NCBI GenBank assembly: GCA_965207885.1
Contig: OZ242311.1
Span: 6,164,722-6,228,721, forward strand
From: Candidatus Latescibacterota bacterium
GTDB lineage: Bacteria; Latescibacterota; UBA2968
Length of the DNA stretch: 64,000 bases
Direction of reading: 5' to 3'
Positions within the stretch are counted from its first letter, which is position 1; each line of letters opens with the position of its first letter. The notes beneath the pieces were generated by a model that saw only the letters and a program-made list of their open reading frames with translations, did no database searches and was not told the DNA's origin. The position numbers and the translations under genes are program-made. Positions 1 to 64,000 of the stretch are shown here, piece by piece.

Positions 1-588
1 AAAACATCCGGCGACACCCATCACGAAGTCCTCGCGCGCGTACCCATGCTCGTCAGCCATCCAGACCCCGCCTGGGTCAACACATTCTTCGACGAACTCG
101 CCGCACAACAGCACCCCACGCTCGGAACATGGCCCGCTGAAGGACCCACCAACATCAGCCGCACCTTCGCCTACAGCCTGATCTACACCGGAATGGACAA
201 ACTCCCACCGCAAGCTGAGAAAATCATAGATGCCATGCTAAATCTCCAGGAAGAGAACGGCTTCTGGCACGGACGCCCCAACTTTTCAACCATGGACGCG
301 GTCTATCTCCTATCGCGACTGCCAAAAGCCACCAGGTGGTGGCGCGAGACAGAAGCAAACGCCGCGCTACACCGCACAGCAGATGCGCTCATCCCCTATT
401 ACAAAGCACACGCAGAACGCGACAAGCAGGACACCCATCAATTCGCGGCCACCGTACAAACATTTGCCCTGCTATACGAAGCATTGTCCCAGCGATTTGC
501 AACATCGCACCCGTGGCAATTCGGATGGAGCAACAGGGCATTCTGGCAGTGCCGCGTAATCAAAGAGAAACTAACCGTCCATTATTAA
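1..588 (+). CDS. Hypothetical protein, 5'-truncated by the window edge; possibly alpha/alpha-toroid (prenyltransferase-repeat-like)
   Basis: The frame of ORF 46..588 is open back to base 1. LNLQEENGFW resembles a QW-type repeat. Confidence 0.55.
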   Translation, partial: KTSGDTHHEVLARVPMLVSHPDPAWVNTFFDELAAQQHPTLGTWPAEGPTNISRTFAYSLIYTGMDKLPPQAEKIIDAMLNLQEENGFWHGRPNFSTMDAVYLLSRLPKATRWWRETEANAALHRTADALIPYYKAHAERDKQDTHQFAATVQTFALLYEALSQRFATSHPWQFGWSNRAFWQCRVIKEKLTVHY

Positions 589-904
589 CACACGAAAACG
601 GGTCAAGTCCAAGATACGAACACTGGATGAGGCCCAGTTCCCAACGGCATTCGGCTTGGCGATGGAAGCAGAGGAATACACACAGGTAAGGGAGAAGCAG
701 GTCAAAGAGGCACTATCGGACATGGAGCATCTGGGGCTGGACGATCGATCTACTGATGAACCTGATGACCCCAGCATGGACATTATAGATCAAGAACAGA
801 ACGCAGACAGGACCTGGTCTGGGGATCGAACTCGACGAAAGCGGTCGTCAATAAACATCGTGCGTGACTACTCCCAACGCTAAAGCAGTTGGGCTTCTTG
901 GCGG

Positions 905-2029
905 TCAATCCGCCTGACGTTGTAGCCCCAACGTCAATATGTTTATCGCAGCATTGTGGTCTCTGTCCGTCTTATAGCCACACGCCTTGCAATGATGCAC
1001 ACGCTCAGAAAGTGCTTTCTTCTCTCTATGTCCGCATGCAGAGCAATCTTGTGACGTATATTCAGGATCAACGGCCTTGAATCCAATACCAGCCTCTTCC
1101 GCTTTGTATTTGAGACAGTGCCGAAACAGGGACCATGCTACGTCTGCTATTGATTTAGCCAATCGTCTGTTCTTTTGCATCTCTTTCACGTCCAATTTCT
1201 CTACGGCTATGAATCCGTGACGATTGACCATTTTTCTTGATTCTTGATGAGCAAAGTTATGTCGTTTATTACGGATACGCTCATGCACTCTACCAATGAC
1301 TTTACGACGCTTTTCTCTTACAGCGTCGGTCTTGGGTCTTTTTTTCACCGCGTCCCATTTGCGCTGTGTTTTGGCAAGAGATTTCTCTTCTTTCCTAAAG
1401 AATCTCTGATTCTCTATTTTCTGTCCGTCACTGGTCACAGCAAAGGAATTGAGACCCACGTCAATGCCAACAGCAGAGCCAGCGGTTGGTTTCTTCTCTT
1501 TTTCGCCAATATCGCAAGAGATAGACACAAACCACTTGCCTGTTGCTGTGCGTGTGATTGTGCAAGACTTAGGGATACCCTCAAGTGACCTGTGCTGGAC
1601 AATGCGAATGCAACCAATACTGCCCAATCGCAAGCCCTTGTCGTCCAATCGACATCCATTGGCAAACTGAGGATAGGTGATAGAATCATAGCGATGCTCA
1701 TTCTTGTATCTGGGAAAGCCAGCTTTCTCGCCTGTCTCTGACTTCTCTTTGAGACGCCGAAAGAATCCTTTGAATGCCAAATCTACTCTTGCTGACACTT
1801 GTTGCAACACTTGACTATATACTTGCTTGAAAGCGGCGTGTTGTTGTTTTAACAATGGTATTGTTTTGGTCTGGTCATATTGCGAGAGAGACTTATTCTC
1901 ATTTTTCCATGCTTGTATTCTGGCACAGAGTAGTTGATTATAGAGAATACGACATTCGTCAATATGCGCCAGCAAGATTTGTTCTTGCTTTTTGGTCGGA
2001 CGCAATCTGTATTTGAATGATTTAACCAT
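905..2029 (-). CDS. tnpB: RNA-guided endonuclease TnpB
   Basis: N-terminal KYRLRPT HTH, RuvC-I GIDVGL, RuvC-II AVEKL, zinc finger CSAC/CKAC, RuvC-III DRDHNAAINI. Confidence 0.95.
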   Translation of the reverse strand: MVKSFKYRLRPTKKQEQILLAHIDECRILYNQLLCARIQAWKNENKSLSQYDQTKTIPLLKQQHAAFKQVYSQVLQQVSARVDLAFKGFFRRLKEKSETGEKAGFPRYKNEHRYDSITYPQFANGCRLDDKGLRLGSIGCIRIVQHRSLEGIPKSCTITRTATGKWFVSISCDIGEKEKKPTAGSAVGIDVGLNSFAVTSDGQKIENQRFFRKEEKSLAKTQRKWDAVKKRPKTDAVREKRRKVIGRVHERIRNKRHNFAHQESRKMVNRHGFIAVEKLDVKEMQKNRRLAKSIADVAWSLFRHCLKYKAEEAGIGFKAVDPEYTSQDCSACGHREKKALSERVHHCKACGYKTDRDHNAAINILTLGLQRQAD

Positions 2030-2035
2030 AATAAA

Positions 2036-2064
2036 AATATATACTTATATGCATTTTTTGTCAA
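2036..2064 (-). promoter_or_regulatory. Sigma70-type promoter for tnpB, probably leaderless
   Basis: TTGACA (2064-2059), 17 bp, TATATT (2041-2036); ATG lies 6 nt downstream with no SD. Confidence 0.6.
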
Positions 2065-2151
2065 GATTTTTATCGCTAAAGCAATACCAAAATCACAAGC
2101 CCTCATATCCCAACGCTAAAGCTGTTGGGTTTTACGGGCTGTTTGATAAGG

Positions 2152-2180
2152 TTGCGTAAAATTGCAACATTTGCTATAAT
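2152..2180 (+). promoter_or_regulatory. Sigma70-type promoter of the vapBC-like operon
   Basis: TTGCGT, 17 bp, TATAAT with extended -10 (TGcTATAAT). Confidence 0.6.
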
Positions 2181-2216
2181 TTATTGCTTCCATGACATCA
2201 TTAAAGGATTTTAGCC

Positions 2217-2471
2217 ATGAGTAAAATGATAAAAACAAAAGTAACAGCGCAAGGGGTTTTGATCCCTCGGCAGTTGTTAGAAGGAATAGAGGAAGTAGAA
2301 ATAAAAAAAGAAAATGATGTGATTACAATTATGCCGACGGGACAGATGAACGCCTGCGGTAGTAGTACACAGCTTGATCCCATTTGGAATCTGGGTGAAA
2401 ATCCAGTCGAATGTGGTATTTCAGATGCTTCCGAACAGCATGACAAATATTTGTATGACACATCTTCATGA
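2217..2471 (+). CDS. Antitoxin, AbrB/MazE-like (VapB-type)
   Basis: 84 aa with KVTAQGVLIPRQLL swapped-hairpin-like N-terminus; ATGA overlap with the PIN gene. Confidence 0.7.
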   Translation: MSKMIKTKVTAQGVLIPRQLLEGIEEVEIKKENDVITIMPTGQMNACGSSTQLDPIWNLGENPVECGISDASEQHDKYLYDTSS

Positions 2472-2881
2472 ACACAAATATATTCTTTCTTGATACAGGT
2501 TATCTCATTGCCCTTGAAGCTTCTAACGACAAAAATCATACACGCGCAAAAAATCATTGGCGAACTTTTATTCGCACACGCCCGTCATTAGTGACCACTT
2601 CCTTTGTGTTTGATGAAGTGGTCACTTTTTTTAACAGTCGAAATCGGCATGATAAAGCAATTGAAGTTGGCACACGCCTCTTGAATAGCCCTTCTGTTCA
2701 GCTAATCCAAGTAGATGACTCTCTTTTTCGCAAAGGTTGGGAATATTTCGAGCAACATTCAGATAAGCTCTACTCTTTGACAGATTGCATTTCATTTGTT
2801 GTTATGCAGCAACGGAAAATTCAGACTGCCCTAACTTTTGATAGGCATTTTACTCAAGCCAATTTTTTGACCATTCCCTGA
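2468..2881 (+). CDS. vapC: PIN-domain VapC-family toxin
   Basis: FLDTG, VFDEV, SLTDCISF and LTFDRHF PIN motifs. Confidence 0.9.
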   Translation: MNTNIFFLDTGYLIALEASNDKNHTRAKNHWRTFIRTRPSLVTTSFVFDEVVTFFNSRNRHDKAIEVGTRLLNSPSVQLIQVDDSLFRKGWEYFEQHSDKLYSLTDCISFVVMQQRKIQTALTFDRHFTQANFLTIP

Positions 2882-2974
2882 ATCTCCTGAAAGTGGCATA
2901 CTACAGGCGTATATGGTGCGTGGTTGGCTTTGAGTAGGACTAAGCGGCCATCGCACAAACATCTCTGCCTTGTA

Positions 2975-3026
2975 ATATAACATATGTTATATGATTCTTG
3001 ATATTCACCCGACCATATTATATATT
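2975..3026 (+). promoter_or_regulatory. Perfect 18-bp palindrome (candidate operator) plus sigma70-like promoter of the helicase gene
   Basis: ATATAACATATGTTATAT at 2975-2992, then TTGATA (2998-3003), 17 bp, TATATT (3021-3026). Confidence 0.55.
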
Positions 3027-3074
3027 CCGGTTGTCCAAAAATTGAGACATGACAGGTAGAAGGATATATCACCC

Positions 3075-6000
3075 ATGATTTTAACTGACCTACCAGGCGA
3101 TTACGCCCGAAGAATCAAAAACATCCGGGGCGTCAAAGAACTGACCCAAACGCAGTTCGCGGAGTGCATTGGTGTGTCCTATGCCTCAGTCAACCGCTGG
3201 GAGAACGGACAGTCGCGTCCCAACAATCTGGCCTGGCAACGCATCTTAGAGCTGGAAGCGTACCCCCATGATGGCATTGATGAGGTACCGGCGATACCAG
3301 AAGTGAGATCAACATCTCCACTGAGCATGGACTTCTCCGCGAACCCGGACGCTATTTCAGCAGTCGCCGAAGCGCATCGCCTCACCTACGGACATCTTTT
3401 TAACTCTGCGTTTGCCGCTGAAACATCGTTGATCGACCCGCTACCTCATCAGCGCATCGCCGTGTACGAGCAAATGCTGCAACAGGCCCCCCTGCGATTC
3501 TTGCTCGCCGACGACGCGGGCGCCGGTAAAACGATCATGACGGGCCTGTACGTGCGCGAGATGTTGTCCCGCAGACTCATCCGCCGCGTGCTCATCGTCC
3601 CACCTGCTGGCCTGGTTGGCAACTGGGAGCGAGAATTGCGCACCCTGTTTCACCTGCCATTCCGCATCATCAGCGGCGCAGACGCGCGAACCGGCAATCC
3701 CTTCCTTGGAGCAGAGAGTGACCGGGCAATCGTCAGCATCGACACTCTGGCCGGGGAACGCATGTTCAACTACCTCAAAGACCCGCAGACTGACGCTTAT
3801 GACCTCGTCGTCTTCGACGAAGCGCACAAGCTATCCGCGAATCGCCAGCCGGACTTCAGGGTACGCAAAACGGATCGCTACAGGCTGGCAGAAGCCCTAT
3901 CTGGCGCTGAGGTAGATAGTGAAGACTGGAGACTCCCCTGGTCGGCTCAACATCTGCTATTGCTCACCGCAACGCCGCATATGGGAAAGGATCACCCCTA
4001 CTACTATCTATGGCGTCTGCTACTTCCCGACGCACTCTCTACCTATGATGCTTTCGAAGAGTTTCCCCAAGAATCTCGGCAGAAGCACTATATCCGCCGG
4101 ACCAAAGAAGAGATGGTCCACTTTGATGGTTCCCCGCTATATCCACAGCGAAACTGCGACACATTGGGCTACGCACTCTCACAAGGACAAGAAAGCGAAC
4201 AGGAACTCTACGACGAAACCACAGAATACATCCGGTATTATTACAACCGCGCTGGCATTTTGAACCGCTCCGCCGCCCGCCTGGCAATGAGCGTCTTCCA
4301 GCGCCGTCTCGCCAGTTCCACGTACGCCCTCCTGCGCTCCTTTGAGCGTCGCCATGAGAAACTCGAAGGACTGATTGACGACATACAGAACGGGCGTCTC
4401 TCCGAGGAACAACTCTTACGCCAACAACGACGCCTCGACACTCTCGACGATCTCTATGAAACCCGCACTGCCGATGAGGATGGAGAACAACAGGAGGGAT
4501 TCGAGAGCGATGCTCTGGGCGGCACCATCGCGGTCAATCTCAGCGAACTGGAGACAGAACGTCTCAGGGTCGAAGAACTGTTCAACAAGGCCCAGAACCT
4601 GTACGACACTGGCGAGGAATCCAAATTCGAGAAACTGCGCGAGGTGCTCAGTAATCCGAAATACACCGACGAAAAATTCATCATATTCACCGAGCACCGC
4701 GACACAGCGGAGTTCCTTGTGCGCCGTCTCGAAGGTCTCGGCTACACCGGTCAAGTCGCCCTGATCCACGGTGGCCTGCCGTACCAGGAAAGAGAGCGAC
4801 AGGTCGAGTTTTTCCGCCGACCAGCGACGGAAGGCGGGGCCAACTATCTGGTAGCTACCGACGCCGCTGGCGAAGGTATCAATCTGCAGTTCTGCTGGCT
4901 GATGGTCAACTACGACATCCCCTGGAATCCGGCGCGGCTCGAACAGCGGATGGGTCGTATCCATCGCTACGGACAAACGCACGATCCCGTAGTCATAATC
5001 AACTTGGTGTCCAGCGGCACGCGCGAGGGGCGGGTCTTGAAAACCCTTCTCGACAAGCTGGAGGCGATCCGACGACAACTCCAATCTGACAAGGTCTTCG
5101 ACGTCGTAGGCCGTCTGTTTGAAGAATACTCCATGAAGGACTATCTCGAACAAGCGATCACCGAAGACGCCGATACCCTTGCCGAACAACTGGAAGGCGA
5201 TCTCACTGAAGAGCAAGTCCGTGCTCTCGAACAAAAGGAGCGCATGATCTATGGGGAAGGTGGCGAAGTGCGTAGCCGATTACCCCATCTCAAAAAGGAA
5301 GCAGAGCAGGAAAACTACCGCCGGCTGCTGCCCGGATACGTGCGACGCCTCGTGGAAAAAGCCGCACCGCTACTCGACCTGCACATTGAAGGGGACCCCG
5401 AAGAAACCTTCACCCTGGTACCTGCTCGACCTCGTGCAGCTGATCCCCTGCTATCCGCACTTGAGTTGTATCCCGAAAGCGCGTGGAATCGACTGACAGT
5501 GTACAAGCCATTCACTCGCGAAAACGCGATCTGGCTACACCCCGGCGAGCCGGTATTCGACAGCATCTCTGCAACGATCCTGAATCGATTCAAACACGAG
5601 GGACTAAAAGGAGCCATATTCATCGATCCTTACGCAACCGAGCCGTATCTGTTCCACATCGCACTCATTTCCGTCGAACAACACAGCCAGGTCAACACAC
5701 AGGAGACCAATCTGCTATCTGCCCTCAATAATGACGAAACAGCCCCGAAACTGCTCGAATCGCGACTGGTCGGACTGCGCCAACTAAGCGATGGTACCGT
5801 AGAGGAGTGTGCGGTCGAGCATCTTCTTCTCCTCAGAGGTGCCCATGGCATTGCCCCGAGCCGGGTGCCACTTGCCACTTTTGCTCGCACCATGGCTCAG
5901 GATGCCGCCAATTTTATCCGCGATGAAGTGACCCAACGACTCGCACAAACACATCGACAGCGCATCCTCAACGATCTACCCTCACGCATGGACTTTGTCA

Positions 6001-6671
6001 ACCGCGGCTTCGACTTCCAGGCAGCCGAACTCGCAGCAGCCCGATCCCATCTCACCCAAAGGGCACGCACTGGTGATAGGCATGCCAATACAGAACTCAC
6101 CAGAGTCAAAGAACAACAACGAAGCCTGACGGATCTCCGCAACCGTCGCCTCGCCGAACTACAAACCGAACCGGACCTCATCCAGGCTGGTGAAATGGAA
6201 TTCCTCGTCCATGCCCTCGTGGTACCCGTCCAGGATACCGGGGAAACCGAGCGTTACGATGCCGATGTCGAAGCCATTGCCGTAAAAGTCGCCACCGCCT
6301 ACGAGGAAAGTTTTGGCGCTGAGGTCCAGGATGTCTCACGCCCCGAACTCGCACGGCGCGCGGGACTAACCGACTGGCCGGGCTTTGACCTCAGATCCCG
6401 CCATCCCGCAAATGACCAAAGCAACGCAGAAGAACGCGCCATCGAAGTCAAAGGCCGCGCTGGCTCCGGTAATATTCAAATGAGCGAAAACGAATGGGCC
6501 AGAGCCTGCAACCTGCGCGATGATTACTGGCTCTATGTCGTCTTCGACTGCGCCACGCCACGCCCACGCCTCGTGAGAGTGCGCGACCCATTTGGCAAAC
6601 TACTCGTCAGAACCCACGAATCTATTGCATTCACTATCACCTCAGGGGAACTGTTGGAAGCCGCCGAGTAA
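3075..6671 (+). CDS. SNF2-family helicase with N-terminal XRE HTH and C-terminal DUF3883-like PD-(D/E)XK nuclease
   Basis: LTQTQFAECIGVSYASVNRWENG (HTH); LADDAGAGKT, DEAH, LLTATP, GEGINLQ, QRMGRIHR; GFDLRS...IEVKG...SENE. Confidence 0.9.
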   Translation: MILTDLPGDYARRIKNIRGVKELTQTQFAECIGVSYASVNRWENGQSRPNNLAWQRILELEAYPHDGIDEVPAIPEVRSTSPLSMDFSANPDAISAVAEAHRLTYGHLFNSAFAAETSLIDPLPHQRIAVYEQMLQQAPLRFLLADDAGAGKTIMTGLYVREMLSRRLIRRVLIVPPAGLVGNWERELRTLFHLPFRIISGADARTGNPFLGAESDRAIVSIDTLAGERMFNYLKDPQTDAYDLVVFDEAHKLSANRQPDFRVRKTDRYRLAEALSGAEVDSEDWRLPWSAQHLLLLTATPHMGKDHPYYYLWRLLLPDALSTYDAFEEFPQESRQKHYIRRTKEEMVHFDGSPLYPQRNCDTLGYALSQGQESEQELYDETTEYIRYYYNRAGILNRSAARLAMSVFQRRLASSTYALLRSFERRHEKLEGLIDDIQNGRLSEEQLLRQQRRLDTLDDLYETRTADEDGEQQEGFESDALGGTIAVNLSELETERLRVEELFNKAQNLYDTGEESKFEKLREVLSNPKYTDEKFIIFTEHRDTAEFLVRRLEGLGYTGQVALIHGGLPYQERERQVEFFRRPATEGGANYLVATDAAGEGINLQFCWLMVNYDIPWNPARLEQRMGRIHRYGQTHDPVVIINLVSSGTREGRVLKTLLDKLEAIRRQLQSDKVFDVVGRLFEEYSMKDYLEQAITEDADTLAEQLEGDLTEEQVRALEQKERMIYGEGGEVRSRLPHLKKEAEQENYRRLLPGYVRRLVEKAAPLLDLHIEGDPEETFTLVPARPRAADPLLSALELYPESAWNRLTVYKPFTRENAIWLHPGEPVFDSISATILNRFKHEGLKGAIFIDPYATEPYLFHIALISVEQHSQVNTQETNLLSALNNDETAPKLLESRLVGLRQLSDGTVEECAVEHLLLLRGAHGIAPSRVPLATFARTMAQDAANFIRDEVTQRLAQTHRQRILNDLPSRMDFVNRGFDFQAAELAAARSHLTQRARTGDRHANTELTRVKEQQRSLTDLRNRRLAELQTEPDLIQAGEMEFLVHALVVPVQDTGETERYDADVEAIAVKVATAYEESFGAEVQDVSRPELARRAGLTDWPGFDLRSRHPANDQSNAEERAIEVKGRAGSGNIQMSENEWARACNLRDDYWLYVVFDCATPRPRLVRVRDPFGKLLVRTHESIAFTITSGELLEAAE

Positions 6672-6681
6672 CTCAGAAAGA
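6646..6681 (+). repeat. Direct repeat A copy 1 (helicase 3' end); copy 2 at 26721-26756
   Basis: 31/36 identical; the last 16 nt GAGTAACTCAGAAAGA are identical. Confidence 0.75.
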
Positions 6682-6689
6682 AAAACGGC

Positions 6690-6989
6690 ATGAAATTACG
6701 ACAGCCGCGCCATAGCAAAGAGGAATTCGCCCGACGTGGTCAGGCGATCTACGAACAACAAGTGAGGGCGCAAGTGGAAGAAGACAACTACGGCAGGATC
6801 GTAGCGATTGATATTGAAACAGGCGAATTCGAGGTAGCGGACGACCCACTTGCCGCCGCTGACCAACTTTTTGCGCGTTGTCCAGATGCACAGCCGTGGT
6901 TGATCCGCATCGGCCATCGTGCGCTATATCGGTTCGGGCAGCACAATCATGGGGTGGTGCCCAAGCCCGAACAGAGAGCCATTCTGTAG
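6690..6989 (+). CDS. Small conserved hypothetical protein (DUF5678-like)
   Basis: GRIVAIDIETGEFEVADD...LIRIG pattern; in operon position after the helicase. Confidence 0.6.
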   Translation: MKLRQPRHSKEEFARRGQAIYEQQVRAQVEEDNYGRIVAIDIETGEFEVADDPLAAADQLFARCPDAQPWLIRIGHRALYRFGQHNHGVVPKPEQRAIL

Positions 6990-6990
6990 A
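6887..6990 (+). repeat. Direct repeat B copy 1 (3' end of ORF 6690-6989); copy 2 at 8661-8764
   Basis: 104 bp ungapped with about 15 mismatches (about 86% identity). Confidence 0.9.
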
Positions 6991-7042
6991 AGACCCTATT
7001 TCGCCAAAGCAATATCCCAATTCAACTAACGGAGATGACGAT

Positions 7043-8638
7043 ATGACGACTAACAGCAAATCTTCCAACGCAGCATCCCACAACGGCCAATCCCAGAACG
7101 GTACGGGCATGCCGATGGAATTACGTCTGCACATAACAGATCCAGATTTATGCGACGAACTGAGCGGGTACCAGGAGGGAATGGAGCGCGATAATTTTGC
7201 CCTCTCTGCGCTGAAGATAGGCGTCATCGCTCTGCGTCAGGCACAAGGCCGCATTGACGCTGAACAGATTCGGCAGGCGGGGGATACCATTATCCAGAAT
7301 ATGGCTCAGGCTCTCAACCAGCATCAGCGTGACGTAACCGATAAAATCGGCGATTTCCTCAAAGATTACTTTGATCCGGAAAGCGGGCGGTTCAACGAAA
7401 GAGTGCAGCAGTTAGTGGGAAATGACGGAGAACTGGAGCGGATCATTCGCCCCCTAATCGAAGGTGACGGCTCCCAGTTAGCCCAGACTCTCATCGCCCA
7501 TGTGGGCAAGGATAGCCCACTAATGCAAACCCTTAACCCCGACTCCGCCAGCGGCCTAATTGCCCAGCTTACACAATCCACTGAGACCACGCTGAGTGCG
7601 CAGAGCGAGCGGATACTCAGCGAGTTCTCGCAGGATAATAAAGACAGTGCCATTAACCGCCTGATTGTACAGTTGAAGGATAATCACGGAGAAGTTGGCA
7701 AGGCACTGGAAGAGCGCATCAGCGAGGTAGTCAGTGAGTTCTCGCTGGACAAGGAAGATTCAGCTCTTACCCGCCTGATGAACGGAGTTGAACAGGCGCA
7801 GCGTCAAATCAGCAGCGAGTTTGACCTGAACCAGGAAGATTCCGCGCTGGCCCGGATGCGCAAAGAATTGCTGGACAGCATCGAGACCCAACGTCAGACC
7901 AACGAGAAGTTCCAACGCGATGTAATCGAGAAGTTGGCTGAAATGACTGCCCGCAAACAGGAAGCCCAAAAAAGCACTCGCCACGGCCTGGAGTTCGAAT
8001 CTGCCGTTTTCGATTTTATCAACCAACAGAGCCAAAACGCTGGCGACATCGCCACCCACACTGGCAATACGACGGGGCAAATCAAGAACAATAAGAAGGG
8101 CGATATAGTCATTGAGCTCGGCCCCGAATCTGCCGCTGCCGGAGCCAAGATAGTGGTTGAAGCCAAAGAGGACGGTTCCTTTAACCTGACGAAAGCCCTA
8201 GAAGAACTGGAGGTTGCCCGAAAGAACCGAGACGCCGACATTGGCCTCTTTGTCTTCTCCAAGACCACCGCGCCGGAAGGACTGGATGCGTTCAACCGCT
8301 ACGGAAACAATATAGTGACCATCTGGGACAAAGATGACACTGCCAGTGACATCTTCCTTAATGTCGGGCTGTCAGTCTCCAAAGCCCTCTCCCTGCGCCC
8401 CAAGTCCCATAGCCAAGAAACAGGGGCTGATTTTGAGGCGATTGAAAAGGCGATCATAGAAATTGAACGGCAAACGGATGGACTTAACGAGATTAGGACT
8501 TCTGCCGAAACCATTCGCAATAGCAGCGACAAGATTCTTAACCGCGCCCGCATAATGCGCGAAGGGTTGGACAAGCAAACCGGCATCCTGAACGATAAGG
8601 TAGATAACTTACGCGAGGCGGTCGGCAGCGCGGTCTGA
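7043..8638 (+). CDS. Coiled-coil protein with C-terminal PD-(D/E)XK nuclease-like domain (RmuC-like architecture)
   Basis: GGAG SD before ATG 7043, in frame with ORF 6878; long helical region, then GLEFE...GDIVI...VVEAK. Confidence 0.65.
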   Translation: MTTNSKSSNAASHNGQSQNGTGMPMELRLHITDPDLCDELSGYQEGMERDNFALSALKIGVIALRQAQGRIDAEQIRQAGDTIIQNMAQALNQHQRDVTDKIGDFLKDYFDPESGRFNERVQQLVGNDGELERIIRPLIEGDGSQLAQTLIAHVGKDSPLMQTLNPDSASGLIAQLTQSTETTLSAQSERILSEFSQDNKDSAINRLIVQLKDNHGEVGKALEERISEVVSEFSLDKEDSALTRLMNGVEQAQRQISSEFDLNQEDSALARMRKELLDSIETQRQTNEKFQRDVIEKLAEMTARKQEAQKSTRHGLEFESAVFDFINQQSQNAGDIATHTGNTTGQIKNNKKGDIVIELGPESAAAGAKIVVEAKEDGSFNLTKALEELEVARKNRDADIGLFVFSKTTAPEGLDAFNRYGNNIVTIWDKDDTASDIFLNVGLSVSKALSLRPKSHSQETGADFEAIEKAIIEIERQTDGLNEIRTSAETIRNSSDKILNRARIMREGLDKQTGILNDKVDNLREAVGSAV

Positions 8639-8660
8639 TTTGGGTGAGACGGGAGTTCCC

Positions 8661-8764
8661 TGCACAGCCGTGGTTAGTGTGCATCGGGCACCGTGCGCTA
8701 CATCGGTTCGGGCAGCACAATCATGGCGTGGTGCCTAACCCCAAACAGAGGCCCTTTCCGTAGA
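8661..8764 (+). repeat. Direct repeat B copy 2 (non-coding remnant)
   Basis: Aligns to 6887-6990. Confidence 0.9.
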
Positions 8765-8775
8765 GGATACTGATA

Positions 8776-9810
8776 ATGCTTGATTTGAACGTCCCAGCTA
8801 TCGAAAAACTTGTAGATTATACCGCCAGCGGAATAGGAGCAATTGCCGGGCCGATGTTGGCTCTCTGGAAGGCTTCCAGAGAAGGAAAGGCAAGAGCCAT
8901 TGCCGCTAAGGCAGACGCAGAAGTGCGTAACATTGAAGCGGAATCAGACGCTCGATCATTGCAGATCATTGCCGACGCGCAGGCCCAGGCCCGGCGGGCC
9001 ATTACTAAACCGATTGAATCAGGGCAAAGCAGGGTGGAAATCACTCGGGGCGACATTACTCAGCGAATCGAATTCCAAGAACGCAAACGTCTCGCAAATG
9101 TCAAATCGGTTATAGAGGATGCCGCTGCTGAGCTTGGCGACAAGGAGGTTCCCGACCAGGAACCCGACCCAGATTGGACGGCGCGTTTTTTCGATTCCGT
9201 TCAGGACGTATCCGCCGAAGAAATGCAAAAAATCTGGTCGAAAATCCTTGCAGGGGAAGTGGAGACACCCGGCAGAACTTCGTTGCGCACCCTCTCTGTT
9301 CTCAGAGATATGTCGCAGAAGGACGCAAAGATGTTTTCTGAAACAATGCGATACAAAATTGGTAATTTCATTCACTATGAAAGTTACATATTCTCATCCA
9401 ACTTGGCACGCGGAATGCATAAGTATGATTCGTTCGGCTTTTTGCCGGAATTTTTCGTCGTTATTCAAGACTGGGGATTATTGCGCGGCACATATGACCC
9501 ATCTCCCCAATTGATATTAGATGATAAAGGAATAAAAATAACAACAAATTGTAATCAAATTTTGGTTATTGAAGGAAGTTCGGGGAGAAAGATTGAACTC
9601 CAAGATACCCTTACCATGGCTGTAACTCCTCCGGCAATAGAATTATCAACGTTCTGCGAAATGAAACCAGATTTCAAGTATCTGGGTTGTTTTGCAGAAC
9701 TTCTTAAATGCCAAAACTGCACGCTCAAGATAGCCCCCAGGAAGATAACTCCTGCTGGAGATATTGCTTTTGACCCAGATGACCTTCACATAGTCGAGCC
9801 AGCATCGTGA
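8776..9810 (+). CDS. DUF2806-like protein
   Basis: DPDWTARFFDSVQDVSAEEMQKIWSKILAGEVETPGRTSLRTL motif; GAGGA SD. Confidence 0.75.
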   Translation: MLDLNVPAIEKLVDYTASGIGAIAGPMLALWKASREGKARAIAAKADAEVRNIEAESDARSLQIIADAQAQARRAITKPIESGQSRVEITRGDITQRIEFQERKRLANVKSVIEDAAAELGDKEVPDQEPDPDWTARFFDSVQDVSAEEMQKIWSKILAGEVETPGRTSLRTLSVLRDMSQKDAKMFSETMRYKIGNFIHYESYIFSSNLARGMHKYDSFGFLPEFFVVIQDWGLLRGTYDPSPQLILDDKGIKITTNCNQILVIEGSSGRKIELQDTLTMAVTPPAIELSTFCEMKPDFKYLGCFAELLKCQNCTLKIAPRKITPAGDIAFDPDDLHIVEPAS

Positions 9811-9861
9811 ACTAAGTTCTTTGCCACAATTCTCTCTAACACACATACGGAATAGCTAAAG

Positions 9862-11778
9862 ATGATCAATGCTAACCTGTCATTACATCTTCCTTCTCCC
9901 TGGGAGAATCAATCCTTCAAAATCAACCAGATAGGGCCCATCAACTTCCTCGTCGGGCCGAACGGGAGCGGTAAATCGCGGTTCGCCGGTGTCTTGTTAG
10001 ACCAAATGAAGTCTATACCTGGAGGTGCACGCTTACTTGGCACAGATCGGCTTAAAGAGATGGCAGATCCCGTAGCGACTCAGAGCTTTGTCGGCGACCC
10101 TTTTGCTGGCGGCTTTGCTAAGAATTGGTTCCATCATCTAAAGACGGCAGGCGAAGAAGGATCTGGAATCGATACGATAGTGCTTCTGGAAGAACGAATG
10201 GATCTTCGTATTCAGGTTGAAGCAACGCTAAGCCATCTTTTTGATCGCGAGATCATTCTCGAATGGGACTCTGGAAATCTGGTAGGTAAGATACGACGCA
10301 GAGGTAGTAGCGAGTCTTACAGGCTGGATCGTGAAGAATGTCACGGAATCAAAGAACTCTTGGTTCTGTTGACACATCTTTACGATGACAAGCATCAATA
10401 CCTGATCATTGACGAACCCGAACTCAATCTACATCCACAGTATCAAGCCTTCTTCATGCAGGAGGTTCGTAAGCTCGCAGGGGATCCTTCAACCGATAGT
10501 AAAAAGAAGATTATTTTTTTGATAACGCACTCTCCATTTATTCTTGATTTTCGGTCTGAGGAAGATTTGAAATCCGTCATATCCTTCAGTCTGGATTACT
10601 CGGTGCCAAAGCAGATTGCCAACCTGGAGCTGGATACGCCTCAGCAGCCGTTTTCCTTAACGCAAAGATTGAATGCACATCATAAGCAACTCTTTTTTTC
10701 TGACAATCCAATCTTCGTTGAAGGCATTCTCGATGCGCGGCTCGTCGAGGCTATTCAGGAGGCTCGTGGTGTTTCGGTCGCTGGAGTAGGAAGCTGTATA
10801 ATTGACGCTGGCGGAGCCGAAGAAGTGAACCAATATTTCAAGCTGTGTAAAGGTCTTGGAAAGAATGCCCACTTCCTTTACGACCTTGACAGTCTTTTTT
10901 CTGGAAACCTCCGTGCTTGTATAAGAGACGACGAATCCATACAGAGCTTTTTGGCCTCCGCAGGACTTGGAAGCGACTTTGGAAGATATTGTGGGGAGTT
11001 GGATCGAAAACTGACATATCTGATTGATCAAATATTACAGATCGGAGTATCTCTCCCGATAGAACTCACTCAATTGGGTGAGTTTCTTAAAGGTCTCGGT
11101 AATAGGCAACAGTGGAAAAAAGAACAGTGGGCCAGGGCCCGCACGGCGGTGATGACAGCAATTAGTCTATATGAGAAGGACATATCATCGGTATCGAAGC
11201 AAGATGTTGCAGATATTAAAGGACGACTAACACAGATCGTTACAGCCCTAAAGGAGAAGAACATACATCTTCTCCCCGGAGGTACGATAGAGAGATATTT
11301 ACCTTGCTATGGCGGAGACGATTATAAGCTTGCTGAACATGCAAAGCGGCAGGCTGTCGAGGATGAGATACAAGAGCTATCCAAATCACTGACCGAAGCA
11401 GAGTTGTCGTCTCGATATGACGAATTATACAATGCTATCTGCAACTTGCCATCCAAGGCAGATGTGGACGTTAATCCTGTTCTTTGCCATTATCTAAGTG
11501 ACTACATACATAAACTTCAGCAGACAATCGTAAAAAATCCAGACTGGAACCAAGACCAAATACAAAATCGCTTGAATACACTTGAACCATCATTTACTGG
11601 CGTTTTCTCTATTCGGAAGTTTGAGCGTATCCAGAAAGATGAGTTTAATGCGACCATAGAAATCTTGGAAATGCTTGGACAAGGAAAACGATTTACTCAA
11701 GTGGACCATCGCACTAATGCGGGAATGGGAGAGTTCGAGATTGAATCCGATCAGATGATTAGTGAGGGTGAACTATAA
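9862..11778 (+). CDS. ABC-type ATPase + TOPRIM (OLD-family-like) nuclease
   Basis: GPNGSGKS, IIDEPELNLHP, ITHSP, then FVEGILD and YDLD. Confidence 0.8.
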   Translation: MINANLSLHLPSPWENQSFKINQIGPINFLVGPNGSGKSRFAGVLLDQMKSIPGGARLLGTDRLKEMADPVATQSFVGDPFAGGFAKNWFHHLKTAGEEGSGIDTIVLLEERMDLRIQVEATLSHLFDREIILEWDSGNLVGKIRRRGSSESYRLDREECHGIKELLVLLTHLYDDKHQYLIIDEPELNLHPQYQAFFMQEVRKLAGDPSTDSKKKIIFLITHSPFILDFRSEEDLKSVISFSLDYSVPKQIANLELDTPQQPFSLTQRLNAHHKQLFFSDNPIFVEGILDARLVEAIQEARGVSVAGVGSCIIDAGGAEEVNQYFKLCKGLGKNAHFLYDLDSLFSGNLRACIRDDESIQSFLASAGLGSDFGRYCGELDRKLTYLIDQILQIGVSLPIELTQLGEFLKGLGNRQQWKKEQWARARTAVMTAISLYEKDISSVSKQDVADIKGRLTQIVTALKEKNIHLLPGGTIERYLPCYGGDDYKLAEHAKRQAVEDEIQELSKSLTEAELSSRYDELYNAICNLPSKADVDVNPVLCHYLSDYIHKLQQTIVKNPDWNQDQIQNRLNTLEPSFTGVFSIRKFERIQKDEFNATIEILEMLGQGKRFTQVDHRTNAGMGEFEIESDQMISEGEL

Positions 11779-11870
11779 ACAACAAACGCTTACGCCTTTC
11801 CGCTCAAGCAGGTCTCGCTGGACTTCGTTTACAGGAAGAATGTGCGGCATGAGCACATCCCGACTCTACA
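11775..11870 (+). pseudogene. Decayed copy of the 5' end of the DUF1156 methyltransferase gene (repeat C; partner 13866-13969)
   Basis: ATG changed to ATA, 8-bp deletion, and a 32-nt perfect match CGCCTTTCCGCTCAAGCAGGTCTCGCTGGACT. Confidence 0.9.
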
Positions 11871-11951
11871 AGTGATTAAAATGAAAATCTACTCATGTAC
11901 TACCGATGACAGCACCAGGCGACTCAATAGAGATAGATAGGAGAATATAGA

Positions 11952-13775
11952 ATGCGAATTAAGCGAATTTCGGCCACCGATATTCCCCCGGTCGAGACTT
12001 TCATTGCCGATGACCTAAAGGATTTAGTCGTCATTGCAGGCCCAAATGGCGTAGGAAAGACGCGTTTGATTGACGGAATATTAAATTACTTTCGAACGTT
12101 CCAACCTAACATGGGAGGGCACTTAACCAATCTGAGCTTCATTATTGAAGCAACCGACCCGTCAGAAGGCGAGATCTGGGGTCAGCAAGAGTTGGATACC
12201 ACGGATCCCCAGCACGCAGCTACTTTGACAGATTTCCTCCGCCAAAATCGCAGAAGACGCAACTTTCGAAATAGCGTTCTTTACTATGAAAGCAACCGCA
12301 CTATACAACAGGTAACACCTTTCCAATTTCAGTTCGACCTTCCTGACCCGTGGGAAGAACATGTCTCTTGGGATTTCGCATTGGGCGGTCTTAACCACCG
12401 ATGGGAAGATACCCAACACGCTATTTTCAAAAAATTAGAGAGCCAAAGGACTTCAATAGGTAATCGAGCAATCCAATTGCGGAATGAAGGACGCGATTCC
12501 ATGAGATTATTATTCTCTGATCCGATGATCCCCTTCAATGAAGCGTTTTCCAAACTGTTGGGCCCAAAGACTTTTGCAACACCGAGGATTCGTGAGCAAC
12601 GTTTAACATATATGGATGGAGAAAATGAGTTCGATATTGAGTACCTGAGCAGTGGCGAGCGTGAAGTTCTTAGCATAGCTTTCGACTTTATCCTCCGCAA
12701 TCCTTCGCATTGTATTGTCTTTTTCGATGAGCCGGAATTGCACTTACACCCAGAACTGCTTTATCGTCTGATTATGACGCTTCGAAGTGTCGGCGAATCA
12801 AATCAGTTTATCCTTCTCACACATTCCGCAGAACTCATTTCTTCCTCTTTAGACGAAAGTGTCATATTTCTTACGCCGCCGAAGGAAGACCAGGGTAATC
12901 AAGCAGTGAAGATTGAGCCTACAGGTGATGTGGCAGAAGCATTACACCAACTCGGCCAATCCGTAGGTATCGTCTCGTTGGGCAAAAAGATCGTCCTCAT
13001 AGAAGGTTCTGATTCGAGCCTGGATAAGAAGACCTATGGACAGATAGTTAAGGACAAATTCCCTGAGCTTGTGCTTTTGCCGAGTGGTGGCAAAGAAAAT
13101 CTATCATCCTTCAAAACAATTGCATCAGAAGTGCTTGATAAGTCATTATGGGGTATCCGATTTTTCATGTTAGCGGACCGAGATGCAGCTACGGAGACGC
13201 AACCGACTGGATCCGACAACTTTCGGATACTAACCCGATACCATTTAGAGAATTACTTCCTTGACGCTAAAATACTGTGTCAATGCTTTGTAGATAGAGA
13301 AAATGAGGATTCCTGGCTTCTATCAGTAGAAAAAATAGAGGCTCGTTTGCGAAAAATAGCGAAAGATGCATTGGGTTACTCGGTTAGTCTCGTGGTGTCG
13401 AAGAAAATTCGTGAAGCGGCCGGGAATGTCAGCATAATGCCAAAGGGTAGCCATGCGATGGATGTCTCTATACTTGCCGATACATTCTCAAAAAAAGCCG
13501 CGGACGAAAGGCAACGTATAGCAAATGAATTAGACGACGACAGCGTTCGGAAGTTGGTAGAAGATACTTACCAGAAATTCGAGGATTTGCTGGCGAAACC
13601 GAGTGATGATTGGAAGAATGTGTTTCCAGGTAAGCTGATTCTTTCACGCTTCTGTCACGAAGCTCGAGAAGAGGAAAGCCGTCTAAAGAATCTATATATT
13701 CGAAAGGCACAAGAAGCAGATACCAATCCTTTTCAGGAAATAATCGACATATTTTCCTCCTTTGCACGGGCATGA
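11952..13775 (+). CDS. Second ABC-type ATPase + TOPRIM-like (OLD/DUF4435-like) protein
   Basis: GPNGVGKT, LSSGE, FFDEPELHLHP, LTHS, then LIEGSD, LADRD, HLENYF; AGGAG SD. Confidence 0.8.
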   Translation: MRIKRISATDIPPVETFIADDLKDLVVIAGPNGVGKTRLIDGILNYFRTFQPNMGGHLTNLSFIIEATDPSEGEIWGQQELDTTDPQHAATLTDFLRQNRRRRNFRNSVLYYESNRTIQQVTPFQFQFDLPDPWEEHVSWDFALGGLNHRWEDTQHAIFKKLESQRTSIGNRAIQLRNEGRDSMRLLFSDPMIPFNEAFSKLLGPKTFATPRIREQRLTYMDGENEFDIEYLSSGEREVLSIAFDFILRNPSHCIVFFDEPELHLHPELLYRLIMTLRSVGESNQFILLTHSAELISSSLDESVIFLTPPKEDQGNQAVKIEPTGDVAEALHQLGQSVGIVSLGKKIVLIEGSDSSLDKKTYGQIVKDKFPELVLLPSGGKENLSSFKTIASEVLDKSLWGIRFFMLADRDAATETQPTGSDNFRILTRYHLENYFLDAKILCQCFVDRENEDSWLLSVEKIEARLRKIAKDALGYSVSLVVSKKIREAAGNVSIMPKGSHAMDVSILADTFSKKAADERQRIANELDDDSVRKLVEDTYQKFEDLLAKPSDDWKNVFPGKLILSRFCHEAREEESRLKNLYIRKAQEADTNPFQEIIDIFSSFARA

Positions 13776-13865
13776 TAGATTTTTATTTTATTGGCATTGG
13801 TTAGCGAGTACATGTTTGCAAACTGCGTAATCGCGGACCGAATTTTCACGAGGTAATTCATACAA

Positions 13866-16800
13866 ATGAACGACAAACGCTTAATCGAAGTCGCCTTTCC
13901 GCTCAAGCAGGTCTCGCTGGACTCTGTCCACGAGAAGAATGTGCGACATGGACATATTTCCACGCTGCATATATGGCCGGCGAGGCGCCCACTGGCCGCG
14001 TCCCGAGCTGCGCTGATTGCGACGCTGCTTCCCGATCCCGGCAATCCCGAGAAACGGAAGGAGATTCTGGAGCGCATGGCTGGCAGGGTGATTGAGAAAA
14101 TCGAACGCAAGCGCGTAGGTGGGCGTACGGTCGAAAAAATCAAAGAGGAAACAATCGGTGGCATCCTGCACTGGAAGAGGGAAAATGACCCGGATATCCA
14201 GTGGTTCCGCGACGAAATCCGCAAAGCTTACGATGGACGAGCGCCCAAAGTGCTAGACCCATTCGCTGGCGGCGGTGCCATTCCCCTCGAAGCCATGCGC
14301 CTGGGCTGCGACGTGACCGCTATGGACATCAACCCGGTTGCATGGTTCATCCTCAAATGTACCCTCGATTACCCCCAAAAGCTCTCCGGTCAAACCCGCC
14401 CATTGCCCGAGTTCGCGCTGAAAGACCGCGAATTTATGGAGACATTCCTGAAAGCAAAAGGGTTTAAGGGAGCCAGCTTACGGACATTCCTCGAACGACT
14501 CGGCCATGGCGACGGCGGCGAAATCCAACTCGACTTCGTACAGCATGACGATCCGATACTCGAAGCGGACCTCGCCTGGCATGTGCGTGCCTGGGGGCGT
14601 TGGGTACTGGCAAGAGCACGCAAAGAATTATCTTCGTATTATCCTACCTACGCCGATTTCGAGCCATTAGAGTCAGATGAAGAATTTTTGTTGCGCCCCA
14701 GCAGACGGTTGCTGGAGGTTGACGAAGAAGGCGTGCCGCAAGTCGATCCGCTCAACGCCGAGTTTGACGACGCCTATCTCGAGGACAAGAAAAATCTGCG
14801 CTGGATCGCCAAACCAACAGTGGCCTATCTCTGGGCGCGGACCGTAACCTGCAAACAGTGCCGAGCCACGCTGCCGCTGCTCAAGACACAATGGCTGTGC
14901 AAAAAATCTCGAAAGCGCGTGCTGCTAAATATGGAACCGAATGCAGACCAAACGGGCATTGTCTTCGATGTGCAGAATGACGTACCTCAAAACGGCGGCA
15001 ACGCGGCACAGCGACGAGAACACGACAAGCGCATCGGGGCTGGAACCATGTCTCGTACCGGCGCAACCTGTCCATGCTGCGGCACGATCATGACCATGGA
15101 AGATATCCGCCTTGAAGGTCGTGCTGGACGTTTGGATGCGACCATGACGGCTGTGGTGGTGGATGGAGGAAGGAAAAAGGGTAAGGAATACCGTTTGCCG
15201 ACCGACCATGAACTTGCGATAGCGGAAGTGAGCGAGGAACAGCTTCAGGCCCTGTATGCAGGTATCCCGTTTGGGTTACCAGAGGAACCAATCATTGAGG
15301 ACGCGAAACGAAATACATGGTGTGTTCAATATGGAAAAACTACCTGGCGGAAGCTGTTCACGAATCGGCAGCTATTAGCTCTTGGCGAGTTTGTTCTGAG
15401 TCTTCGGAGAATGATGCAAGAACTCGAAGGCCAGCCAGAGAGTTGGCAAAAAGCTCTGATTGCAAATCTTGCGCTTGTGAATGATCGACTATCTGATTAT
15501 TCCAGCGCGGTCTGCTCCTGGCACAACGGAAGGGAAAAACTTGGACATACGTTTGCGCGGTTTGCACTTCCGATGGTGTGGGATTATACTGAAGTCAATC
15601 CGTTATCAGATTCATCCGGCAATTACCACGGCGCACTTGAATGGGTCTCACGTTGCGTTGACCACTTACTTGAATCAGCGCAATCGGCAGAAATAACAAA
15701 TATACAAGCCTCCAGTGCTACTAAGACATCGGGGGAGTACGACGTCATTCTTACAGATCCTCCTTACTATGATGCAATCGGCTATTCCGTTCTCATGGAC
15801 TTTTTTTATGTCTGGCTTCGGCGATCATCACATGGATTGTCCGCTGAGGTCGAGTCGGTCTTCTCCGATACCCTTAGCCCCAAATGGGATCATGACACAG
15901 AGGACGGCGAACTCATAGATGATGCCAGCAGATTTGGTGGCGACAAAGCGCGATCCAAGCAGAACTATGAAGACGGAATGGCCCGTGCGTTCCGCTCTTG
16001 TCACGCTGCATTGCAACCAGACGGGCGGCTCGTGGTTGTGTTCGCCAACAAGCAACCCGATGCCTGGGAAACATTGGTAGCCGCGCTGATTCGGGCTGGC
16101 TTTGTCGTTGATGGGTCCTGGCCTATTCAGACCGAGATGGGTACCAGGACTCGTGCGATGGCATCTGCTGCCTTGTCATCCTCCGTCTGGATCGTCTGCA
16201 AAAAACGCCCCCCTGCTCGCCCCGGTTGGGATAACACTGTACTCAATGAAATGCGCAAAAATATCACACAGCAACTCCGCGACTTCTGGGACGCGGGCAT
16301 CCGAGGACCGGACTTTGTGTGGGCCGCGACCGGGCCAGCACTCGAAGCCTTTAGCAAGCATCCCGTGGTCAAGAAGGCGAACGATCCGAACCAATTCATG
16401 ACCGTCTCGGAATTTCTCCGCGAGGTGCGGCGCATGGTCGTAGATTTTGTCGTTGGTCGCGTCCTGACGCAGGATGACAAAGAAGCTATCACTGGACTCG
16501 ACGATGTGACCACCTATTACTTGCTCCATCGCCACGACTTCGGCATGGAAGACGCGCCTGTAGGCGGCTGCATCCTCTACGCACTATCTTGCAACCTCTC
16601 CGACTCAGCCCTGGTCAATCAGTACGACCTTCTGGCTCAATCGGGCAAGGGGGGATCGAGCGACGAGACAGAGGAATCGGAAACCACGGGCGGCGCAAAG
16701 GTCAAACTCAAAACCTGGAGCCGACGCCAAGGCCGCAACCTCGGCCTCCACGCACCGAGCGGACGGCCCGTGCCATTAATTGACCAGGTACACAAACTAA

Positions 16801-17030
16801 TGCACCTCTGGCGCGCCGGAGATCAGGTCAAAGTTGACGATTACCTCGACACAGGCGGCCTCCAGCGCAACGCCCTGTTCAATCAGATACTCCAGGCACT
16901 CATCGAACTGGCCGACGCCGGTTCCGATGAGCGGTCAATTCTCGAAGCTCTGTGTAATCACGTAGCTGCCCGCGACAATATCCAGAAACCGGGGCAGAGA
17001 CAGCTTCAATTCGGAGGAGCCGAGGGCTGA
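13866..17030 (+). CDS. DUF1156-domain DNA adenine methyltransferase
   Basis: LHIWPARRPLAASRA (DUF1156-type), VLDPFAGGG SAM-binding motif, CKQC/CPCC zinc ribbon, TDPPYYD catalytic motif. Confidence 0.9.
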   Translation: MNDKRLIEVAFPLKQVSLDSVHEKNVRHGHISTLHIWPARRPLAASRAALIATLLPDPGNPEKRKEILERMAGRVIEKIERKRVGGRTVEKIKEETIGGILHWKRENDPDIQWFRDEIRKAYDGRAPKVLDPFAGGGAIPLEAMRLGCDVTAMDINPVAWFILKCTLDYPQKLSGQTRPLPEFALKDREFMETFLKAKGFKGASLRTFLERLGHGDGGEIQLDFVQHDDPILEADLAWHVRAWGRWVLARARKELSSYYPTYADFEPLESDEEFLLRPSRRLLEVDEEGVPQVDPLNAEFDDAYLEDKKNLRWIAKPTVAYLWARTVTCKQCRATLPLLKTQWLCKKSRKRVLLNMEPNADQTGIVFDVQNDVPQNGGNAAQRREHDKRIGAGTMSRTGATCPCCGTIMTMEDIRLEGRAGRLDATMTAVVVDGGRKKGKEYRLPTDHELAIAEVSEEQLQALYAGIPFGLPEEPIIEDAKRNTWCVQYGKTTWRKLFTNRQLLALGEFVLSLRRMMQELEGQPESWQKALIANLALVNDRLSDYSSAVCSWHNGREKLGHTFARFALPMVWDYTEVNPLSDSSGNYHGALEWVSRCVDHLLESAQSAEITNIQASSATKTSGEYDVILTDPPYYDAIGYSVLMDFFYVWLRRSSHGLSAEVESVFSDTLSPKWDHDTEDGELIDDASRFGGDKARSKQNYEDGMARAFRSCHAALQPDGRLVVVFANKQPDAWETLVAALIRAGFVVDGSWPIQTEMGTRTRAMASAALSSSVWIVCKKRPPARPGWDNTVLNEMRKNITQQLRDFWDAGIRGPDFVWAATGPALEAFSKHPVVKKANDPNQFMTVSEFLREVRRMVVDFVVGRVLTQDDKEAITGLDDVTTYYLLHRHDFGMEDAPVGGCILYALSCNLSDSALVNQYDLLAQSGKGGSSDETEESETTGGAKVKLKTWSRRQGRNLGLHAPSGRPVPLIDQVHKLMHLWRAGDQVKVDDYLDTGGLQRNALFNQILQALIELADAGSDERSILEALCNHVAARDNIQKPGQRQLQFGGAEG

Positions 17031-17176
17031 CTGACGCGAGTTCCATGATTAATAGCGAATGCTTACGTTTGATATGTAGCTGGCCCATGTAAAGGTCGGC
17101 GGGTATAGCAACTTCAACCGGAGTAATCGCATCGCCATTGCAACAATCGGACGAGAGGTAAAGACGAGGTGTTCTG

Positions 17177-18730
17177 ATGCAAGTTCATAGACGACTGTTG
17201 AATTTCTGGACTGGATCGGTGAGCAGGCTTTGGCACTCGGCCGGTTTCGTGAGGCGACGGCGAGCAATCGTGGGCAGGCCCTCAAGATCATTGCGCTATT
17301 ACGCCCGGACAGCGATCTATTTTCTGCGCCTGCTTTTCTCTGCCTCGCGCCTCAGGTTGGCTTGGCGGCCCTTGTGGTGGGGCGGTCTGGGATTGGCCGT
17401 GACGCTTGCAGTCTTTCTGGAATGGGATTGGCTGTACGGAAAGGGGTGGATCTGGTTGAGCAAGAACGAGGACGATCCGGCGCGGACAATCAGGGATATT
17501 GTTCTGACTCTGGCCGCTCCGATTAGCATTATGCTTGCGCTCTGGCGCAGCAGGATAGCGGCAGCCGGGCTTCTGCACGACCGTTATCAGCGGAGTGCCG
17601 AAATGCTCGGCCACGCTGACCTTCGTTCGGTTCGTCTCGGTGGCATCCATGCTCTTGCCAACCTCGCCGATGAACACCGCTCAACCTATCACCTGCAAGC
17701 GATGCAGTTGTTCGCGGCACTTGTGGTGGAGAATACGAATGCCGACAAGGCACTCAAACCGGTTGATTCTGCCACGGACCCCGAGGTTGGCGGCGAGACG
17801 GAGGGATCGAACGCCGAGGATCTCCATCTCGTGGAGGACGTGCGCGAGGCCCTGAGGCTGATCGCCGGACGAGACCGCCGACAAGTCGCTCTCGAACGCA
17901 GGAAAAGATCGCGGCTGAACCTGTCTGGGGCAGTCCTTGTCCGCCTGGTCCAAATGAATGCCGCGAACTTTTCGAATATCGATTTTTCCGATGCCAATTT
18001 GTCCCGTGCACGTCTCTGGCTGGCGCAGTTCTCGGGATCAATCCTGACCGGGGTTCGGCTTCGCGAAGCATCGCTGCACAAAGCCGATCTACGAAAGGTC
18101 GATATGAGGGGAGCCGACCTTACGGGCACTCGACTGATAGACGCGGATTTGCGACAGGTGGATATGGGACCACGTAATCGGGTCGGTGAATGGGCGAGCA
18201 GTTGGAAGGACCGCCTAACAACACTTCGCGGTGCGGAGATGATGTGCGCGGACCTGAGAGGGGCGAAGTTATACCGTGCCGATCTCCAACAGGCTATGCT
18301 GGGTGGAGCGAATCTGGACAACGCGAATCTGTGTGGTGCTGATCTGCGCCGAGCGGATCTCAAGGCTGCCGTTCTCTATGAAGCGAACCTGACTGGAGCA
18401 AATCTAACTGACGCGAACCTTGGAGGTGCAGACCTCCGCAAAGCAAACCTCACCAACGCGAACTTGACGGGCGCGAACCTGAGTCTCGCAGTCTTGACTG
18501 ATGCCGATCTGACCGACGCGAATTTAAGCGGTGCAGATTTTTCCCGTCATCACTTAGAAAGGAACCCCCAATCACCGGAAAAGTTAAGCCCCGCAACCGG
18601 ATTGACTCAAGATCAGCTTGATCAGGCGAAGGCCGATCCAAATTGTCCACCGTACCTCGAAGGTGTCCTGGACGCCATTACGAAGAGAAAACTGGTCTGG
18701 AGAGGGCGACCCCTCCATGACGACAGTTGA
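17177..18730 (+). CDS. Membrane-anchored pentapeptide-repeat protein (start uncertain)
   Basis: Hydrophobic N-terminal segments, VRLGGIHAL motif, many A(D/N)Lxx repeats. Confidence 0.8.
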   Translation: MQVHRRLLNFWTGSVSRLWHSAGFVRRRRAIVGRPSRSLRYYARTAIYFLRLLFSASRLRLAWRPLWWGGLGLAVTLAVFLEWDWLYGKGWIWLSKNEDDPARTIRDIVLTLAAPISIMLALWRSRIAAAGLLHDRYQRSAEMLGHADLRSVRLGGIHALANLADEHRSTYHLQAMQLFAALVVENTNADKALKPVDSATDPEVGGETEGSNAEDLHLVEDVREALRLIAGRDRRQVALERRKRSRLNLSGAVLVRLVQMNAANFSNIDFSDANLSRARLWLAQFSGSILTGVRLREASLHKADLRKVDMRGADLTGTRLIDADLRQVDMGPRNRVGEWASSWKDRLTTLRGAEMMCADLRGAKLYRADLQQAMLGGANLDNANLCGADLRRADLKAAVLYEANLTGANLTDANLGGADLRKANLTNANLTGANLSLAVLTDADLTDANLSGADFSRHHLERNPQSPEKLSPATGLTQDQLDQAKADPNCPPYLEGVLDAITKRKLVWRGRPLHDDS

Positions 18731-18782
18731 AGCCGCCCGCGACAATATCCAGGCACCGGGGCAGAAACAACTCCAATTCGGA
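18731..18782 (+). repeat. Decayed copy of the methyltransferase 3' end (repeat D; partner 16964-17015)
   Basis: 46/52 identical, ungapped. Confidence 0.85.
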
Positions 18783-18798
18783 TAGATATAAAATCGTT

Positions 18799-19050
18799 AT
18801 GTCCATACCTGCAATTCATCCAGGAGAACACCTCGCCGAGGAATTGAAAAAACTCGACATGAGCGCAGCATCACTCGCACGACAGATTGAAGTGTCCCCC
18901 AGCCGAATCACCGAAATCCTCAATGGGCGACGTGCAATCACTGGCGATACCGCCCTGAAATTGGCTCATTTTTTTGACACCTGTGTAGAGTTCTGGCTAA
19001 ATTTGCAGAAGCTCTATGAACTGCGGATTGCTGAGGAGAAAATCCGATGA
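18799..19050 (+). CDS. higA: HigA/VapI-family XRE antitoxin with no adjacent toxin
   Basis: IHPGEHLAEEL...ITGDTALKLAHFF...FWLNLQKLYEL. The ORF-track extension from 18727 is repeat D. Confidence 0.8.
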   Translation: MSIPAIHPGEHLAEELKKLDMSAASLARQIEVSPSRITEILNGRRAITGDTALKLAHFFDTCVEFWLNLQKLYELRIAEEKIR

Positions 19051-20306
19051 TTACGTCGATTCGACTCGTAAATTTCAAAAATTTCGCTGACGAAACCCTG
19101 CGCGTAGGCCCATTTACCGTAATCGTGGGTGCAAACGCCAGCGGCAAGAGCAATATCCGCGACGCCTTCCGCTTCCTGCACGGCATAGGCCGAAACTATA
19201 CCCTGGCGGAGATCATTGGCGGGAAGTCCCGCTCGGACTGGGAACCAATCCGCGGTGCAGCCAATGAAATCATCCGCTTTGGACAAGAGAGGTTTTCTAT
19301 TGAAGTTGAGATGAAGCTTGACTATGTGAGAGAGCGTTCTGAGAAGGCGCATTATATGATCGAGATCGGTCCCGACGAAAGAAAACCCGATGAATTTCAA
19401 ATAAAAAAAGAAAAACTTAAGGTCGAATCAGAGACCATCTACATAGCGCAAAGTGACGGTGAGAAGCTCAGGGTTCGCGGTGCGTGGGACAAAGAGCAGA
19501 AAGAAATTCTGCTTGAATCAAATCGAGCAGTTCCGATGCAGCTTATAGACCATTTCCAGGTTGAAGCAGTCAGCCAGAAAGCATTTCGCAAGCTTATACC
19601 AAAGATGGCAGACATCTACTTCATTCTGTCTGACATGCGTTTTTTAGAACTGTCTCCTGACAGAATGCGAGAGGCTTCCTTCCCCGGTGCGAACGTGTTG
19701 GGCGATTTCGGTGAAAATTTGCCGACTGTACTGGAGGAAATTTGCATCGATCCCGAACGACAGGAGATTCTGATAAGTTGGGTACACGAACTCACGCCCA
19801 TGGATGTGCAGGGATTCGATTTCCTGCGTGACCCGAGTGGTCGGATTCATCTCAGACTGTGTGAGGCAAACGGCAGACAGGTATCGGCCTATAGCGCGTC
19901 GGACGGCACGCTGCGTTTTCTCGCCATGTTAGCTGCGTTGCTCGGCAGAAATCCCAGGGGCCTGTATTTCTTTGAAGAAATTGACACTGGCATTCACCCG
20001 GCGCGGCAATGGCTCTTGCTCGAACTGATCGAAAAGCAGGCCGCAAAGGAAGACATTCAGATAATAACCACCACCCATTCGCCAGATCTATTGACCTTTG
20101 TCAACGACAGCACATTCGAAAATATGTCCGTCGTTTGCCGACTGGAAGATTCGCACGACGCCATCATCCGCCGAGTTGCCGAACTGCCCAATGCCAAGGA
20201 ATTGCGCAAGTCCCAAGGACTGGGCAGGCTCCTAACCGAAGGCTGGATGGAAACCGCTCTCGCCTTTACCGAAGACTACGACGAAGCGGAGGGTGACGGC
20301 GAATGA
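19047..20306 (+). CDS. AAA_21-type ABC ATPase (RloA/PtuA/AbiEii-like)
   Basis: GANASGKS, SASDGTLR, FFEEIDTGIHP, TTHSP. Confidence 0.85.
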   Translation: MITSIRLVNFKNFADETLRVGPFTVIVGANASGKSNIRDAFRFLHGIGRNYTLAEIIGGKSRSDWEPIRGAANEIIRFGQERFSIEVEMKLDYVRERSEKAHYMIEIGPDERKPDEFQIKKEKLKVESETIYIAQSDGEKLRVRGAWDKEQKEILLESNRAVPMQLIDHFQVEAVSQKAFRKLIPKMADIYFILSDMRFLELSPDRMREASFPGANVLGDFGENLPTVLEEICIDPERQEILISWVHELTPMDVQGFDFLRDPSGRIHLRLCEANGRQVSAYSASDGTLRFLAMLAALLGRNPRGLYFFEEIDTGIHPARQWLLLELIEKQAAKEDIQIITTTHSPDLLTFVNDSTFENMSVVCRLEDSHDAIIRRVAELPNAKELRKSQGLGRLLTEGWMETALAFTEDYDEAEGDGE

Positions 20307-20866
20307 ACATCCTCATCATTCCCGAAGACTTCCGCAAAGATCAGTATATTCTAAAACCCCTTTTCTCGCGGCTCTTTCGATCTATAGGTAAGCCGCGTGT
20401 AACTGTTGATGTCTGCCGTGACCCGCTACTCGGCGGCGTCGGAGAAGCACTGAAACGAGAACGCATTGCAGAGGTCGTCGAAAAACACGATGGAATGACG
20501 GATATCTTCATCCTGTGCGTTGATCGTGACGGTGACACGAATCGGCGTCAGAGACTTGACCACATCGAAGGGGAATTTGAGAATACTCGGGTATTCCTGG
20601 CTGAAAATGCCTGGGAAGAGATAGAGACCTGGGTACTCGCGGGCCTGAATTTGCCCAGAGATTGGCGGTGGTCGGATGTTAGAGCAGAAATACAAGTCAA
20701 GGAAATTTACTTCGAGCCGCTTGTCGCCCAGCGCAACTTATCGGACACACCCGACGGTGGTCGAAAGTCTCTCGGAGAAGAGGCATCGCACCAAATCAAG
20801 GCAATCCGACAGAAATGTCGCGAGGATTTTGACGCCCTTGCCCGGCGTCTCGAAGATGCGATATAA
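20303..20866 (+). CDS. ATPase-partner protein, TOPRIM-like (DUF4276/RloB-like)
   Basis: IIPED, CVDRD, EIETWVLA; ATGA overlap with the ATPase. Confidence 0.6.
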   Translation: MNILIIPEDFRKDQYILKPLFSRLFRSIGKPRVTVDVCRDPLLGGVGEALKRERIAEVVEKHDGMTDIFILCVDRDGDTNRRQRLDHIEGEFENTRVFLAENAWEEIETWVLAGLNLPRDWRWSDVRAEIQVKEIYFEPLVAQRNLSDTPDGGRKSLGEEASHQIKAIRQKCREDFDALARRLEDAI

Positions 20867-20885
20867 CACCTGAACGAGGTTTGAC

Positions 20886-23800
20886 ATGACGCGAAAACTC
20901 CCCCATAAACCCTGGCACGAAGTCGTGCAACTACGCGACGACCTGAAGACCGGCGAACTCTCGCTGGCCGTATTTGCCGCTGACCTGTACGACGTGGTCA
21001 TGCAAAAGGGCCAACGACCAGTTTACGAAGATCCCGACAAGTTCTTCGCCCTCACCTTCCCCACCTACAACCTGCGGGAACTGGTCAAAGATGTGTGTCT
21101 CCGCCTGGCCGGTAAGACCGACAAGGCGTATCGAAAACTCTCCGTCAACTACGGCGGCGGCAAAACCCATACCCTCATCGCCCTCAGACATCTGGCACAC
21201 GACCCGGACGCGCTGCCCGATCTGCCAGCAGTCCGGGAGTTTGAGGCCCATATTGGCTTCAAGCCGCCAAAAGCACGGATAGCGGCACTGTGCTTCGACA
21301 AGATCGACCTGGAAAAAGGCGTCGAAACAACCGGACCCGATGGCACCATTAGAATGCTCAAGCACCCCTGGAGCATTCTCGCCTTTCAATTGGCGGGGGC
21401 TGACGGCCTCAAGCTCATCCACGCCGAGGGCAAAGACGAAGAGCGCGAAACACCACCCGCGGAACCGTTGGTTGTAGAACTGCTATCGAGACCACAAGAA
21501 GACGATCTCTCAACCCTGATTCTCCTCGACGAAGTATTGATGTATATCCGCACAAAAGCGGAAAATGACCCGGACTGGCGTGGGCGGCTAATGAGCTTCT
21601 TCCAATACCTCACGCAAGCCGTTGTAAAGGTAGATCGCTGCGCCATGGTAGCCTCACTACTCGCCTCCGATCCAGGAAAACATGACAGCCTGGGAAACGA
21701 ATTATTTCAAGACATATCCGACGTCTTTGGCCGCCAGATGGAAGAAGACGCCAGTCCCGTAAGCAAAGAGGACGTGGCAGAAGTTCTGCGACGCCGTTTC
21801 TTCAAACCCGAGTCCATTAGCGATCAGGGCATTTTCCGTCCCCATGTGACCTCAGTAGTGGGTAGCATCGCCGCACTCGACGAACAGACCAAAAAAGAGC
21901 AAGGAACCGCAGAAGAACGCTATATAGATAGCTATCCCTTTCATCCGGACCTCACCGAAATCTTCTACACTCGCTGGACCCAAATCGAAGGATTCCAGCG
22001 CACCCGCGGCATCCTGCGAACATTTGCCATTGCCCTGCGCGATGCGGAAAAGTGGGACACAAGCCCGCTGGTGGGGCCAAATGTGTTTTTGAACGACCCG
22101 GAAAAGACCGACCTATCCGAAGCCGCAGGAGAACTCGCATCCTTTGCCAGTGTTGACACAGAAACAGGCAGTCATCATGAATGGGGTCCCATTCTCGAAG
22201 GCGAACTTGGCAAAGCGCGTGAGATCCAATCCGAAGCGACGGGTCTGCGCCACCGGGAAATCGAACAAGCAGTCATTTCAGTATTTCTGAGTTCTCAGCC
22301 AATCGGTCAAAAGGCATCGACACAAGAGTTGCTCGTACTGCTCGGAGCAGCCAACCCGGACAAGATAGAATTGGAAAAAGCCCTGCGTCGCTGGACCGAA
22401 CTGTCCTGGTTTTTAGACGAAGTGGAGATCTCTGCAGGAGAACCCGACTCAAGCGACCAGTTGCCGAGGGCATGGCGACTGGGCAATCGCCCCAACCTGC
22501 GCCAGATGCACCACGACGCCTGTAATATGCGCGTACCAGACACACTCGTAAAATCACAGGTCATCGATGCCATCGAAAAACTCAGGGAACTTACCACGGG
22601 CGCATCAGCGGCCGGGGCAAGAGTTCACACCTTGCCGGAACGCCCGCAGGATATCGCAGACGATGGCGAGTTTCACTACGCAGTCCTCGGTCCAAAAGCA
22701 GCCTCAGAATCCGGCAAACCCAGCGCGGAAGTGAAGCGGTTCATAAACGAGACGACTGCGCCTGACCGTCCCCGGGTCTATCGCAACGCTATCGTCCTCG
22801 CCGTTCCCTCCAGAGATGGTCTCGATGCCGTGCACACGCGGGTTCGAGAGTATCTGGGTTGGCAAGAAGTCCGCGAACAACTCAGCGGCCAGCAGATCGA
22901 TCCCATTCGTCAACAGATGCTCGCCGATGAGATAAGAACGGCAAGCAAACGCATCCCGGATGCGATCAGGCAGGCATACTCCATAGTCGTGACCGTCAAC
23001 GAAAGCAATGATATCCATGCTTTCAAAATCGTGATAACCGACGAGCCTTTATTCACGATCATCAAAGCCGACAAGCGATCTCGCATCCAGGAAACTGCGA
23101 TCAGCGCAGAGGCGATGATGCCGGGCGGTCCCTACGACTTGTGGCGAGAAGACGAGCAATCCCGCCGGGTTAAGGATCTGGTTGGTGCTTTTGCGCAGTT
23201 CCCAAAACTACCCAAGATGCTACGATCAAAGGAGATTCTGGATACGGTCGTACAAGGGGTCCAACAGGGAATCTGGGTGGCACAGATCGTACGACCAGAC
23301 CGCACAACAAAGACATTCTGGCAAACCACTATTGATGAGCCTGCTCTCAAAGACTCCAGTCTGGAGGTATGGCTGCCTGAATTTGCCACACTGAGCGAAC
23401 TCGCGCCCGATTTGTTGGCGTATCAGAAGCTCCCGGGACTCTGGTCGGGCGAAGAGATTAGTGTCCAGAAGGTGTACGACTACTTCGCTGGTGGTCACAC
23501 CGTGAGCGTGCCCAAAGAGGGCTACGAAGAAACACTCACCATCCCGAAATGCGAATCAGCAGATGTCGAGACCGCGATTTCACAAGCCGTAGAACAAGGA
23601 CTGGTGTGGTTGACCAGCGGACCGGCATCTATCCTAAAGGAGCCTGTCCCTGCTGGCGTGCTCAGTGCCTCTGCGATATTGCGATCCCCACCCGAGCGGA
23701 TCGAGGTTGCCGAACTGATGGGCGATTCGATCCCAGATGCGTGGAAAAACGATAAGACAAACGCCCTCGCCATTGCCACTGCGCTCTCCGCCCAGCGAGA

Positions 23801-24200
23801 CATGACCCTCCCCTGGCACACAGTAAAAACGGCGATAGATGATGGTATCCGCGCGCGATGGATCGAACTCAGCGACAGCAACATCACATGGCCCTGCGAC
23901 ATCAATGGTGCCCAGCATGTGGTCCTTCAGATTCCTCAAAACGAAAAAATTCGCGAGGATGAAAAGGACCGCTACCAGCCGACGCCATCGGGAATGCTTA
24001 TTGCAGAAGCTGCCCTGGAAGCCAACGGCATCCAGGATTTGGCGGATCAGATTCCGGACATAGCTAAAGCAGCGGTCGGCAGTAGCCTTAAGTTTAACGT
24101 CCGTATCGAGTTCAGCGGAGAAACCACGCCCGATCCAGAGCAAGTACAAAAGATCAACGAGTTGCTCTCTGATGTGTCCGATGACCTAAAGCTCACTTGA
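20886..24200 (+). CDS. DUF499-type AAA+ ATPase
   Basis: KPWHEVVQLRDD...FAADL N-terminus, NYGGGKTH, LLDEV, SYPFHP, FQRTRGILR; GAGG SD. Confidence 0.9.
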   Translation: MTRKLPHKPWHEVVQLRDDLKTGELSLAVFAADLYDVVMQKGQRPVYEDPDKFFALTFPTYNLRELVKDVCLRLAGKTDKAYRKLSVNYGGGKTHTLIALRHLAHDPDALPDLPAVREFEAHIGFKPPKARIAALCFDKIDLEKGVETTGPDGTIRMLKHPWSILAFQLAGADGLKLIHAEGKDEERETPPAEPLVVELLSRPQEDDLSTLILLDEVLMYIRTKAENDPDWRGRLMSFFQYLTQAVVKVDRCAMVASLLASDPGKHDSLGNELFQDISDVFGRQMEEDASPVSKEDVAEVLRRRFFKPESISDQGIFRPHVTSVVGSIAALDEQTKKEQGTAEERYIDSYPFHPDLTEIFYTRWTQIEGFQRTRGILRTFAIALRDAEKWDTSPLVGPNVFLNDPEKTDLSEAAGELASFASVDTETGSHHEWGPILEGELGKAREIQSEATGLRHREIEQAVISVFLSSQPIGQKASTQELLVLLGAANPDKIELEKALRRWTELSWFLDEVEISAGEPDSSDQLPRAWRLGNRPNLRQMHHDACNMRVPDTLVKSQVIDAIEKLRELTTGASAAGARVHTLPERPQDIADDGEFHYAVLGPKAASESGKPSAEVKRFINETTAPDRPRVYRNAIVLAVPSRDGLDAVHTRVREYLGWQEVREQLSGQQIDPIRQQMLADEIRTASKRIPDAIRQAYSIVVTVNESNDIHAFKIVITDEPLFTIIKADKRSRIQETAISAEAMMPGGPYDLWREDEQSRRVKDLVGAFAQFPKLPKMLRSKEILDTVVQGVQQGIWVAQIVRPDRTTKTFWQTTIDEPALKDSSLEVWLPEFATLSELAPDLLAYQKLPGLWSGEEISVQKVYDYFAGGHTVSVPKEGYEETLTIPKCESADVETAISQAVEQGLVWLTSGPASILKEPVPAGVLSASAILRSPPERIEVAELMGDSIPDAWKNDKTNALAIATALSAQRDMTLPWHTVKTAIDDGIRARWIELSDSNITWPCDINGAQHVVLQIPQNEKIREDEKDRYQPTPSGMLIAEAALEANGIQDLADQIPDIAKAAVGSSLKFNVRIEFSGETTPDPEQVQKINELLSDVSDDLKLT

Positions 24201-24233
24201 TATGGACTCTGATTTCCGTTTACTTATAAACAC

Positions 24234-24268
24234 CAAAACAGAAGCATATCAACCATGAAAATTACTGA
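24234..24268 (+). repeat. Decayed copy of the RBS and start of the racemase-family gene (repeat E; partner 26760-26794)
   Basis: 30/35 identical; both read MKITD. Confidence 0.75.
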
Positions 24269-24304
24269 TAAGGAAATTTAGACACAAAATCGAAAGGACT
24301 GAGA

Positions 24305-24592
24305 ATGGTACTCAATCTCAAAGAAGCTGGAAGAAGGTTCCAAGAACTGGTTCAATCTCTCAGATCTTCTAACGAAGCATGTGAAGTACGAAATGAAAAG
24401 GGGCAGATGGTGGCGGTTGTATTGCCTGTAGAACGCTATCGACTCTATCAGCAGGAGTGGGAAAAAGACTTCGTTGCGGTTGACCGGATCCGGGATAAGA
24501 TGAGGGACAATGATCCCGATTACGTCGAGACACAGATTGTGAAAGCTGTTTCTGAGGTCAAGGCCAAATCAGGAGATGCCAGTGCCACCTGA
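24305..24592 (+). CDS. Phd/YefM-like antitoxin
   Basis: LNLKEAGRRFQELV...VAVVLPVERY; directly upstream of a PIN gene. Confidence 0.65.
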   Translation: MVLNLKEAGRRFQELVQSLRSSNEACEVRNEKGQMVAVVLPVERYRLYQQEWEKDFVAVDRIRDKMRDNDPDYVETQIVKAVSEVKAKSGDASAT

Positions 24593-25022
24593 GCGTATGA
24601 TACGAGTCGTCCTTGATGTCAATGTAATCGTGAGTTCCATAATCGCGCCTTCCGGTACCCCTGGTCGTATCTTCGATGCCTGGAAACGCCAGCAACTCTA
24701 TGTCATCACCTCGCCAGTGATCATTGCAAAAACGCTGGAAGTCATTCGACGACCATCCATTCAGGAAAATTTTTCTATCAGTGAGACTGATATTCAAGCT
24801 ATCAAAACCCTTTTGGAGCGACGAACTATTCTCACGCCTCACAACCTGAAACTGAAGGTTGTTGAACGAGATCCAGAGGACGACAACATCATTATTGCTG
24901 CAGTTGAAGGTAAAGCCGACTGCATTGTTTCAGGTGACCGCCATCTGCAAGATCTGGATTCGTACGAAGACATTCCGATTCTGTCACCATCCGAATTTGT
25001 CGTCCGTTATAATATTCAGTGA
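24576..25022 (+). CDS. PIN-family toxin (PIN_3 type)
   Basis: VVLDVNVIVS, RDPEDDNII, IVSGDRHL. Confidence 0.85.
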   Translation: MPVPPERMIRVVLDVNVIVSSIIAPSGTPGRIFDAWKRQQLYVITSPVIIAKTLEVIRRPSIQENFSISETDIQAIKTLLERRTILTPHNLKLKVVERDPEDDNIIIAAVEGKADCIVSGDRHLQDLDSYEDIPILSPSEFVVRYNIQ

Positions 25023-25118
25023 TGTTCTCTCACAACTCCTGTCATAAAAAGAGGTGGAGGTCATGGAGTCCCACGTTGCGCTACAGCCCAGGACCTCTCG
25101 CCGCCAGGGAGTCTCAAC

Positions 25119-26720
25119 ATGACGACAACAGCCATGCGTTTCTTCAACACTGCCGGCCCCATCGATGCGGAGATACACTACCACATCCCGCCCCTGGCGC
25201 GGCTCGATGTCGATGATCTTCTGCTGCTCATCCAGCAGCGGAAGTACTTCGTCCTGCACGCGCCTCGCCAGACCGGCAAGACCTCCGCGCTCCTCGCGCT
25301 GAAAGACGACCTCAATGCCAGCGGCGAGTTCCGCTGTGCGTACGTCAACGTCGAAATCGGACAAGCGGCACGGGAAGATGTGGCCGCGGCCATGCGGGCG
25401 ATTCTCAGCGCGCTGGGTCGTGCTGCACGCCACACGCTGGACGACTTGTTCGTCTCTCAAATCTGGCCCGGCATTCTCGATGGTGCCGGTCCCAACGACG
25501 CGCTGGGGGAGACCCTTGCACGCTGGGCCGAGTCGGACGCCAGACCGCTGGTACTCATGATTGACGAGATCGACGCGCTGATCGGCGATACCCTGCTGTC
25601 CGTGCTGCGACAATTGCGCGCGGGCTACCCGGAGCGTCCGCGACGATTTCCACAGAGCGTGATCCTGTGCGGTGTGCGCGATGTGCGCGATTACCGCATC
25701 CAATCTTCCGCCGAGAATGCCATCATCGCCGGGGGCAGCGCGTTCAATATCCGCGCCGAGTCCCTGCGGCTGGGAGACTTCTCCCGCGACGACGTCGAAT
25801 CGCTGCTGGCGCAACACACCGCAGAGACCGGACAGGCACTCGCCGAGGAGGCACGTGCCGCGATCTGGGAACTGACTCAGGGCCAGCCATGGCTGGTCAA
25901 CGCGCTGGCCTACGAAGCCTGCTTCAAGAACAAGGCCGGACGCGACCATAGCCAGTCAATCACCGCCGACGCCATCCAGGACGCCCGCGAACAGTTGATC
26001 CGCCGACGCGAAACACACCTGGACCAACTCACCGACAAGCTCCAGGAGGAACGGGTGCGCCGGGTAATCGAACCACTACTAAAAGGATCAGATGAAGCTG
26101 GCTCATTCGCCGACGACGACCTGCAGTACGTACGCGACCTGGGCCTCGTGCGCACCGACAATCCAATTGCCATTGCCAACCCAATTTATCGCGAGGTAAT
26201 CCCGCGCGACCTCACCTACACCACCCAGGCGGGCTTTCACCATGACCCGACCTGGTACATTGATGCTAACGGCACCCTGCAAGTAGGCAAGTTGCTGGCC
26301 GCGTTCCAGGCGTTTTTCCGCGAGCACTCCGAGCACTGGATAGAGCGGTTCCAGTACAAGGAAGCCGGTCCGCAGTTGTTGCTACAGGCATTTTTGCAGC
26401 GCATCATCAACAGCGGTGGGCGGATTGAACGCGAGTATGGCCTGGGTCGCAGGCGCACGGATTTGCTGGTAATATGGCCGGTGGGCGGGGATTCCAGCAG
26501 AATACAGAAGGTCGTCATTGAGTGCAAGCTACTGCACCGGAGTCTGGAGCAGACATTGCGCGACGGGCTTGAGCAAACACGCGCCTACATGGACCGCTGC
26601 GCGACGGTGGAAGGACACCTCGTGCTCTTTGACCGCACCGAGGATAAGTCATGGGACGACAAGGTGTATCGCCGCGATGAAACCGAAGGCGGCGCACCGG
26701 TCACGGTGTGGGGAATGTGA
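25119..26720 (+). CDS. AAA-like ATPase with C-terminal PD-(D/E)XK nuclease-like domain
   Basis: FFNTAGP, HAPRQTGKTS, MIDEID; EREYGLGRRRTDL...VIECK. GC-rich relative to neighbours. Confidence 0.85.
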   Translation: MTTTAMRFFNTAGPIDAEIHYHIPPLARLDVDDLLLLIQQRKYFVLHAPRQTGKTSALLALKDDLNASGEFRCAYVNVEIGQAAREDVAAAMRAILSALGRAARHTLDDLFVSQIWPGILDGAGPNDALGETLARWAESDARPLVLMIDEIDALIGDTLLSVLRQLRAGYPERPRRFPQSVILCGVRDVRDYRIQSSAENAIIAGGSAFNIRAESLRLGDFSRDDVESLLAQHTAETGQALAEEARAAIWELTQGQPWLVNALAYEACFKNKAGRDHSQSITADAIQDAREQLIRRRETHLDQLTDKLQEERVRRVIEPLLKGSDEAGSFADDDLQYVRDLGLVRTDNPIAIANPIYREVIPRDLTYTTQAGFHHDPTWYIDANGTLQVGKLLAAFQAFFREHSEHWIERFQYKEAGPQLLLQAFLQRIINSGGRIEREYGLGRRRTDLLVIWPVGGDSSRIQKVVIECKLLHRSLEQTLRDGLEQTRAYMDRCATVEGHLVLFDRTEDKSWDDKVYRRDETEGGAPVTVWGM

Positions 26721-26780
26721 GGGCACTGATGGAAACTGCTGAGTAACTCAGAAAGAGATCAAAACAGGAGCACATCACCC

Positions 26781-27905
26781 ATGAAAATCACCGACGTGGA
26801 AACTATCGTAATCCAAAACATCCAGCCCTATCGCGGGGGAAGATACTGGCTCTTTGTCCAGCTCATCACCGACGAAGGCATCGTCGGACTGGGCGAGCGA
26901 CCCTCGGGAAATGCCACTAATCTGGACTCCCAAATCAGCCTCATCAAAAACCTGTGTCAGCAATTCGCCATCGGCACAAGCCCCTTTGACATCGAAAGCC
27001 TGTGGCAGCGCATCTTTGCGTCCCGGCACGACTATCGCCATCCCGGCCTCGACGCAACACCCGCCTTGAGCGCCATTGAAATGGCGTGTTGGGACATCGT
27101 CGGCAAAGCATTGAACCAGCCCATCTACAATCTACTCGGCGGCAGAGTCCACGACAAACTCAGGGCTTATGCCTACATGCCGACCGACGGCATCTGGGAA
27201 AATCCAGAACGCGCAGGTGAGATCGCAACCCGTCTGGTCGCAGACGGAAACACCGCCTGCAAATTCGACCCCTTCCACCCGATCTTTCCCAACCCGCGCG
27301 ACTTCCCACTCAAAACCATCCGCCACGTCGCCAAAATATTTAAAAGCATCCGGGATGCAGTCGGCGACGAATTGGAAATCGGCATCGGCACCCACGGACA
27401 ATTCAGCACATCTGGCGCAATCCGCGTGGCAAAAGAACTGGAAGAATTTAGCCCCTTCTGGTTTGAAGAACCCGTCCCTCCGGAAAACATCGACGAAATG
27501 GCCCGCGTCGCCGCCCACACCAGCATCCCAATCGCCACAGGCGAACGACTCGTCACCAAATACGAATTTGCCGAACTCCTTAAAAAACAGGCCGCGCAGA
27601 TCCTTCAATTAGACGTGGGACAATGTGGCGGGATATTGGAATCCAAAAAAATCGCCAGCATGGCCGAAGCCCACTACGCCCTCATCGCGCCCCACATGTA
27701 TTGCGGACCCGTCGCCGCAGCCGCCGCGGTGCAACTCGACACATGCTCGCCGAACTTTCTGATCCAGGAATTCAACGCCAACGACCTCCACAGCGAAATA
27801 TTCGTAGAACCAATCCAATTTGAAAGCGGCTATATCACCCCGCCAACAGGACCTGGTTTAGGGATTGAACTCGACGAATCAATGGTTGCCAAACACCGCG
27901 CATAA
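26781..27905 (+). CDS. Mandelate racemase/muconate lactonizing enzyme family (galactonate dehydratase-like)
   Basis: MKITDVE, SAIEMACWDIVGK, WFEEP, IATGE; AGGAG SD. Confidence 0.9.
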   Translation: MKITDVETIVIQNIQPYRGGRYWLFVQLITDEGIVGLGERPSGNATNLDSQISLIKNLCQQFAIGTSPFDIESLWQRIFASRHDYRHPGLDATPALSAIEMACWDIVGKALNQPIYNLLGGRVHDKLRAYAYMPTDGIWENPERAGEIATRLVADGNTACKFDPFHPIFPNPRDFPLKTIRHVAKIFKSIRDAVGDELEIGIGTHGQFSTSGAIRVAKELEEFSPFWFEEPVPPENIDEMARVAAHTSIPIATGERLVTKYEFAELLKKQAAQILQLDVGQCGGILESKKIASMAEAHYALIAPHMYCGPVAAAAAVQLDTCSPNFLIQEFNANDLHSEIFVEPIQFESGYITPPTGPGLGIELDESMVAKHRA

Positions 27906-27906
27906 G

Positions 27907-28010
27907 GTCTGGACTCCGGCCTGCGCCGGAGTGACGAACGGCGGTTGTCATTGCCGCATGCCTAAAGCCGCAATCCAGTCTATCAAAAAAACATATCAGC
28001 AAATTTTTTT
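27907..28010. repeat. REP-like palindrome doublet plus a 41-bp tail; related copies at 30114-30154 and 39182-39284 in inverted orientation
   Basis: CTGGACTCCGGCCTGCGCCGGAGTGAC and GTCATTGC...GCAATCCAG; the tail GCAATCCAGTCTATCA...CATATCA..AAATTTTTT occurs three times. Confidence 0.8.
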
Positions 28011-28069
28011 GAAAAAGCAGTAAATTATTGTGAAATAGTAATTTTCTTTCCAATAAGTAGGGGGATAAG

Positions 28070-29350
28070 ATGGACAAGCTGAATGTTTTTGGTGGTGGTC
28101 TTTCCTATCCGTTAGGTGGGGAAAACCGCCTTACCTATGCTCTGATGAACCTGATACGCATCTCGCCGATCATTCGTGCGGCATTTCTGGACCTCGTCCG
28201 GGACAAGCAGGAGCAACCGATACCTGCATTGACGGCCTTAAGAGAGCGTGAGTGCGTCGTTCAAACGCAGACCGGAGAGCTGTCCGCACAGGAAGGACGC
28301 CTTGTGGCTATTGGAATCACCGCTGAGGGAAATGATGTCGATGCCGACATCCAGCGGAAGGATAGAAGAGCGATATACGACGGCGTAGTGACCTTTATCG
28401 CACCAGAGAACCGGCAGCATCAGCAGGAGAGTTTGATCCTCACTGTCGAGAGCAAACTCGGTTCCGAAGTCGGAGCGTGGCAGTTGATGCCGAGTACGGC
28501 GAGTTTGGGTAACCAGATCATGGAAGATCCACAGGCAGTGATTCTGGCATGGCGGGATATCGTCAGTACGCTCACCGACCTTGAACTAAGAGGGTTGGTC
28601 AGTCCCGCAGAGAGGGTGCTCATCCGAGACTTCATTGATTATGTTGCAGCCAACCATTCAGTGCTCAATCCATTCGAGCACTTCGCGGTATGTAGAGACG
28701 TCTTGCACCTCCTCAATCGGCGATGTGAAGCGATCCTGCGGGAGATTTGCCCAACTGTGGCACGGCATGGATCGTCGCCTATCATCGCTGTGGAATTTCC
28801 CTCTTTCAAGCAGATTTGGCTCTGGGCAGAACAGGATGATGCAGGATCATGGCAAATTAAACTCGGTCTCTATCCAGGGGATACTATGACACAGGCACAG
28901 GAGTTCTGGCTGAAGGTTAATACAGGGCAGCTCTTGGCGTTGCACACAGATTGGCGACTGAAGCCGAATCTGCATTTCTCTTACATAGCAACACATCTGC
29001 ACCGGGCAGACACGCTACTTGCGGTAAGCGATTACATTGAATTTTGGAAGTTCCGCGAGATGAAGATTACCTCTCTCTCCCGAGACGGTGCAGATTCTTA
29101 CGGCCACAACTGGAACCGTATGGGTGCCAGAGGCTTGATTTCTCCCGCTGACGTGGAGCCACTTGAAGAAAAGACGACCCGGACAAAACGCGATCGAATC
29201 TCCATGTCACCCGGCCTCGATATTAGCTACACATGGTCGGCGGAGCGAGCCTCCCAACTCGATAGAGATGGTGCCTTTGTGTGTGAGGTCAAAGAAAGGA
29301 TCCGTGAGGCGACCGAGACCTGGGGTGAAGTTCCCGATTTCTGTATTTAA
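28070..29350 (+). CDS. Hypothetical protein with an N-terminal PD-(D/E)XK nuclease-like motif
   Basis: ENRLTYAL...YDGVV...TVESK; 426 aa with a G-rich SD. Confidence 0.55.
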   Translation: MDKLNVFGGGLSYPLGGENRLTYALMNLIRISPIIRAAFLDLVRDKQEQPIPALTALRERECVVQTQTGELSAQEGRLVAIGITAEGNDVDADIQRKDRRAIYDGVVTFIAPENRQHQQESLILTVESKLGSEVGAWQLMPSTASLGNQIMEDPQAVILAWRDIVSTLTDLELRGLVSPAERVLIRDFIDYVAANHSVLNPFEHFAVCRDVLHLLNRRCEAILREICPTVARHGSSPIIAVEFPSFKQIWLWAEQDDAGSWQIKLGLYPGDTMTQAQEFWLKVNTGQLLALHTDWRLKPNLHFSYIATHLHRADTLLAVSDYIEFWKFREMKITSLSRDGADSYGHNWNRMGARGLISPADVEPLEEKTTRTKRDRISMSPGLDISYTWSAERASQLDRDGAFVCEVKERIREATETWGEVPDFCI

Positions 29351-29444
29351 GAAGTAGTCCTTGAACTGATGCCATTGCCGGCGTGATGAGCTTCCAAACC
29401 GAATTTTTTTATGACGAAATGTCCAATTATGGTATAATACGCAT

Positions 29445-29738
29445 ATGAGAATTATTTCACGCAGGGCTTTGAGAGAATTTTGGAGAACGCATGCAGATTC
29501 CGAACAGCCGCTTAAAGCCTGGTATGCCAATGTGAAACGGGCCGATTGGAAAACGCCATCCGATGTAAAAGCCACATATCGAAATGCCAGTTTTGTCGAA
29601 AACAATCGGGTGATATTCAACATCAAGGGTAATGCCTACCGTTTAGTCGCGGCAATTGATTATCAATACGGTATCGTTTATATTCGATTTGTTGGTACAC
29701 ACCAGATATATAATAAAATCAACACAGCCACGATATGA
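29445..29738 (+). CDS. higB: HigB-family toxin
   Basis: MRIISRRALREFW...VIFNIKGNAYRL...FVGTH; TGgTATAAT ends 6 nt before the ATG. Confidence 0.9.
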   Translation: MRIISRRALREFWRTHADSEQPLKAWYANVKRADWKTPSDVKATYRNASFVENNRVIFNIKGNAYRLVAAIDYQYGIVYIRFVGTHQIYNKINTATI

Positions 29739-29748
29739 GGTGATAACC

Positions 29749-30129
29749 ATGGATATTAAACCCATCAAAACCGAATCAGACCATGAAGCCGCTTTGAGAG
29801 AGATCGAACGGCTTTGGGGAGCAACTCATGGTTCGCCAGAAGGTGATAAACTCGATGTTTTGGTCACGCTCGTTGAAGTTTATGAACAGAAGCACTACTC
29901 TATCCCGCCACCGGATCCAATTGAGGCAATCCTTCACCACATGGAGAGTCAAGGTTTATCTCATAGTGATCTTGAACCCTACCTGGGTTCAGGCACCAGT
30001 GTGTCAGAGGTTTTGAATCGAAAATGCTCACTGTCACTGAACATGATTCGCAAGTTGCATAAGGGTCTTGGAATTTCGGCGGATATTTTGGTTCAGCCTT
30101 ATGAGTGCTCTTTGAAAAAAATTTATTGA
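29749..30129 (+). CDS. higA: HigA-family antitoxin
   Basis: MDIKPIKTESDHEAAL...PDPIEAI...LSLNMIRKL; GAGGTG SD. Confidence 0.9.
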   Translation: MDIKPIKTESDHEAALREIERLWGATHGSPEGDKLDVLVTLVEVYEQKHYSIPPPDPIEAILHHMESQGLSHSDLEPYLGSGTSVSEVLNRKCSLSLNMIRKLHKGLGISADILVQPYECSLKKIY

Positions 30130-30165
30130 TATGTTTTTCTGATAGACTGGATTGCAACGAATCTT

Positions 30166-31962
30166 TCACTGAAACGCGATGCGATAAGTCAATGTATTTT
30201 CAGCATTGATGTACGCCGTCACGACCTGGCGATCACCGGATTTGAGATCGGTATCGGAAAAAGTGAGCGCGTTTTCGGTTTCAATACAGAGAGAAACATC
30301 ACCGCGCGTGAGAACCGCCCCGTTCTTTTTTGTATCCATATCCCCTTTCAGAAGCGGGAGGACCTCGGTAAAGGCACCGGGGTAATTGACAGAAACCGTA
30401 ATCGCATCGCTGGCAAAAAGAATCGTCTTGCTACCACTTTCTCCCAGAGGATAGGTAATCTCGAGATCGCCACCGGGCAGGTCGCGGATGCCGGGTCGCG
30501 GTATGACCGGATCCCCATCAATCCGAAAAACAGCGGCAATATCGGCCTTTTCGCAGAGCGTACCATTGACAACCGTCCCCCAGGCAGCATGATCTGTATC
30601 CGTTTGAGACTGCAGAACAGCACCAGCGCGAGGATGCCAGAGCAACCCCAGCCCATACCGCTGTTGGGCACTCAGCACAGGCCCCGTATTAAAAGCAACG
30701 TAATAGGTTGGACGACGGACAAAAGTAAAAACCACCGGATGGCGGCTGTCAACCCGCTGGTGTGTGAAGTGGTCTCGTGCGATATACGGCAACATCGCAG
30801 TGGCCGCTTTTTTTTGTTCCGGCGCGGGATACCATGTAATGTGATCCCGATGCAAAAACGCATAAGGCGTAAAAGCCCAAAATTCACCGACCTGGAGCGG
30901 CGCAACAGAGGGCCAATTGGCTTCAAGGCGGGCGCGCGCATCTGCAATATCCCGTGCATGTGCCTCAGCCGTACGCCCATAAGCGCGGGGCAACTCGAGT
31001 ACTTCACCGAGCGCAGTCGTGTCGATATCCCCAGAATTAGACCTCTCGGCACCGCCGAGATTGGCGCGATACTCAGTGAGAAAAGCTCTCTGCTGGCGGG
31101 TTTCAATACCGCGGTTGAGCGCGTAACCCGTACCATCGGGTTCGCGCACGGCATTGTAGGAAAACCAATCGTACCAGCGCTGTTCTTTCTCCAGAAAAAC
31201 AGATGCCCGATCCGTGCCGCGAGCATAGTGATAGGCAACGTGGATATCGCTGTGGTGAGTACCGAGAAAATAGCCCCAATCGGGACCGCTACGCTCGTAA
31301 AAATAACCTGCTGGACTCTGAAATTCCGTCAGACTATCTTCAAGACGCTGATCGAGCAAGCGTTCCAGTTCTGCATCGGGAAAGAGGTTGAGATACGCCA
31401 GCGCACCGCCCCAGGCATTGGCGTACTGATTGGTAAAGTTGCGACCCTGGGTTTGCAATTCATCAATAGTAAAAGTGGCGTAGAGTGCTTTGTGGTCGGC
31501 GGCTATGACGCGCTCGTGCAGGGCTGAATCAATGGCCGGACCGCTGTCAAGCAGGTGGAGGGTTTGCCCCATAAACTTTGTGGCAAAAGCAGTGGCGGCG
31601 AGATTCCAATTGCCGGGACCGTACTCGCTAAAACGCCCATCCCCGTTTTGAATGCCGCACCAGAAGTCGAGCGCAGCTTCGAGACGCTGGCGCAGGTCGG
31701 GCTGTGCGTAAAACACATTCCAGGGGCGGTCGGTGCAATAAAAGAAAGCCAGCGCCAGAATATTCTCCATAATACGCGCATTGTGCGGTTTATTATCCTT
31801 CGGATTCCGCCAGACCGAAATATTGATAAAGCCGCGATCGGGGCCGTACATCTCAACAGCATTGGCAACCCGGTGAAAATGCGACAAATAATAGGGCAAA
31901 TCGAGTTCGCCATCGGCAAAGTCGGCTGGTGAAAAATCAGCAACAGGCGCGGGATTAAGCAT
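30166..31962 (-). CDS. Hypothetical protein, probable alpha/alpha-toroid (lyase/glycosidase-like)
   Basis: 598 aa, AGGAG SD, QNGDGRF and QSPAGYFYE repeats. Confidence 0.6.
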   Translation of the reverse strand: MLNPAPVADFSPADFADGELDLPYYLSHFHRVANAVEMYGPDRGFINISVWRNPKDNKPHNARIMENILALAFFYCTDRPWNVFYAQPDLRQRLEAALDFWCGIQNGDGRFSEYGPGNWNLAATAFATKFMGQTLHLLDSGPAIDSALHERVIAADHKALYATFTIDELQTQGRNFTNQYANAWGGALAYLNLFPDAELERLLDQRLEDSLTEFQSPAGYFYERSGPDWGYFLGTHHSDIHVAYHYARGTDRASVFLEKEQRWYDWFSYNAVREPDGTGYALNRGIETRQQRAFLTEYRANLGGAERSNSGDIDTTALGEVLELPRAYGRTAEAHARDIADARARLEANWPSVAPLQVGEFWAFTPYAFLHRDHITWYPAPEQKKAATAMLPYIARDHFTHQRVDSRHPVVFTFVRRPTYYVAFNTGPVLSAQQRYGLGLLWHPRAGAVLQSQTDTDHAAWGTVVNGTLCEKADIAAVFRIDGDPVIPRPGIRDLPGGDLEITYPLGESGSKTILFASDAITVSVNYPGAFTEVLPLLKGDMDTKKNGAVLTRGDVSLCIETENALTFSDTDLKSGDRQVVTAYINAENTLTYRIAFQ

Positions 31963-32015
31963 GAATCAACTCCTTTGTTTAACGATTCGTCGAAGAGAGC
32001 AAACCATTGAAAAAT

Positions 32016-32049
32016 AAAAAAGCGGTGATCCGAAGACCACCGCTTTTTT
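32016..32049. terminator. Intrinsic terminator with A/T tails on both sides
   Basis: AAAAAAGCGGTG...CACCGCTTTTTT. Confidence 0.8.
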
Positions 32050-32066
32050 GCGTTTATCGCGAACAC

Positions 32067-33185
32067 TTATTTATCGCGATGTAAAATCTGTCGCAAACGC
32101 CCGACTTCGCGTTGCAGATAATTGATATGTTGATAAACCGCTGCATCTTTGGGCTTCACCAGAGGCGCTGGACGCAAAGCGACCAGAGCAGCGCTATCCA
32201 TCTGATCCAGCTCGACTTGTATCGCCACCACCTGTCCCTCGCGTCGAATACCTATCGTTGCGGTCTCGCCCGGCGTACTTTCCAGCACCATCCGCTTCAA
32301 ATGCACTGGACCACCAATGGCGCGCCCACGATATGAAAGCACCACATCGCCCGGCTGAATCCCGCCCTCAGTTGCAGGACTATTCGGCTGCACATTGACC
32401 ACCACCACCTCGTTGCCCCGTGGTGCAACCTCCACACCCAGTTTGCCATACGCCATTTGCCCATGTGCAACCAGCGCGCGCGCCACCCGCATCGCGCGAT
32501 TGATCGGAATGACAAAAACCGACGACGGCAGGGAGGTCCATCCAAATAGAGAACCATCGTCTTGAGTAACGGTGCGAATCGGGTCTTCATAGCGCCACAC
32601 CATACCCCCAACCCGTCCATTACCGCAAAACACGGGAGCCCCGCCATAACTGCTCTGCACGCGGGCCGACACCTGAAACAAATCCCTATCCCGATAGATT
32701 CCGTACACCATCCCAACAGAAGGCACCAGATTGCCAAAGTCATTGCCCAACAAAAGGGCGTAATGCCCAATTTTAATATACTGTGAATCTCCCACCACAA
32801 CCGTGGGCAAATTCTCTGCCTCAACGCGAATAACAGCAATCCCCGAAATCGGATCTGCCCCCACGAGCGCCGCCCGCACCTGCACGCCAGAAGCCAGCGT
32901 CACCCGAATCTCATCGGCATCTGCAATAGCGGCTTCAATCGTTAAAATATAACCCTGGGGATCAAAAATAAACCCCGTGCCGTGGGTAAACACCGAACCA
33001 AACGGCCCGCTATCTGCCCGCGCACGGGGAGGATAGAGCGTGTGAATCCGCACCACACTCTGCCGATTATCTTCCAAAATTGCAGCAATTTCCTCTTCAA
33101 GCGTGCACAACAGGCTGCGTTCTTCCGTCCATCCCCTGCCCACAAAGAGCAGGCACAACGCCATTGTGCAACACAAAGATCTCAT
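32067..33185 (-). CDS. HtrA/DegP-like trypsin+PDZ protein, catalytic triad apparently lost
   Basis: Signal peptide, GTGFIFDPQGYILT, PDZ (SPATEGGIQPGDVV). The triad motifs are degenerate. Confidence 0.8.
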   Translation of the reverse strand: MRSLCCTMALCLLFVGRGWTEERSLLCTLEEEIAAILEDNRQSVVRIHTLYPPRARADSGPFGSVFTHGTGFIFDPQGYILTIEAAIADADEIRVTLASGVQVRAALVGADPISGIAVIRVEAENLPTVVVGDSQYIKIGHYALLLGNDFGNLVPSVGMVYGIYRDRDLFQVSARVQSSYGGAPVFCGNGRVGGMVWRYEDPIRTVTQDDGSLFGWTSLPSSVFVIPINRAMRVARALVAHGQMAYGKLGVEVAPRGNEVVVVNVQPNSPATEGGIQPGDVVLSYRGRAIGGPVHLKRMVLESTPGETATIGIRREGQVVAIQVELDQMDSAALVALRPAPLVKPKDAAVYQHINYLQREVGRLRQILHRDK

Positions 33186-33217
33186 AATCCCGCCTCTCTC
33201 CACTTGTCGAGTCAACG

Positions 33218-33814
33218 TCAAAATGAATACGAAACGGGAACTTGTTTCACGCGGCGCAAATCGCGCATATCCGATGGCAGTTGCTTCAACCGCGATGCGG
33301 AATCCACACGCGCCGAATCCCGATAATGACGAGAATCCAGACTATAAGACTCCTTGGACAAACGCTCCAATTCCAGAGCACCAACATCAACACTCGGCAA
33401 TATCTGGCCCTTCATCAGTGGAATTTCCGAACGCTCCACTGCCACTTGCGGCACCGGTGTTGTATCGCCATGGAAAACCGCCTGAGTCAACCCCAGGCCG
33501 ATCACCACAGCCGCAGCCAGTGTTGTAATCTTCCGCGAGACAGAAGAAAACATTGCGCGACGTGCCTTGTTCAAAGGGTGTTTTTCTTTTGCCATAGCCA
33601 TTGCCAAATGGCTGCGCAAGGTAAAATCAAACTCAGCCGATGGGCGCACCTGTGGCAATTGCGCCAGGCGCTCCCTCAAAGTTTGCACATCGGCCAACAA
33701 AGTGCGACAATGCTCGCACTCGGCGGCTTTGCGCTCCATTTCCGCCATCTCAACCGGACTCATTTCGCCATCTACATAAGCCGAAACTCGCGCTTCAAAA
33801 TCGGTAACGGTCAT
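33218..33814 (-). CDS. Membrane anti-sigma factor (zf-HC2-like)
   Basis: SAYVDGEM...ECEHC with one TM helix; directly downstream of the ECF sigma; GAGG SD. Confidence 0.8.
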   Translation of the reverse strand: MTVTDFEARVSAYVDGEMSPVEMAEMERKAAECEHCRTLLADVQTLRERLAQLPQVRPSAEFDFTLRSHLAMAMAKEKHPLNKARRAMFSSVSRKITTLAAAVVIGLGLTQAVFHGDTTPVPQVAVERSEIPLMKGQILPSVDVGALELERLSKESYSLDSRHYRDSARVDSASRLKQLPSDMRDLRRVKQVPVSYSF

Positions 33815-33852
33815 GTCTATATTTTACCTCCGAGCAGGGTTTCCGGGATGTC

Positions 33853-34464
33853 TTAGACATTCAGGCCCACATCCCGACCTTCATTTTTCAATTTTTGTTG
33901 TAATTTTAAGCGCCCGCGATTGACGCGCGATTTCACCGTCCCAACCGGACACTTCACAATTTCAGAAATCTCGTAATACGACATACCTTCCACATCGCGC
34001 AACAAAATCACCTGGCGGTAATTATCGGGCAACGAAGCAATGGCATTCTGAATCTCCACATCGGCCAGAGAAGATTCCGCCATGCGATCGGGACGCATAG
34101 ATTCATCGGGCAAATCCATGCCCGTATCTGACTCCTCGTCTCGATCCAGTGAAAACAACCGCCATCGCTTGCGCCTCCTCAACTCACTTTTGGCCAAATT
34201 TCCGGCAATCGTAAACAGCCAGGTAGAAAAATTGGCAATTGCACGGTATTCCTCGCGCTTTCCAAACGCGCGCAAAAACGCCTCTTGCACGATATCTTCT
34301 GCTGTTTCCCGATCGCTCACAAAGCGAAAAACAAAATTGTACAACCGCCCTTGATAGCGCCGCACAATTTTTCCATAAGCATCAATATCTCCAGCAGATA
34401 CTTCAGCTAAAATCTCCACATCGGGTTGTTCGCCAAGTCCATATCTCGAATTTGCCATAAGCAT
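33853..34464 (-). CDS. ECF sigma factor (RpoE/SigW-like)
   Basis: AEDIVQEAF, FSTWLFTIAGN, GTVKSRVNRGR; GGAGG SD before ATG 34464. Confidence 0.92.
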   Translation of the reverse strand: MLMANSRYGLGEQPDVEILAEVSAGDIDAYGKIVRRYQGRLYNFVFRFVSDRETAEDIVQEAFLRAFGKREEYRAIANFSTWLFTIAGNLAKSELRRRKRWRLFSLDRDEESDTGMDLPDESMRPDRMAESSLADVEIQNAIASLPDNYRQVILLRDVEGMSYYEISEIVKCPVGTVKSRVNRGRLKLQQKLKNEGRDVGLNV

Positions 34465-34530
34465 GGAATTCCTCCCCTTCGGGCATGTATTCCCCCTCCC
34501 ATCCCAAAGCTTTACATCCTCAATCCTACT

Positions 34531-34560
34531 ATTAAACCCCCCATGCACCGTCAGGGTTCC
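34531..34560 (-). promoter_or_regulatory. Candidate ECF autoregulatory promoter
   Basis: GGAACC, about 17 nt, GTTTAAT upstream of the ECF gene; resembles the GGAAC/GT ECF consensus. Confidence 0.45.
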
Positions 34561-34670
34561 CAAAAATACGCGCCGACTGTTTTTCCACATTGCGCCTTCG
34601 TCAATCCCGTCTTATATTCATCACCCCAAATCCGAAACTGATGACATTCATAAGAAAGCGAGGAACCCCG

Positions 34671-36665
34671 ATGGCAGCAAATCAGGTCGTCGAACAAAAC
34701 GGACAATACATCCCACCGCAAAATCTCAGCACCAATGCACATGTCCCCAGCATAGATGCCTACGGGAAACAATACGAAAAATCAATTGCCGATCCCGAAG
34801 CATTCTGGGTAGAAATTGCCAATACATTTCACTGGTACAAAAAATGGGACACCGTGCGGTCCTACAACTACAATATAGATAACGGGCCGATCTCTATCAA
34901 GTGGTTTGAAGGGGCCAGAACCAACATCACGTACAACTGCATTGACCGTCACCTCGCGTCTCGAGGAGATCAAGTCGCCATCTTATGGGAAGGCAATGAG
35001 CCTGGTGAAGACGCCAAACTCACCTATAGTGAACTGCATGAACAAGTCTGCAAATTTGCCAACGTACTCAAATCTCGAGGCGTAAAAAAAGGCGACTGCG
35101 TCTCCATCTACATGCCCATGATCCCCGAACTCGCCATCGCTATGCTGGCCTGCGCGCGCATCGGCGCTGTCCACTCCATCGTCTTTGGCGGCTTCTCTGC
35201 CGAAGCACTGGCAGACCGCATCGTCGATTCCGCCTGCCAGATCGTACTCACCACAGATGGCATGTTCCGAGGCGACCGCCCCATGGAACGCAAGCAACCC
35301 GCCGACGAAGCCATCGCATTAGCCAACTCGCGCATGGGCAACATTAGTGTTCACACCTGCATCGTGGTCCAGCGCGTAGGTGAAGACAGTGGCATCGCAT
35401 GTCCCATGCGTGAAGGACGCGACTTATGGTGGCACGAAGCCATGTCAGAAGCTGATGCCGACTGCCCCTGCGAAGAAATGGACGCCGAAGACCCGCTCTT
35501 CATCCTCTATACATCTGGCTCTACCGGCAAACCCAAAGGCGTACAGCACAACGTAGGTGGCTACATGGTGTACACGGGCTACACGCACAAAAACGTCTTT
35601 GACTATCAGGATGGCGACATCTACTTTTGCGCCGCCGACATAGGCTGGATCACAGGTCACTCCTACATCATCTACGGACCCTTATCAAATGCCGCCACCA
35701 CCATCATGTTTGAAAGCACGCCCGTCTATCCCGACCCGGGCCGATATTGGCAGGTCATCGACAAATACAAAGTCAACCAATTCTACACTGCGCCCACAGC
35801 CATACGCGCCCTCACCCGAGAAGGCGACGAATGGCCCGCCAAATACGACCTGTCATCCCTCAAAATACTCGGCACTGTGGGCGAACCCATCAATCCCGAA
35901 GCCTGGCAATGGTATCACCGCAATATCGGGAGAGAGCGGTGTCCCATCGTAGATACCTGGTGGCAAACCGAAACCGGGGGCATCCTCATCAGTCCCCTGC
36001 CCGGTGCAACCCCCACCAAACCCGGATCCGCGACTTTTCCCCTCTACGGCATCAAACCCGTGGTCCTCGAACCCGAATCGGGCAAAATCGTCGAAGGCAA
36101 TGGCGTAGATGGCGTACTCGCCATCTCAGAACCCTGGCCGGGACAAATGCGCACCGTCTATGGCGATCACAAACGCTTTGAAGAAACCTACTTCCAGCAA
36201 TACAAAGGCTTCTACTTCACCGGTGACGGCTGTCGTCGAGATGAAGACGGCTACTACTGGATCACCGGCCGCGTAGATGACGTCATCAATATCTCGGGCC
36301 ACCGCATGGGCACCGCCGAAGTCGAAAGCGCCCTGGTCTCACACGGAAAAGTGGCCGAAGCCGCTGTAGTGGGTTTCCCACACGAAATCAAAGGACAGGG
36401 CATCTATGCCTACGTCACCCTCAACGTGGGCGAAGCCTATACCGACGACCTCAAAGCCGAACTCGTCCAACAAGTCCGCACCGAAATCGGCCCCATCGCC
36501 ACCCCGGACGTAATCCACTGGGCACCGGGCTTACCCAAAACGCGATCGGGCAAAATCATGCGCCGAATCCTGCGCAAAATCGCCGAAGACGACACCTCGG
36601 ACCTCGGCGACACCTCCACCCTCGCCGACCCAACCGTCGTTGACGACCTCCTCGCCAACCGGTAG
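34671..36665 (+). CDS. acs: Acetyl-CoA synthetase
   Basis: [32 protein letters not shown]; GAGG SD before ATG 34671. Confidence 0.96.
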
Positions 36666-36670
36666 GATAC

Positions 36671-36704
36671 AAAAAAGCGGGCACAAAATCGTGCCCGCTT
36701 TTTT
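36671..36704. terminator. Bidirectional intrinsic terminator between convergent genes
   Basis: AAAAAAGCGGGCAC...GTGCCCGCTTTTTT. Confidence 0.85.
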
Positions 36705-36718
36705 AATCAACCATCATC

Positions 36719-37684
36719 TCACGGCACTGCGTCATCTAACATATGTTCAAATGCTTCAAGACTGGACACCTGGACCGCCGAGCGGAGCACCTGTTTGAGG
36801 CGTTGCAAATCTTCAATGGCGGCAATGCGAGCAGATAGGGGATCTGTCGCGCGGAGATCAAATCGAATCTCCAACACATCAAGAATATCTGCAATAGCGC
36901 GGTCTCTTTCACCTCGCTTAAGGCCCTGCTCAAGGCCCTGCTCAAGGCCCTGCTCAAGGCCCTGCTCAAGGCCCTCTTCTCTGGCTTCCTCTCTGCTTTG
37001 TTGGGTAAGGGATTGAAAAAGAGATGATTCGCGCAAGATGTCCATGATGCCCTCCTTGAAAATAATATTAGAAATCGTTTCAGACGCATATACCAACTCG
37101 CTCAACGCCACCATCCCTGCCAGATAATCCGCCCTATATGACCGAGCGATGGGACGCGTCCGAGCCGTGTGAATACACTGATGCAACCACGCATCCGAAG
37201 CCATCCCTTCAGGTGGCTTCATCAATGGCGTGAAGGGTATCAGACCCGATTGCCCCGATTCGAGGACGCGCTCGCCTTCTATCTCAATCAGTCTGATCAC
37301 GCGATACCGAATTGTGATTTCGTAGTCAAGATGCGCCTGGACATAGTACCCGGTATCGTGCTGCCCCGCATTGGGACGCAAGTAGATCACATTGGAATAG
37401 ATCGGCAGACCGTGTTGCCGAATAGCATGTCCAATATAGCCTGCCATGCGACGCGGCATAGGTGGATTGGTGCTGTCAGTCGTTTGAAACTCGTTGTGGA
37501 CCAATACCTCCTCACCATCGATACGCACGCGAATCAGGCTGTCGGTTTGGCGTGCTTCAACAGTGTATTGCTCTGTGTCAATGACTGCAAGAACTTCAAC
37601 ATCCTCGCGCCCGAGGGTGAATCCGGCAAAGTCGTCGGGATATTTCTGAATCAGGTGTTTGGATATCGTATCAAATTCTGCCAT
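36719..37684 (-). CDS. Rpn/YhgA-like PD-(D/E)XK family protein
   Basis: FDTISK, RQTDSL...HNEFQT...MPRRMAGY, C-terminal (GLEQ)n repeats. Confidence 0.8.
   Translation of the reverse strand: MAEFDTISKHLIQKYPDDFAGFTLGREDVEVLAVIDTEQYTVEARQTDSLIRVRIDGEEVLVHNEFQTTDSTNPPMPRRMAGYIGHAIRQHGLPIYSNVIYLRPNAGQHDTGYYVQAHLDYEITIRYRVIRLIEIEGERVLESGQSGLIPFTPLMKPPEGMASDAWLHQCIHTARTRPIARSYRADYLAGMVALSELVYASETISNIIFKEGIMDILRESSLFQSLTQQSREEAREEGLEQGLEQGLEQGLEQGLKRGERDRAIADILDVLEIRFDLRATDPLSARIAAIEDLQRLKQVLRSAVQVSSLEAFEHMLDDAVP
36920..36975. repeat. 12-bp tandem repeat (about 4.7 copies) encoding GLEQ
   Basis: AAGGCCCTGCTC x4 plus a partial copy. Confidence 0.9.
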
Positions 37685-37968
37685 GTGAGATGCCTTGGTC
37701 TGAAAGTTGGTCGTATTTTGGACAAACGCAACAATCAGAACTCAAGCAAATATCAGGCCAATTATCACAGAATTGAGCGATAAATTGCATATAAGCATCT
37801 CATTATGCTTTCAATATGCGGTATTGCGCTGTGGTTCACAACTTGAATTTAAATCCGCAGATGGACGCAGGCATGTCCCTGTGAAAACAGGGATGGGCAC
37901 AGATGAAAGGCGAGACGGTAAATTTTGAGCCATGAACAGGCGACATAGTGAAAGATATGTGCCACTTG

Positions 37969-38029
37969 CCCGATATTGGGAGAGCGGCATAGAATAGGCT
38001 GATGCGGTGGACCGACGCTTGTGTTCTTC
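37969..38029 (+). repeat. Decayed copy of the cupin-gene terminator region (repeat F; partner 38788-38847)
   Basis: About 80% identical over about 60 bp, one gap. Confidence 0.75.
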
Positions 38030-38074
38030 AAATTTCACTTTGACAAAAACTAACATATTTGATATGTATATAAA

Positions 38075-38398
38075 ATGAAATTCGAAATCACATACTACAG
38101 CGACATACTACAGCGAGATATTTTGCGCTTTCCTCCCGGCATCCGAGCGCGTTATTTTCTTTTAACCGACAGAATGGAAAAATTTGGTCCCAATCTTGGA
38201 ATGCCGCACACGCGAGCAATGGGTAACGGTTTATTCGAGCTCAGATTGAGAGCGAAGGAAGGTATCGCCCGTGTGTTTTTCTGCACCATAGTCAACCGAA
38301 AAATTGTGATGTTGCACAGCTTCGTCAAGAAATCTCAGCAAACACCTAAAAGAGACCTCGATATTGCCATCCAAAGAATGAGGGAAATCAAACAATGA
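38075..38398 (+). CDS. RelE/ParE-family (Gp49/HigB-like) toxin
   Basis: GPNLGMPHTRAMGNGLFELR...MLHSFVKKSQQTP; TTGACA and the palindrome ACATAT-TTG-ATATGT lie upstream. Confidence 0.9.
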   Translation: MKFEITYYSDILQRDILRFPPGIRARYFLLTDRMEKFGPNLGMPHTRAMGNGLFELRLRAKEGIARVFFCTIVNRKIVMLHSFVKKSQQTPKRDLDIAIQRMREIKQ

Positions 38399-38688
38399 TG
38401 ACACACGCAGAATTAAAAATGAAGGCTCTCGCAGACCCCGAAACCAGGGCAGAGTATGAAGCTCAAAAACCTGAGTTTGAATTGCTCGACAAGCTGTTAG
38501 AAGCCCGAAAACGCGCTGGTCTGACCCAGGAACAGGTCGCCGAGAAGATGGGCACCAAAGCAACGGCAATCACCCGCTTAGAGTCTGCGAATAGCAATCA
38601 CTCGCCATCTGTTCACACGCTGCAAAAATTCGCTGAAGCTGTCGGCTGTCAGCTCAAAATTGAACTGATACCCCACAGTACGCGATAA
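38395..38688 (+). CDS. XRE-HTH antitoxin
   Basis: ARKRAGLTQEQVAEKMGT...RLES; ATGA overlap with the toxin. Confidence 0.88.
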   Translation: MMTHAELKMKALADPETRAEYEAQKPEFELLDKLLEARKRAGLTQEQVAEKMGTKATAITRLESANSNHSPSVHTLQKFAEAVGCQLKIELIPHSTR

Positions 38689-38846
38689 ACGTTTGTATCT
38701 CTCGCTTGCGGATCTCGATCGCTCGGGCGGCATCACGCTTACACACAAAATAGGTCCGTCGCCAGTTGCTCACAAAAATACCGCCCTCCCGATATAGGAG
38801 AGCGGCATAGGATGGATTGGTGCTATGAACCGACGCCTGTATTCTT

Positions 38847-39149
38847 CTATCCCTTCAGTTCCACAATAATATTCCGCCAGGGTCCATCCCCCACATTGAT
38901 AGCCTCGTGTACATCTTCGCCATCGACATCTCGCCATTGCACCTGCCCATCCACCATATCGCGGGCCTCGCGTTTGACACCATCTGACGAGACACCCTGG
39001 AGCTTTCCCCCGCCGATAACCACGTACAAATAGTCATTCTCGTGCCGGTGCATGCCCGTACTCTCGCCCGGGGCAAGCGCGAGATCCCAAACGCGCACGC
39101 GGTCGTTTTCAAAAAGCAATTTGGTACCAATATCTTCAGATATATTCAT
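38847..39149 (-). CDS. Cupin-domain protein
   Basis: ENDRVRVW...PGESTGMHRH...HEAINVG; GGAG SD. Confidence 0.85.
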   Translation of the reverse strand: MNISEDIGTKLLFENDRVRVWDLALAPGESTGMHRHENDYLYVVIGGGKLQGVSSDGVKREARDMVDGQVQWRDVDGEDVHEAINVGDGPWRNIIVELKG

Positions 39150-39323
39150 GGCTTCGATCTCCTGTGGATAAGTGGTCTATTAAAAAAAATTTACTGATAT
39201 GTTTTCTGATAGACTGGATTGCGGCTCAACATCATGCCGCAATGACACCCCTCGTTTGTCACTCCTGCGAAAGCAGGAGTCCAGTGGATTAACACAAAAA
39301 ACTTATTTGACAAAACAAATTAG

Positions 39324-42465
<3,142 letters not shown>

Positions 42466-42476
<11 letters not shown>

Positions 42477-43452
42477 CGCTCATCGCCGCGCCAACCTCCC
42501 GCGCAACCCGGGGGCGACGCAACTTCCAGATCATGCCATCGTAAATAAAATGCATAAACGACGTGCCATACGTAAAAACGAGAAAAATCGGAAGAGAAAG
42601 AAATTTGAGGCCATATAACAAGCCGCTGACCACAACAATAAAACCCGCAGTATAGGGCACAATACGCTTTCCCGCCCGCGTCAGCACAGGCGACGCAAAC
42701 GCATCGAGTTTTGCCTTATTGTGAACCGTAAGCGCGACAAGGGCGATATATTCCGCGGCATGGCTAAAGCTGGTCGCAATAAAAAGCGCGTCTGCAGATA
42801 AAATGGGCACAACGCCATACATGAACGCGACCGAAGCAAAAAAAAGCAATTTGGGCCAGTTGAGCTGCGCGCTCCGAAACTCGTAGATAAGCCATGCAAT
42901 AGTAACAGCAATAGCAGCGACATAGATCCCTTGCGCACCCACCTGCGGAAGCGGCGTCCCGATAAGCGTATGCAAATAATGCATAACGCGACCTTCGACA
43001 TCGGCCTGAAACGCAAACAGATACCCAAAACCCGCAATGCCCCAGAGATACGAAGTATAGGCATCGAGCTGTTTGTGCCCCCATTGTCCCTTGCCGGAAT
43101 AAATCCGCAAAATGCCGTACTTTTGACGGACAAAATGGAAATAATTAAAAAGATACCAGAACGCGAACATCTCGGGCTCTTCAACCCGAAAATAATAACA
43201 CAAGGCGACAAACCCCAGACACAGCACCGGGGTAATGAGATAAATCAGCCGCCGACGTTCAAATTCAATGCGATCGAGATAAACGAGAGGAAAAGTGAAA
43301 TACCGGTGGGCAACAAATGACGTAACCGCAATGAGACGGAATGTCTCACTGAGGTCAGGGAGCAGATAAGGAGCGGCAAAAAAGACCAGCCATCCGAGCG
43401 AAATACAGCACAAATCGACAGATGGGGAAATAATCCAGTGAGATTTGTTCAT
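42466..43452 (-). CDS. Polytopic membrane protein with conserved His motifs
   Basis: Multiple TM segments; AHRYFT, FHFVRQKYG, MHFIYDGMIWK. Start placed at MNKSHW. Confidence 0.7.
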
Positions 43453-43831
43453 GGCACATTTATTATAGGAGCGCAGAAGAAATTTTTTTTGAATAACAGA
43501 GTGTGTCAAAAGCAAGTATAGATTGCCTATACTTGTTGCTTTGGTGGGTACCTTATCAGCATGTAATCCCGTGTGAAATTTATGAATAAAAGAAACTTGC
43601 GTTCGGTAGTAGGCATCCCTATATTTCTTTTCAGGCACTCAAGCAGTAAAAATCGATCCTACACGGGTGTTTCGATACCCGTTTATCAGCATGGTTCCCA
43701 GACGCAGCGGTATGGAAATGGTCGCCCTGCTCAATGTGGTATTATACCACTTTCGGGATCTATTTGGAAGTCAATAATTTTGATTGTTCTTGTACAATAA
43801 AAATGACTTTAACTAAACCTATTAAAAACAA

Positions 43832-46800
43832 ATGTTTACCCCCCCCCCTCCCATAATCCGCTCGAACTGGGAAAAACACCTCCCACCCAAACCGGATAAG
43901 CAGACGTGCTTTGCTCAGGGTGAATGCCCAAAGAGCGTCGTTGGCACGACCCGGACAGCTTCACGAGAAGCCAACGGGTGCAAAATTATCCTTTCTTTTT
44001 TTGTATTTCTGATTTTCATAGCCTTCGGCTCAATACCCGCAAAAGCGCAATCATTCTCTATCGCAGATGTAAGTGTCACCGAAGGCAGTGCAGCCACGTT
44101 CACCGTGACCCGGAGTGGTGCGACAGGTACGACGGTCTCTGTCAAATGGAACACTGCCAATGATGCCAGTGGCACAGACCCGGCAGAAGCCAATGACTAC
44201 ACAGCACAGACGAGCAAGCAGACATTGAGCTTTGGTGCGAATGATGCTATTAAGACCTTCACGGTTGCCACGACGAATGATGCTGTAGATGAAGGTGATG
44301 AGACCTTCCTTGTCCAACTGAGTGAGGCCAGCGCAGGCACATCAATCACCGATGCAGAGGCCGTAGGGACAATCACGGATAATGATACGAAAGGTGTGAC
44401 AGTAGTGCCGACAAGTGTGACCGTGACGGAAGCGGCAGGCACCACACGCACGGCGACTTATACGGTGGTGCTAACTTCACAGCCTACGGGCAGCGTGACT
44501 GTGGCAGTAGCCAGTGATGATACAGATGCGGCGACGGTGGATGAGTCCCGTTTGACCTTCTCGATAAGCACCTGGAGCACGGCGCAGACGGTTACAGTGA
44601 CAGGTGTAGATAATCAGCTTGATGATGGAGCCAGCCGCAGTGCAACGGTTGAACACACCGTCAGTGGTGCGGACTATGCAGGTGTAGATGCTTCAGATGT
44701 GGATGTGACAGTGACAGATGACGATGCAGCACCTACCTTCTCTATTGCAGATGCAACCGTCCGAGAAGGCAGTGCAGCCACGTTCAACGTAACCCGCAAT
44801 GGTGCGACAGGCACGACAGTCTCTGTCAAGTGGAACACTGCCAATGATGCCAGTGGTACAGACCCGGCAGAGGCCAATGACTACACAGCACAGACGAGCA
44901 AGCAGACGTTGAACTTTGCGATAGGCGATGAGATTAAGACGCTTAGTGTCCAGACGACTACTGATGCAGTGGATGAAGGCAATGAAACGTTCCTTGTGGA
45001 ACTGAGTGAGGCCACTGGTGCGACCATCACCGATGCAGAGGCCGTGGGAACCATTACCGATGACGATCACGCCGCTATACGGGTGAATGACAGCTCAACC
45101 TTTGTCGGTGAGAGCCTCTCCCGCCCTCATACAGTGTGGCTAACTTCCGAGCCGACCGACGATGTTACCGTTACCATTACCATGACGGATGTGGACGAGA
45201 ATTTTCTCACCGTGTCTCCAGAGGAGTTCACCTTCACGACGCAAAACTGGAATATAGCCCAGACGGTCACCGTTACGCCCGTAGACGACGACGTTTTCCG
45301 TAGCTTTCCGTGGCGTAGTTTTACGTACACGGCGGCGGGCGGCGGATACGACGGCAAAACACATATAGTTGAAGTGCAAATTTGGGATAACGACCTATGG
45401 GAGTGGAAAACCTATCCCGAAGCTTCCATACAAGATGAAAGTTTCGGTCTGCGCCCGGCTAGTTTTGAGACCTCATTAATTTACACCCTGGAATCCCGCA
45501 ATGAGAACCTGGCAACGGTCTCACCGTCATCATTCACCGTCACTCGTACTGGTGACTCTTTTGCTGGAGACTACCCCCAAGAATTCACGGTGACCATACT
45601 CGACAATGACCTCGTGGGAGACCAGACCGTAGAGCTCTTGGGAACGTTTATCCGCCCCTCCCCAACCCACCCCCCAAACTACAGGGTCTTTCCCCCGCTT
45701 TTAATAACAATCACGGACAATGACCGTGGGGTTAGCCTTTCCGCCAATCCGAACCCGGTTCCCGAAGGGTCGAGCGTCACGGTGACGGCGACACTCACCA
45801 GGGCCCTGGCAGATACGGCGGGAACGATCCCGGTGACGATCCCGGTGACGATCCCGGCGGGCACGGCGGAGTCTGGCGATTTCGGTTCGCTCGCCAATAT
45901 TACGATTGCGCGCGGACAGGCATCGGGCACCGGGACCATCTCCATTACTAATGATGCTATAGATGAAATCAATGAGACGTTCTCGGTGGGACTGGGGACA
46001 CTTCCATCGCAGTTTCAGCCGGGAAGCCCCAACTCGGTTGAAGTGACCATTACGGATGATGATACAAAAGGCGTGACAGTAGCTCCGACGAGTCTAACCG
46101 TGACAGAAGCGGCAGGCACCACACGCACGGCAACTTATACGGTGGTGCTGACTTCACAACCTACTGGTAATGTAACAGTAGAAGTCGCCAGTGATGACAC
46201 AGATGCAGCAACGGTGGATGAATCCCGTTTGACCTTTTCGACAAGCACCTGGAGCACGGCGCAGACGGTTACAGTGACGGGAGTGGATAATAATGTAGAT
46301 GATGGAGCCAGTCGTAGTGCAACGGTTGAACACACGGTCAGTGGAGCGGATTATGCATCTGTAGATGCTTCAGATGTGGATGTGACTGTAACCGATGACG
46401 ATGCAGCCCCTACCTTCTCTATTGCAGATGTGAGTGTCACCGAAGGCAGTGCTGCCACGTTCACCGTGACCCGGAGTGGTGCGACAGGTACGACGGTCTC
46501 TGTCAAATGGAACACTGCCAATGATGCCAGTGGCACAGACCCGGCAGAAGCCAATGACTATACGGCGGTCTCTACGAAACAGACACTGAGTTTTGGTGTG
46601 GGTGTAACGAGTCAGACATTTAATGTTCAGACAACGAATGATGCAGTGGATGAAGGTGATGAAACGTTTCTTGTCCAACTGAGCGAGGCCAGCGGTGCGA
46701 CCATCACAGACGCAGAGGCCGTAGGAACCATTACGGATGATGACACAAAAGGTGTGACGGTAGATCCTACAAGTCTGACCGTGACGGAAGCGGCAGGCAC

Positions 46801-49800
46801 CACACGCACGGCAACCTATACGGTGGTGCTGACCTCACAGCCGACGGGCAGTGTGACTGTGGCAGTAGAAAGTGATGACACAGATGCAGCAACGGTGGAT
46901 GAATCAACATTGACCTTCTCGACAAGCACCTGGAGCACAGCACAGACGGTTACAGTGACGGGAGTAGATAATAATGTAGATGATGGAGCCAGTCGTAGTG
47001 CGACGATTGAACACACGGTCAGTGGAGCGGACTATGCATCTGTAGATGCTTCAGATGTGGATGTGACTGTGACCGATGACGATGCAGCCCCTACCTTCTC
47101 TATTGCAGATGTGAGTGTCACCGAAGGCAGTGCTGCCACGTTCACCGTGACCCGGAGTGGTGCGACAGGTACGACGGTCTCTGTCAAATGGAACACTGCC
47201 AATGATGGTGATGGTGATGATCCAGCAGAGGCCAATGACTACACAGCACAAACAACGAAACAGACATTGAACTTTGGTGTGGGTATAACGAGTCTAACGT
47301 TTAATGTTCAGACAACTGCGGATTCTGTGGATGAGGATGATGAGACGTTCCTTGTGCAATTAAGCGAGGCCACTGGTGCGACCATCACCACAGCGACAGC
47401 GACTGGCACTATTACCGATAATGATACAAAAGGTGTGACGGTAGATCCTACAAGTCTGACCGTAACAGAAGCGGCAGGCAATACACGCACGGCAACTTAT
47501 ACGGTGGTGCTGACTTCGCAACCTACTGGCAATGTAACAGTAGAAGTCGCCAGCGACGATACAGATATAGCGACGGTGGATGAGTCCCGTTTGACCTTCT
47601 CGACAAGCAACTGGAGCACGGCGCAGACGGTTACAGTAACAGGAGTAGATAATAATGTAGATGATGGAGCCAGTCGTAGTGCGACGATTGAACACACGGT
47701 CAGTGGAGCGGACTATGCATCTGTAGATGCTTCAGATGTGGATGTGACTGTGACCGATGACGATGCAGCACCTTCCTTCTCTATCGCAGATGTAAGTGTC
47801 ACCGAAGGTAGTGCAGCCACGTTCACCGTGACCCGGAGTGGTGCGACAGGTACGACGGTCTCTGTCAAATGGAACACTGCCAATGATGCCAGTGGCACAG
47901 ACCCGGCAGAAGCCAATGACTATACGGCGGTCTCTACGAAACAGACACTGAGTTTTGGTGTGGGTGTAACGAGTCAGACATTTAATGTTCAGACAACGAA
48001 TGATGCAGTGGATGAAGGTGATGAAACGTTTCTTGTCCAACTGAGCGAGGCCAGCGGTGCGACCATCACAGACGCAGAGGCCGTAGGAACCATTACGGAT
48101 GATGACACAAAAGGTGTGACGGTAGATCCTACAAGTCTGACCGTGACGGAAGCGGCAGGCACCACACGCACGGCAACCTATACGGTGGTGCTGACCTCAC
48201 AGCCGACGGGCAGTGTGACTGTGGCAGTAGAAAGTGATGACACAGATGCAGCAACGGTGGATGAATCAACATTGACCTTCTCGACAAGCACCTGGAGCAC
48301 AGCACAGACGGTTACAGTGACGGGAGTGGATAATAATGTAGATGATGGAGCCAGTCGTAGTGCGACGATTGAAAATGAGGTCAGTGGTGCAGATTATGCA
48401 TCTGTGGAGGCTTCAGATGTGACTGTGACTGTGACTGATGATGATACGGCTCCCGCGTTTTCAATAGGTGATGTGAGTGTCACCGAAGGCAGTGCTGCCA
48501 CGTTCACCGTGACCCGGAGTGGTGCTCTTGGCAGTGTTGCATCCGTGAAGTGGAACACTGCCAATGATGCAAGTGGCACAGACCCAGCAGAAGCCAATGA
48601 CTACACAGCACAGACGAGCAAGCAGACATTGAGCTTTGGTGCGAATGATGCTATTAAGACCTTCACGGTTGCCACGACGAATGATGCAGTGGATGAAGGT
48701 GATGAAACGTTTCTTGTCCAACTGAGCGAGGCCACTGGTGCAACCATCTCCGATGCAGAGGCCGTGGGAACCATTACGGATAATGATACAAAAGGTGTGA
48801 CGGTAGCTCCTACGAGTCTGACCGTGACAGAAGCAGCAGGCAGTACACGCACGGCGACTTATACAGTGGTGCTGACCTCACAGCCGACGGGCAGTGTGAC
48901 AGTAGAAGTCGCCAGCGATGACACAGACGCAGCGACGGTGGATGAGTCCCGTTTGACCTTCTCGACAAGTACCTGGAGCACAGCACAGACGGTTACAGTA
49001 ACAGGAGTAGATAATAATGTAGATGATGGAGCCAGTCGTAGTGCGACGATTGAACACACGGTCAGTGGAGCGGACTATGCATCTGTAGATGCTTCAGATG
49101 TGGATGTGACTGTGACCGATGACGATGCAGCCCCTACCTTCTCTATTGCAGATGTGAGTGTCACCGAAGGCAGTGCTGCCACGTTCACCGTGACCCGGAG
49201 TGGTGCGACAGGTACGACGGTCTCTGTCAAATGGAACACTGCCAATGATGGTGATGGTGATGATCCAGCAGAGGCCAATGACTACACAGCACAAACAACG
49301 AAACAGACATTGAACTTTGGTGTGGGTATAACGAGTCTAACGTTTAATGTTCAGACAACTGCGGATTCTGTGGATGAGGATGATGAGACGTTCCTTGTGC
49401 AATTAAGCGAGGCCACTGGTGCGACCATCACCACAGCGACAGCGACTGGCACTATTACCGATAATGATACAAAAGGTGTGACGGTAGATCCTACAAGTCT
49501 GACCGTAACAGAAGCGGCAGGCAATACACGCACGGCAACTTATACGGTGGTGCTGACTTCGCAACCTACTGGCAATGTAACAGTAGAAGTCGCCAGCGAC
49601 GATACAGATATAGCGACGGTGGATGAGTCCCGTTTGACCTTCTCGACAAGCAACTGGAGCACGGCGCAGACGGTTACAGTAACAGGAGTAGATAATAATG
49701 TAGATGATGGAGCCAGTCGTAGTGCGACGATTGAACACACGGTCAGTGGAGCGGACTATGCATCTGTAGATGCTTCAGATGTGGATGTGACTGTGACCGA

Positions 49801-52800
49801 TGACGATGCAGCACCTTCCTTCTCTATCGCAGATGTAAGTGTCACCGAAGGTAGTGCAGCCACGTTCACCGTGACCCGGAGTGGTGCGACAGGTACGACG
49901 GTCTCTGTCAAATGGAACACTGCCAATGATGCCAGTGGCACAGACCCGGCAGAAGCCAATGACTATACGGCGGTCTCTACGAAACAGACACTGAGTTTTG
50001 GTGTGGGTGTAACGAGTCAGACATTTAATGTTCAGACAACGAATGATGCAGTGGATGAAGGTGATGAAACGTTTCTTGTCCAACTGAGCGAGGCCAGCGG
50101 TGCGACCATCACAGACGCAGAGGCCGTAGGAACCATTACGGATGATGACACAAAAGGTGTGACGGTAGATCCTACAAGTCTGACCGTGACGGAAGCGGCA
50201 GGCACCACACGCACGGCAACCTATACGGTGGTGCTGACCTCACAGCCGACGGGCAGTGTGACTGTGGCAGTAGAAAGTGATGACACAGATGCAGCAACGG
50301 TGGATGAATCAACATTGACCTTCTCGACAAGCACCTGGAGCACAGCACAGACGGTTACAGTGACGGGAGTGGATAATAATGTAGATGATGGAGCCAGTCG
50401 TAGTGCGACGATTGAAAATGAGGTCAGTGGTGCAGATTATGCATCTGTGGAGGCTTCAGATGTGACTGTGACTGTGACTGATGATGATACGGCTCCCGCG
50501 TTTTCAATAGGTGATGTGAGTGTCACCGAAGGCAGTGCTGCCACGTTCACCGTGACCCGGAGTGGTGCTCTTGGCAGTGTTGCATCCGTGAAGTGGAACA
50601 CTGCCAATGATGCAAGTGGCACAGACCCAGCAGAAGCCAATGACTACACAGCACAGACGAGCAAGCAGACATTGAGCTTTGGTGCGAATGATGCTATTAA
50701 GACCTTCACGGTTGCCACGACGAATGATGCAGTGGATGAAGGTGATGAAACGTTTCTTGTCCAACTGAGCGAGGCCACTGGTGCAACCATCTCCGATGCA
50801 GAGGCCGTGGGAACCATTACGGATAATGATACAAAAGGTGTGACGGTAGCTCCTACGAGTCTGACCGTGACAGAAGCAGCAGGCAGTACACGCACGGCGA
50901 CTTATACAGTGGTGCTGACCTCACAGCCGACGGGCAGTGTGACAGTAGAAGTCGCCAGCGATGACACAGACGCAGCGACGGTGGATGAGTCCCGTTTGAC
51001 CTTCTCGACAAGTACCTGGAGCACAGCACAGACGGTTACAGTAACAGGAGTAGATAATAATGTAGATGATGGAGCCAGTCGTAGTGCGACGATTGAACAC
51101 ACGGTCAGTGGAGCGGACTATGCATCTGTAGATGCTTCAGATGTGGATGTGACTGTGACCGATGACGATGCAGCCCCTACCTTCTCTATTGCAGATGTGA
51201 GTGTCACCGAAGGCAGTGCTGCCACGTTCACCGTGACCCGGAGTGGTGCGACAGGTACGACGGTCTCTGTCAAATGGAACACTGCCAATGATGGTGATGG
51301 TGATGATCCAGCAGAGGCCAATGACTACACAGCACAAACAACGAAACAGACATTGAACTTTGGTGTGGGTATAACGAGTCTAACGTTTAATGTTCAGACA
51401 ACTGCGGATTCTGTGGATGAGGATGATGAGACGTTCCTTGTGCAATTAAGCGAGGCCACTGGTGCGACCATCACCACAGCGACAGCGACTGGCACTATTA
51501 CCGATAATGATACAAAAGGTGTGACGGTAGATCCTACAAGTCTGACCGTAACAGAAGCGGCAGGCAATACACGCACGGCAACTTATACGGTGGTGCTGAC
51601 TTCGCAACCTACTGGCAATGTAACAGTAGAAGTCGCCAGCGACGATACAGATATAGCGACGGTGGATGAGTCCCGTTTGACCTTCTCGACAAGCAACTGG
51701 AGCACGGCGCAGACGGTTACAGTAACAGGAGTAGATAATAATGTAGATGATGGAGCCAGTCGTAGTGCAACGATTGACCACGAGGTCAGTGGAGCGGACT
51801 ATGCATCTGTGGAGGCTTCAGATGTAGATGTGACTGTAACCGATGACGATGCAGCCCCTACCTTCTCTATTGCAGATGTGAGTGTCACCGAAGGCAGTGC
51901 TGCCACGTTCACCGTGACCCGGAGTGGTGCGACAGGTACGACGGTCTCTGTCAAATGGAACACCGCCAATGATGCCAGTGGCACAGACCCAGCAGAAGCC
52001 AATGACTACACAGCACAAACAACGAAGCAGACATTGAACTTTGCGATAGGCGATGCTATTAAGACCTTCACGGTTGCCACGACGAATGATGCAGTGGATG
52101 AAGGTGATGAAACGTTTCTTGTCCAACTGAGCGAGGCCACTGGTGCAACCATCTCCGATGCAGAGGCCGTGGGAACCATTACGGATAATGATACAAAAGG
52201 TGTGACGGTAGCTCCTACGAGTCTGACCGTGACAGAAGCAGCAGGCAGTACACGCACGGCGACTTATACAGTGGTGCTGACCTCACAGCCGACGGGCAGT
52301 GTGACTGTGGCAGTAGAAAGTGATGACACAGATGCAGCAACGGTGGATGAATCAACATTGACCTTCTCGACAAGCACCTGGAGCACAGCACAGACGGTTA
52401 CAGTGACGGGAGTGGATAATAATGTAGATGATGGAGCCAGTCGTAGTGCGACGATTGAACACACGGTCAGTGGAGCGGACTATGCATCTGTAGATGCTTC
52501 AGATGTAGATGTGACTGTAACCGATGACGATGCAGCCCCTACCTTCTCTATTGCAGATGTGAGTGTCACCGAAGGCAGTGCTGCCACGTTCACCGTGACC
52601 CGGAGTGGTGCGACAGGTACGACGGTCTCTGTCAAATGGAACACTGCCAATGATGGTGATGGTGATGATCCAGCAGAGGCCAATGACTACACAGCACAAA
52701 CAACGAAGCAGACATTGAACTTTGCGATAGGCGATGCTATTAAGACCTTCACGGTTGCCACGACGAATGATGCAGTGGATGAAGGTGATGAAACGTTTCT

Positions 52801-55800
52801 TGTCCAACTGAGCGAGGCCACTGGTGCAACCATCTCCGATGCAGAGGCCGTGGGAACCATTACGGATAATGATACAAAAGGTGTGACGGTAGCTCCTACG
52901 AGTCTGACCGTGACAGAAGCAGCAGGCAGTACACGCACGGCGACTTATACAGTGGTGCTGACCTCACAGCCGACGGGCAGTGTGACTGTGGCAGTAGAAA
53001 GTGATGACACAGATGCAGCAACGGTGGATGAATCAACATTGACCTTCTCGACAAGCACCTGGAGCACAGCACAGACGGTTACAGTGACGGGAGTGGATAA
53101 TAATGTAGATGATGGAGCCAGTCGTAGTGCGACGATTGAACACACGGTCAGTGGAGCGGACTATGCATCTGTAGATGCTTCAGATGTAGATGTGACTGTA
53201 ACCGATGACGATGCAGCCCCTACCTTCTCTATTGCAGATGTGAGTGTCACCGAAGGCAGTGCTGCCACGTTCACCGTGACCCGGAGTGGTGCGACAGGTA
53301 CGACGGTCTCTGTCAAATGGAACACTGCCAATGATGGTGATGGTGATGATCCAGCAGAGGCCAATGACTACACAGCACAAACAACGAAACAGACATTGAA
53401 CTTTGGTGTGGGTATAACGAGTCAGACATTTAATGTTCAGACAACGAATGATGCAGTGGATGAAGGTGATGAAACGTTTCTTGTCCAACTGAGCGAGGCC
53501 AGCGGTGCGACCATCACAGACGCAGAGGCCGTAGGAACCATTACGGATGATGACACAAAAGGTGTGACGGTAGATCCTACAAGTCTGACCGTGACGGAAG
53601 CGGCAGGCACCACACGCACGGCAACCTATACGGTGGTGCTGACCTCACAGCCGACGGGCAGTGTGACTGTGGCAGTAGAAAGTGATGACACAGATGCAGC
53701 AACGGTGGATGAATCAACATTGACCTTCTCGACAAGCACCTGGAGCACAGCACAGACGGTTACAGTGACGGGAGTAGATAATAATGTAGATGATGGAGCC
53801 AGTCGTAGTGCGACGATTGAACACACGGTCAGTGGAGCGGACTATGCATCTGTAGATGCTTCAGATGTGGATGTGACTGTGACCGATGACGATGCAGCCC
53901 CTACCTTCTCTATTGCAGATGTGAGTGTCACCGAAGGCAGTGCTGCCACGTTCACCGTGACCCGGAGTGGTGCGACAGGTACGACGGTCTCTGTCAAATG
54001 GAACACTGCCAATGATGGTGATGGTGATGATCCAGCAGAGGCCAATGACTACACAGCACAAACAACGAAACAGACATTGAACTTTGGTGTGGGTATAACG
54101 AGTCTAACGTTTAATGTTCAGACAACTGCGGATTCTGTGGATGAGGATGATGAGACGTTCCTTGTGCAATTAAGCGAGGCCACTGGTGCGACCATCACCA
54201 CAGCGACAGCGACTGGCACTATTACCGATAATGATACAAAAGGTGTGACGGTAGATCCTACAAGTCTGACCGTAACAGAAGCGGCAGGCAATACACGCAC
54301 GGCAACTTATACGGTGGTGCTGACTTCGCAACCTACTGGCAATGTAACAGTAGAAGTCGCCAGCGACGATACAGATATAGCGACGGTGGATGAGTCCCGT
54401 TTGACCTTCTCGACAAGCAACTGGAGCACGGCGCAGACGGTTACAGTAACAGGAGTAGATAATAATGTAGATGATGGAGCCAGTCGTAGTGCGACGATTG
54501 AACACACGGTCAGTGGAGCGGACTATGCATCTGTAGATGCTTCAGATGTGGATGTGACTGTGACCGATGACGATGCAGCACCTTCCTTCTCTATCGCAGA
54601 TGTAAGTGTCACCGAAGGTAGTGCAGCCACGTTCACCGTGACCCGGAGTGGTGCGACAGGTACGACGGTCTCTGTCAAATGGAACACTGCCAATGATGCC
54701 AGTGGCACAGACCCGGCAGAAGCCAATGACTATACGGCGGTCTCTACGAAACAGACACTGAGTTTTGGTGTGGGTGTAACGAGTCAGACATTTAATGTTC
54801 AGACAACGAATGATGCAGTGGATGAAGGTGATGAAACGTTTCTTGTCCAACTGAGCGAGGCCAGCGGTGCGACCATCACAGACGCAGAGGCCGTAGGAAC
54901 CATTACGGATGATGACACAAAAGGTGTGACGGTAGATCCTACAAGTCTGACCGTGACGGAAGCGGCAGGCACCACACGCACGGCAACCTATACGGTGGTG
55001 CTGACCTCACAGCCGACGGGCAGTGTGACTGTGGCAGTAGAAAGTGATGACACAGATGCAGCAACGGTGGATGAATCAACATTGACCTTCTCGACAAGCA
55101 CCTGGAGCACAGCACAGACGGTTACAGTGACGGGAGTGGATAATAATGTAGATGATGGAGCCAGTCGTAGTGCGACGATTGAAAATGAGGTCAGTGGTGC
55201 AGATTATGCATCTGTGGAGGCTTCAGATGTGACTGTGACTGTGACTGATGATGATACGGCTCCCGCGTTTTCAATAGGTGATGTGAGTGTCACCGAAGGC
55301 AGTGCTGCCACGTTCACCGTGACCCGGAGTGGTGCTCTTGGCAGTGTTGCATCCGTGAAGTGGAACACTGCCAATGATGCAAGTGGCACAGACCCAGCAG
55401 AAGCCAATGACTACACAGCACAGACGAGCAAGCAGACATTGAGCTTTGGTGCGAATGATGCTATTAAGACCTTCACGGTTGCCACGACGAATGATGCAGT
55501 GGATGAAGGTGATGAAACGTTTCTTGTCCAACTGAGCGAGGCCACTGGTGCAACCATCTCCGATGCAGAGGCCGTGGGAACCATTACGGATAATGATACA
55601 AAAGGTGTGACGGTAGCTCCTACGAGTCTGACCGTGACAGAAGCAGCAGGCAGTACACGCACGGCGACTTATACAGTGGTGCTGACCTCACAGCCGACGG
55701 GCAGTGTGACAGTAGAAGTCGCCAGCGATGACACAGACGCAGCGACGGTGGATGAGTCCCGTTTGACCTTCTCGACAAGTACCTGGAGCACAGCACAGAC

Positions 55801-58800
55801 GGTTACAGTAACAGGAGTAGATAATAATGTAGATGATGGAGCCAGTCGTAGTGCGACGATTGAACACACGGTCAGTGGAGCGGACTATGCATCTGTAGAT
55901 GCTTCAGATGTGGATGTGACTGTGACCGATGACGATGCAGCCCCTACCTTCTCTATTGCAGATGTGAGTGTCACCGAAGGCAGTGCTGCCACGTTCACCG
56001 TGACCCGGAGTGGTGCGACAGGTACGACGGTCTCTGTCAAATGGAACACTGCCAATGATGGTGATGGTGATGATCCAGCAGAGGCCAATGACTACACAGC
56101 ACAAACAACGAAACAGACATTGAACTTTGGTGTGGGTATAACGAGTCTAACGTTTAATGTTCAGACAACTGCGGATTCTGTGGATGAGGATGATGAGACG
56201 TTCCTTGTGCAATTAAGCGAGGCCACTGGTGCGACCATCACCACAGCGACAGCGACTGGCACTATTACCGATAATGATACAAAAGGTGTGACGGTAGATC
56301 CTACAAGTCTGACCGTAACAGAAGCGGCAGGCAATACACGCACGGCAACTTATACGGTGGTGCTGACTTCGCAACCTACTGGCAATGTAACAGTAGAAGT
56401 CGCCAGCGACGATACAGATATAGCGACGGTGGATGAGTCCCGTTTGACCTTCTCGACAAGCAACTGGAGCACGGCGCAGACGGTTACAGTAACAGGAGTA
56501 GATAATAATGTAGATGATGGAGCCAGTCGTAGTGCAACGATTGACCACGAGGTCAGTGGAGCGGACTATGCATCTGTGGAGGCTTCAGATGTAGATGTGA
56601 CTGTAACCGATGACGATGCAGCCCCTACCTTCTCTATTGCAGATGTGAGTGTCACCGAAGGCAGTGCTGCCACGTTCACCGTGACCCGGAGTGGTGCGAC
56701 AGGTACGACGGTCTCTGTCAAATGGAACACCGCCAATGATGCCAGTGGCACAGACCCAGCAGAAGCCAATGACTACACAGCACAAACAACGAAGCAGACA
56801 TTGAACTTTGCGATAGGCGATGCTATTAAGACCTTCACGGTTGCCACGACGAATGATGCAGTGGATGAAGGTGATGAAACGTTTCTTGTCCAACTGAGCG
56901 AGGCCACTGGTGCAACCATCTCCGATGCAGAGGCCGTGGGAACCATTACGGATAATGATACAAAAGGTGTGACGGTAGCTCCTACGAGTCTGACCGTGAC
57001 AGAAGCAGCAGGCAGTACACGCACGGCGACTTATACAGTGGTGCTGACCTCACAGCCGACGGGCAGTGTGACTGTGGCAGTAGAAAGTGATGACACAGAT
57101 GCAGCAACGGTGGATGAATCAACATTGACCTTCTCGACAAGCACCTGGAGCACAGCACAGACGGTTACAGTGACGGGAGTGGATAATAATGTAGATGATG
57201 GAGCCAGTCGTAGTGCGACGATTGAACACACGGTCAGTGGAGCGGACTATGCATCTGTAGATGCTTCAGATGTAGATGTGACTGTAACCGATGACGATGC
57301 AGCCCCTACCTTCTCTATTGCAGATGTGAGTGTCACCGAAGGCAGTGCTGCCACGTTCACCGTGACCCGGAGTGGTGCGACAGGTACGACGGTCTCTGTC
57401 AAATGGAACACTGCCAATGATGGTGATGGTGATGATCCAGCAGAGGCCAATGACTACACAGCACAAACAACGAAGCAGACATTGAACTTTGCGATAGGCG
57501 ATGCTATTAAGACCTTCACGGTTGCCACGACGAATGATGCAGTGGATGAAGGTGATGAAACGTTTCTTGTCCAACTGAGCGAGGCCACTGGTGCAACCAT
57601 CTCCGATGCAGAGGCCGTGGGAACCATTACGGATAATGATACAAAAGGTGTGACGGTAGCTCCTACGAGTCTGACCGTGACAGAAGCAGCAGGCAGTACA
57701 CGCACGGCGACTTATACAGTGGTGCTGACCTCACAGCCGACGGGCAGTGTGACTGTGGCAGTAGAAAGTGATGACACAGATGCAGCAACGGTGGATGAAT
57801 CAACATTGACCTTCTCGACAAGCACCTGGAGCACAGCACAGACGGTTACAGTGACGGGAGTGGATAATAATGTAGATGATGGAGCCAGTCGTAGTGCGAC
57901 GATTGAACACACGGTCAGTGGAGCGGACTATGCATCTGTAGATGCTTCAGATGTAGATGTGACTGTAACCGATGACGATGCAGCCCCTACCTTCTCTATT
58001 GCAGATGTGAGTGTCACCGAAGGCAGTGCTGCCACGTTCACCGTGACCCGGAGTGGTGCGACAGGTACGACGGTCTCTGTCAAATGGAACACTGCCAATG
58101 ATGGTGATGGTGATGATCCAGCAGAGGCCAATGACTACACAGCACAAACAACGAAACAGACATTGAACTTTGGTGTGGGTATAACGAGTCAGACATTTAA
58201 TGTTCAGACAACGAATGATGCAGTGGATGAAGGTGATGAAACGTTTCTTGTCCAACTGAGCGAGGCCAGCGGTGCGACCATCACAGACGCAGAGGCCGTA
58301 GGAACCATTACGGATGATGACACAAAAGGTGTGACGGTAGATCCTACAAGTCTGACCGTGACGGAAGCGGCAGGCACCACACGCACGGCAACCTATACGG
58401 TGGTGCTGACCTCACAGCCGACGGGCAGTGTGACTGTGGCAGTAGAAAGTGATGACACAGATGCAGCAACGGTGGATGAATCAACATTGACCTTCTCGAC
58501 AAGCACCTGGAGCACAGCACAGACGGTTACAGTGACGGGAGTGGATAATAATGTAGATGATGGAGCCAGTCGTAGTGCGACGATTGAAAATGAGGTCAGT
58601 GGTGCAGATTATGCATCTGTGGAGGCTTCAGATGTGACTGTGACTGTGACTGATGATGATACGGCTCCCGCGTTTTCAATAGGTGATGTGAGTGTCACCG
58701 AAGGCAGTGCTGCCACGTTCACCGTGACCCGGAGTGGTGCTCTTGGCAGTGTTGCATCCGTGAAGTGGAACACTGCCAATGATGCAAGTGGCACAGACCC

Positions 58801-61800
58801 AGCAGAAGCCAATGACTACACAGCACAAACAACGAAGCAGACATTGAACTTTGCGATAGGCGATGCTATTAAGACCTTCACGGTTGCCACGACGAATGAT
58901 GCAGTGGATGAAGGTGATGAAACGTTTCTTGTCCAACTGAGCGAGGCCAGCGGTGCGACCATCACAGACGCAGAGGCCGTAGGAACCATTACGGATGATG
59001 ACACAAAAGGTGTGACGGTAGATCCTACAAGTCTGACCGTGACGGAAGCGGCAGGCACCACACGCACGGCAACCTATACGGTGGTGCTGACCTCACAGCC
59101 GACGGGCAGTGTGACTGTGGCAGTAGAAAGTGATGACACAGATGCAGCAACGGTGGATGAATCAACATTGACCTTCTCGACAAGCACCTGGAGCACAGCA
59201 CAGACGGTTACAGTGACGGGAGTGGATAATAATGTAGATGATGGAGCCAGTCGTAGTGCGACGATTGAAAATGAGGTCAGTGGTGCAGATTATGCATCTG
59301 TGGAGGCTTCAGATGTGACTGTGACTGTGACTGATGATGATACGGCTCCCGCGTTTTCAATAGGTGATGTGAGTGTCACCGAAGGCAGTGCTGCCACGTT
59401 CACCGTGACCCGGAGTGGTGCTCTTGGCAGTGTTGCATCCGTGAAGTGGAACACTGCCAATGATGCAAGTGGCACAGACCCAGCAGAAGCCAATGACTAC
59501 ACAGCACAGACGAGCAAGCAGACATTGAGCTTTGGTGCGAATGATGCTATTAAGACCTTCACGGTTGCCACGACGAATGATGCAGTGGATGAAGGTGATG
59601 AAACGTTTCTTGTCCAACTGAGCGAGGCCACTGGTGCAACCATCTCCGATGCAGAGGCCGTGGGAACCATTACGGATAATGATACAAAAGGTGTGACGGT
59701 AGCTCCTACGAGTCTGACCGTGACAGAAGCAGCAGGCAGTACACGCACGGCGACTTATACAGTGGTGCTGACTTCGCAACCTACTGGCAGTGTAACAGTA
59801 GAAGTAGAAAGTGATGACACAGACGTAGCGACGGTGGATGAGTCCCGTTTGACCTTCTCGACAAGCACCTGGAGCACAGCACAGACGGTTACAGTAACAG
59901 GTGTGGACAATCAGCTTGATGACGGCACAAGTCGCAGTGCAACGATTGACCACGAGGTCAGTGGAGCGGACTATGCATCTGTGGAGGCTTCAGATGTGGA
60001 TGTGACTGTGACCGATGATGATACGGCTCCCGCGTTTTCGATAGGTGATGTGAGTGTCACCGAAGGCAGTGTAGCCACGTTCACCGTGACCCGTTCAGGT
60101 GCTCTTGGCAGTGTTGCATCCGTGAAGTGGAACACTGCCAATGATGCAAGTGGCACAGACCCGGCAGAAGCCAATGACTACACAGCACAGACGAGCAAGC
60201 AGACATTGAGCTTTGGTGCGAATGATGCGATTAAGACCTTCACGGTTGCCACGACGAATGATGCTGTAGATGAAGGTGATGAGACCTTCCTTGTCCAACT
60301 GAGTGAGGCCACTGGTGCAACCATCTCCGATGCAGAGGCCGTGGGAACCATTACGGATAATGATACAAAAGGAGTGACGGTAGCTCCTACGAGTCTGACC
60401 GTGACAGAAGCAGCAGGCAGTACACGCACGGCGACTTATACAGTGGTGCTGACCTCACAGCCGACGGGCAGTGTGACAGTAGAAGTCGCCAGCGATGACA
60501 CAGATATAGCGACGGTGGATGAGTCCCGTTTGACCTTTTCGACAAGCACCTGGAGCACGGCGCAGACAGTGACCGTGACAGGTGTAGATAATCAGCTTGA
60601 TGATGGAGCCAGTCGCAGTGCGACGATTGAACACGCGGTCAGTGGAGCGGACTATGCAGGTGTAGATGCTTCAGATGTAGATGTGACTGTAACCGATGAC
60701 GATGCAGAACCTTCCTTTACGATAATTGAACCCATGCCAGTGGTCTCGATATTCCCTACAAGCCAGATAGAATCTGTGGGTACGATTGTGTTCTCAGTGC
60801 AATTGAGTAGAACGAGCCAGCAGATAATAAAAATGTTTTGCATGAGTGTAGATGAGACAGCAGTAGCTGGCGAGGACTACGAGGCAGAGATAGACACGCT
60901 GAAGATCTCTCCAAACACGATGTCTGAAGAGATTGAGATGCGACTGTTTGACGACGATGAAGTGGAGGGGGATGAGACCTTCAAGATGGTGCTGAGCGAT
61001 TTGGCGAATGCCCAGTTTGCAGGGAATGCACAGAAAATTTCTACACAGGCAACGATAATAGATGACGATGAGCCTGATGTGATGGTTTCGTTTTACCAGT
61101 CGCATTATACTATCTCAGAAGGTGGCAAGGCAGTGCAAATACGTGTGGAGATATCTTCTGGCCTTGAAGATCGCGTGGAACTTCCGTTGTCGGTAGTACA
61201 TCGCAATGGTGCGACAAAAGCGGACTATTCGGGCGTACCTGAAAAAATTGTCTTTGAGACATGGGATGATTTCAAGACATTTGAGGTTATGGCAATTGAT
61301 GATGACGATGACGATGACGATGAGGCCGTGATACTGGACTTTGACACGCCGCTACCAGATGGAATATCTACAGGCGGTTCCACTACCATAGAGATTATCG
61401 ACAATGACGACCCCCTTGTGACTGTTTTTTATGGAAAAGAAAACTATGAAATCGTCGAAGGTGGCACCAAAAAGTTACTGAGTGTACATTTGAGTGCAGC
61501 CCCTCTGCGCCGCGTAGAAATACCTCTGTTGGCGGTACCTGCCAATGGTGCGACACAGGCAGACTATTCACCTATACCTGAGCGCATCATTTTTATGCCT
61601 AACCAGATCGAAAGAACGTTTGTGGTCAGTGCGATTGATGATGATGACGACGATGATGGTGAGACCGTGAGTCTGGGCTTTGGTCCACTACCAGATCGGG
61701 TGAATGAGGGCAGTTTATCTACTTTACATATCATCGATAATGACAATCCTGAGGTGACGGTCTCTTATGGGCAAGAAAATTATGAGATCATCGAAGGTGG

Positions 61801-64000
61801 CAACGCGGTGCAAGTAACCGTACATCTGAGTGCCGACCCCGAACGACGTGTGGTAATTCCGCTGTGGATGTCGCTTTCGTCCGTCAGTGGTGCGACAGAA
61901 TCAGACTATACAGGCGTGCCTGAACAGATTGTCTTTGAAAGTGGCGAGACGGTCAAAACATTTACAGTCAGAGCAAAAGATGACGATGAAATTGAAGACG
62001 ACGAGCGCGTGAGAATGCGCTTTAGATCACTGCCGGATGGAGTAAATGCTGGCAGTTTATCTACTTTACATATCATCGATAATGACAATCCTGTTGTGAC
62101 TGTTTCGTTTGATCAGTCACATTACACGGCAACAGAGGGTGAGGATGCGGTGACAATCACAGTATCCCTGAGTACAGACCCGAAGCGCCGTGTAGAGATT
62201 CCACTATTGGTAACACCTGAAAATGGCGCAACACAGGCAGACTATACAGGTGTACCTGAGCAGATTGTCTTTGAAAGTGGCGAGACGGTCAAAACATTTG
62301 CTCTGCTTGCAACGGACGATAATGTAGATGATGACGGTGAGACAATAACCCTCAGATTTGGCACATTGCCGGATGGGGTGAACAACGGTGGATCGACATC
62401 TGTGGCTCTTGTCGATAACGATGACCCTGTTGTGACTGTTTCGTTTGACCAGTCGCATTACACGGCAACAGAGGGTGAGGATGCGGTGACAATCACAGTA
62501 TCCCTGAGTGCAGACCCGAAGCGCCGTGTAGAGATTCCACTATTGGTAACACCTGAAAATGGCGCAACACAGGCAGACTATACAGGTGTACCTGAGCAGA
62601 TTGTCTTTGAAAGTGGCGAGACGGTCAAAACATTTGCTCTGCTTGCAACGGACGATAATGTAGATGATGACGGTGAGACAATAACCCTCAGATTTGGCAC
62701 ATTGCCGGATGGGGTGAACAACGGTGGATCGACATCTGTGGCTCTTGTCGATAACGATGACCCTGTTGTGACTGTTTCGTTTGACCAGTCGCATTACACG
62801 GCAACAGAGGGTGAGGATGCGGTGACAATCACAGTATCCCTGAGTGCAGACCCGAAGCGCCGTGTAGAGATTCCACTATTGGTAACACCTGAAAATGGCG
62901 CAACACAGGCAGACTATACAGGTGTACCTGAGCAGATTGTCTTTGAAAGTGGCGAGACGGTCAAAACATTTGCTCTGCTTGCAACGGACGATAATGTAGA
63001 TGATGACGGTGAGACAATAACCCTCAGATTTGGCACATTGCCGGATGGGGTGAACAACGGTGGATCGACATCTGTGGCTCTTGTCGATAACGATGACCCT
63101 GTTGTGACTGTTTCGTTTGACCAGTCGCATTACACGGCAACAGAGGGTGAGGATGCGGTGACAATCACAGTATCCCTGAGTGCAGACCCGAAGCGCCGTG
63201 TAGAGATTCCACTATTGGTAACACCTGAAAATGGCGCAACACAGGCAGACTATACAGGTGTACCTGAGCAGATTGTCTTTGAAAGTGGCGAGACGGTCAA
63301 AACATTTGCTCTGCTTGCAACGGACGATAATGTAGATGATGACGGTGAGACAATAACCCTCAGATTTGGCACATTGCCGGATGGGGTGAACAACGGTGGA
63401 TCGACATCTGTGGCTCTTGTCGATAACGATGACCCTGTTGTGACTGTTTCGTTTGACCAGTCGCATTACACGGCAACAGAGGGTGAGGATGCGGTGACAA
63501 TCACAGTATCCCTGAGTGCAGACCCGAAGCGCCGTGTAGAGATTCCACTATTGGTAACACCTGAAAATGGCGCAACACAGGCAGACTATACAGGTGTACC
63601 TGAGCAGATTGTCTTTGAAAGTGGCGAGACGGTCAAAACATTTGCTCTGCTTGCAACGGACGATAATGTAGATGATGACGGTGAGACAATAACCCTCAGA
63701 TTTGGCACATTGCCGGATGGGGTGAACAACGGTGGATCGACATCTGTGGCTCTTGTCGATAACGATGACCCTGTTGTGACTGTTTCGTTTGACCAGTCGC
63801 ATTACACGGCAACAGAGGGTGAGGATGCGGTGACAATCACAGTATCCCTGAGTACAGACCCGAAGCGCCGTGTAGAGATTCCACTATTGGTAACACCTGA
63901 AAATGGCGCAACACAGGCAGACTATACAGGTGTACCTGAGCAGATTGTCTTTGAAAGTGGCGAGACGGTCAAAACATTTGCTCTGCTTGCAACGGACGAT
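43832..64000 (+). CDS. Giant secreted Calx-beta/Ig-like repeat protein (adhesin-like), at least 6723 codons, 3'-truncated by the window
   Basis: Frame from ATG 43832 gives a hydrophobic signal ending IPAKA|QSFSIADVSVTEG. Repeats contain DEGDETFLVQLS...GTITDND. The same frame is in use at base 64000, and the ORF track lists no terminated + ORF here. Confidence 0.88.
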   Translation, partial: MFTPPPPIIRSNWEKHLPPKPDKQTCFAQGECPKSVVGTTRTASREANGCKIILSFFVFLIFIAFGSIPAKAQSFSIADVSVTEGSAATFTVTRSGATGTTVSVKWNTANDASGTDPAEANDYTAQTSKQTLSFGANDAIKTFTVATTNDAVDEGDETFLVQLSEASAGTSITDAEAVGTITDNDTKGVTVVPTSVTVTEAAGTTRTATYTVVLTSQPTGSVTVAVASDDTDAATVDESRLTFSISTWSTAQTVTVTGVDNQLDDGASRSATVEHTVSGADYAGVDASDVDVTVTDDDAAPTFSIADATVREGSAATFNVTRNGATGTTVSVKWNTANDASGTDPAEANDYTAQTSKQTLNFAIGDEIKTLSVQTTTDAVDEGNETFLVELSEATGATITDAEAVGTITDDDHAAIRVNDSSTFVGESLSRPHTVWLTSEPTDDVTVTITMTDVDENFLTVSPEEFTFTTQNWNIAQTVTVTPVDDDVFRSFPWRSFTYTAAGGGYDGKTHIVEVQIWDNDLWEWKTYPEASIQDESFGLRPASFETSLIYTLESRNENLATVSPSSFTVTRTGDSFAGDYPQEFTVTILDNDLVGDQTVELLGTFIRPSPTHPPNYRVFPPLLITITDNDRGVSLSANPNPVPEGSSVTVTATLTRALADTAGTIPVTIPVTIPAGTAESGDFGSLANITIARGQASGTGTISITNDAIDEINETFSVGLGTLPSQFQPGSPNSVEVTITDDDTKGVTVAPTSLTVTEAAGTTRTATYTVVLTSQPTGNVTVEVASDDTDAATVDESRLTFSTSTWSTAQTVTVTGVDNNVDDGASRSATVEHTVSGADYASVDASDVDVTVTDDDAAPTFSIADVSVTEGSAATFTVTRSGATGTTVSVKWNTANDASGTDPAEANDYTAVSTKQTLSFGVGVTSQTFNVQTTNDAVDEGDETFLVQLSEASGATITDAEAVGTITDDDTKGVTVDPTSLTVTEAAGTTRTATYTVVLTSQPTGSVTVAVESDDTDAATVDESTLTFSTSTWSTAQTVTVTGVDNNVDDGASRSATIEHTVSGADYASVDASDVDVTVTDDDAAPTFSIADVSVTEGSAATFTVTRSGATGTTVSVKWNTANDGDGDDPAEANDYTAQTTKQTLNFGVGITSLTFNVQTTADSVDEDDETFLVQLSEATGATITTATATGTITDNDTKGVTVDPTSLTVTEAAGNTRTATYTVVLTSQPTGNVTVEVASDDTDIATVDESRLTFSTSNWSTAQTVTVTGVDNNVDDGASRSATIEHTVSGADYASVDASDVDVTVTDDDAAPSFSIADVSVTEGSAATFTVTRSGATGTTVSVKWNTANDASGTDPAEANDYTAVSTKQTLSFGVGVTSQTFNVQTTNDAVDEGDETFLVQLSEASGATITDAEAVGTITDDDTKGVTVDPTSLTVTEAAGTTRTATYTVVLTSQPTGSVTVAVESDDTDAATVDESTLTFSTSTWSTAQTVTVTGVDNNVDDGASRSATIENEVSGADYASVEASDVTVTVTDDDTAPAFSIGDVSVTEGSAATFTVTRSGALGSVASVKWNTANDASGTDPAEANDYTAQTSKQTLSFGANDAIKTFTVATTNDAVDEGDETFLVQLSEATGATISDAEAVGTITDNDTKGVTVAPTSLTVTEAAGSTRTATYTVVLTSQPTGSVTVEVASDDTDAATVDESRLTFSTSTWSTAQTVTVTGVDNNVDDGASRSATIEHTVSGADYASVDASDVDVTVTDDDAAPTFSIADVSVTEGSAATFTVTRSGATGTTVSVKWNTANDGDGDDPAEANDYTAQTTKQTLNFGVGITSLTFNVQTTADSVDEDDETFLVQLSEATGATITTATATGTITDNDTKGVTVDPTSLTVTEAAGNTRTATYTVVLTSQPTGNVTVEVASDDTDIATVDESRLTFSTSNWSTAQTVTVTGVDNNVDDGASRSATIEHTVSGADYASVDASDVDVTVTDDDAAPSFSIADVSVTEGSAATFTVTRSGATGTTVSVKWNTANDASGTDPAEANDYTAVSTKQTLSFGVGVTSQTFNVQTTNDAVDEGDETFLVQLSEASGATITDAEAVGTITDDDTKGVTVDPTSLTVTEAAGTTRTATYTVVLTSQPTGSVTVAVESDDTDAATVDESTLTFSTSTWSTAQTVTVTGVDNNVDDGASRSATIENEVSGADYASVEASDVTVTVTDDDTAPAFSIGDVSVTEGSAATFTVTRSGALGSVASVKWNTANDASGTDPAEANDYTAQTSKQTLSFGANDAIKTFTVATTNDAVDEGDETFLVQLSEATGATISDAEAVGTITDNDTKGVTVAPTSLTVTEAAGSTRTATYTVVLTSQPTGSVTVEVASDDTDAATVDESRLTFSTSTWSTAQTVTVTGVDNNVDDGASRSATIEHTVSGADYASVDASDVDVTVTDDDAAPTFSIADVSVTEGSAATFTVTRSGATGTTVSVKWNTANDGDGDDPAEANDYTAQTTKQTLNFGVGITSLTFNVQTTADSVDEDDETFLVQLSEATGATITTATATGTITDNDTKGVTVDPTSLTVTEAAGNTRTATYTVVLTSQPTGNVTVEVASDDTDIATVDESRLTFSTSNWSTAQTVTVTGVDNNVDDGASRSATIDHEVSGADYASVEASDVDVTVTDDDAAPTFSIADVSVTEGSAATFTVTRSGATGTTVSVKWNTANDASGTDPAEANDYTAQTTKQTLNFAIGDAIKTFTVATTNDAVDEGDETFLVQLSEATGATISDAEAVGTITDNDTKGVTVAPTSLTVTEAAGSTRTATYTVVLTSQPTGSVTVAVESDDTDAATVDESTLTFSTSTWSTAQTVTVTGVDNNVDDGASRSATIEHTVSGADYASVDASDVDVTVTDDDAAPTFSIADVSVTEGSAATFTVTRSGATGTTVSVKWNTANDGDGDDPAEANDYTAQTTKQTLNFAIGDAIKTFTVATTNDAVDEGDETFLVQLSEATGATISDAEAVGTITDNDTKGVTVAPTSLTVTEAAGSTRTATYTVVLTSQPTGSVTVAVESDDTDAATVDESTLTFSTSTWSTAQTVTVTGVDNNVDDGASRSATIEHTVSGADYASVDASDVDVTVTDDDAAPTFSIADVSVTEGSAATFTVTRSGATGTTVSVKWNTANDGDGDDPAEANDYTAQTTKQTLNFGVGITSQTFNVQTTNDAVDEGDETFLVQLSEASGATITDAEAVGTITDDDTKGVTVDPTSLTVTEAAGTTRTATYTVVLTSQPTGSVTVAVESDDTDAATVDESTLTFSTSTWSTAQTVTVTGVDNNVDDGASRSATIEHTVSGADYASVDASDVDVTVTDDDAAPTFSIADVSVTEGSAATFTVTRSGATGTTVSVKWNTANDGDGDDPAEANDYTAQTTKQTLNFGVGITSLTFNVQTTADSVDEDDETFLVQLSEATGATITTATATGTITDNDTKGVTVDPTSLTVTEAAGNTRTATYTVVLTSQPTGNVTVEVASDDTDIATVDESRLTFSTSNWSTAQTVTVTGVDNNVDDGASRSATIEHTVSGADYASVDASDVDVTVTDDDAAPSFSIADVSVTEGSAATFTVTRSGATGTTVSVKWNTANDASGTDPAEANDYTAVSTKQTLSFGVGVTSQTFNVQTTNDAVDEGDETFLVQLSEASGATITDAEAVGTITDDDTKGVTVDPTSLTVTEAAGTTRTATYTVVLTSQPTGSVTVAVESDDTDAATVDESTLTFSTSTWSTAQTVTVTGVDNNVDDGASRSATIENEVSGADYASVEASDVTVTVTDDDTAPAFSIGDVSVTEGSAATFTVTRSGALGSVASVKWNTANDASGTDPAEANDYTAQTSKQTLSFGANDAIKTFTVATTNDAVDEGDETFLVQLSEATGATISDAEAVGTITDNDTKGVTVAPTSLTVTEAAGSTRTATYTVVLTSQPTGSVTVEVASDDTDAATVDESRLTFSTSTWSTAQTVTVTGVDNNVDDGASRSATIEHTVSGADYASVDASDVDVTVTDDDAAPTFSIADVSVTEGSAATFTVTRSGATGTTVSVKWNTANDGDGDDPAEANDYTAQTTKQTLNFGVGITSLTFNVQTTADSVDEDDETFLVQLSEATGATITTATATGTITDNDTKGVTVDPTSLTVTEAAGNTRTATYTVVLTSQPTGNVTVEVASDDTDIATVDESRLTFSTSNWSTAQTVTVTGVDNNVDDGASRSATIDHEVSGADYASVEASDVDVTVTDDDAAPTFSIADVSVTEGSAATFTVTRSGATGTTVSVKWNTANDASGTDPAEANDYTAQTTKQTLNFAIGDAIKTFTVATTNDAVDEGDETFLVQLSEATGATISDAEAVGTITDNDTKGVTVAPTSLTVTEAAGSTRTATYTVVLTSQPTGSVTVAVESDDTDAATVDESTLTFSTSTWSTAQTVTVTGVDNNVDDGASRSATIEHTVSGADYASVDASDVDVTVTDDDAAPTFSIADVSVTEGSAATFTVTRSGATGTTVSVKWNTANDGDGDDPAEANDYTAQTTKQTLNFAIGDAIKTFTVATTNDAVDEGDETFLVQLSEATGATISDAEAVGTITDNDTKGVTVAPTSLTVTEAAGSTRTATYTVVLTSQPTGSVTVAVESDDTDAATVDESTLTFSTSTWSTAQTVTVTGVDNNVDDGASRSATIEHTVSGADYASVDASDVDVTVTDDDAAPTFSIADVSVTEGSAATFTVTRSGATGTTVSVKWNTANDGDGDDPAEANDYTAQTTKQTLNFGVGITSQTFNVQTTNDAVDEGDETFLVQLSEASGATITDAEAVGTITDDDTKGVTVDPTSLTVTEAAGTTRTATYTVVLTSQPTGSVTVAVESDDTDAATVDESTLTFSTSTWSTAQTVTVTGVDNNVDDGASRSATIENEVSGADYASVEASDVTVTVTDDDTAPAFSIGDVSVTEGSAATFTVTRSGALGSVASVKWNTANDASGTDPAEANDYTAQTTKQTLNFAIGDAIKTFTVATTNDAVDEGDETFLVQLSEASGATITDAEAVGTITDDDTKGVTVDPTSLTVTEAAGTTRTATYTVVLTSQPTGSVTVAVESDDTDAATVDESTLTFSTSTWSTAQTVTVTGVDNNVDDGASRSATIENEVSGADYASVEASDVTVTVTDDDTAPAFSIGDVSVTEGSAATFTVTRSGALGSVASVKWNTANDASGTDPAEANDYTAQTSKQTLSFGANDAIKTFTVATTNDAVDEGDETFLVQLSEATGATISDAEAVGTITDNDTKGVTVAPTSLTVTEAAGSTRTATYTVVLTSQPTGSVTVEVESDDTDVATVDESRLTFSTSTWSTAQTVTVTGVDNQLDDGTSRSATIDHEVSGADYASVEASDVDVTVTDDDTAPAFSIGDVSVTEGSVATFTVTRSGALGSVASVKWNTANDASGTDPAEANDYTAQTSKQTLSFGANDAIKTFTVATTNDAVDEGDETFLVQLSEATGATISDAEAVGTITDNDTKGVTVAPTSLTVTEAAGSTRTATYTVVLTSQPTGSVTVEVASDDTDIATVDESRLTFSTSTWSTAQTVTVTGVDNQLDDGASRSATIEHAVSGADYAGVDASDVDVTVTDDDAEPSFTIIEPMPVVSIFPTSQIESVGTIVFSVQLSRTSQQIIKMFCMSVDETAVAGEDYEAEIDTLKISPNTMSEEIEMRLFDDDEVEGDETFKMVLSDLANAQFAGNAQKISTQATIIDDDEPDVMVSFYQSHYTISEGGKAVQIRVEISSGLEDRVELPLSVVHRNGATKADYSGVPEKIVFETWDDFKTFEVMAIDDDDDDDDEAVILDFDTPLPDGISTGGSTTIEIIDNDDPLVTVFYGKENYEIVEGGTKKLLSVHLSAAPLRRVEIPLLAVPANGATQADYSPIPERIIFMPNQIERTFVVSAIDDDDDDDGETVSLGFGPLPDRVNEGSLSTLHIIDNDNPEVTVSYGQENYEIIEGGNAVQVTVHLSADPERRVVIPLWMSLSSVSGATESDYTGVPEQIVFESGETVKTFTVRAKDDDEIEDDERVRMRFRSLPDGVNAGSLSTLHIIDNDNPVVTVSFDQSHYTATEGEDAVTITVSLSTDPKRRVEIPLLVTPENGATQADYTGVPEQIVFESGETVKTFALLATDDNVDDDGETITLRFGTLPDGVNNGGSTSVALVDNDDPVVTVSFDQSHYTATEGEDAVTITVSLSADPKRRVEIPLLVTPENGATQADYTGVPEQIVFESGETVKTFALLATDDNVDDDGETITLRFGTLPDGVNNGGSTSVALVDNDDPVVTVSFDQSHYTATEGEDAVTITVSLSADPKRRVEIPLLVTPENGATQADYTGVPEQIVFESGETVKTFALLATDDNVDDDGETITLRFGTLPDGVNNGGSTSVALVDNDDPVVTVSFDQSHYTATEGEDAVTITVSLSADPKRRVEIPLLVTPENGATQADYTGVPEQIVFESGETVKTFALLATDDNVDDDGETITLRFGTLPDGVNNGGSTSVALVDNDDPVVTVSFDQSHYTATEGEDAVTITVSLSADPKRRVEIPLLVTPENGATQADYTGVPEQIVFESGETVKTFALLATDDNVDDDGETITLRFGTLPDGVNNGGSTSVALVDNDDPVVTVSFDQSHYTATEGEDAVTITVSLSTDPKRRVEIPLLVTPENGATQADYTGVPEQIVFESGETVKTFALLATDD
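46060..60700 (+). repeat. Tandem array of about 21 x 681-bp (227-aa, two-domain) units; a further 1.5 units at about 44054-45070
   Basis: Antisense ORFs recur every 681 bp from 46351 to 60652. Boundaries are approximate. Confidence 0.92.
62090..64000 (+). repeat. Tandem array of at least 5.7 x 336-bp (112-aa) near-identical units
   Basis: Units start at 62090, 62426, 62762, 63098, 63434 and 63770; identical antisense ORFs recur every 336 bp. Confidence 0.93.

Follow-up and report, generated by a model that had tools for sequence, protein, structure and literature searches.

Gene Content of the Variable Hotspot

The analyzed window, i.e., a 64,000-nt stretch of contig OZ242311.1 of a Candidatus Latescibacterota genome, contains a variable hotspot, defined as the interval between gene A (1–588, its 5' end cut by the window edge) and a gene of the mandelate racemase/enolase family (26781–27905; Pfam MR_MLE_C, E-value 4.2e-63), which houses an Hma defence operon. 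All features of this hotspot described below lie on the forward strand unless indicated otherwise. Both flanks are conserved: gene A, which matched no Pfam family, shows 88.8–96.3% identity in 13 of 16 loci of relatives (in G002 and G015 it lies just upstream of the fetched stretch, and in L015 of G012 it was not seen), while the racemase is 93–97% identical in 16 relatives. In 7 of the 16 relatives examined the site is empty, and gene A is directly followed by the racemase. The first-pass annotation had placed the start of the island at 3060; it should be moved to 589.

The left block begins with a short copy (hereafter, a stub) of the racemase 3' end (802–839), followed by an insertion sequence with tnpB (861–2065, reverse strand; ORF 905–2029; Pfam OrfB_IS605, Cas12f1-like_TNB, and HTH_OrfB_IS605). 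This element, which has about 10 copies in the genome (77–96% identity), sits inside the stub-bearing block and to the left of the island as previously delimited; segments 802–839 and 2147–2224 together correspond to the native racemase-downstream sequence of G002, G012, and G019. The next cargo block, located between gene A and HmaA (2217–2881), encodes a putative antitoxin (2217–2471) and a PIN toxin (2468–2881; PIN domain, E-value 9.7e-15), and it is also present in G010 and in a paralogous locus, locus 2. It is followed by a remnant of about 24 bp of the gene A 3' end (2946–2969), identified in an alignment with gene A and the 120-bp stub of locus 2, and truncated at the onset of the HmaA promoter region.

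The backbone of the island is the Hma operon. HmaA (3075–6671; PADLOC HmaA PDLC00659, E-value 1.8e-172) is an SNF2-type helicase with N-terminal HTH and C-terminal NOV_C domains recognized by Pfam, HmaB (13866–17030; PADLOC HmaB PDLC00661, E-value 2.3e-122; Pfam DUF1156) is a DUF1156 DNA methyltransferase, and HmaC (20886–24200; PADLOC HmaC PDLC00662, E-value 7.1e-74) is a DUF499 AAA+ ATPase. The gaps between these genes, of 7.2 kb and 3.9 kb, are filled by other defence genes.

Within the first gap, HmaA is followed by a small accessory ORF of 99 aa (6690–6989), which had no family match in Pfam or PADLOC and which is also found downstream of HmaA in other phyla and downstream of the racemase in five relatives. 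Then there are g586 (7043–8638; 531 aa from the ATG at 7043; a weak Mrr_cat match, E-value 0.002, below the cut-off), found in G019 and G012 with 93–94% identity, a stub of the small-ORF 3' end (8661–8767), a gene for a DUF2806 protein (8776–9810; Pfam DUF2806, E-value 7.7e-31), an OLD-family ATPase-TOPRIM nuclease gene (9862–11778; Pfam AAA_21 and OLD-like_TOPRIM; PADLOC GajA/Old), a stub of the HmaB 5' start whose start codon is dead (11775–11870; ATA), and a gene for a fused AriA-AriB-like, PARIS-type ATPase (11952–13775; PADLOC AriAB PDLC02981, E-value 2e-59), which was absent from the matches listed for the other 20 genomes of the genus. The second gap contains a pentapeptide-repeat protein gene (17177–18730; Pfam Pentapeptide, E-value 1.8e-48), a displaced HmaB 3' end with its native downstream gene still attached (18731–18782), and a block (18799–20866) encoding an HTH protein (18799–19050), a PDC-M07A-type ABC ATPase (19047–20306), and its 187-aa partner (20303–20866). 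The pentapeptide gene is unique to the source genome: its best relative among 168 genomes of the phylum has 45% identity, and no close relative was found among metagenome contigs.

To the right of HmaC, a stub comprising the racemase upstream region and the first 22 coding bases (24234–24276) precedes a putative toxin-antitoxin (TA) pair (24305–25022; a 95-aa protein and a PIN_3 toxin, E-value 8.4e-18) and a block starting at 25051 with the gene of a 533-aa AAA_22 ATPase (25119–26720; Pfam), a member of a large paralogous family with many paralogs at 67–75% in the genus. The island ends with a stub of the HmaA 3' end, including its stop codon (26721–26756).

Among the main ORFs of 3060–26794 no recombinase family match was obtained, so the claim that this region lacks an integrase holds by family searches. 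The genome itself is poor in recombinases: a six-frame search of its 6.23 Mb revealed four tyrosine recombinase (PF00589) matches, the nearest about 349 kb away, and no match to the serine recombinase family PF00239. Moreover, positions 1–42,000 contain no tRNA gene.

Direct Repeats at Cargo Borders

Six direct-repeat pairs were found within positions 1–28,000, and every one of them consists of a gene end and a short stub at a cargo border. In order of score, these are the pairs of the small-ORF 3' end (6887–6993/8661–8767; 107 nt, 85%, 109 bits), the HmaB 5' start (11775–11870/13866–13969; 104 nt, 76%, 76.8 bits, with a core of 78 nt and 81%), the HmaB 3' end (16964–17015/18731–18782; 52 nt, 88%, 59.7 bits), the racemase 3' end (802–839/27841–27878; 38 nt, 87%, 42.5 bits), the racemase start (24234–24276/26760–26802; 43 nt, 81%, 41.1 bits), and the HmaA 3' end (6646–6681/26721–26756; 36 nt, 86%, 39.7 bits). 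The best direct repeat in 60 dinucleotide-preserving shuffles of the same region reached 34.0 bits (mean 28.5, sd 2.0), and the strongest real match after the six pairs scored 32.6 bits. Five pairs had been reported by the first-pass annotation, and all of them are present where it had placed them, at the gene ends it had named; the racemase 3' end pair, whose stub lies to the left of the island it had delimited, was absent from its list. With the gene A remnant (2946–2969) as a seventh stub, there are at least seven distinct repeat sequences, and they have no consensus in common.

In the whole genome, 58 isolated low-copy local pairs of this kind were identified (0.93 per 100 kb), and the 24-kb island holds three pairs at the genome-wide threshold versus 0.22 expected (Poisson P = 0.0016). 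Twenty of the 58 combine a gene end with an intergenic copy, and at most of 10 sampled sites such pairs exactly flank one or two genes, including non-defence genes. A further pair near 38 kb (37969–38049/38788–38869; 83 nt, 75%, E-value 8.6e-8) had been taken as a sign that the same process is not confined to the island. The pair is real, but its copies are not gene ends: they are an intergenic hairpin-bearing element flanking a Gp49/HigB-like gene (38075–38398) and an HTH gene (38395–38688), which form a separate small hotspot (37969–38869). In G019 and G005 the segment 36709–38846 is missing.

Comparison with Related Genomes

Alignment of the locus with that of relatives revealed that presence/absence breakpoints coincide with the repeats, as expected by the first-pass annotation. 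In G002, G015, and G012, HmaB is joined to the HTH gene through a single copy of the 52-nt repeat and the pentapeptide gene is missing; the stub at 18731–18782 together with the HTH gene reproduces the uninterrupted HmaB-HTH junction of G002 and G015. HmaC abuts the racemase in G015 and G019, which are devoid of the TA pair and the 533-aa block, and the window retains this HmaC-racemase junction up to position +22 of the racemase before the TA/533-aa block begins. The 533-aa block is present in G002, G009, G012, G013, and G020, and in G002 and G012 no TA pair separates it from HmaC.

The HmaB-start stub marks a further breakpoint. In G019 a 1219-aa gene joins an intact HmaB, and the stub and the cargo behind it are missing, while G002 and G015 show a G019-like upstream context followed by a 105-bp HmaB stub, other cargo, and HmaB. 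The stubs of the window, G002, and G015 share the position of an internal 6–8-nt deletion as well as their right edge, and in these three genomes the cargo differs on both sides of the stub. The OLD stop codon overlaps the stub as ATAA, and the junction is laid out as in native OLD-HmaB operons.

Several stubs are old and common to relatives. In four aligned genomes (the window, G002, G012, and G009) and, by colinearity, in G013, the 533-aa gene is followed by the HmaA-end stub, although G009 and G013 are Hma-less; in G002 and G012 a second HmaA-end stub lies upstream of this gene. This scar thus travels with its cargo, and the expectation that relatives would not carry the same scars with identical cargo is borne out only in part.

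In the pairs designated D4, D7, D9, and D8, alleles present in other species account for 4/6, 3/8, 2/5, and 3/5 of the differences between stub and gene copy, respectively, i.e., for 12 of 24. This includes 4 of 6 differences in the 52-nt HmaB-end stub, 3 of 8 in the racemase-start stub (the other 5 being private), and 3 of 5, matching racemases of other species, in the stub at 802–839. The private share (2/6, 5/8, 3/5, and 2/5) is decay, and in none of these four pairs did the gene copy have a private difference. The members of a pair therefore resemble alleles of different lineages rather than a single sequence that has decayed. Later homologous replacement of the gene copy would leave an equal pattern, which weakens the shared-allele test. 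The closest relative shifts block by block: g586 is 93.9% identical to that of G019, the 3' part of HmaB 92.3% to G012, and the HTH-to-HmaC block 93.7% to G015.

Distant Hma Loci

The order HmaA, HmaB, HmaC was kept in nearly all of 77 distant loci, and the cargo types of the island recur there as native neighbors of Hma genes. Relatives of the DUF2806 gene are located directly upstream of HmaB in 10 of the 77 loci and those of OLD (61–68%) in two (L052 and L092), the PDC-M07A-type ATPase and the 187-aa partner occur between HmaB and HmaC in 22 and 18 loci, respectively, and in L096 a 533-aa gene directly follows HmaA. Each stub thus joins two recognizable operon variants, and across phyla the spaces between HmaA, HmaB, and HmaC act like slots for cargo.

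In these loci a nearby stub was found for 6 of 324 Hma end segments versus 1 of 486 interior segments (one-sided Fisher P = 0.018). At locus L109 a stub of the HmaB start is present three times, in each case exactly at the boundary of two cargo genes; the cargo there comprises a Schlafen/AlbA_2 protein, NYN/HEC-09, and Gabija. Only some 10% of the distant Hma loci contain stubs, though most hold cargo, and therefore they are not required sites; the description of the island as an integron-like array is overstated.

Proposed Origin of the Stubs

We propose, with a probability of roughly 0.55, that variants of the Hma operon were merged through a crossover in a shared gene and an illegitimate join, the redundant gene end being displaced as a stub. 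The island would be chimeric, derived from no fewer than four or five variants of a single locus, whose scaffold consists of gene A, the HmaA-HmaB-HmaC operon, and the racemase, and whose lineages differ in the defence genes of the gaps. At the first end of an incoming segment, an ordinary homologous crossover would take place inside a shared scaffold gene, while at the other end, in non-shared cargo, an illegitimate join would fall shortly inside the recipient's copy of the scaffold gene, i.e., homology-facilitated illegitimate recombination acting as a displacement mechanism. The segment would supply an intact scaffold gene and its own cargo, and the recipient's redundant gene end (36–150 bp) would be displaced as a stub, with its old neighbor still attached. 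Repeated rounds would gather cargo from several variants around one intact Hma gene set, and deletions would add or trim stubs. Only short, diverged stubs would survive, presumably because long repeats would delete the intervening cargo. The stubs are scars and not att sites, although perhaps they are reused as homology patches.

The first-pass annotation had suggested that cargo arrives from homologous loci by integrase-free recombination anchored in conserved gene ends. The integrase-free character and the copies with alleles of other lineages were upheld, but the anchors would be whole conserved genes of the operon scaffold, with the ends as leftovers. Plain deletion also yields stubs (G020). 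No sharp step in identity to G015 and G002 was found at the 52-nt stub (94.7% before and 93.3% after it, climbing to 97–99% about 400 bp further), so the long-anchor prediction is not demonstrated. For none of the junctions unique to the source genome could a donor arrangement be found, hence no microhomology is readable at the illegitimate joins. As for DNA entry, the presence of ComEC and DprA in the genome hints at natural transformation; both are also found in many non-competent bacteria. Two further points speak against the proposal: the whole window is part of a duplicated terminal segment of its contig, and the titles of the nearest loci name metagenome assemblies.

Circular intermediates, a model proposed for rhs by Jackson et al. 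(PMC2935791), are a possible but tentative explanation: a Campbell-type crossover would create tandem scaffolds later deleted to stubs, or a small circle of stub and cargo would enter through 36–150 bp of homology. G002 and G012 resemble tandem versions (gene A, the full Hma operon, 36 bp of the gene A end, then about 65 bp of the HmaA end, the 533-aa gene, the HmaA-end stub, and the racemase), locus 2 and G010 hold racemase-end and gene-A-end stubs in tandem-unit order, scaffold genes are deleted to stubs in G020, and the absence of a sharp allele step at the 52-nt stub is consistent with entry by way of short homology. Yet neither the 16 relatives nor the 77 distant loci contained a tandem intermediate with two full scaffolds, L073 alone having a split or double HmaB match. 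Moreover, more steps are needed per stub, and 36–52 bp at 86–88% identity is a poor substrate for RecA-type recombination. It is rather improbable that the stubs are long target-site duplications created at insertion (e.g., by staggered breaks filled around captured DNA), of which the non-coding copy decays. The exact flanking of cargo by two copies, here and at most sampled sites of the genome, would fit this, as would the differences private to stubs and a divergence of 12–24%, which by a rough estimate could arise neutrally since the species splits. However, half of the 24 differences are alleles of other species, the nearest relatives of stub-attached blocks differ from those of the gene copy, the HmaB-start stub stands between different cargo in three genomes, and Ku was not found in the genome; we also know of no bacterial mechanism producing 36–150-bp duplications at insertion.

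An integron- or island-like element integrated site-specifically by trans-acting recombinases, for which the gene-end copies would be the attL/attR-like sites, is close to refuted. Similar diverged direct repeats are indeed left by islands that insert at the 3' or 5' end of a gene and supply a substitute for it, such as those targeting tRNA genes or dusA, but the diversity of the repeats, the scarcity of recombinase genes, the nearest of them far from the island, the lack of tRNA genes in positions 1–42,000, and the stub-free state of most cargo-bearing Hma loci all speak against it. It is equally hard to believe that the stub junctions are chimeric joins of strain variants made during metagenome assembly. 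The titles of the nearest loci do name metagenome-assembled genomes, the window lies in a 73.5-kb terminal contig segment that duplicates 66–129 kb of the same contig (93–98.6%) and stops inside a repeat gene, and three junctions are unique to this contig (the small-ORF stub, the pentapeptide block, and the AriAB-like block). Nevertheless, four of the stubs, those of the HmaB start, the HmaA end, the racemase end, and the gene A end, have identical edges in genomes of other species that were assembled independently, the junctions lie outside shared repeats at which an assembler could switch paths, and the same kind of stub occurs in six distant loci.

Relation to Known Systems

As outlined by Payne et al. 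2021 (PMC8565338), Hma is a three-gene operon that often co-occurs with Septu type I; the three core proteins of the island match its PADLOC models, but here the genes are set apart by the two cargo-filled gaps. The geometry proposed for the island is known from Rhs, CDI, and T6SS loci (PMC5361080, PMC2935791). In these displacement arrays of polymorphic toxin loci, which comprise rhs C-terminal tips (Jackson et al. 2009, PMC2935791), orphan modules of CDI, and effector-immunity arrays of T6SS (Kirchberger et al. 2017, PMC5361080), incoming DNA is likewise anchored in a conserved gene and the resident 3' part is moved downstream, the displaced pieces keep a partial conserved copy as direct repeats of varying length, and arrays grow by repetition with no integrase, the proposed mechanisms being homology-facilitated illegitimate recombination or circular intermediates. 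Orphans, as described in PMC3967940, can recombine back via retained homology. Unlike in those arrays, the scaffold of the island is a multi-gene defence operon with displaced 5' and 3' ends of several genes, what builds up is a series of unrelated whole defence systems and not variant tips or immunity genes belonging to one protein, the stubs are short, non-coding, and without a function of their own, and the signature also flanks non-defence genes elsewhere in the genome.

Homology-facilitated illegitimate recombination itself (de Vries and Wackernagel 2002; Prudhomme et al. 2002; Meier and Wackernagel 2003, as cited in PMC5361080) shares with our proposal one anchor, one illegitimate join, additive foreign DNA, and the lack of mobile-element genes; in that account it is experimental, in transformable model species, whereas here it is deduced from scars alone. 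Minimal mobile elements of Neisseria and hotspots flanked by core genes, an idea also cited in PMC13617665, likewise hold cargo between conserved genes, without mobility genes, and exchange it by flanking homology, and the occurrence of the gene A-racemase site in both an empty and a filled form agrees with this idea; such elements replace cargo scarlessly, whereas the island adds cargo and stubs of scaffold genes mark each addition. An integron resembles the island in that promoter-less or compact cassettes are stacked in order at a single locus and bordered by short repeats. In contrast to it, the island has no IntI, attI, or attC, its repeats are consensus-free and derived from neighboring genes, and most cargo insertions in loci of its type leave no repeat. 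Under the proposed reading, seams with leftover gene ends, such as those described here, show how defence islands can grow without an integrase.

Hma operon and its cargo genes

The island located between two conserved hotspot flanks, i.e., gene A (1-588) and the racemase gene (26781-27905), has an Hma defence system as its backbone. All three PADLOC components of this system were matched: HmaA, an SNF2/DEAD helicase (3075-6671; PDLC00659, E = 1.8e-172, residues 85-1187), HmaB, a DUF1156 DNA methyltransferase (13866-17030; PDLC00661, E = 2.3e-122; Pfam DUF1156, E = 2.9e-18), and HmaC, a DUF499 AAA+ ATPase (20886-24200; PDLC00662, E = 7.1e-74). In PMC8565338, Hma is described as a candidate defence system. 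The three genes are encoded on one strand and in the usual order, yet they are not adjacent, being separated by 7.2 kb and 3.9 kb of other genes.

The HmaA-HmaB gap contains a 99-aa ORF, a 531-aa gene of no assigned function, a DUF2806 gene, an OLD-family nuclease, and a fused AriAB-like (PARIS-type) protein, and the HmaB-HmaC gap a pentapeptide-repeat protein, an HTH protein, a PDC-M07A-type ABC ATPase, and its 187-aa partner (ORFs in the scripted analyses were simple longest-ORF calls). A putative PIN_3 toxin-antitoxin pair and then a 533-aa AAA_22 ATPase are placed 3' of HmaC, and a TnpB insertion sequence (IS) and a PIN pair are found to the left of HmaA. The cargo is composed of unrelated defence genes and not of alternative modules of an anchor protein.

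Within the 531-aa cargo gene, three to four imperfect repeats of 42-52 nt, spaced by 81-114 nt, were found at 7614-7854, suggesting a repeated protein motif. The 533-aa AAA_22 ATPase gene (25119-26720; 62.5% G+C, with a long antisense ORF at 24984-25949) is a member of an extensive family of paralogs that share 67-75% nucleotide identity, with several to about 19 copies in a genome. Such numerous paralogs might indicate a mobile element; however, there is no transposase domain, and in one relative (G016) five copies are arranged in tandem, so it was treated as a gene family.

Direct repeats at the cargo borders

Six direct-repeat pairs stand out within positions 1-28,000 of the window, with scores of 109, 76.8, 59.7, 42.5, 41.1, and 39.7 bits, while the next-best real match reached 32.6 bits and 60 dinucleotide-preserving shuffles of the same region gave a maximum of 34.0 and a mean of 28.5 bits. 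All five pairs listed in the first-pass annotation are present and exceed the shuffle maximum. The sixth pair, a copy of the racemase 3' end (802-839 / 27841-27878), lies to the left of the island as delimited there (3060-26794) and was absent from that list, and about 24 bp remain of a seventh stub, which copies the 3' end of gene A (2946-2969).

In each pair one copy is a true gene start or end; the second, a stub, is short (24-107 bp) and non-coding, and its start codon is absent or dead. The seven repeats are unrelated in sequence, in agreement with the earlier observation that no consensus is common to the pairs, and each is derived from an adjoining gene. Intact anchor genes accompanied by a partial copy beside older cargo were recognized for HmaB (5' and 3'), HmaA (3'), the racemase (5' and 3'), and gene A (3'). 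A further pair near 38 kb, which had been taken as a sign of the same process outside the island, is genuine and encloses a Gp49/HigB-HTH gene pair; it consists, however, of an intergenic hairpin element and not of a gene end.

The locus in related genomes

The genus sample comprised 21 species genomes, including the one analyzed here (G000). The region upstream of the racemase was compared in the 16 genomes with a close racemase match; four others without one (G001, G011, G016, and G018) were left out. The site between gene A and the racemase is empty in seven of the 16 (G003-G008 and G014), holds the 533-aa gene alone in two (G009 and G013) and an IS/PIN block in one (G010), and carries other cargo in G017, a decayed island in G020, and an Hma operon with varying cargo in the remaining four (G002, G012, G015, and G019).

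The presence/absence breakpoints among these relatives fall at the stubs, and forms without the newest insertion exist in all four genomes with the operon. In G002, G012, and G015 the pentapeptide gene is absent and the 52-nt HmaB 3'-end repeat is single-copy; the 52-nt stub and HTH gene of the window correspond to the HmaB-HTH junction of these genomes, and the copy within the HmaB gene of the window has a novel 15-nt C-terminal extension. HmaC adjoins the racemase in G015 and G019, and the window retains this junction up to racemase coding base 22, where the toxin-antitoxin and 533-aa block follows. A 1219-aa gene adjoins intact HmaB in G019, and in G002 and G015 the same upstream context is followed by a 105-bp HmaB stub, a HEC-01-type ATPase cassette, and HmaB. 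Coincidence of variable-region breakpoints with the repeats, proposed as a check of the first-pass annotation, was thus confirmed at the pentapeptide, HmaC-racemase, and HmaB-start junctions.

In three relatives, a conserved protein of 1215-1219 aa is encoded directly upstream of HmaB or an HmaB stub (L016:2975-6634, L024:4484-8131, and L025:8531-12190). It matched no Pfam family, the one match obtained (Cas3b-like) was marginal, and a role as a fourth component associated with Hma is possible. The HmaA-HmaB gap of G012 contains, adjoining HmaB upstream, a TIR-APAZ protein and a short prokaryotic Argonaute (L029:3914-6779, minus strand; PADLOC pAgo_I, E = 2.1e-168). A second variable spot was noticed a few kb upstream of gene A (G000:C1:72153-72473, L021:5972-7358, and L028:6591-7941), where relatives of the HTH, ATPase, and PIN_3 genes of the window are present in different combinations, e.g., with an HTH gene joined to a PIN_3 start.

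The assembly requires a comment. The last 73.5 kb of the contig (G000:C1:6155264-6228721), holding the whole window, are colinear with a segment near the contig start (66,234-129,101; 93-98.6% identity). The terminal segment stops at the contig end inside a giant repeat gene, with no continuation across the contig junction. The second copy has the same flanks, lacks the Hma island, and also differs by insertions at 72-80 kb and 95-104.5 kb. The segment is either a true segmental duplication or the haplotype of a second strain appended by the assembler; in the latter case, the whole island would be a presence/absence polymorphism between close strains. Three junctions are known from this contig alone and are provisional; the other stubs are also present in assemblies made independently. 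The giant gene (44000-64000) consists of repeat units of about 681 bp arranged in tandem (82-92% identical among copies), with a second series of about 340 bp from 61 kb.

Age and origin of the stubs

Several stubs are old and common to relatives. An HmaA-end stub is located 3' of the 533-aa gene in all four aligned genomes (the window, G002, G009, and G012) and, by colinearity, also in G013; G009 and G013 carry no Hma. In G002 and G012 a second HmaA-end stub and a 36-bp gene A stub lie upstream of the 533-aa gene. Moreover, in the window, G002, and G015 the stubs of the HmaB start have an internal deletion at one place (8 and 6 nt) and an identical right edge, including about 10 non-HmaB bases, and so derive from a single event; the surrounding cargo differs on both sides. 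According to the first-pass annotation, identical scars with identical cargo in relatives would speak against cargo accretion. This holds in part, since the scars are often old and inherited, but the breakpoints coincide with the repeats.

Part of the differences between stub and gene correspond to states in the genes of other species (4/6 in the 52-nt HmaB 3'-end pair, 3/8 in the racemase-start pair, 2/5 in the HmaA 3'-end pair, and 3/5 in the racemase 3'-end pair); the remaining ones are private to the stub, and none is private to the gene copy. This fits the joining of alleles of different lineages followed by stub decay; a later replacement of the gene copy, though less favoured, could give the same pattern. 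Deletions also produce stubs: in G020 the sequence from about +30 of HmaB through the end of HmaC is deleted, and the ATPase cassette is kept, attached to the tail of the HmaB-start stub.

Search for recombinases and mobile agents

The claim that the island has no integrase is upheld by searches on a wider scale. No island ORF matched recombinase family profiles, and a six-frame genome search revealed only four PF00589 matches (none in the window, the nearest about 349 kb off) and no PF00239 match genome-wide. Scans of positions 1-42,000 found neither tRNA genes nor Rfam families. ComEC and DprA are present in the genome and Ku was not found, which allows, but does not prove, DNA uptake.

TnpB was considered as the agent and rejected, since it belongs to a separate 1.2-kb IS with about 10 copies, which interrupts one block and leaves seven different repeats unexplained. 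This TnpB-only IS is located at 861-2065 (genomic copies 77-96% identical), and a 25-nt direct repeat (92%) was found near its ends (872-896 and 2108-2132).

Hma loci beyond the genus

Relatives of HmaB (53-93% identity) were examined with 10-kb flanks at 77 loci of metagenome-assembled genomes from many phyla (from the best 80 of 195 matches), the closest of which are titled Candidatus Latescibacterota. The order HmaA-gap-HmaB-gap-HmaC is kept, the length of either gap ranges between about 30 bp and about 7 kb, and in many loci the Hma genes are likewise split by other genes. DUF2806 lies directly upstream of HmaB in 10 loci and OLD in two (L052 and L092; 61-68% identity), the HmaB-HmaC gap holds the ATPase in 22 loci and the 187-aa partner in 18, and immediately 3' of HmaA there is the small ORF (e.g., L042 and L069) or, in L096, the 533-aa gene. 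As the cargo types of the window are regular gap residents elsewhere, each of its stubs joins two recognizable operon variants, and the cargo would come from other variants of one Hma operon, found in several phyla.

A stub census was performed with 150-nt segments of full-length HmaA, HmaB, and HmaC, and any copy outside the gene was recorded if it had ≥30 nt, ≥75% identity, and E < 1e-4. Outside the genus type, copies were found for 6/324 start or end segments (L042, L043, L060, L072, L081, and L109) and 1/486 interior segments (one-sided Fisher P = 0.018, indicative only, because kinship among the loci was not controlled); HmaB starts with a stub occur in three of the five genus-type loci. 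Within L109 there are three HmaB-start stubs (two at 86-88% identity, the third, from a separate search, at 70.5%), each exactly between two cargo genes, in the series ParA-like ATPase, Schlafen/AlbA_2, NYN/HEC-09, then Gabija and HmaB. Stubs are therefore recurrent yet occasional, and most cargo-bearing Hma loci have none. Interior HmaB "repeats" of L058, L073, and L075 (59-77%) were dismissed as compositional or paralogous matches (with a 78% identity cut on HmaB repeats, every remaining match is at gene ends), and a low-complexity AT-rich match in L099 was not counted.

Gene-end copies elsewhere in the genome

The whole genome was scanned for isolated low-copy local direct pairs (40-300 nt, 70-96% identity, 0.3-20 kb apart), which gave 58 pairs. 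Three of them are in the island, a density roughly 13-fold that of the genome as a whole (Poisson P = 0.0016), and 20 combine a gene end with an intergenic copy, according to a rough ORF-based classification. At most of ten sampled sites the repeats lie precisely at the two borders of one gene or two, and the enclosed genes include a Schlafen/AlbA_2 gene and such non-defence genes as a DUF3500 gene of a metabolic cluster, a patatin-Omp85 gene, and beta-lactamase-family and histidine phosphatase genes. The clearest non-defence case comes from a MacB-type ABC transporter operon: an HD-domain gene (L125:3035-3861; G000:C1:395034-395860) separates its ATPase and permease genes, and is bordered by an 82-nt repeat (92.7%) copying the 3' end of the ATPase gene. 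Such pairs at non-defence sites point to a general route by which this genome gains genes, with a concentration in the Hma island.

A REP/MITE-like element of about 105 bp is present in inverted and direct copies (27909-28019, 30101-30155, and 39168-39284), here directly 3' of the racemase stop codon, with many copies, up to 94% identical, in this and related genomes.

Proposed mechanism

The best-supported explanation is that variants of the locus merged through one homologous crossover, placed in a scaffold gene common to both, together with a single illegitimate join. The join would lie just within the recipient's copy of a scaffold gene; the incoming intact gene would take over and the displaced end of the recipient gene would become the stub. 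Only short, diverged stubs would persist, as longer repeats would presumably delete the intervening cargo. The core of the first-pass annotation, i.e., accretion without an integrase, by recombination between homologous loci that leaves diverged duplicates, is retained, but the recombination would be anchored in the genes of the shared Hma scaffold and not in the gene ends.

The stubs could also have arisen through circular intermediates or tandem merging with subsequent deletion. The tandem-looking layout of G002, G012, and the second copy of the locus on the contig would fit this version, and so would the lack of a sharp allele step at the 52-nt stub against either G015 or G002. Identity along the window is mosaic. 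On the other hand, no tandem intermediate was seen in the 16 and 77 loci, and the anchored illegitimate join is more economical, needing one step. For the pentapeptide block, the genus-search matches listed include no donor outside G000, metagenome contigs gave 36-44% matches to the repeat region only (two loci), and the best match in 168 phylum genomes was 45% over part of the protein. Searches for a donor of the joins seen in G000 alone gave none, so that no junction microhomology can be read there.

The mechanism belongs to a known kind, that of displacement arrays. PMC5361080 proposes such a displacement model for T6SS effector-immunity arrays and cites transformation experiments on homology-facilitated illegitimate recombination as well as Rhs and CDI orphan arrays. 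In PMC2935791 (Jackson et al.), direct repeats of part of the core, variable in length, are reported 3' of rhs genes, with preference for circular intermediates. As in those arrays, an intact anchor gene is accompanied by displaced partial copies, and relatives show forms without the newest insertion; unlike there, where toxin tips or immunity genes are displaced, the pieces here are non-coding stubs. An integrative island targeting a gene end would differ in having an integrase of its own and a single att pair bounding it; here there are several nested pairs of differing sequence, with no recombinase and no tRNA. The comparison with an integron, made in the first-pass annotation, describes the accretion of cargo without an integrase, but the analogy is loose: there is no IntI beside the array, no attC-type sites with a shared structure at the cassette borders, and the repeats are unrelated. 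To our knowledge, the setting is new, with a defence operon as a cross-phyla scaffold, stubs from both ends of several genes, and spread into ordinary operons; a literature search (supplementary files being outside its scope) found no description of it.

It is conceivable, though rather unlikely, that the stubs work as portable homology patches, with which a neighbouring cassette could enter any Hma operon by double crossover, whatever stands upstream. On the left of the HmaB-start stub of the window, OLD is joined as in native OLD-HmaB operons, with ATAA one base from the coupled stop/start ATGA, and the right edge is that of the G002 and G015 stubs, to the left of which stands the 1219-aa gene. 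These mixed edges are most simply explained by a crossover within the stub, which hints at reuse of the stub as homology. The three-stub array of L109 also fits this possibility. If it were true, Hma operons would be a recombinase-free, integron-like cassette scaffold common to phyla.

Significance

The locus constitutes a readable record of how systems are gained and stacked in defence islands without mobile-element genes, as each seam retains a piece of a former gene, so that the order and sources of the additions may be reconstructed. It suggests that a multi-gene defence operon can serve as a landing scaffold for systems of the PARIS-like, OLD, Septu-like, Gabija, and short-Argonaute types. 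Integrase-free gene gain could be searched for by its signature of short, diverged gene-end copies. The findings also suggest that displacement, a process known from toxin loci, has a wider range and, in this genome, extends to ordinary metabolic and transporter operons.
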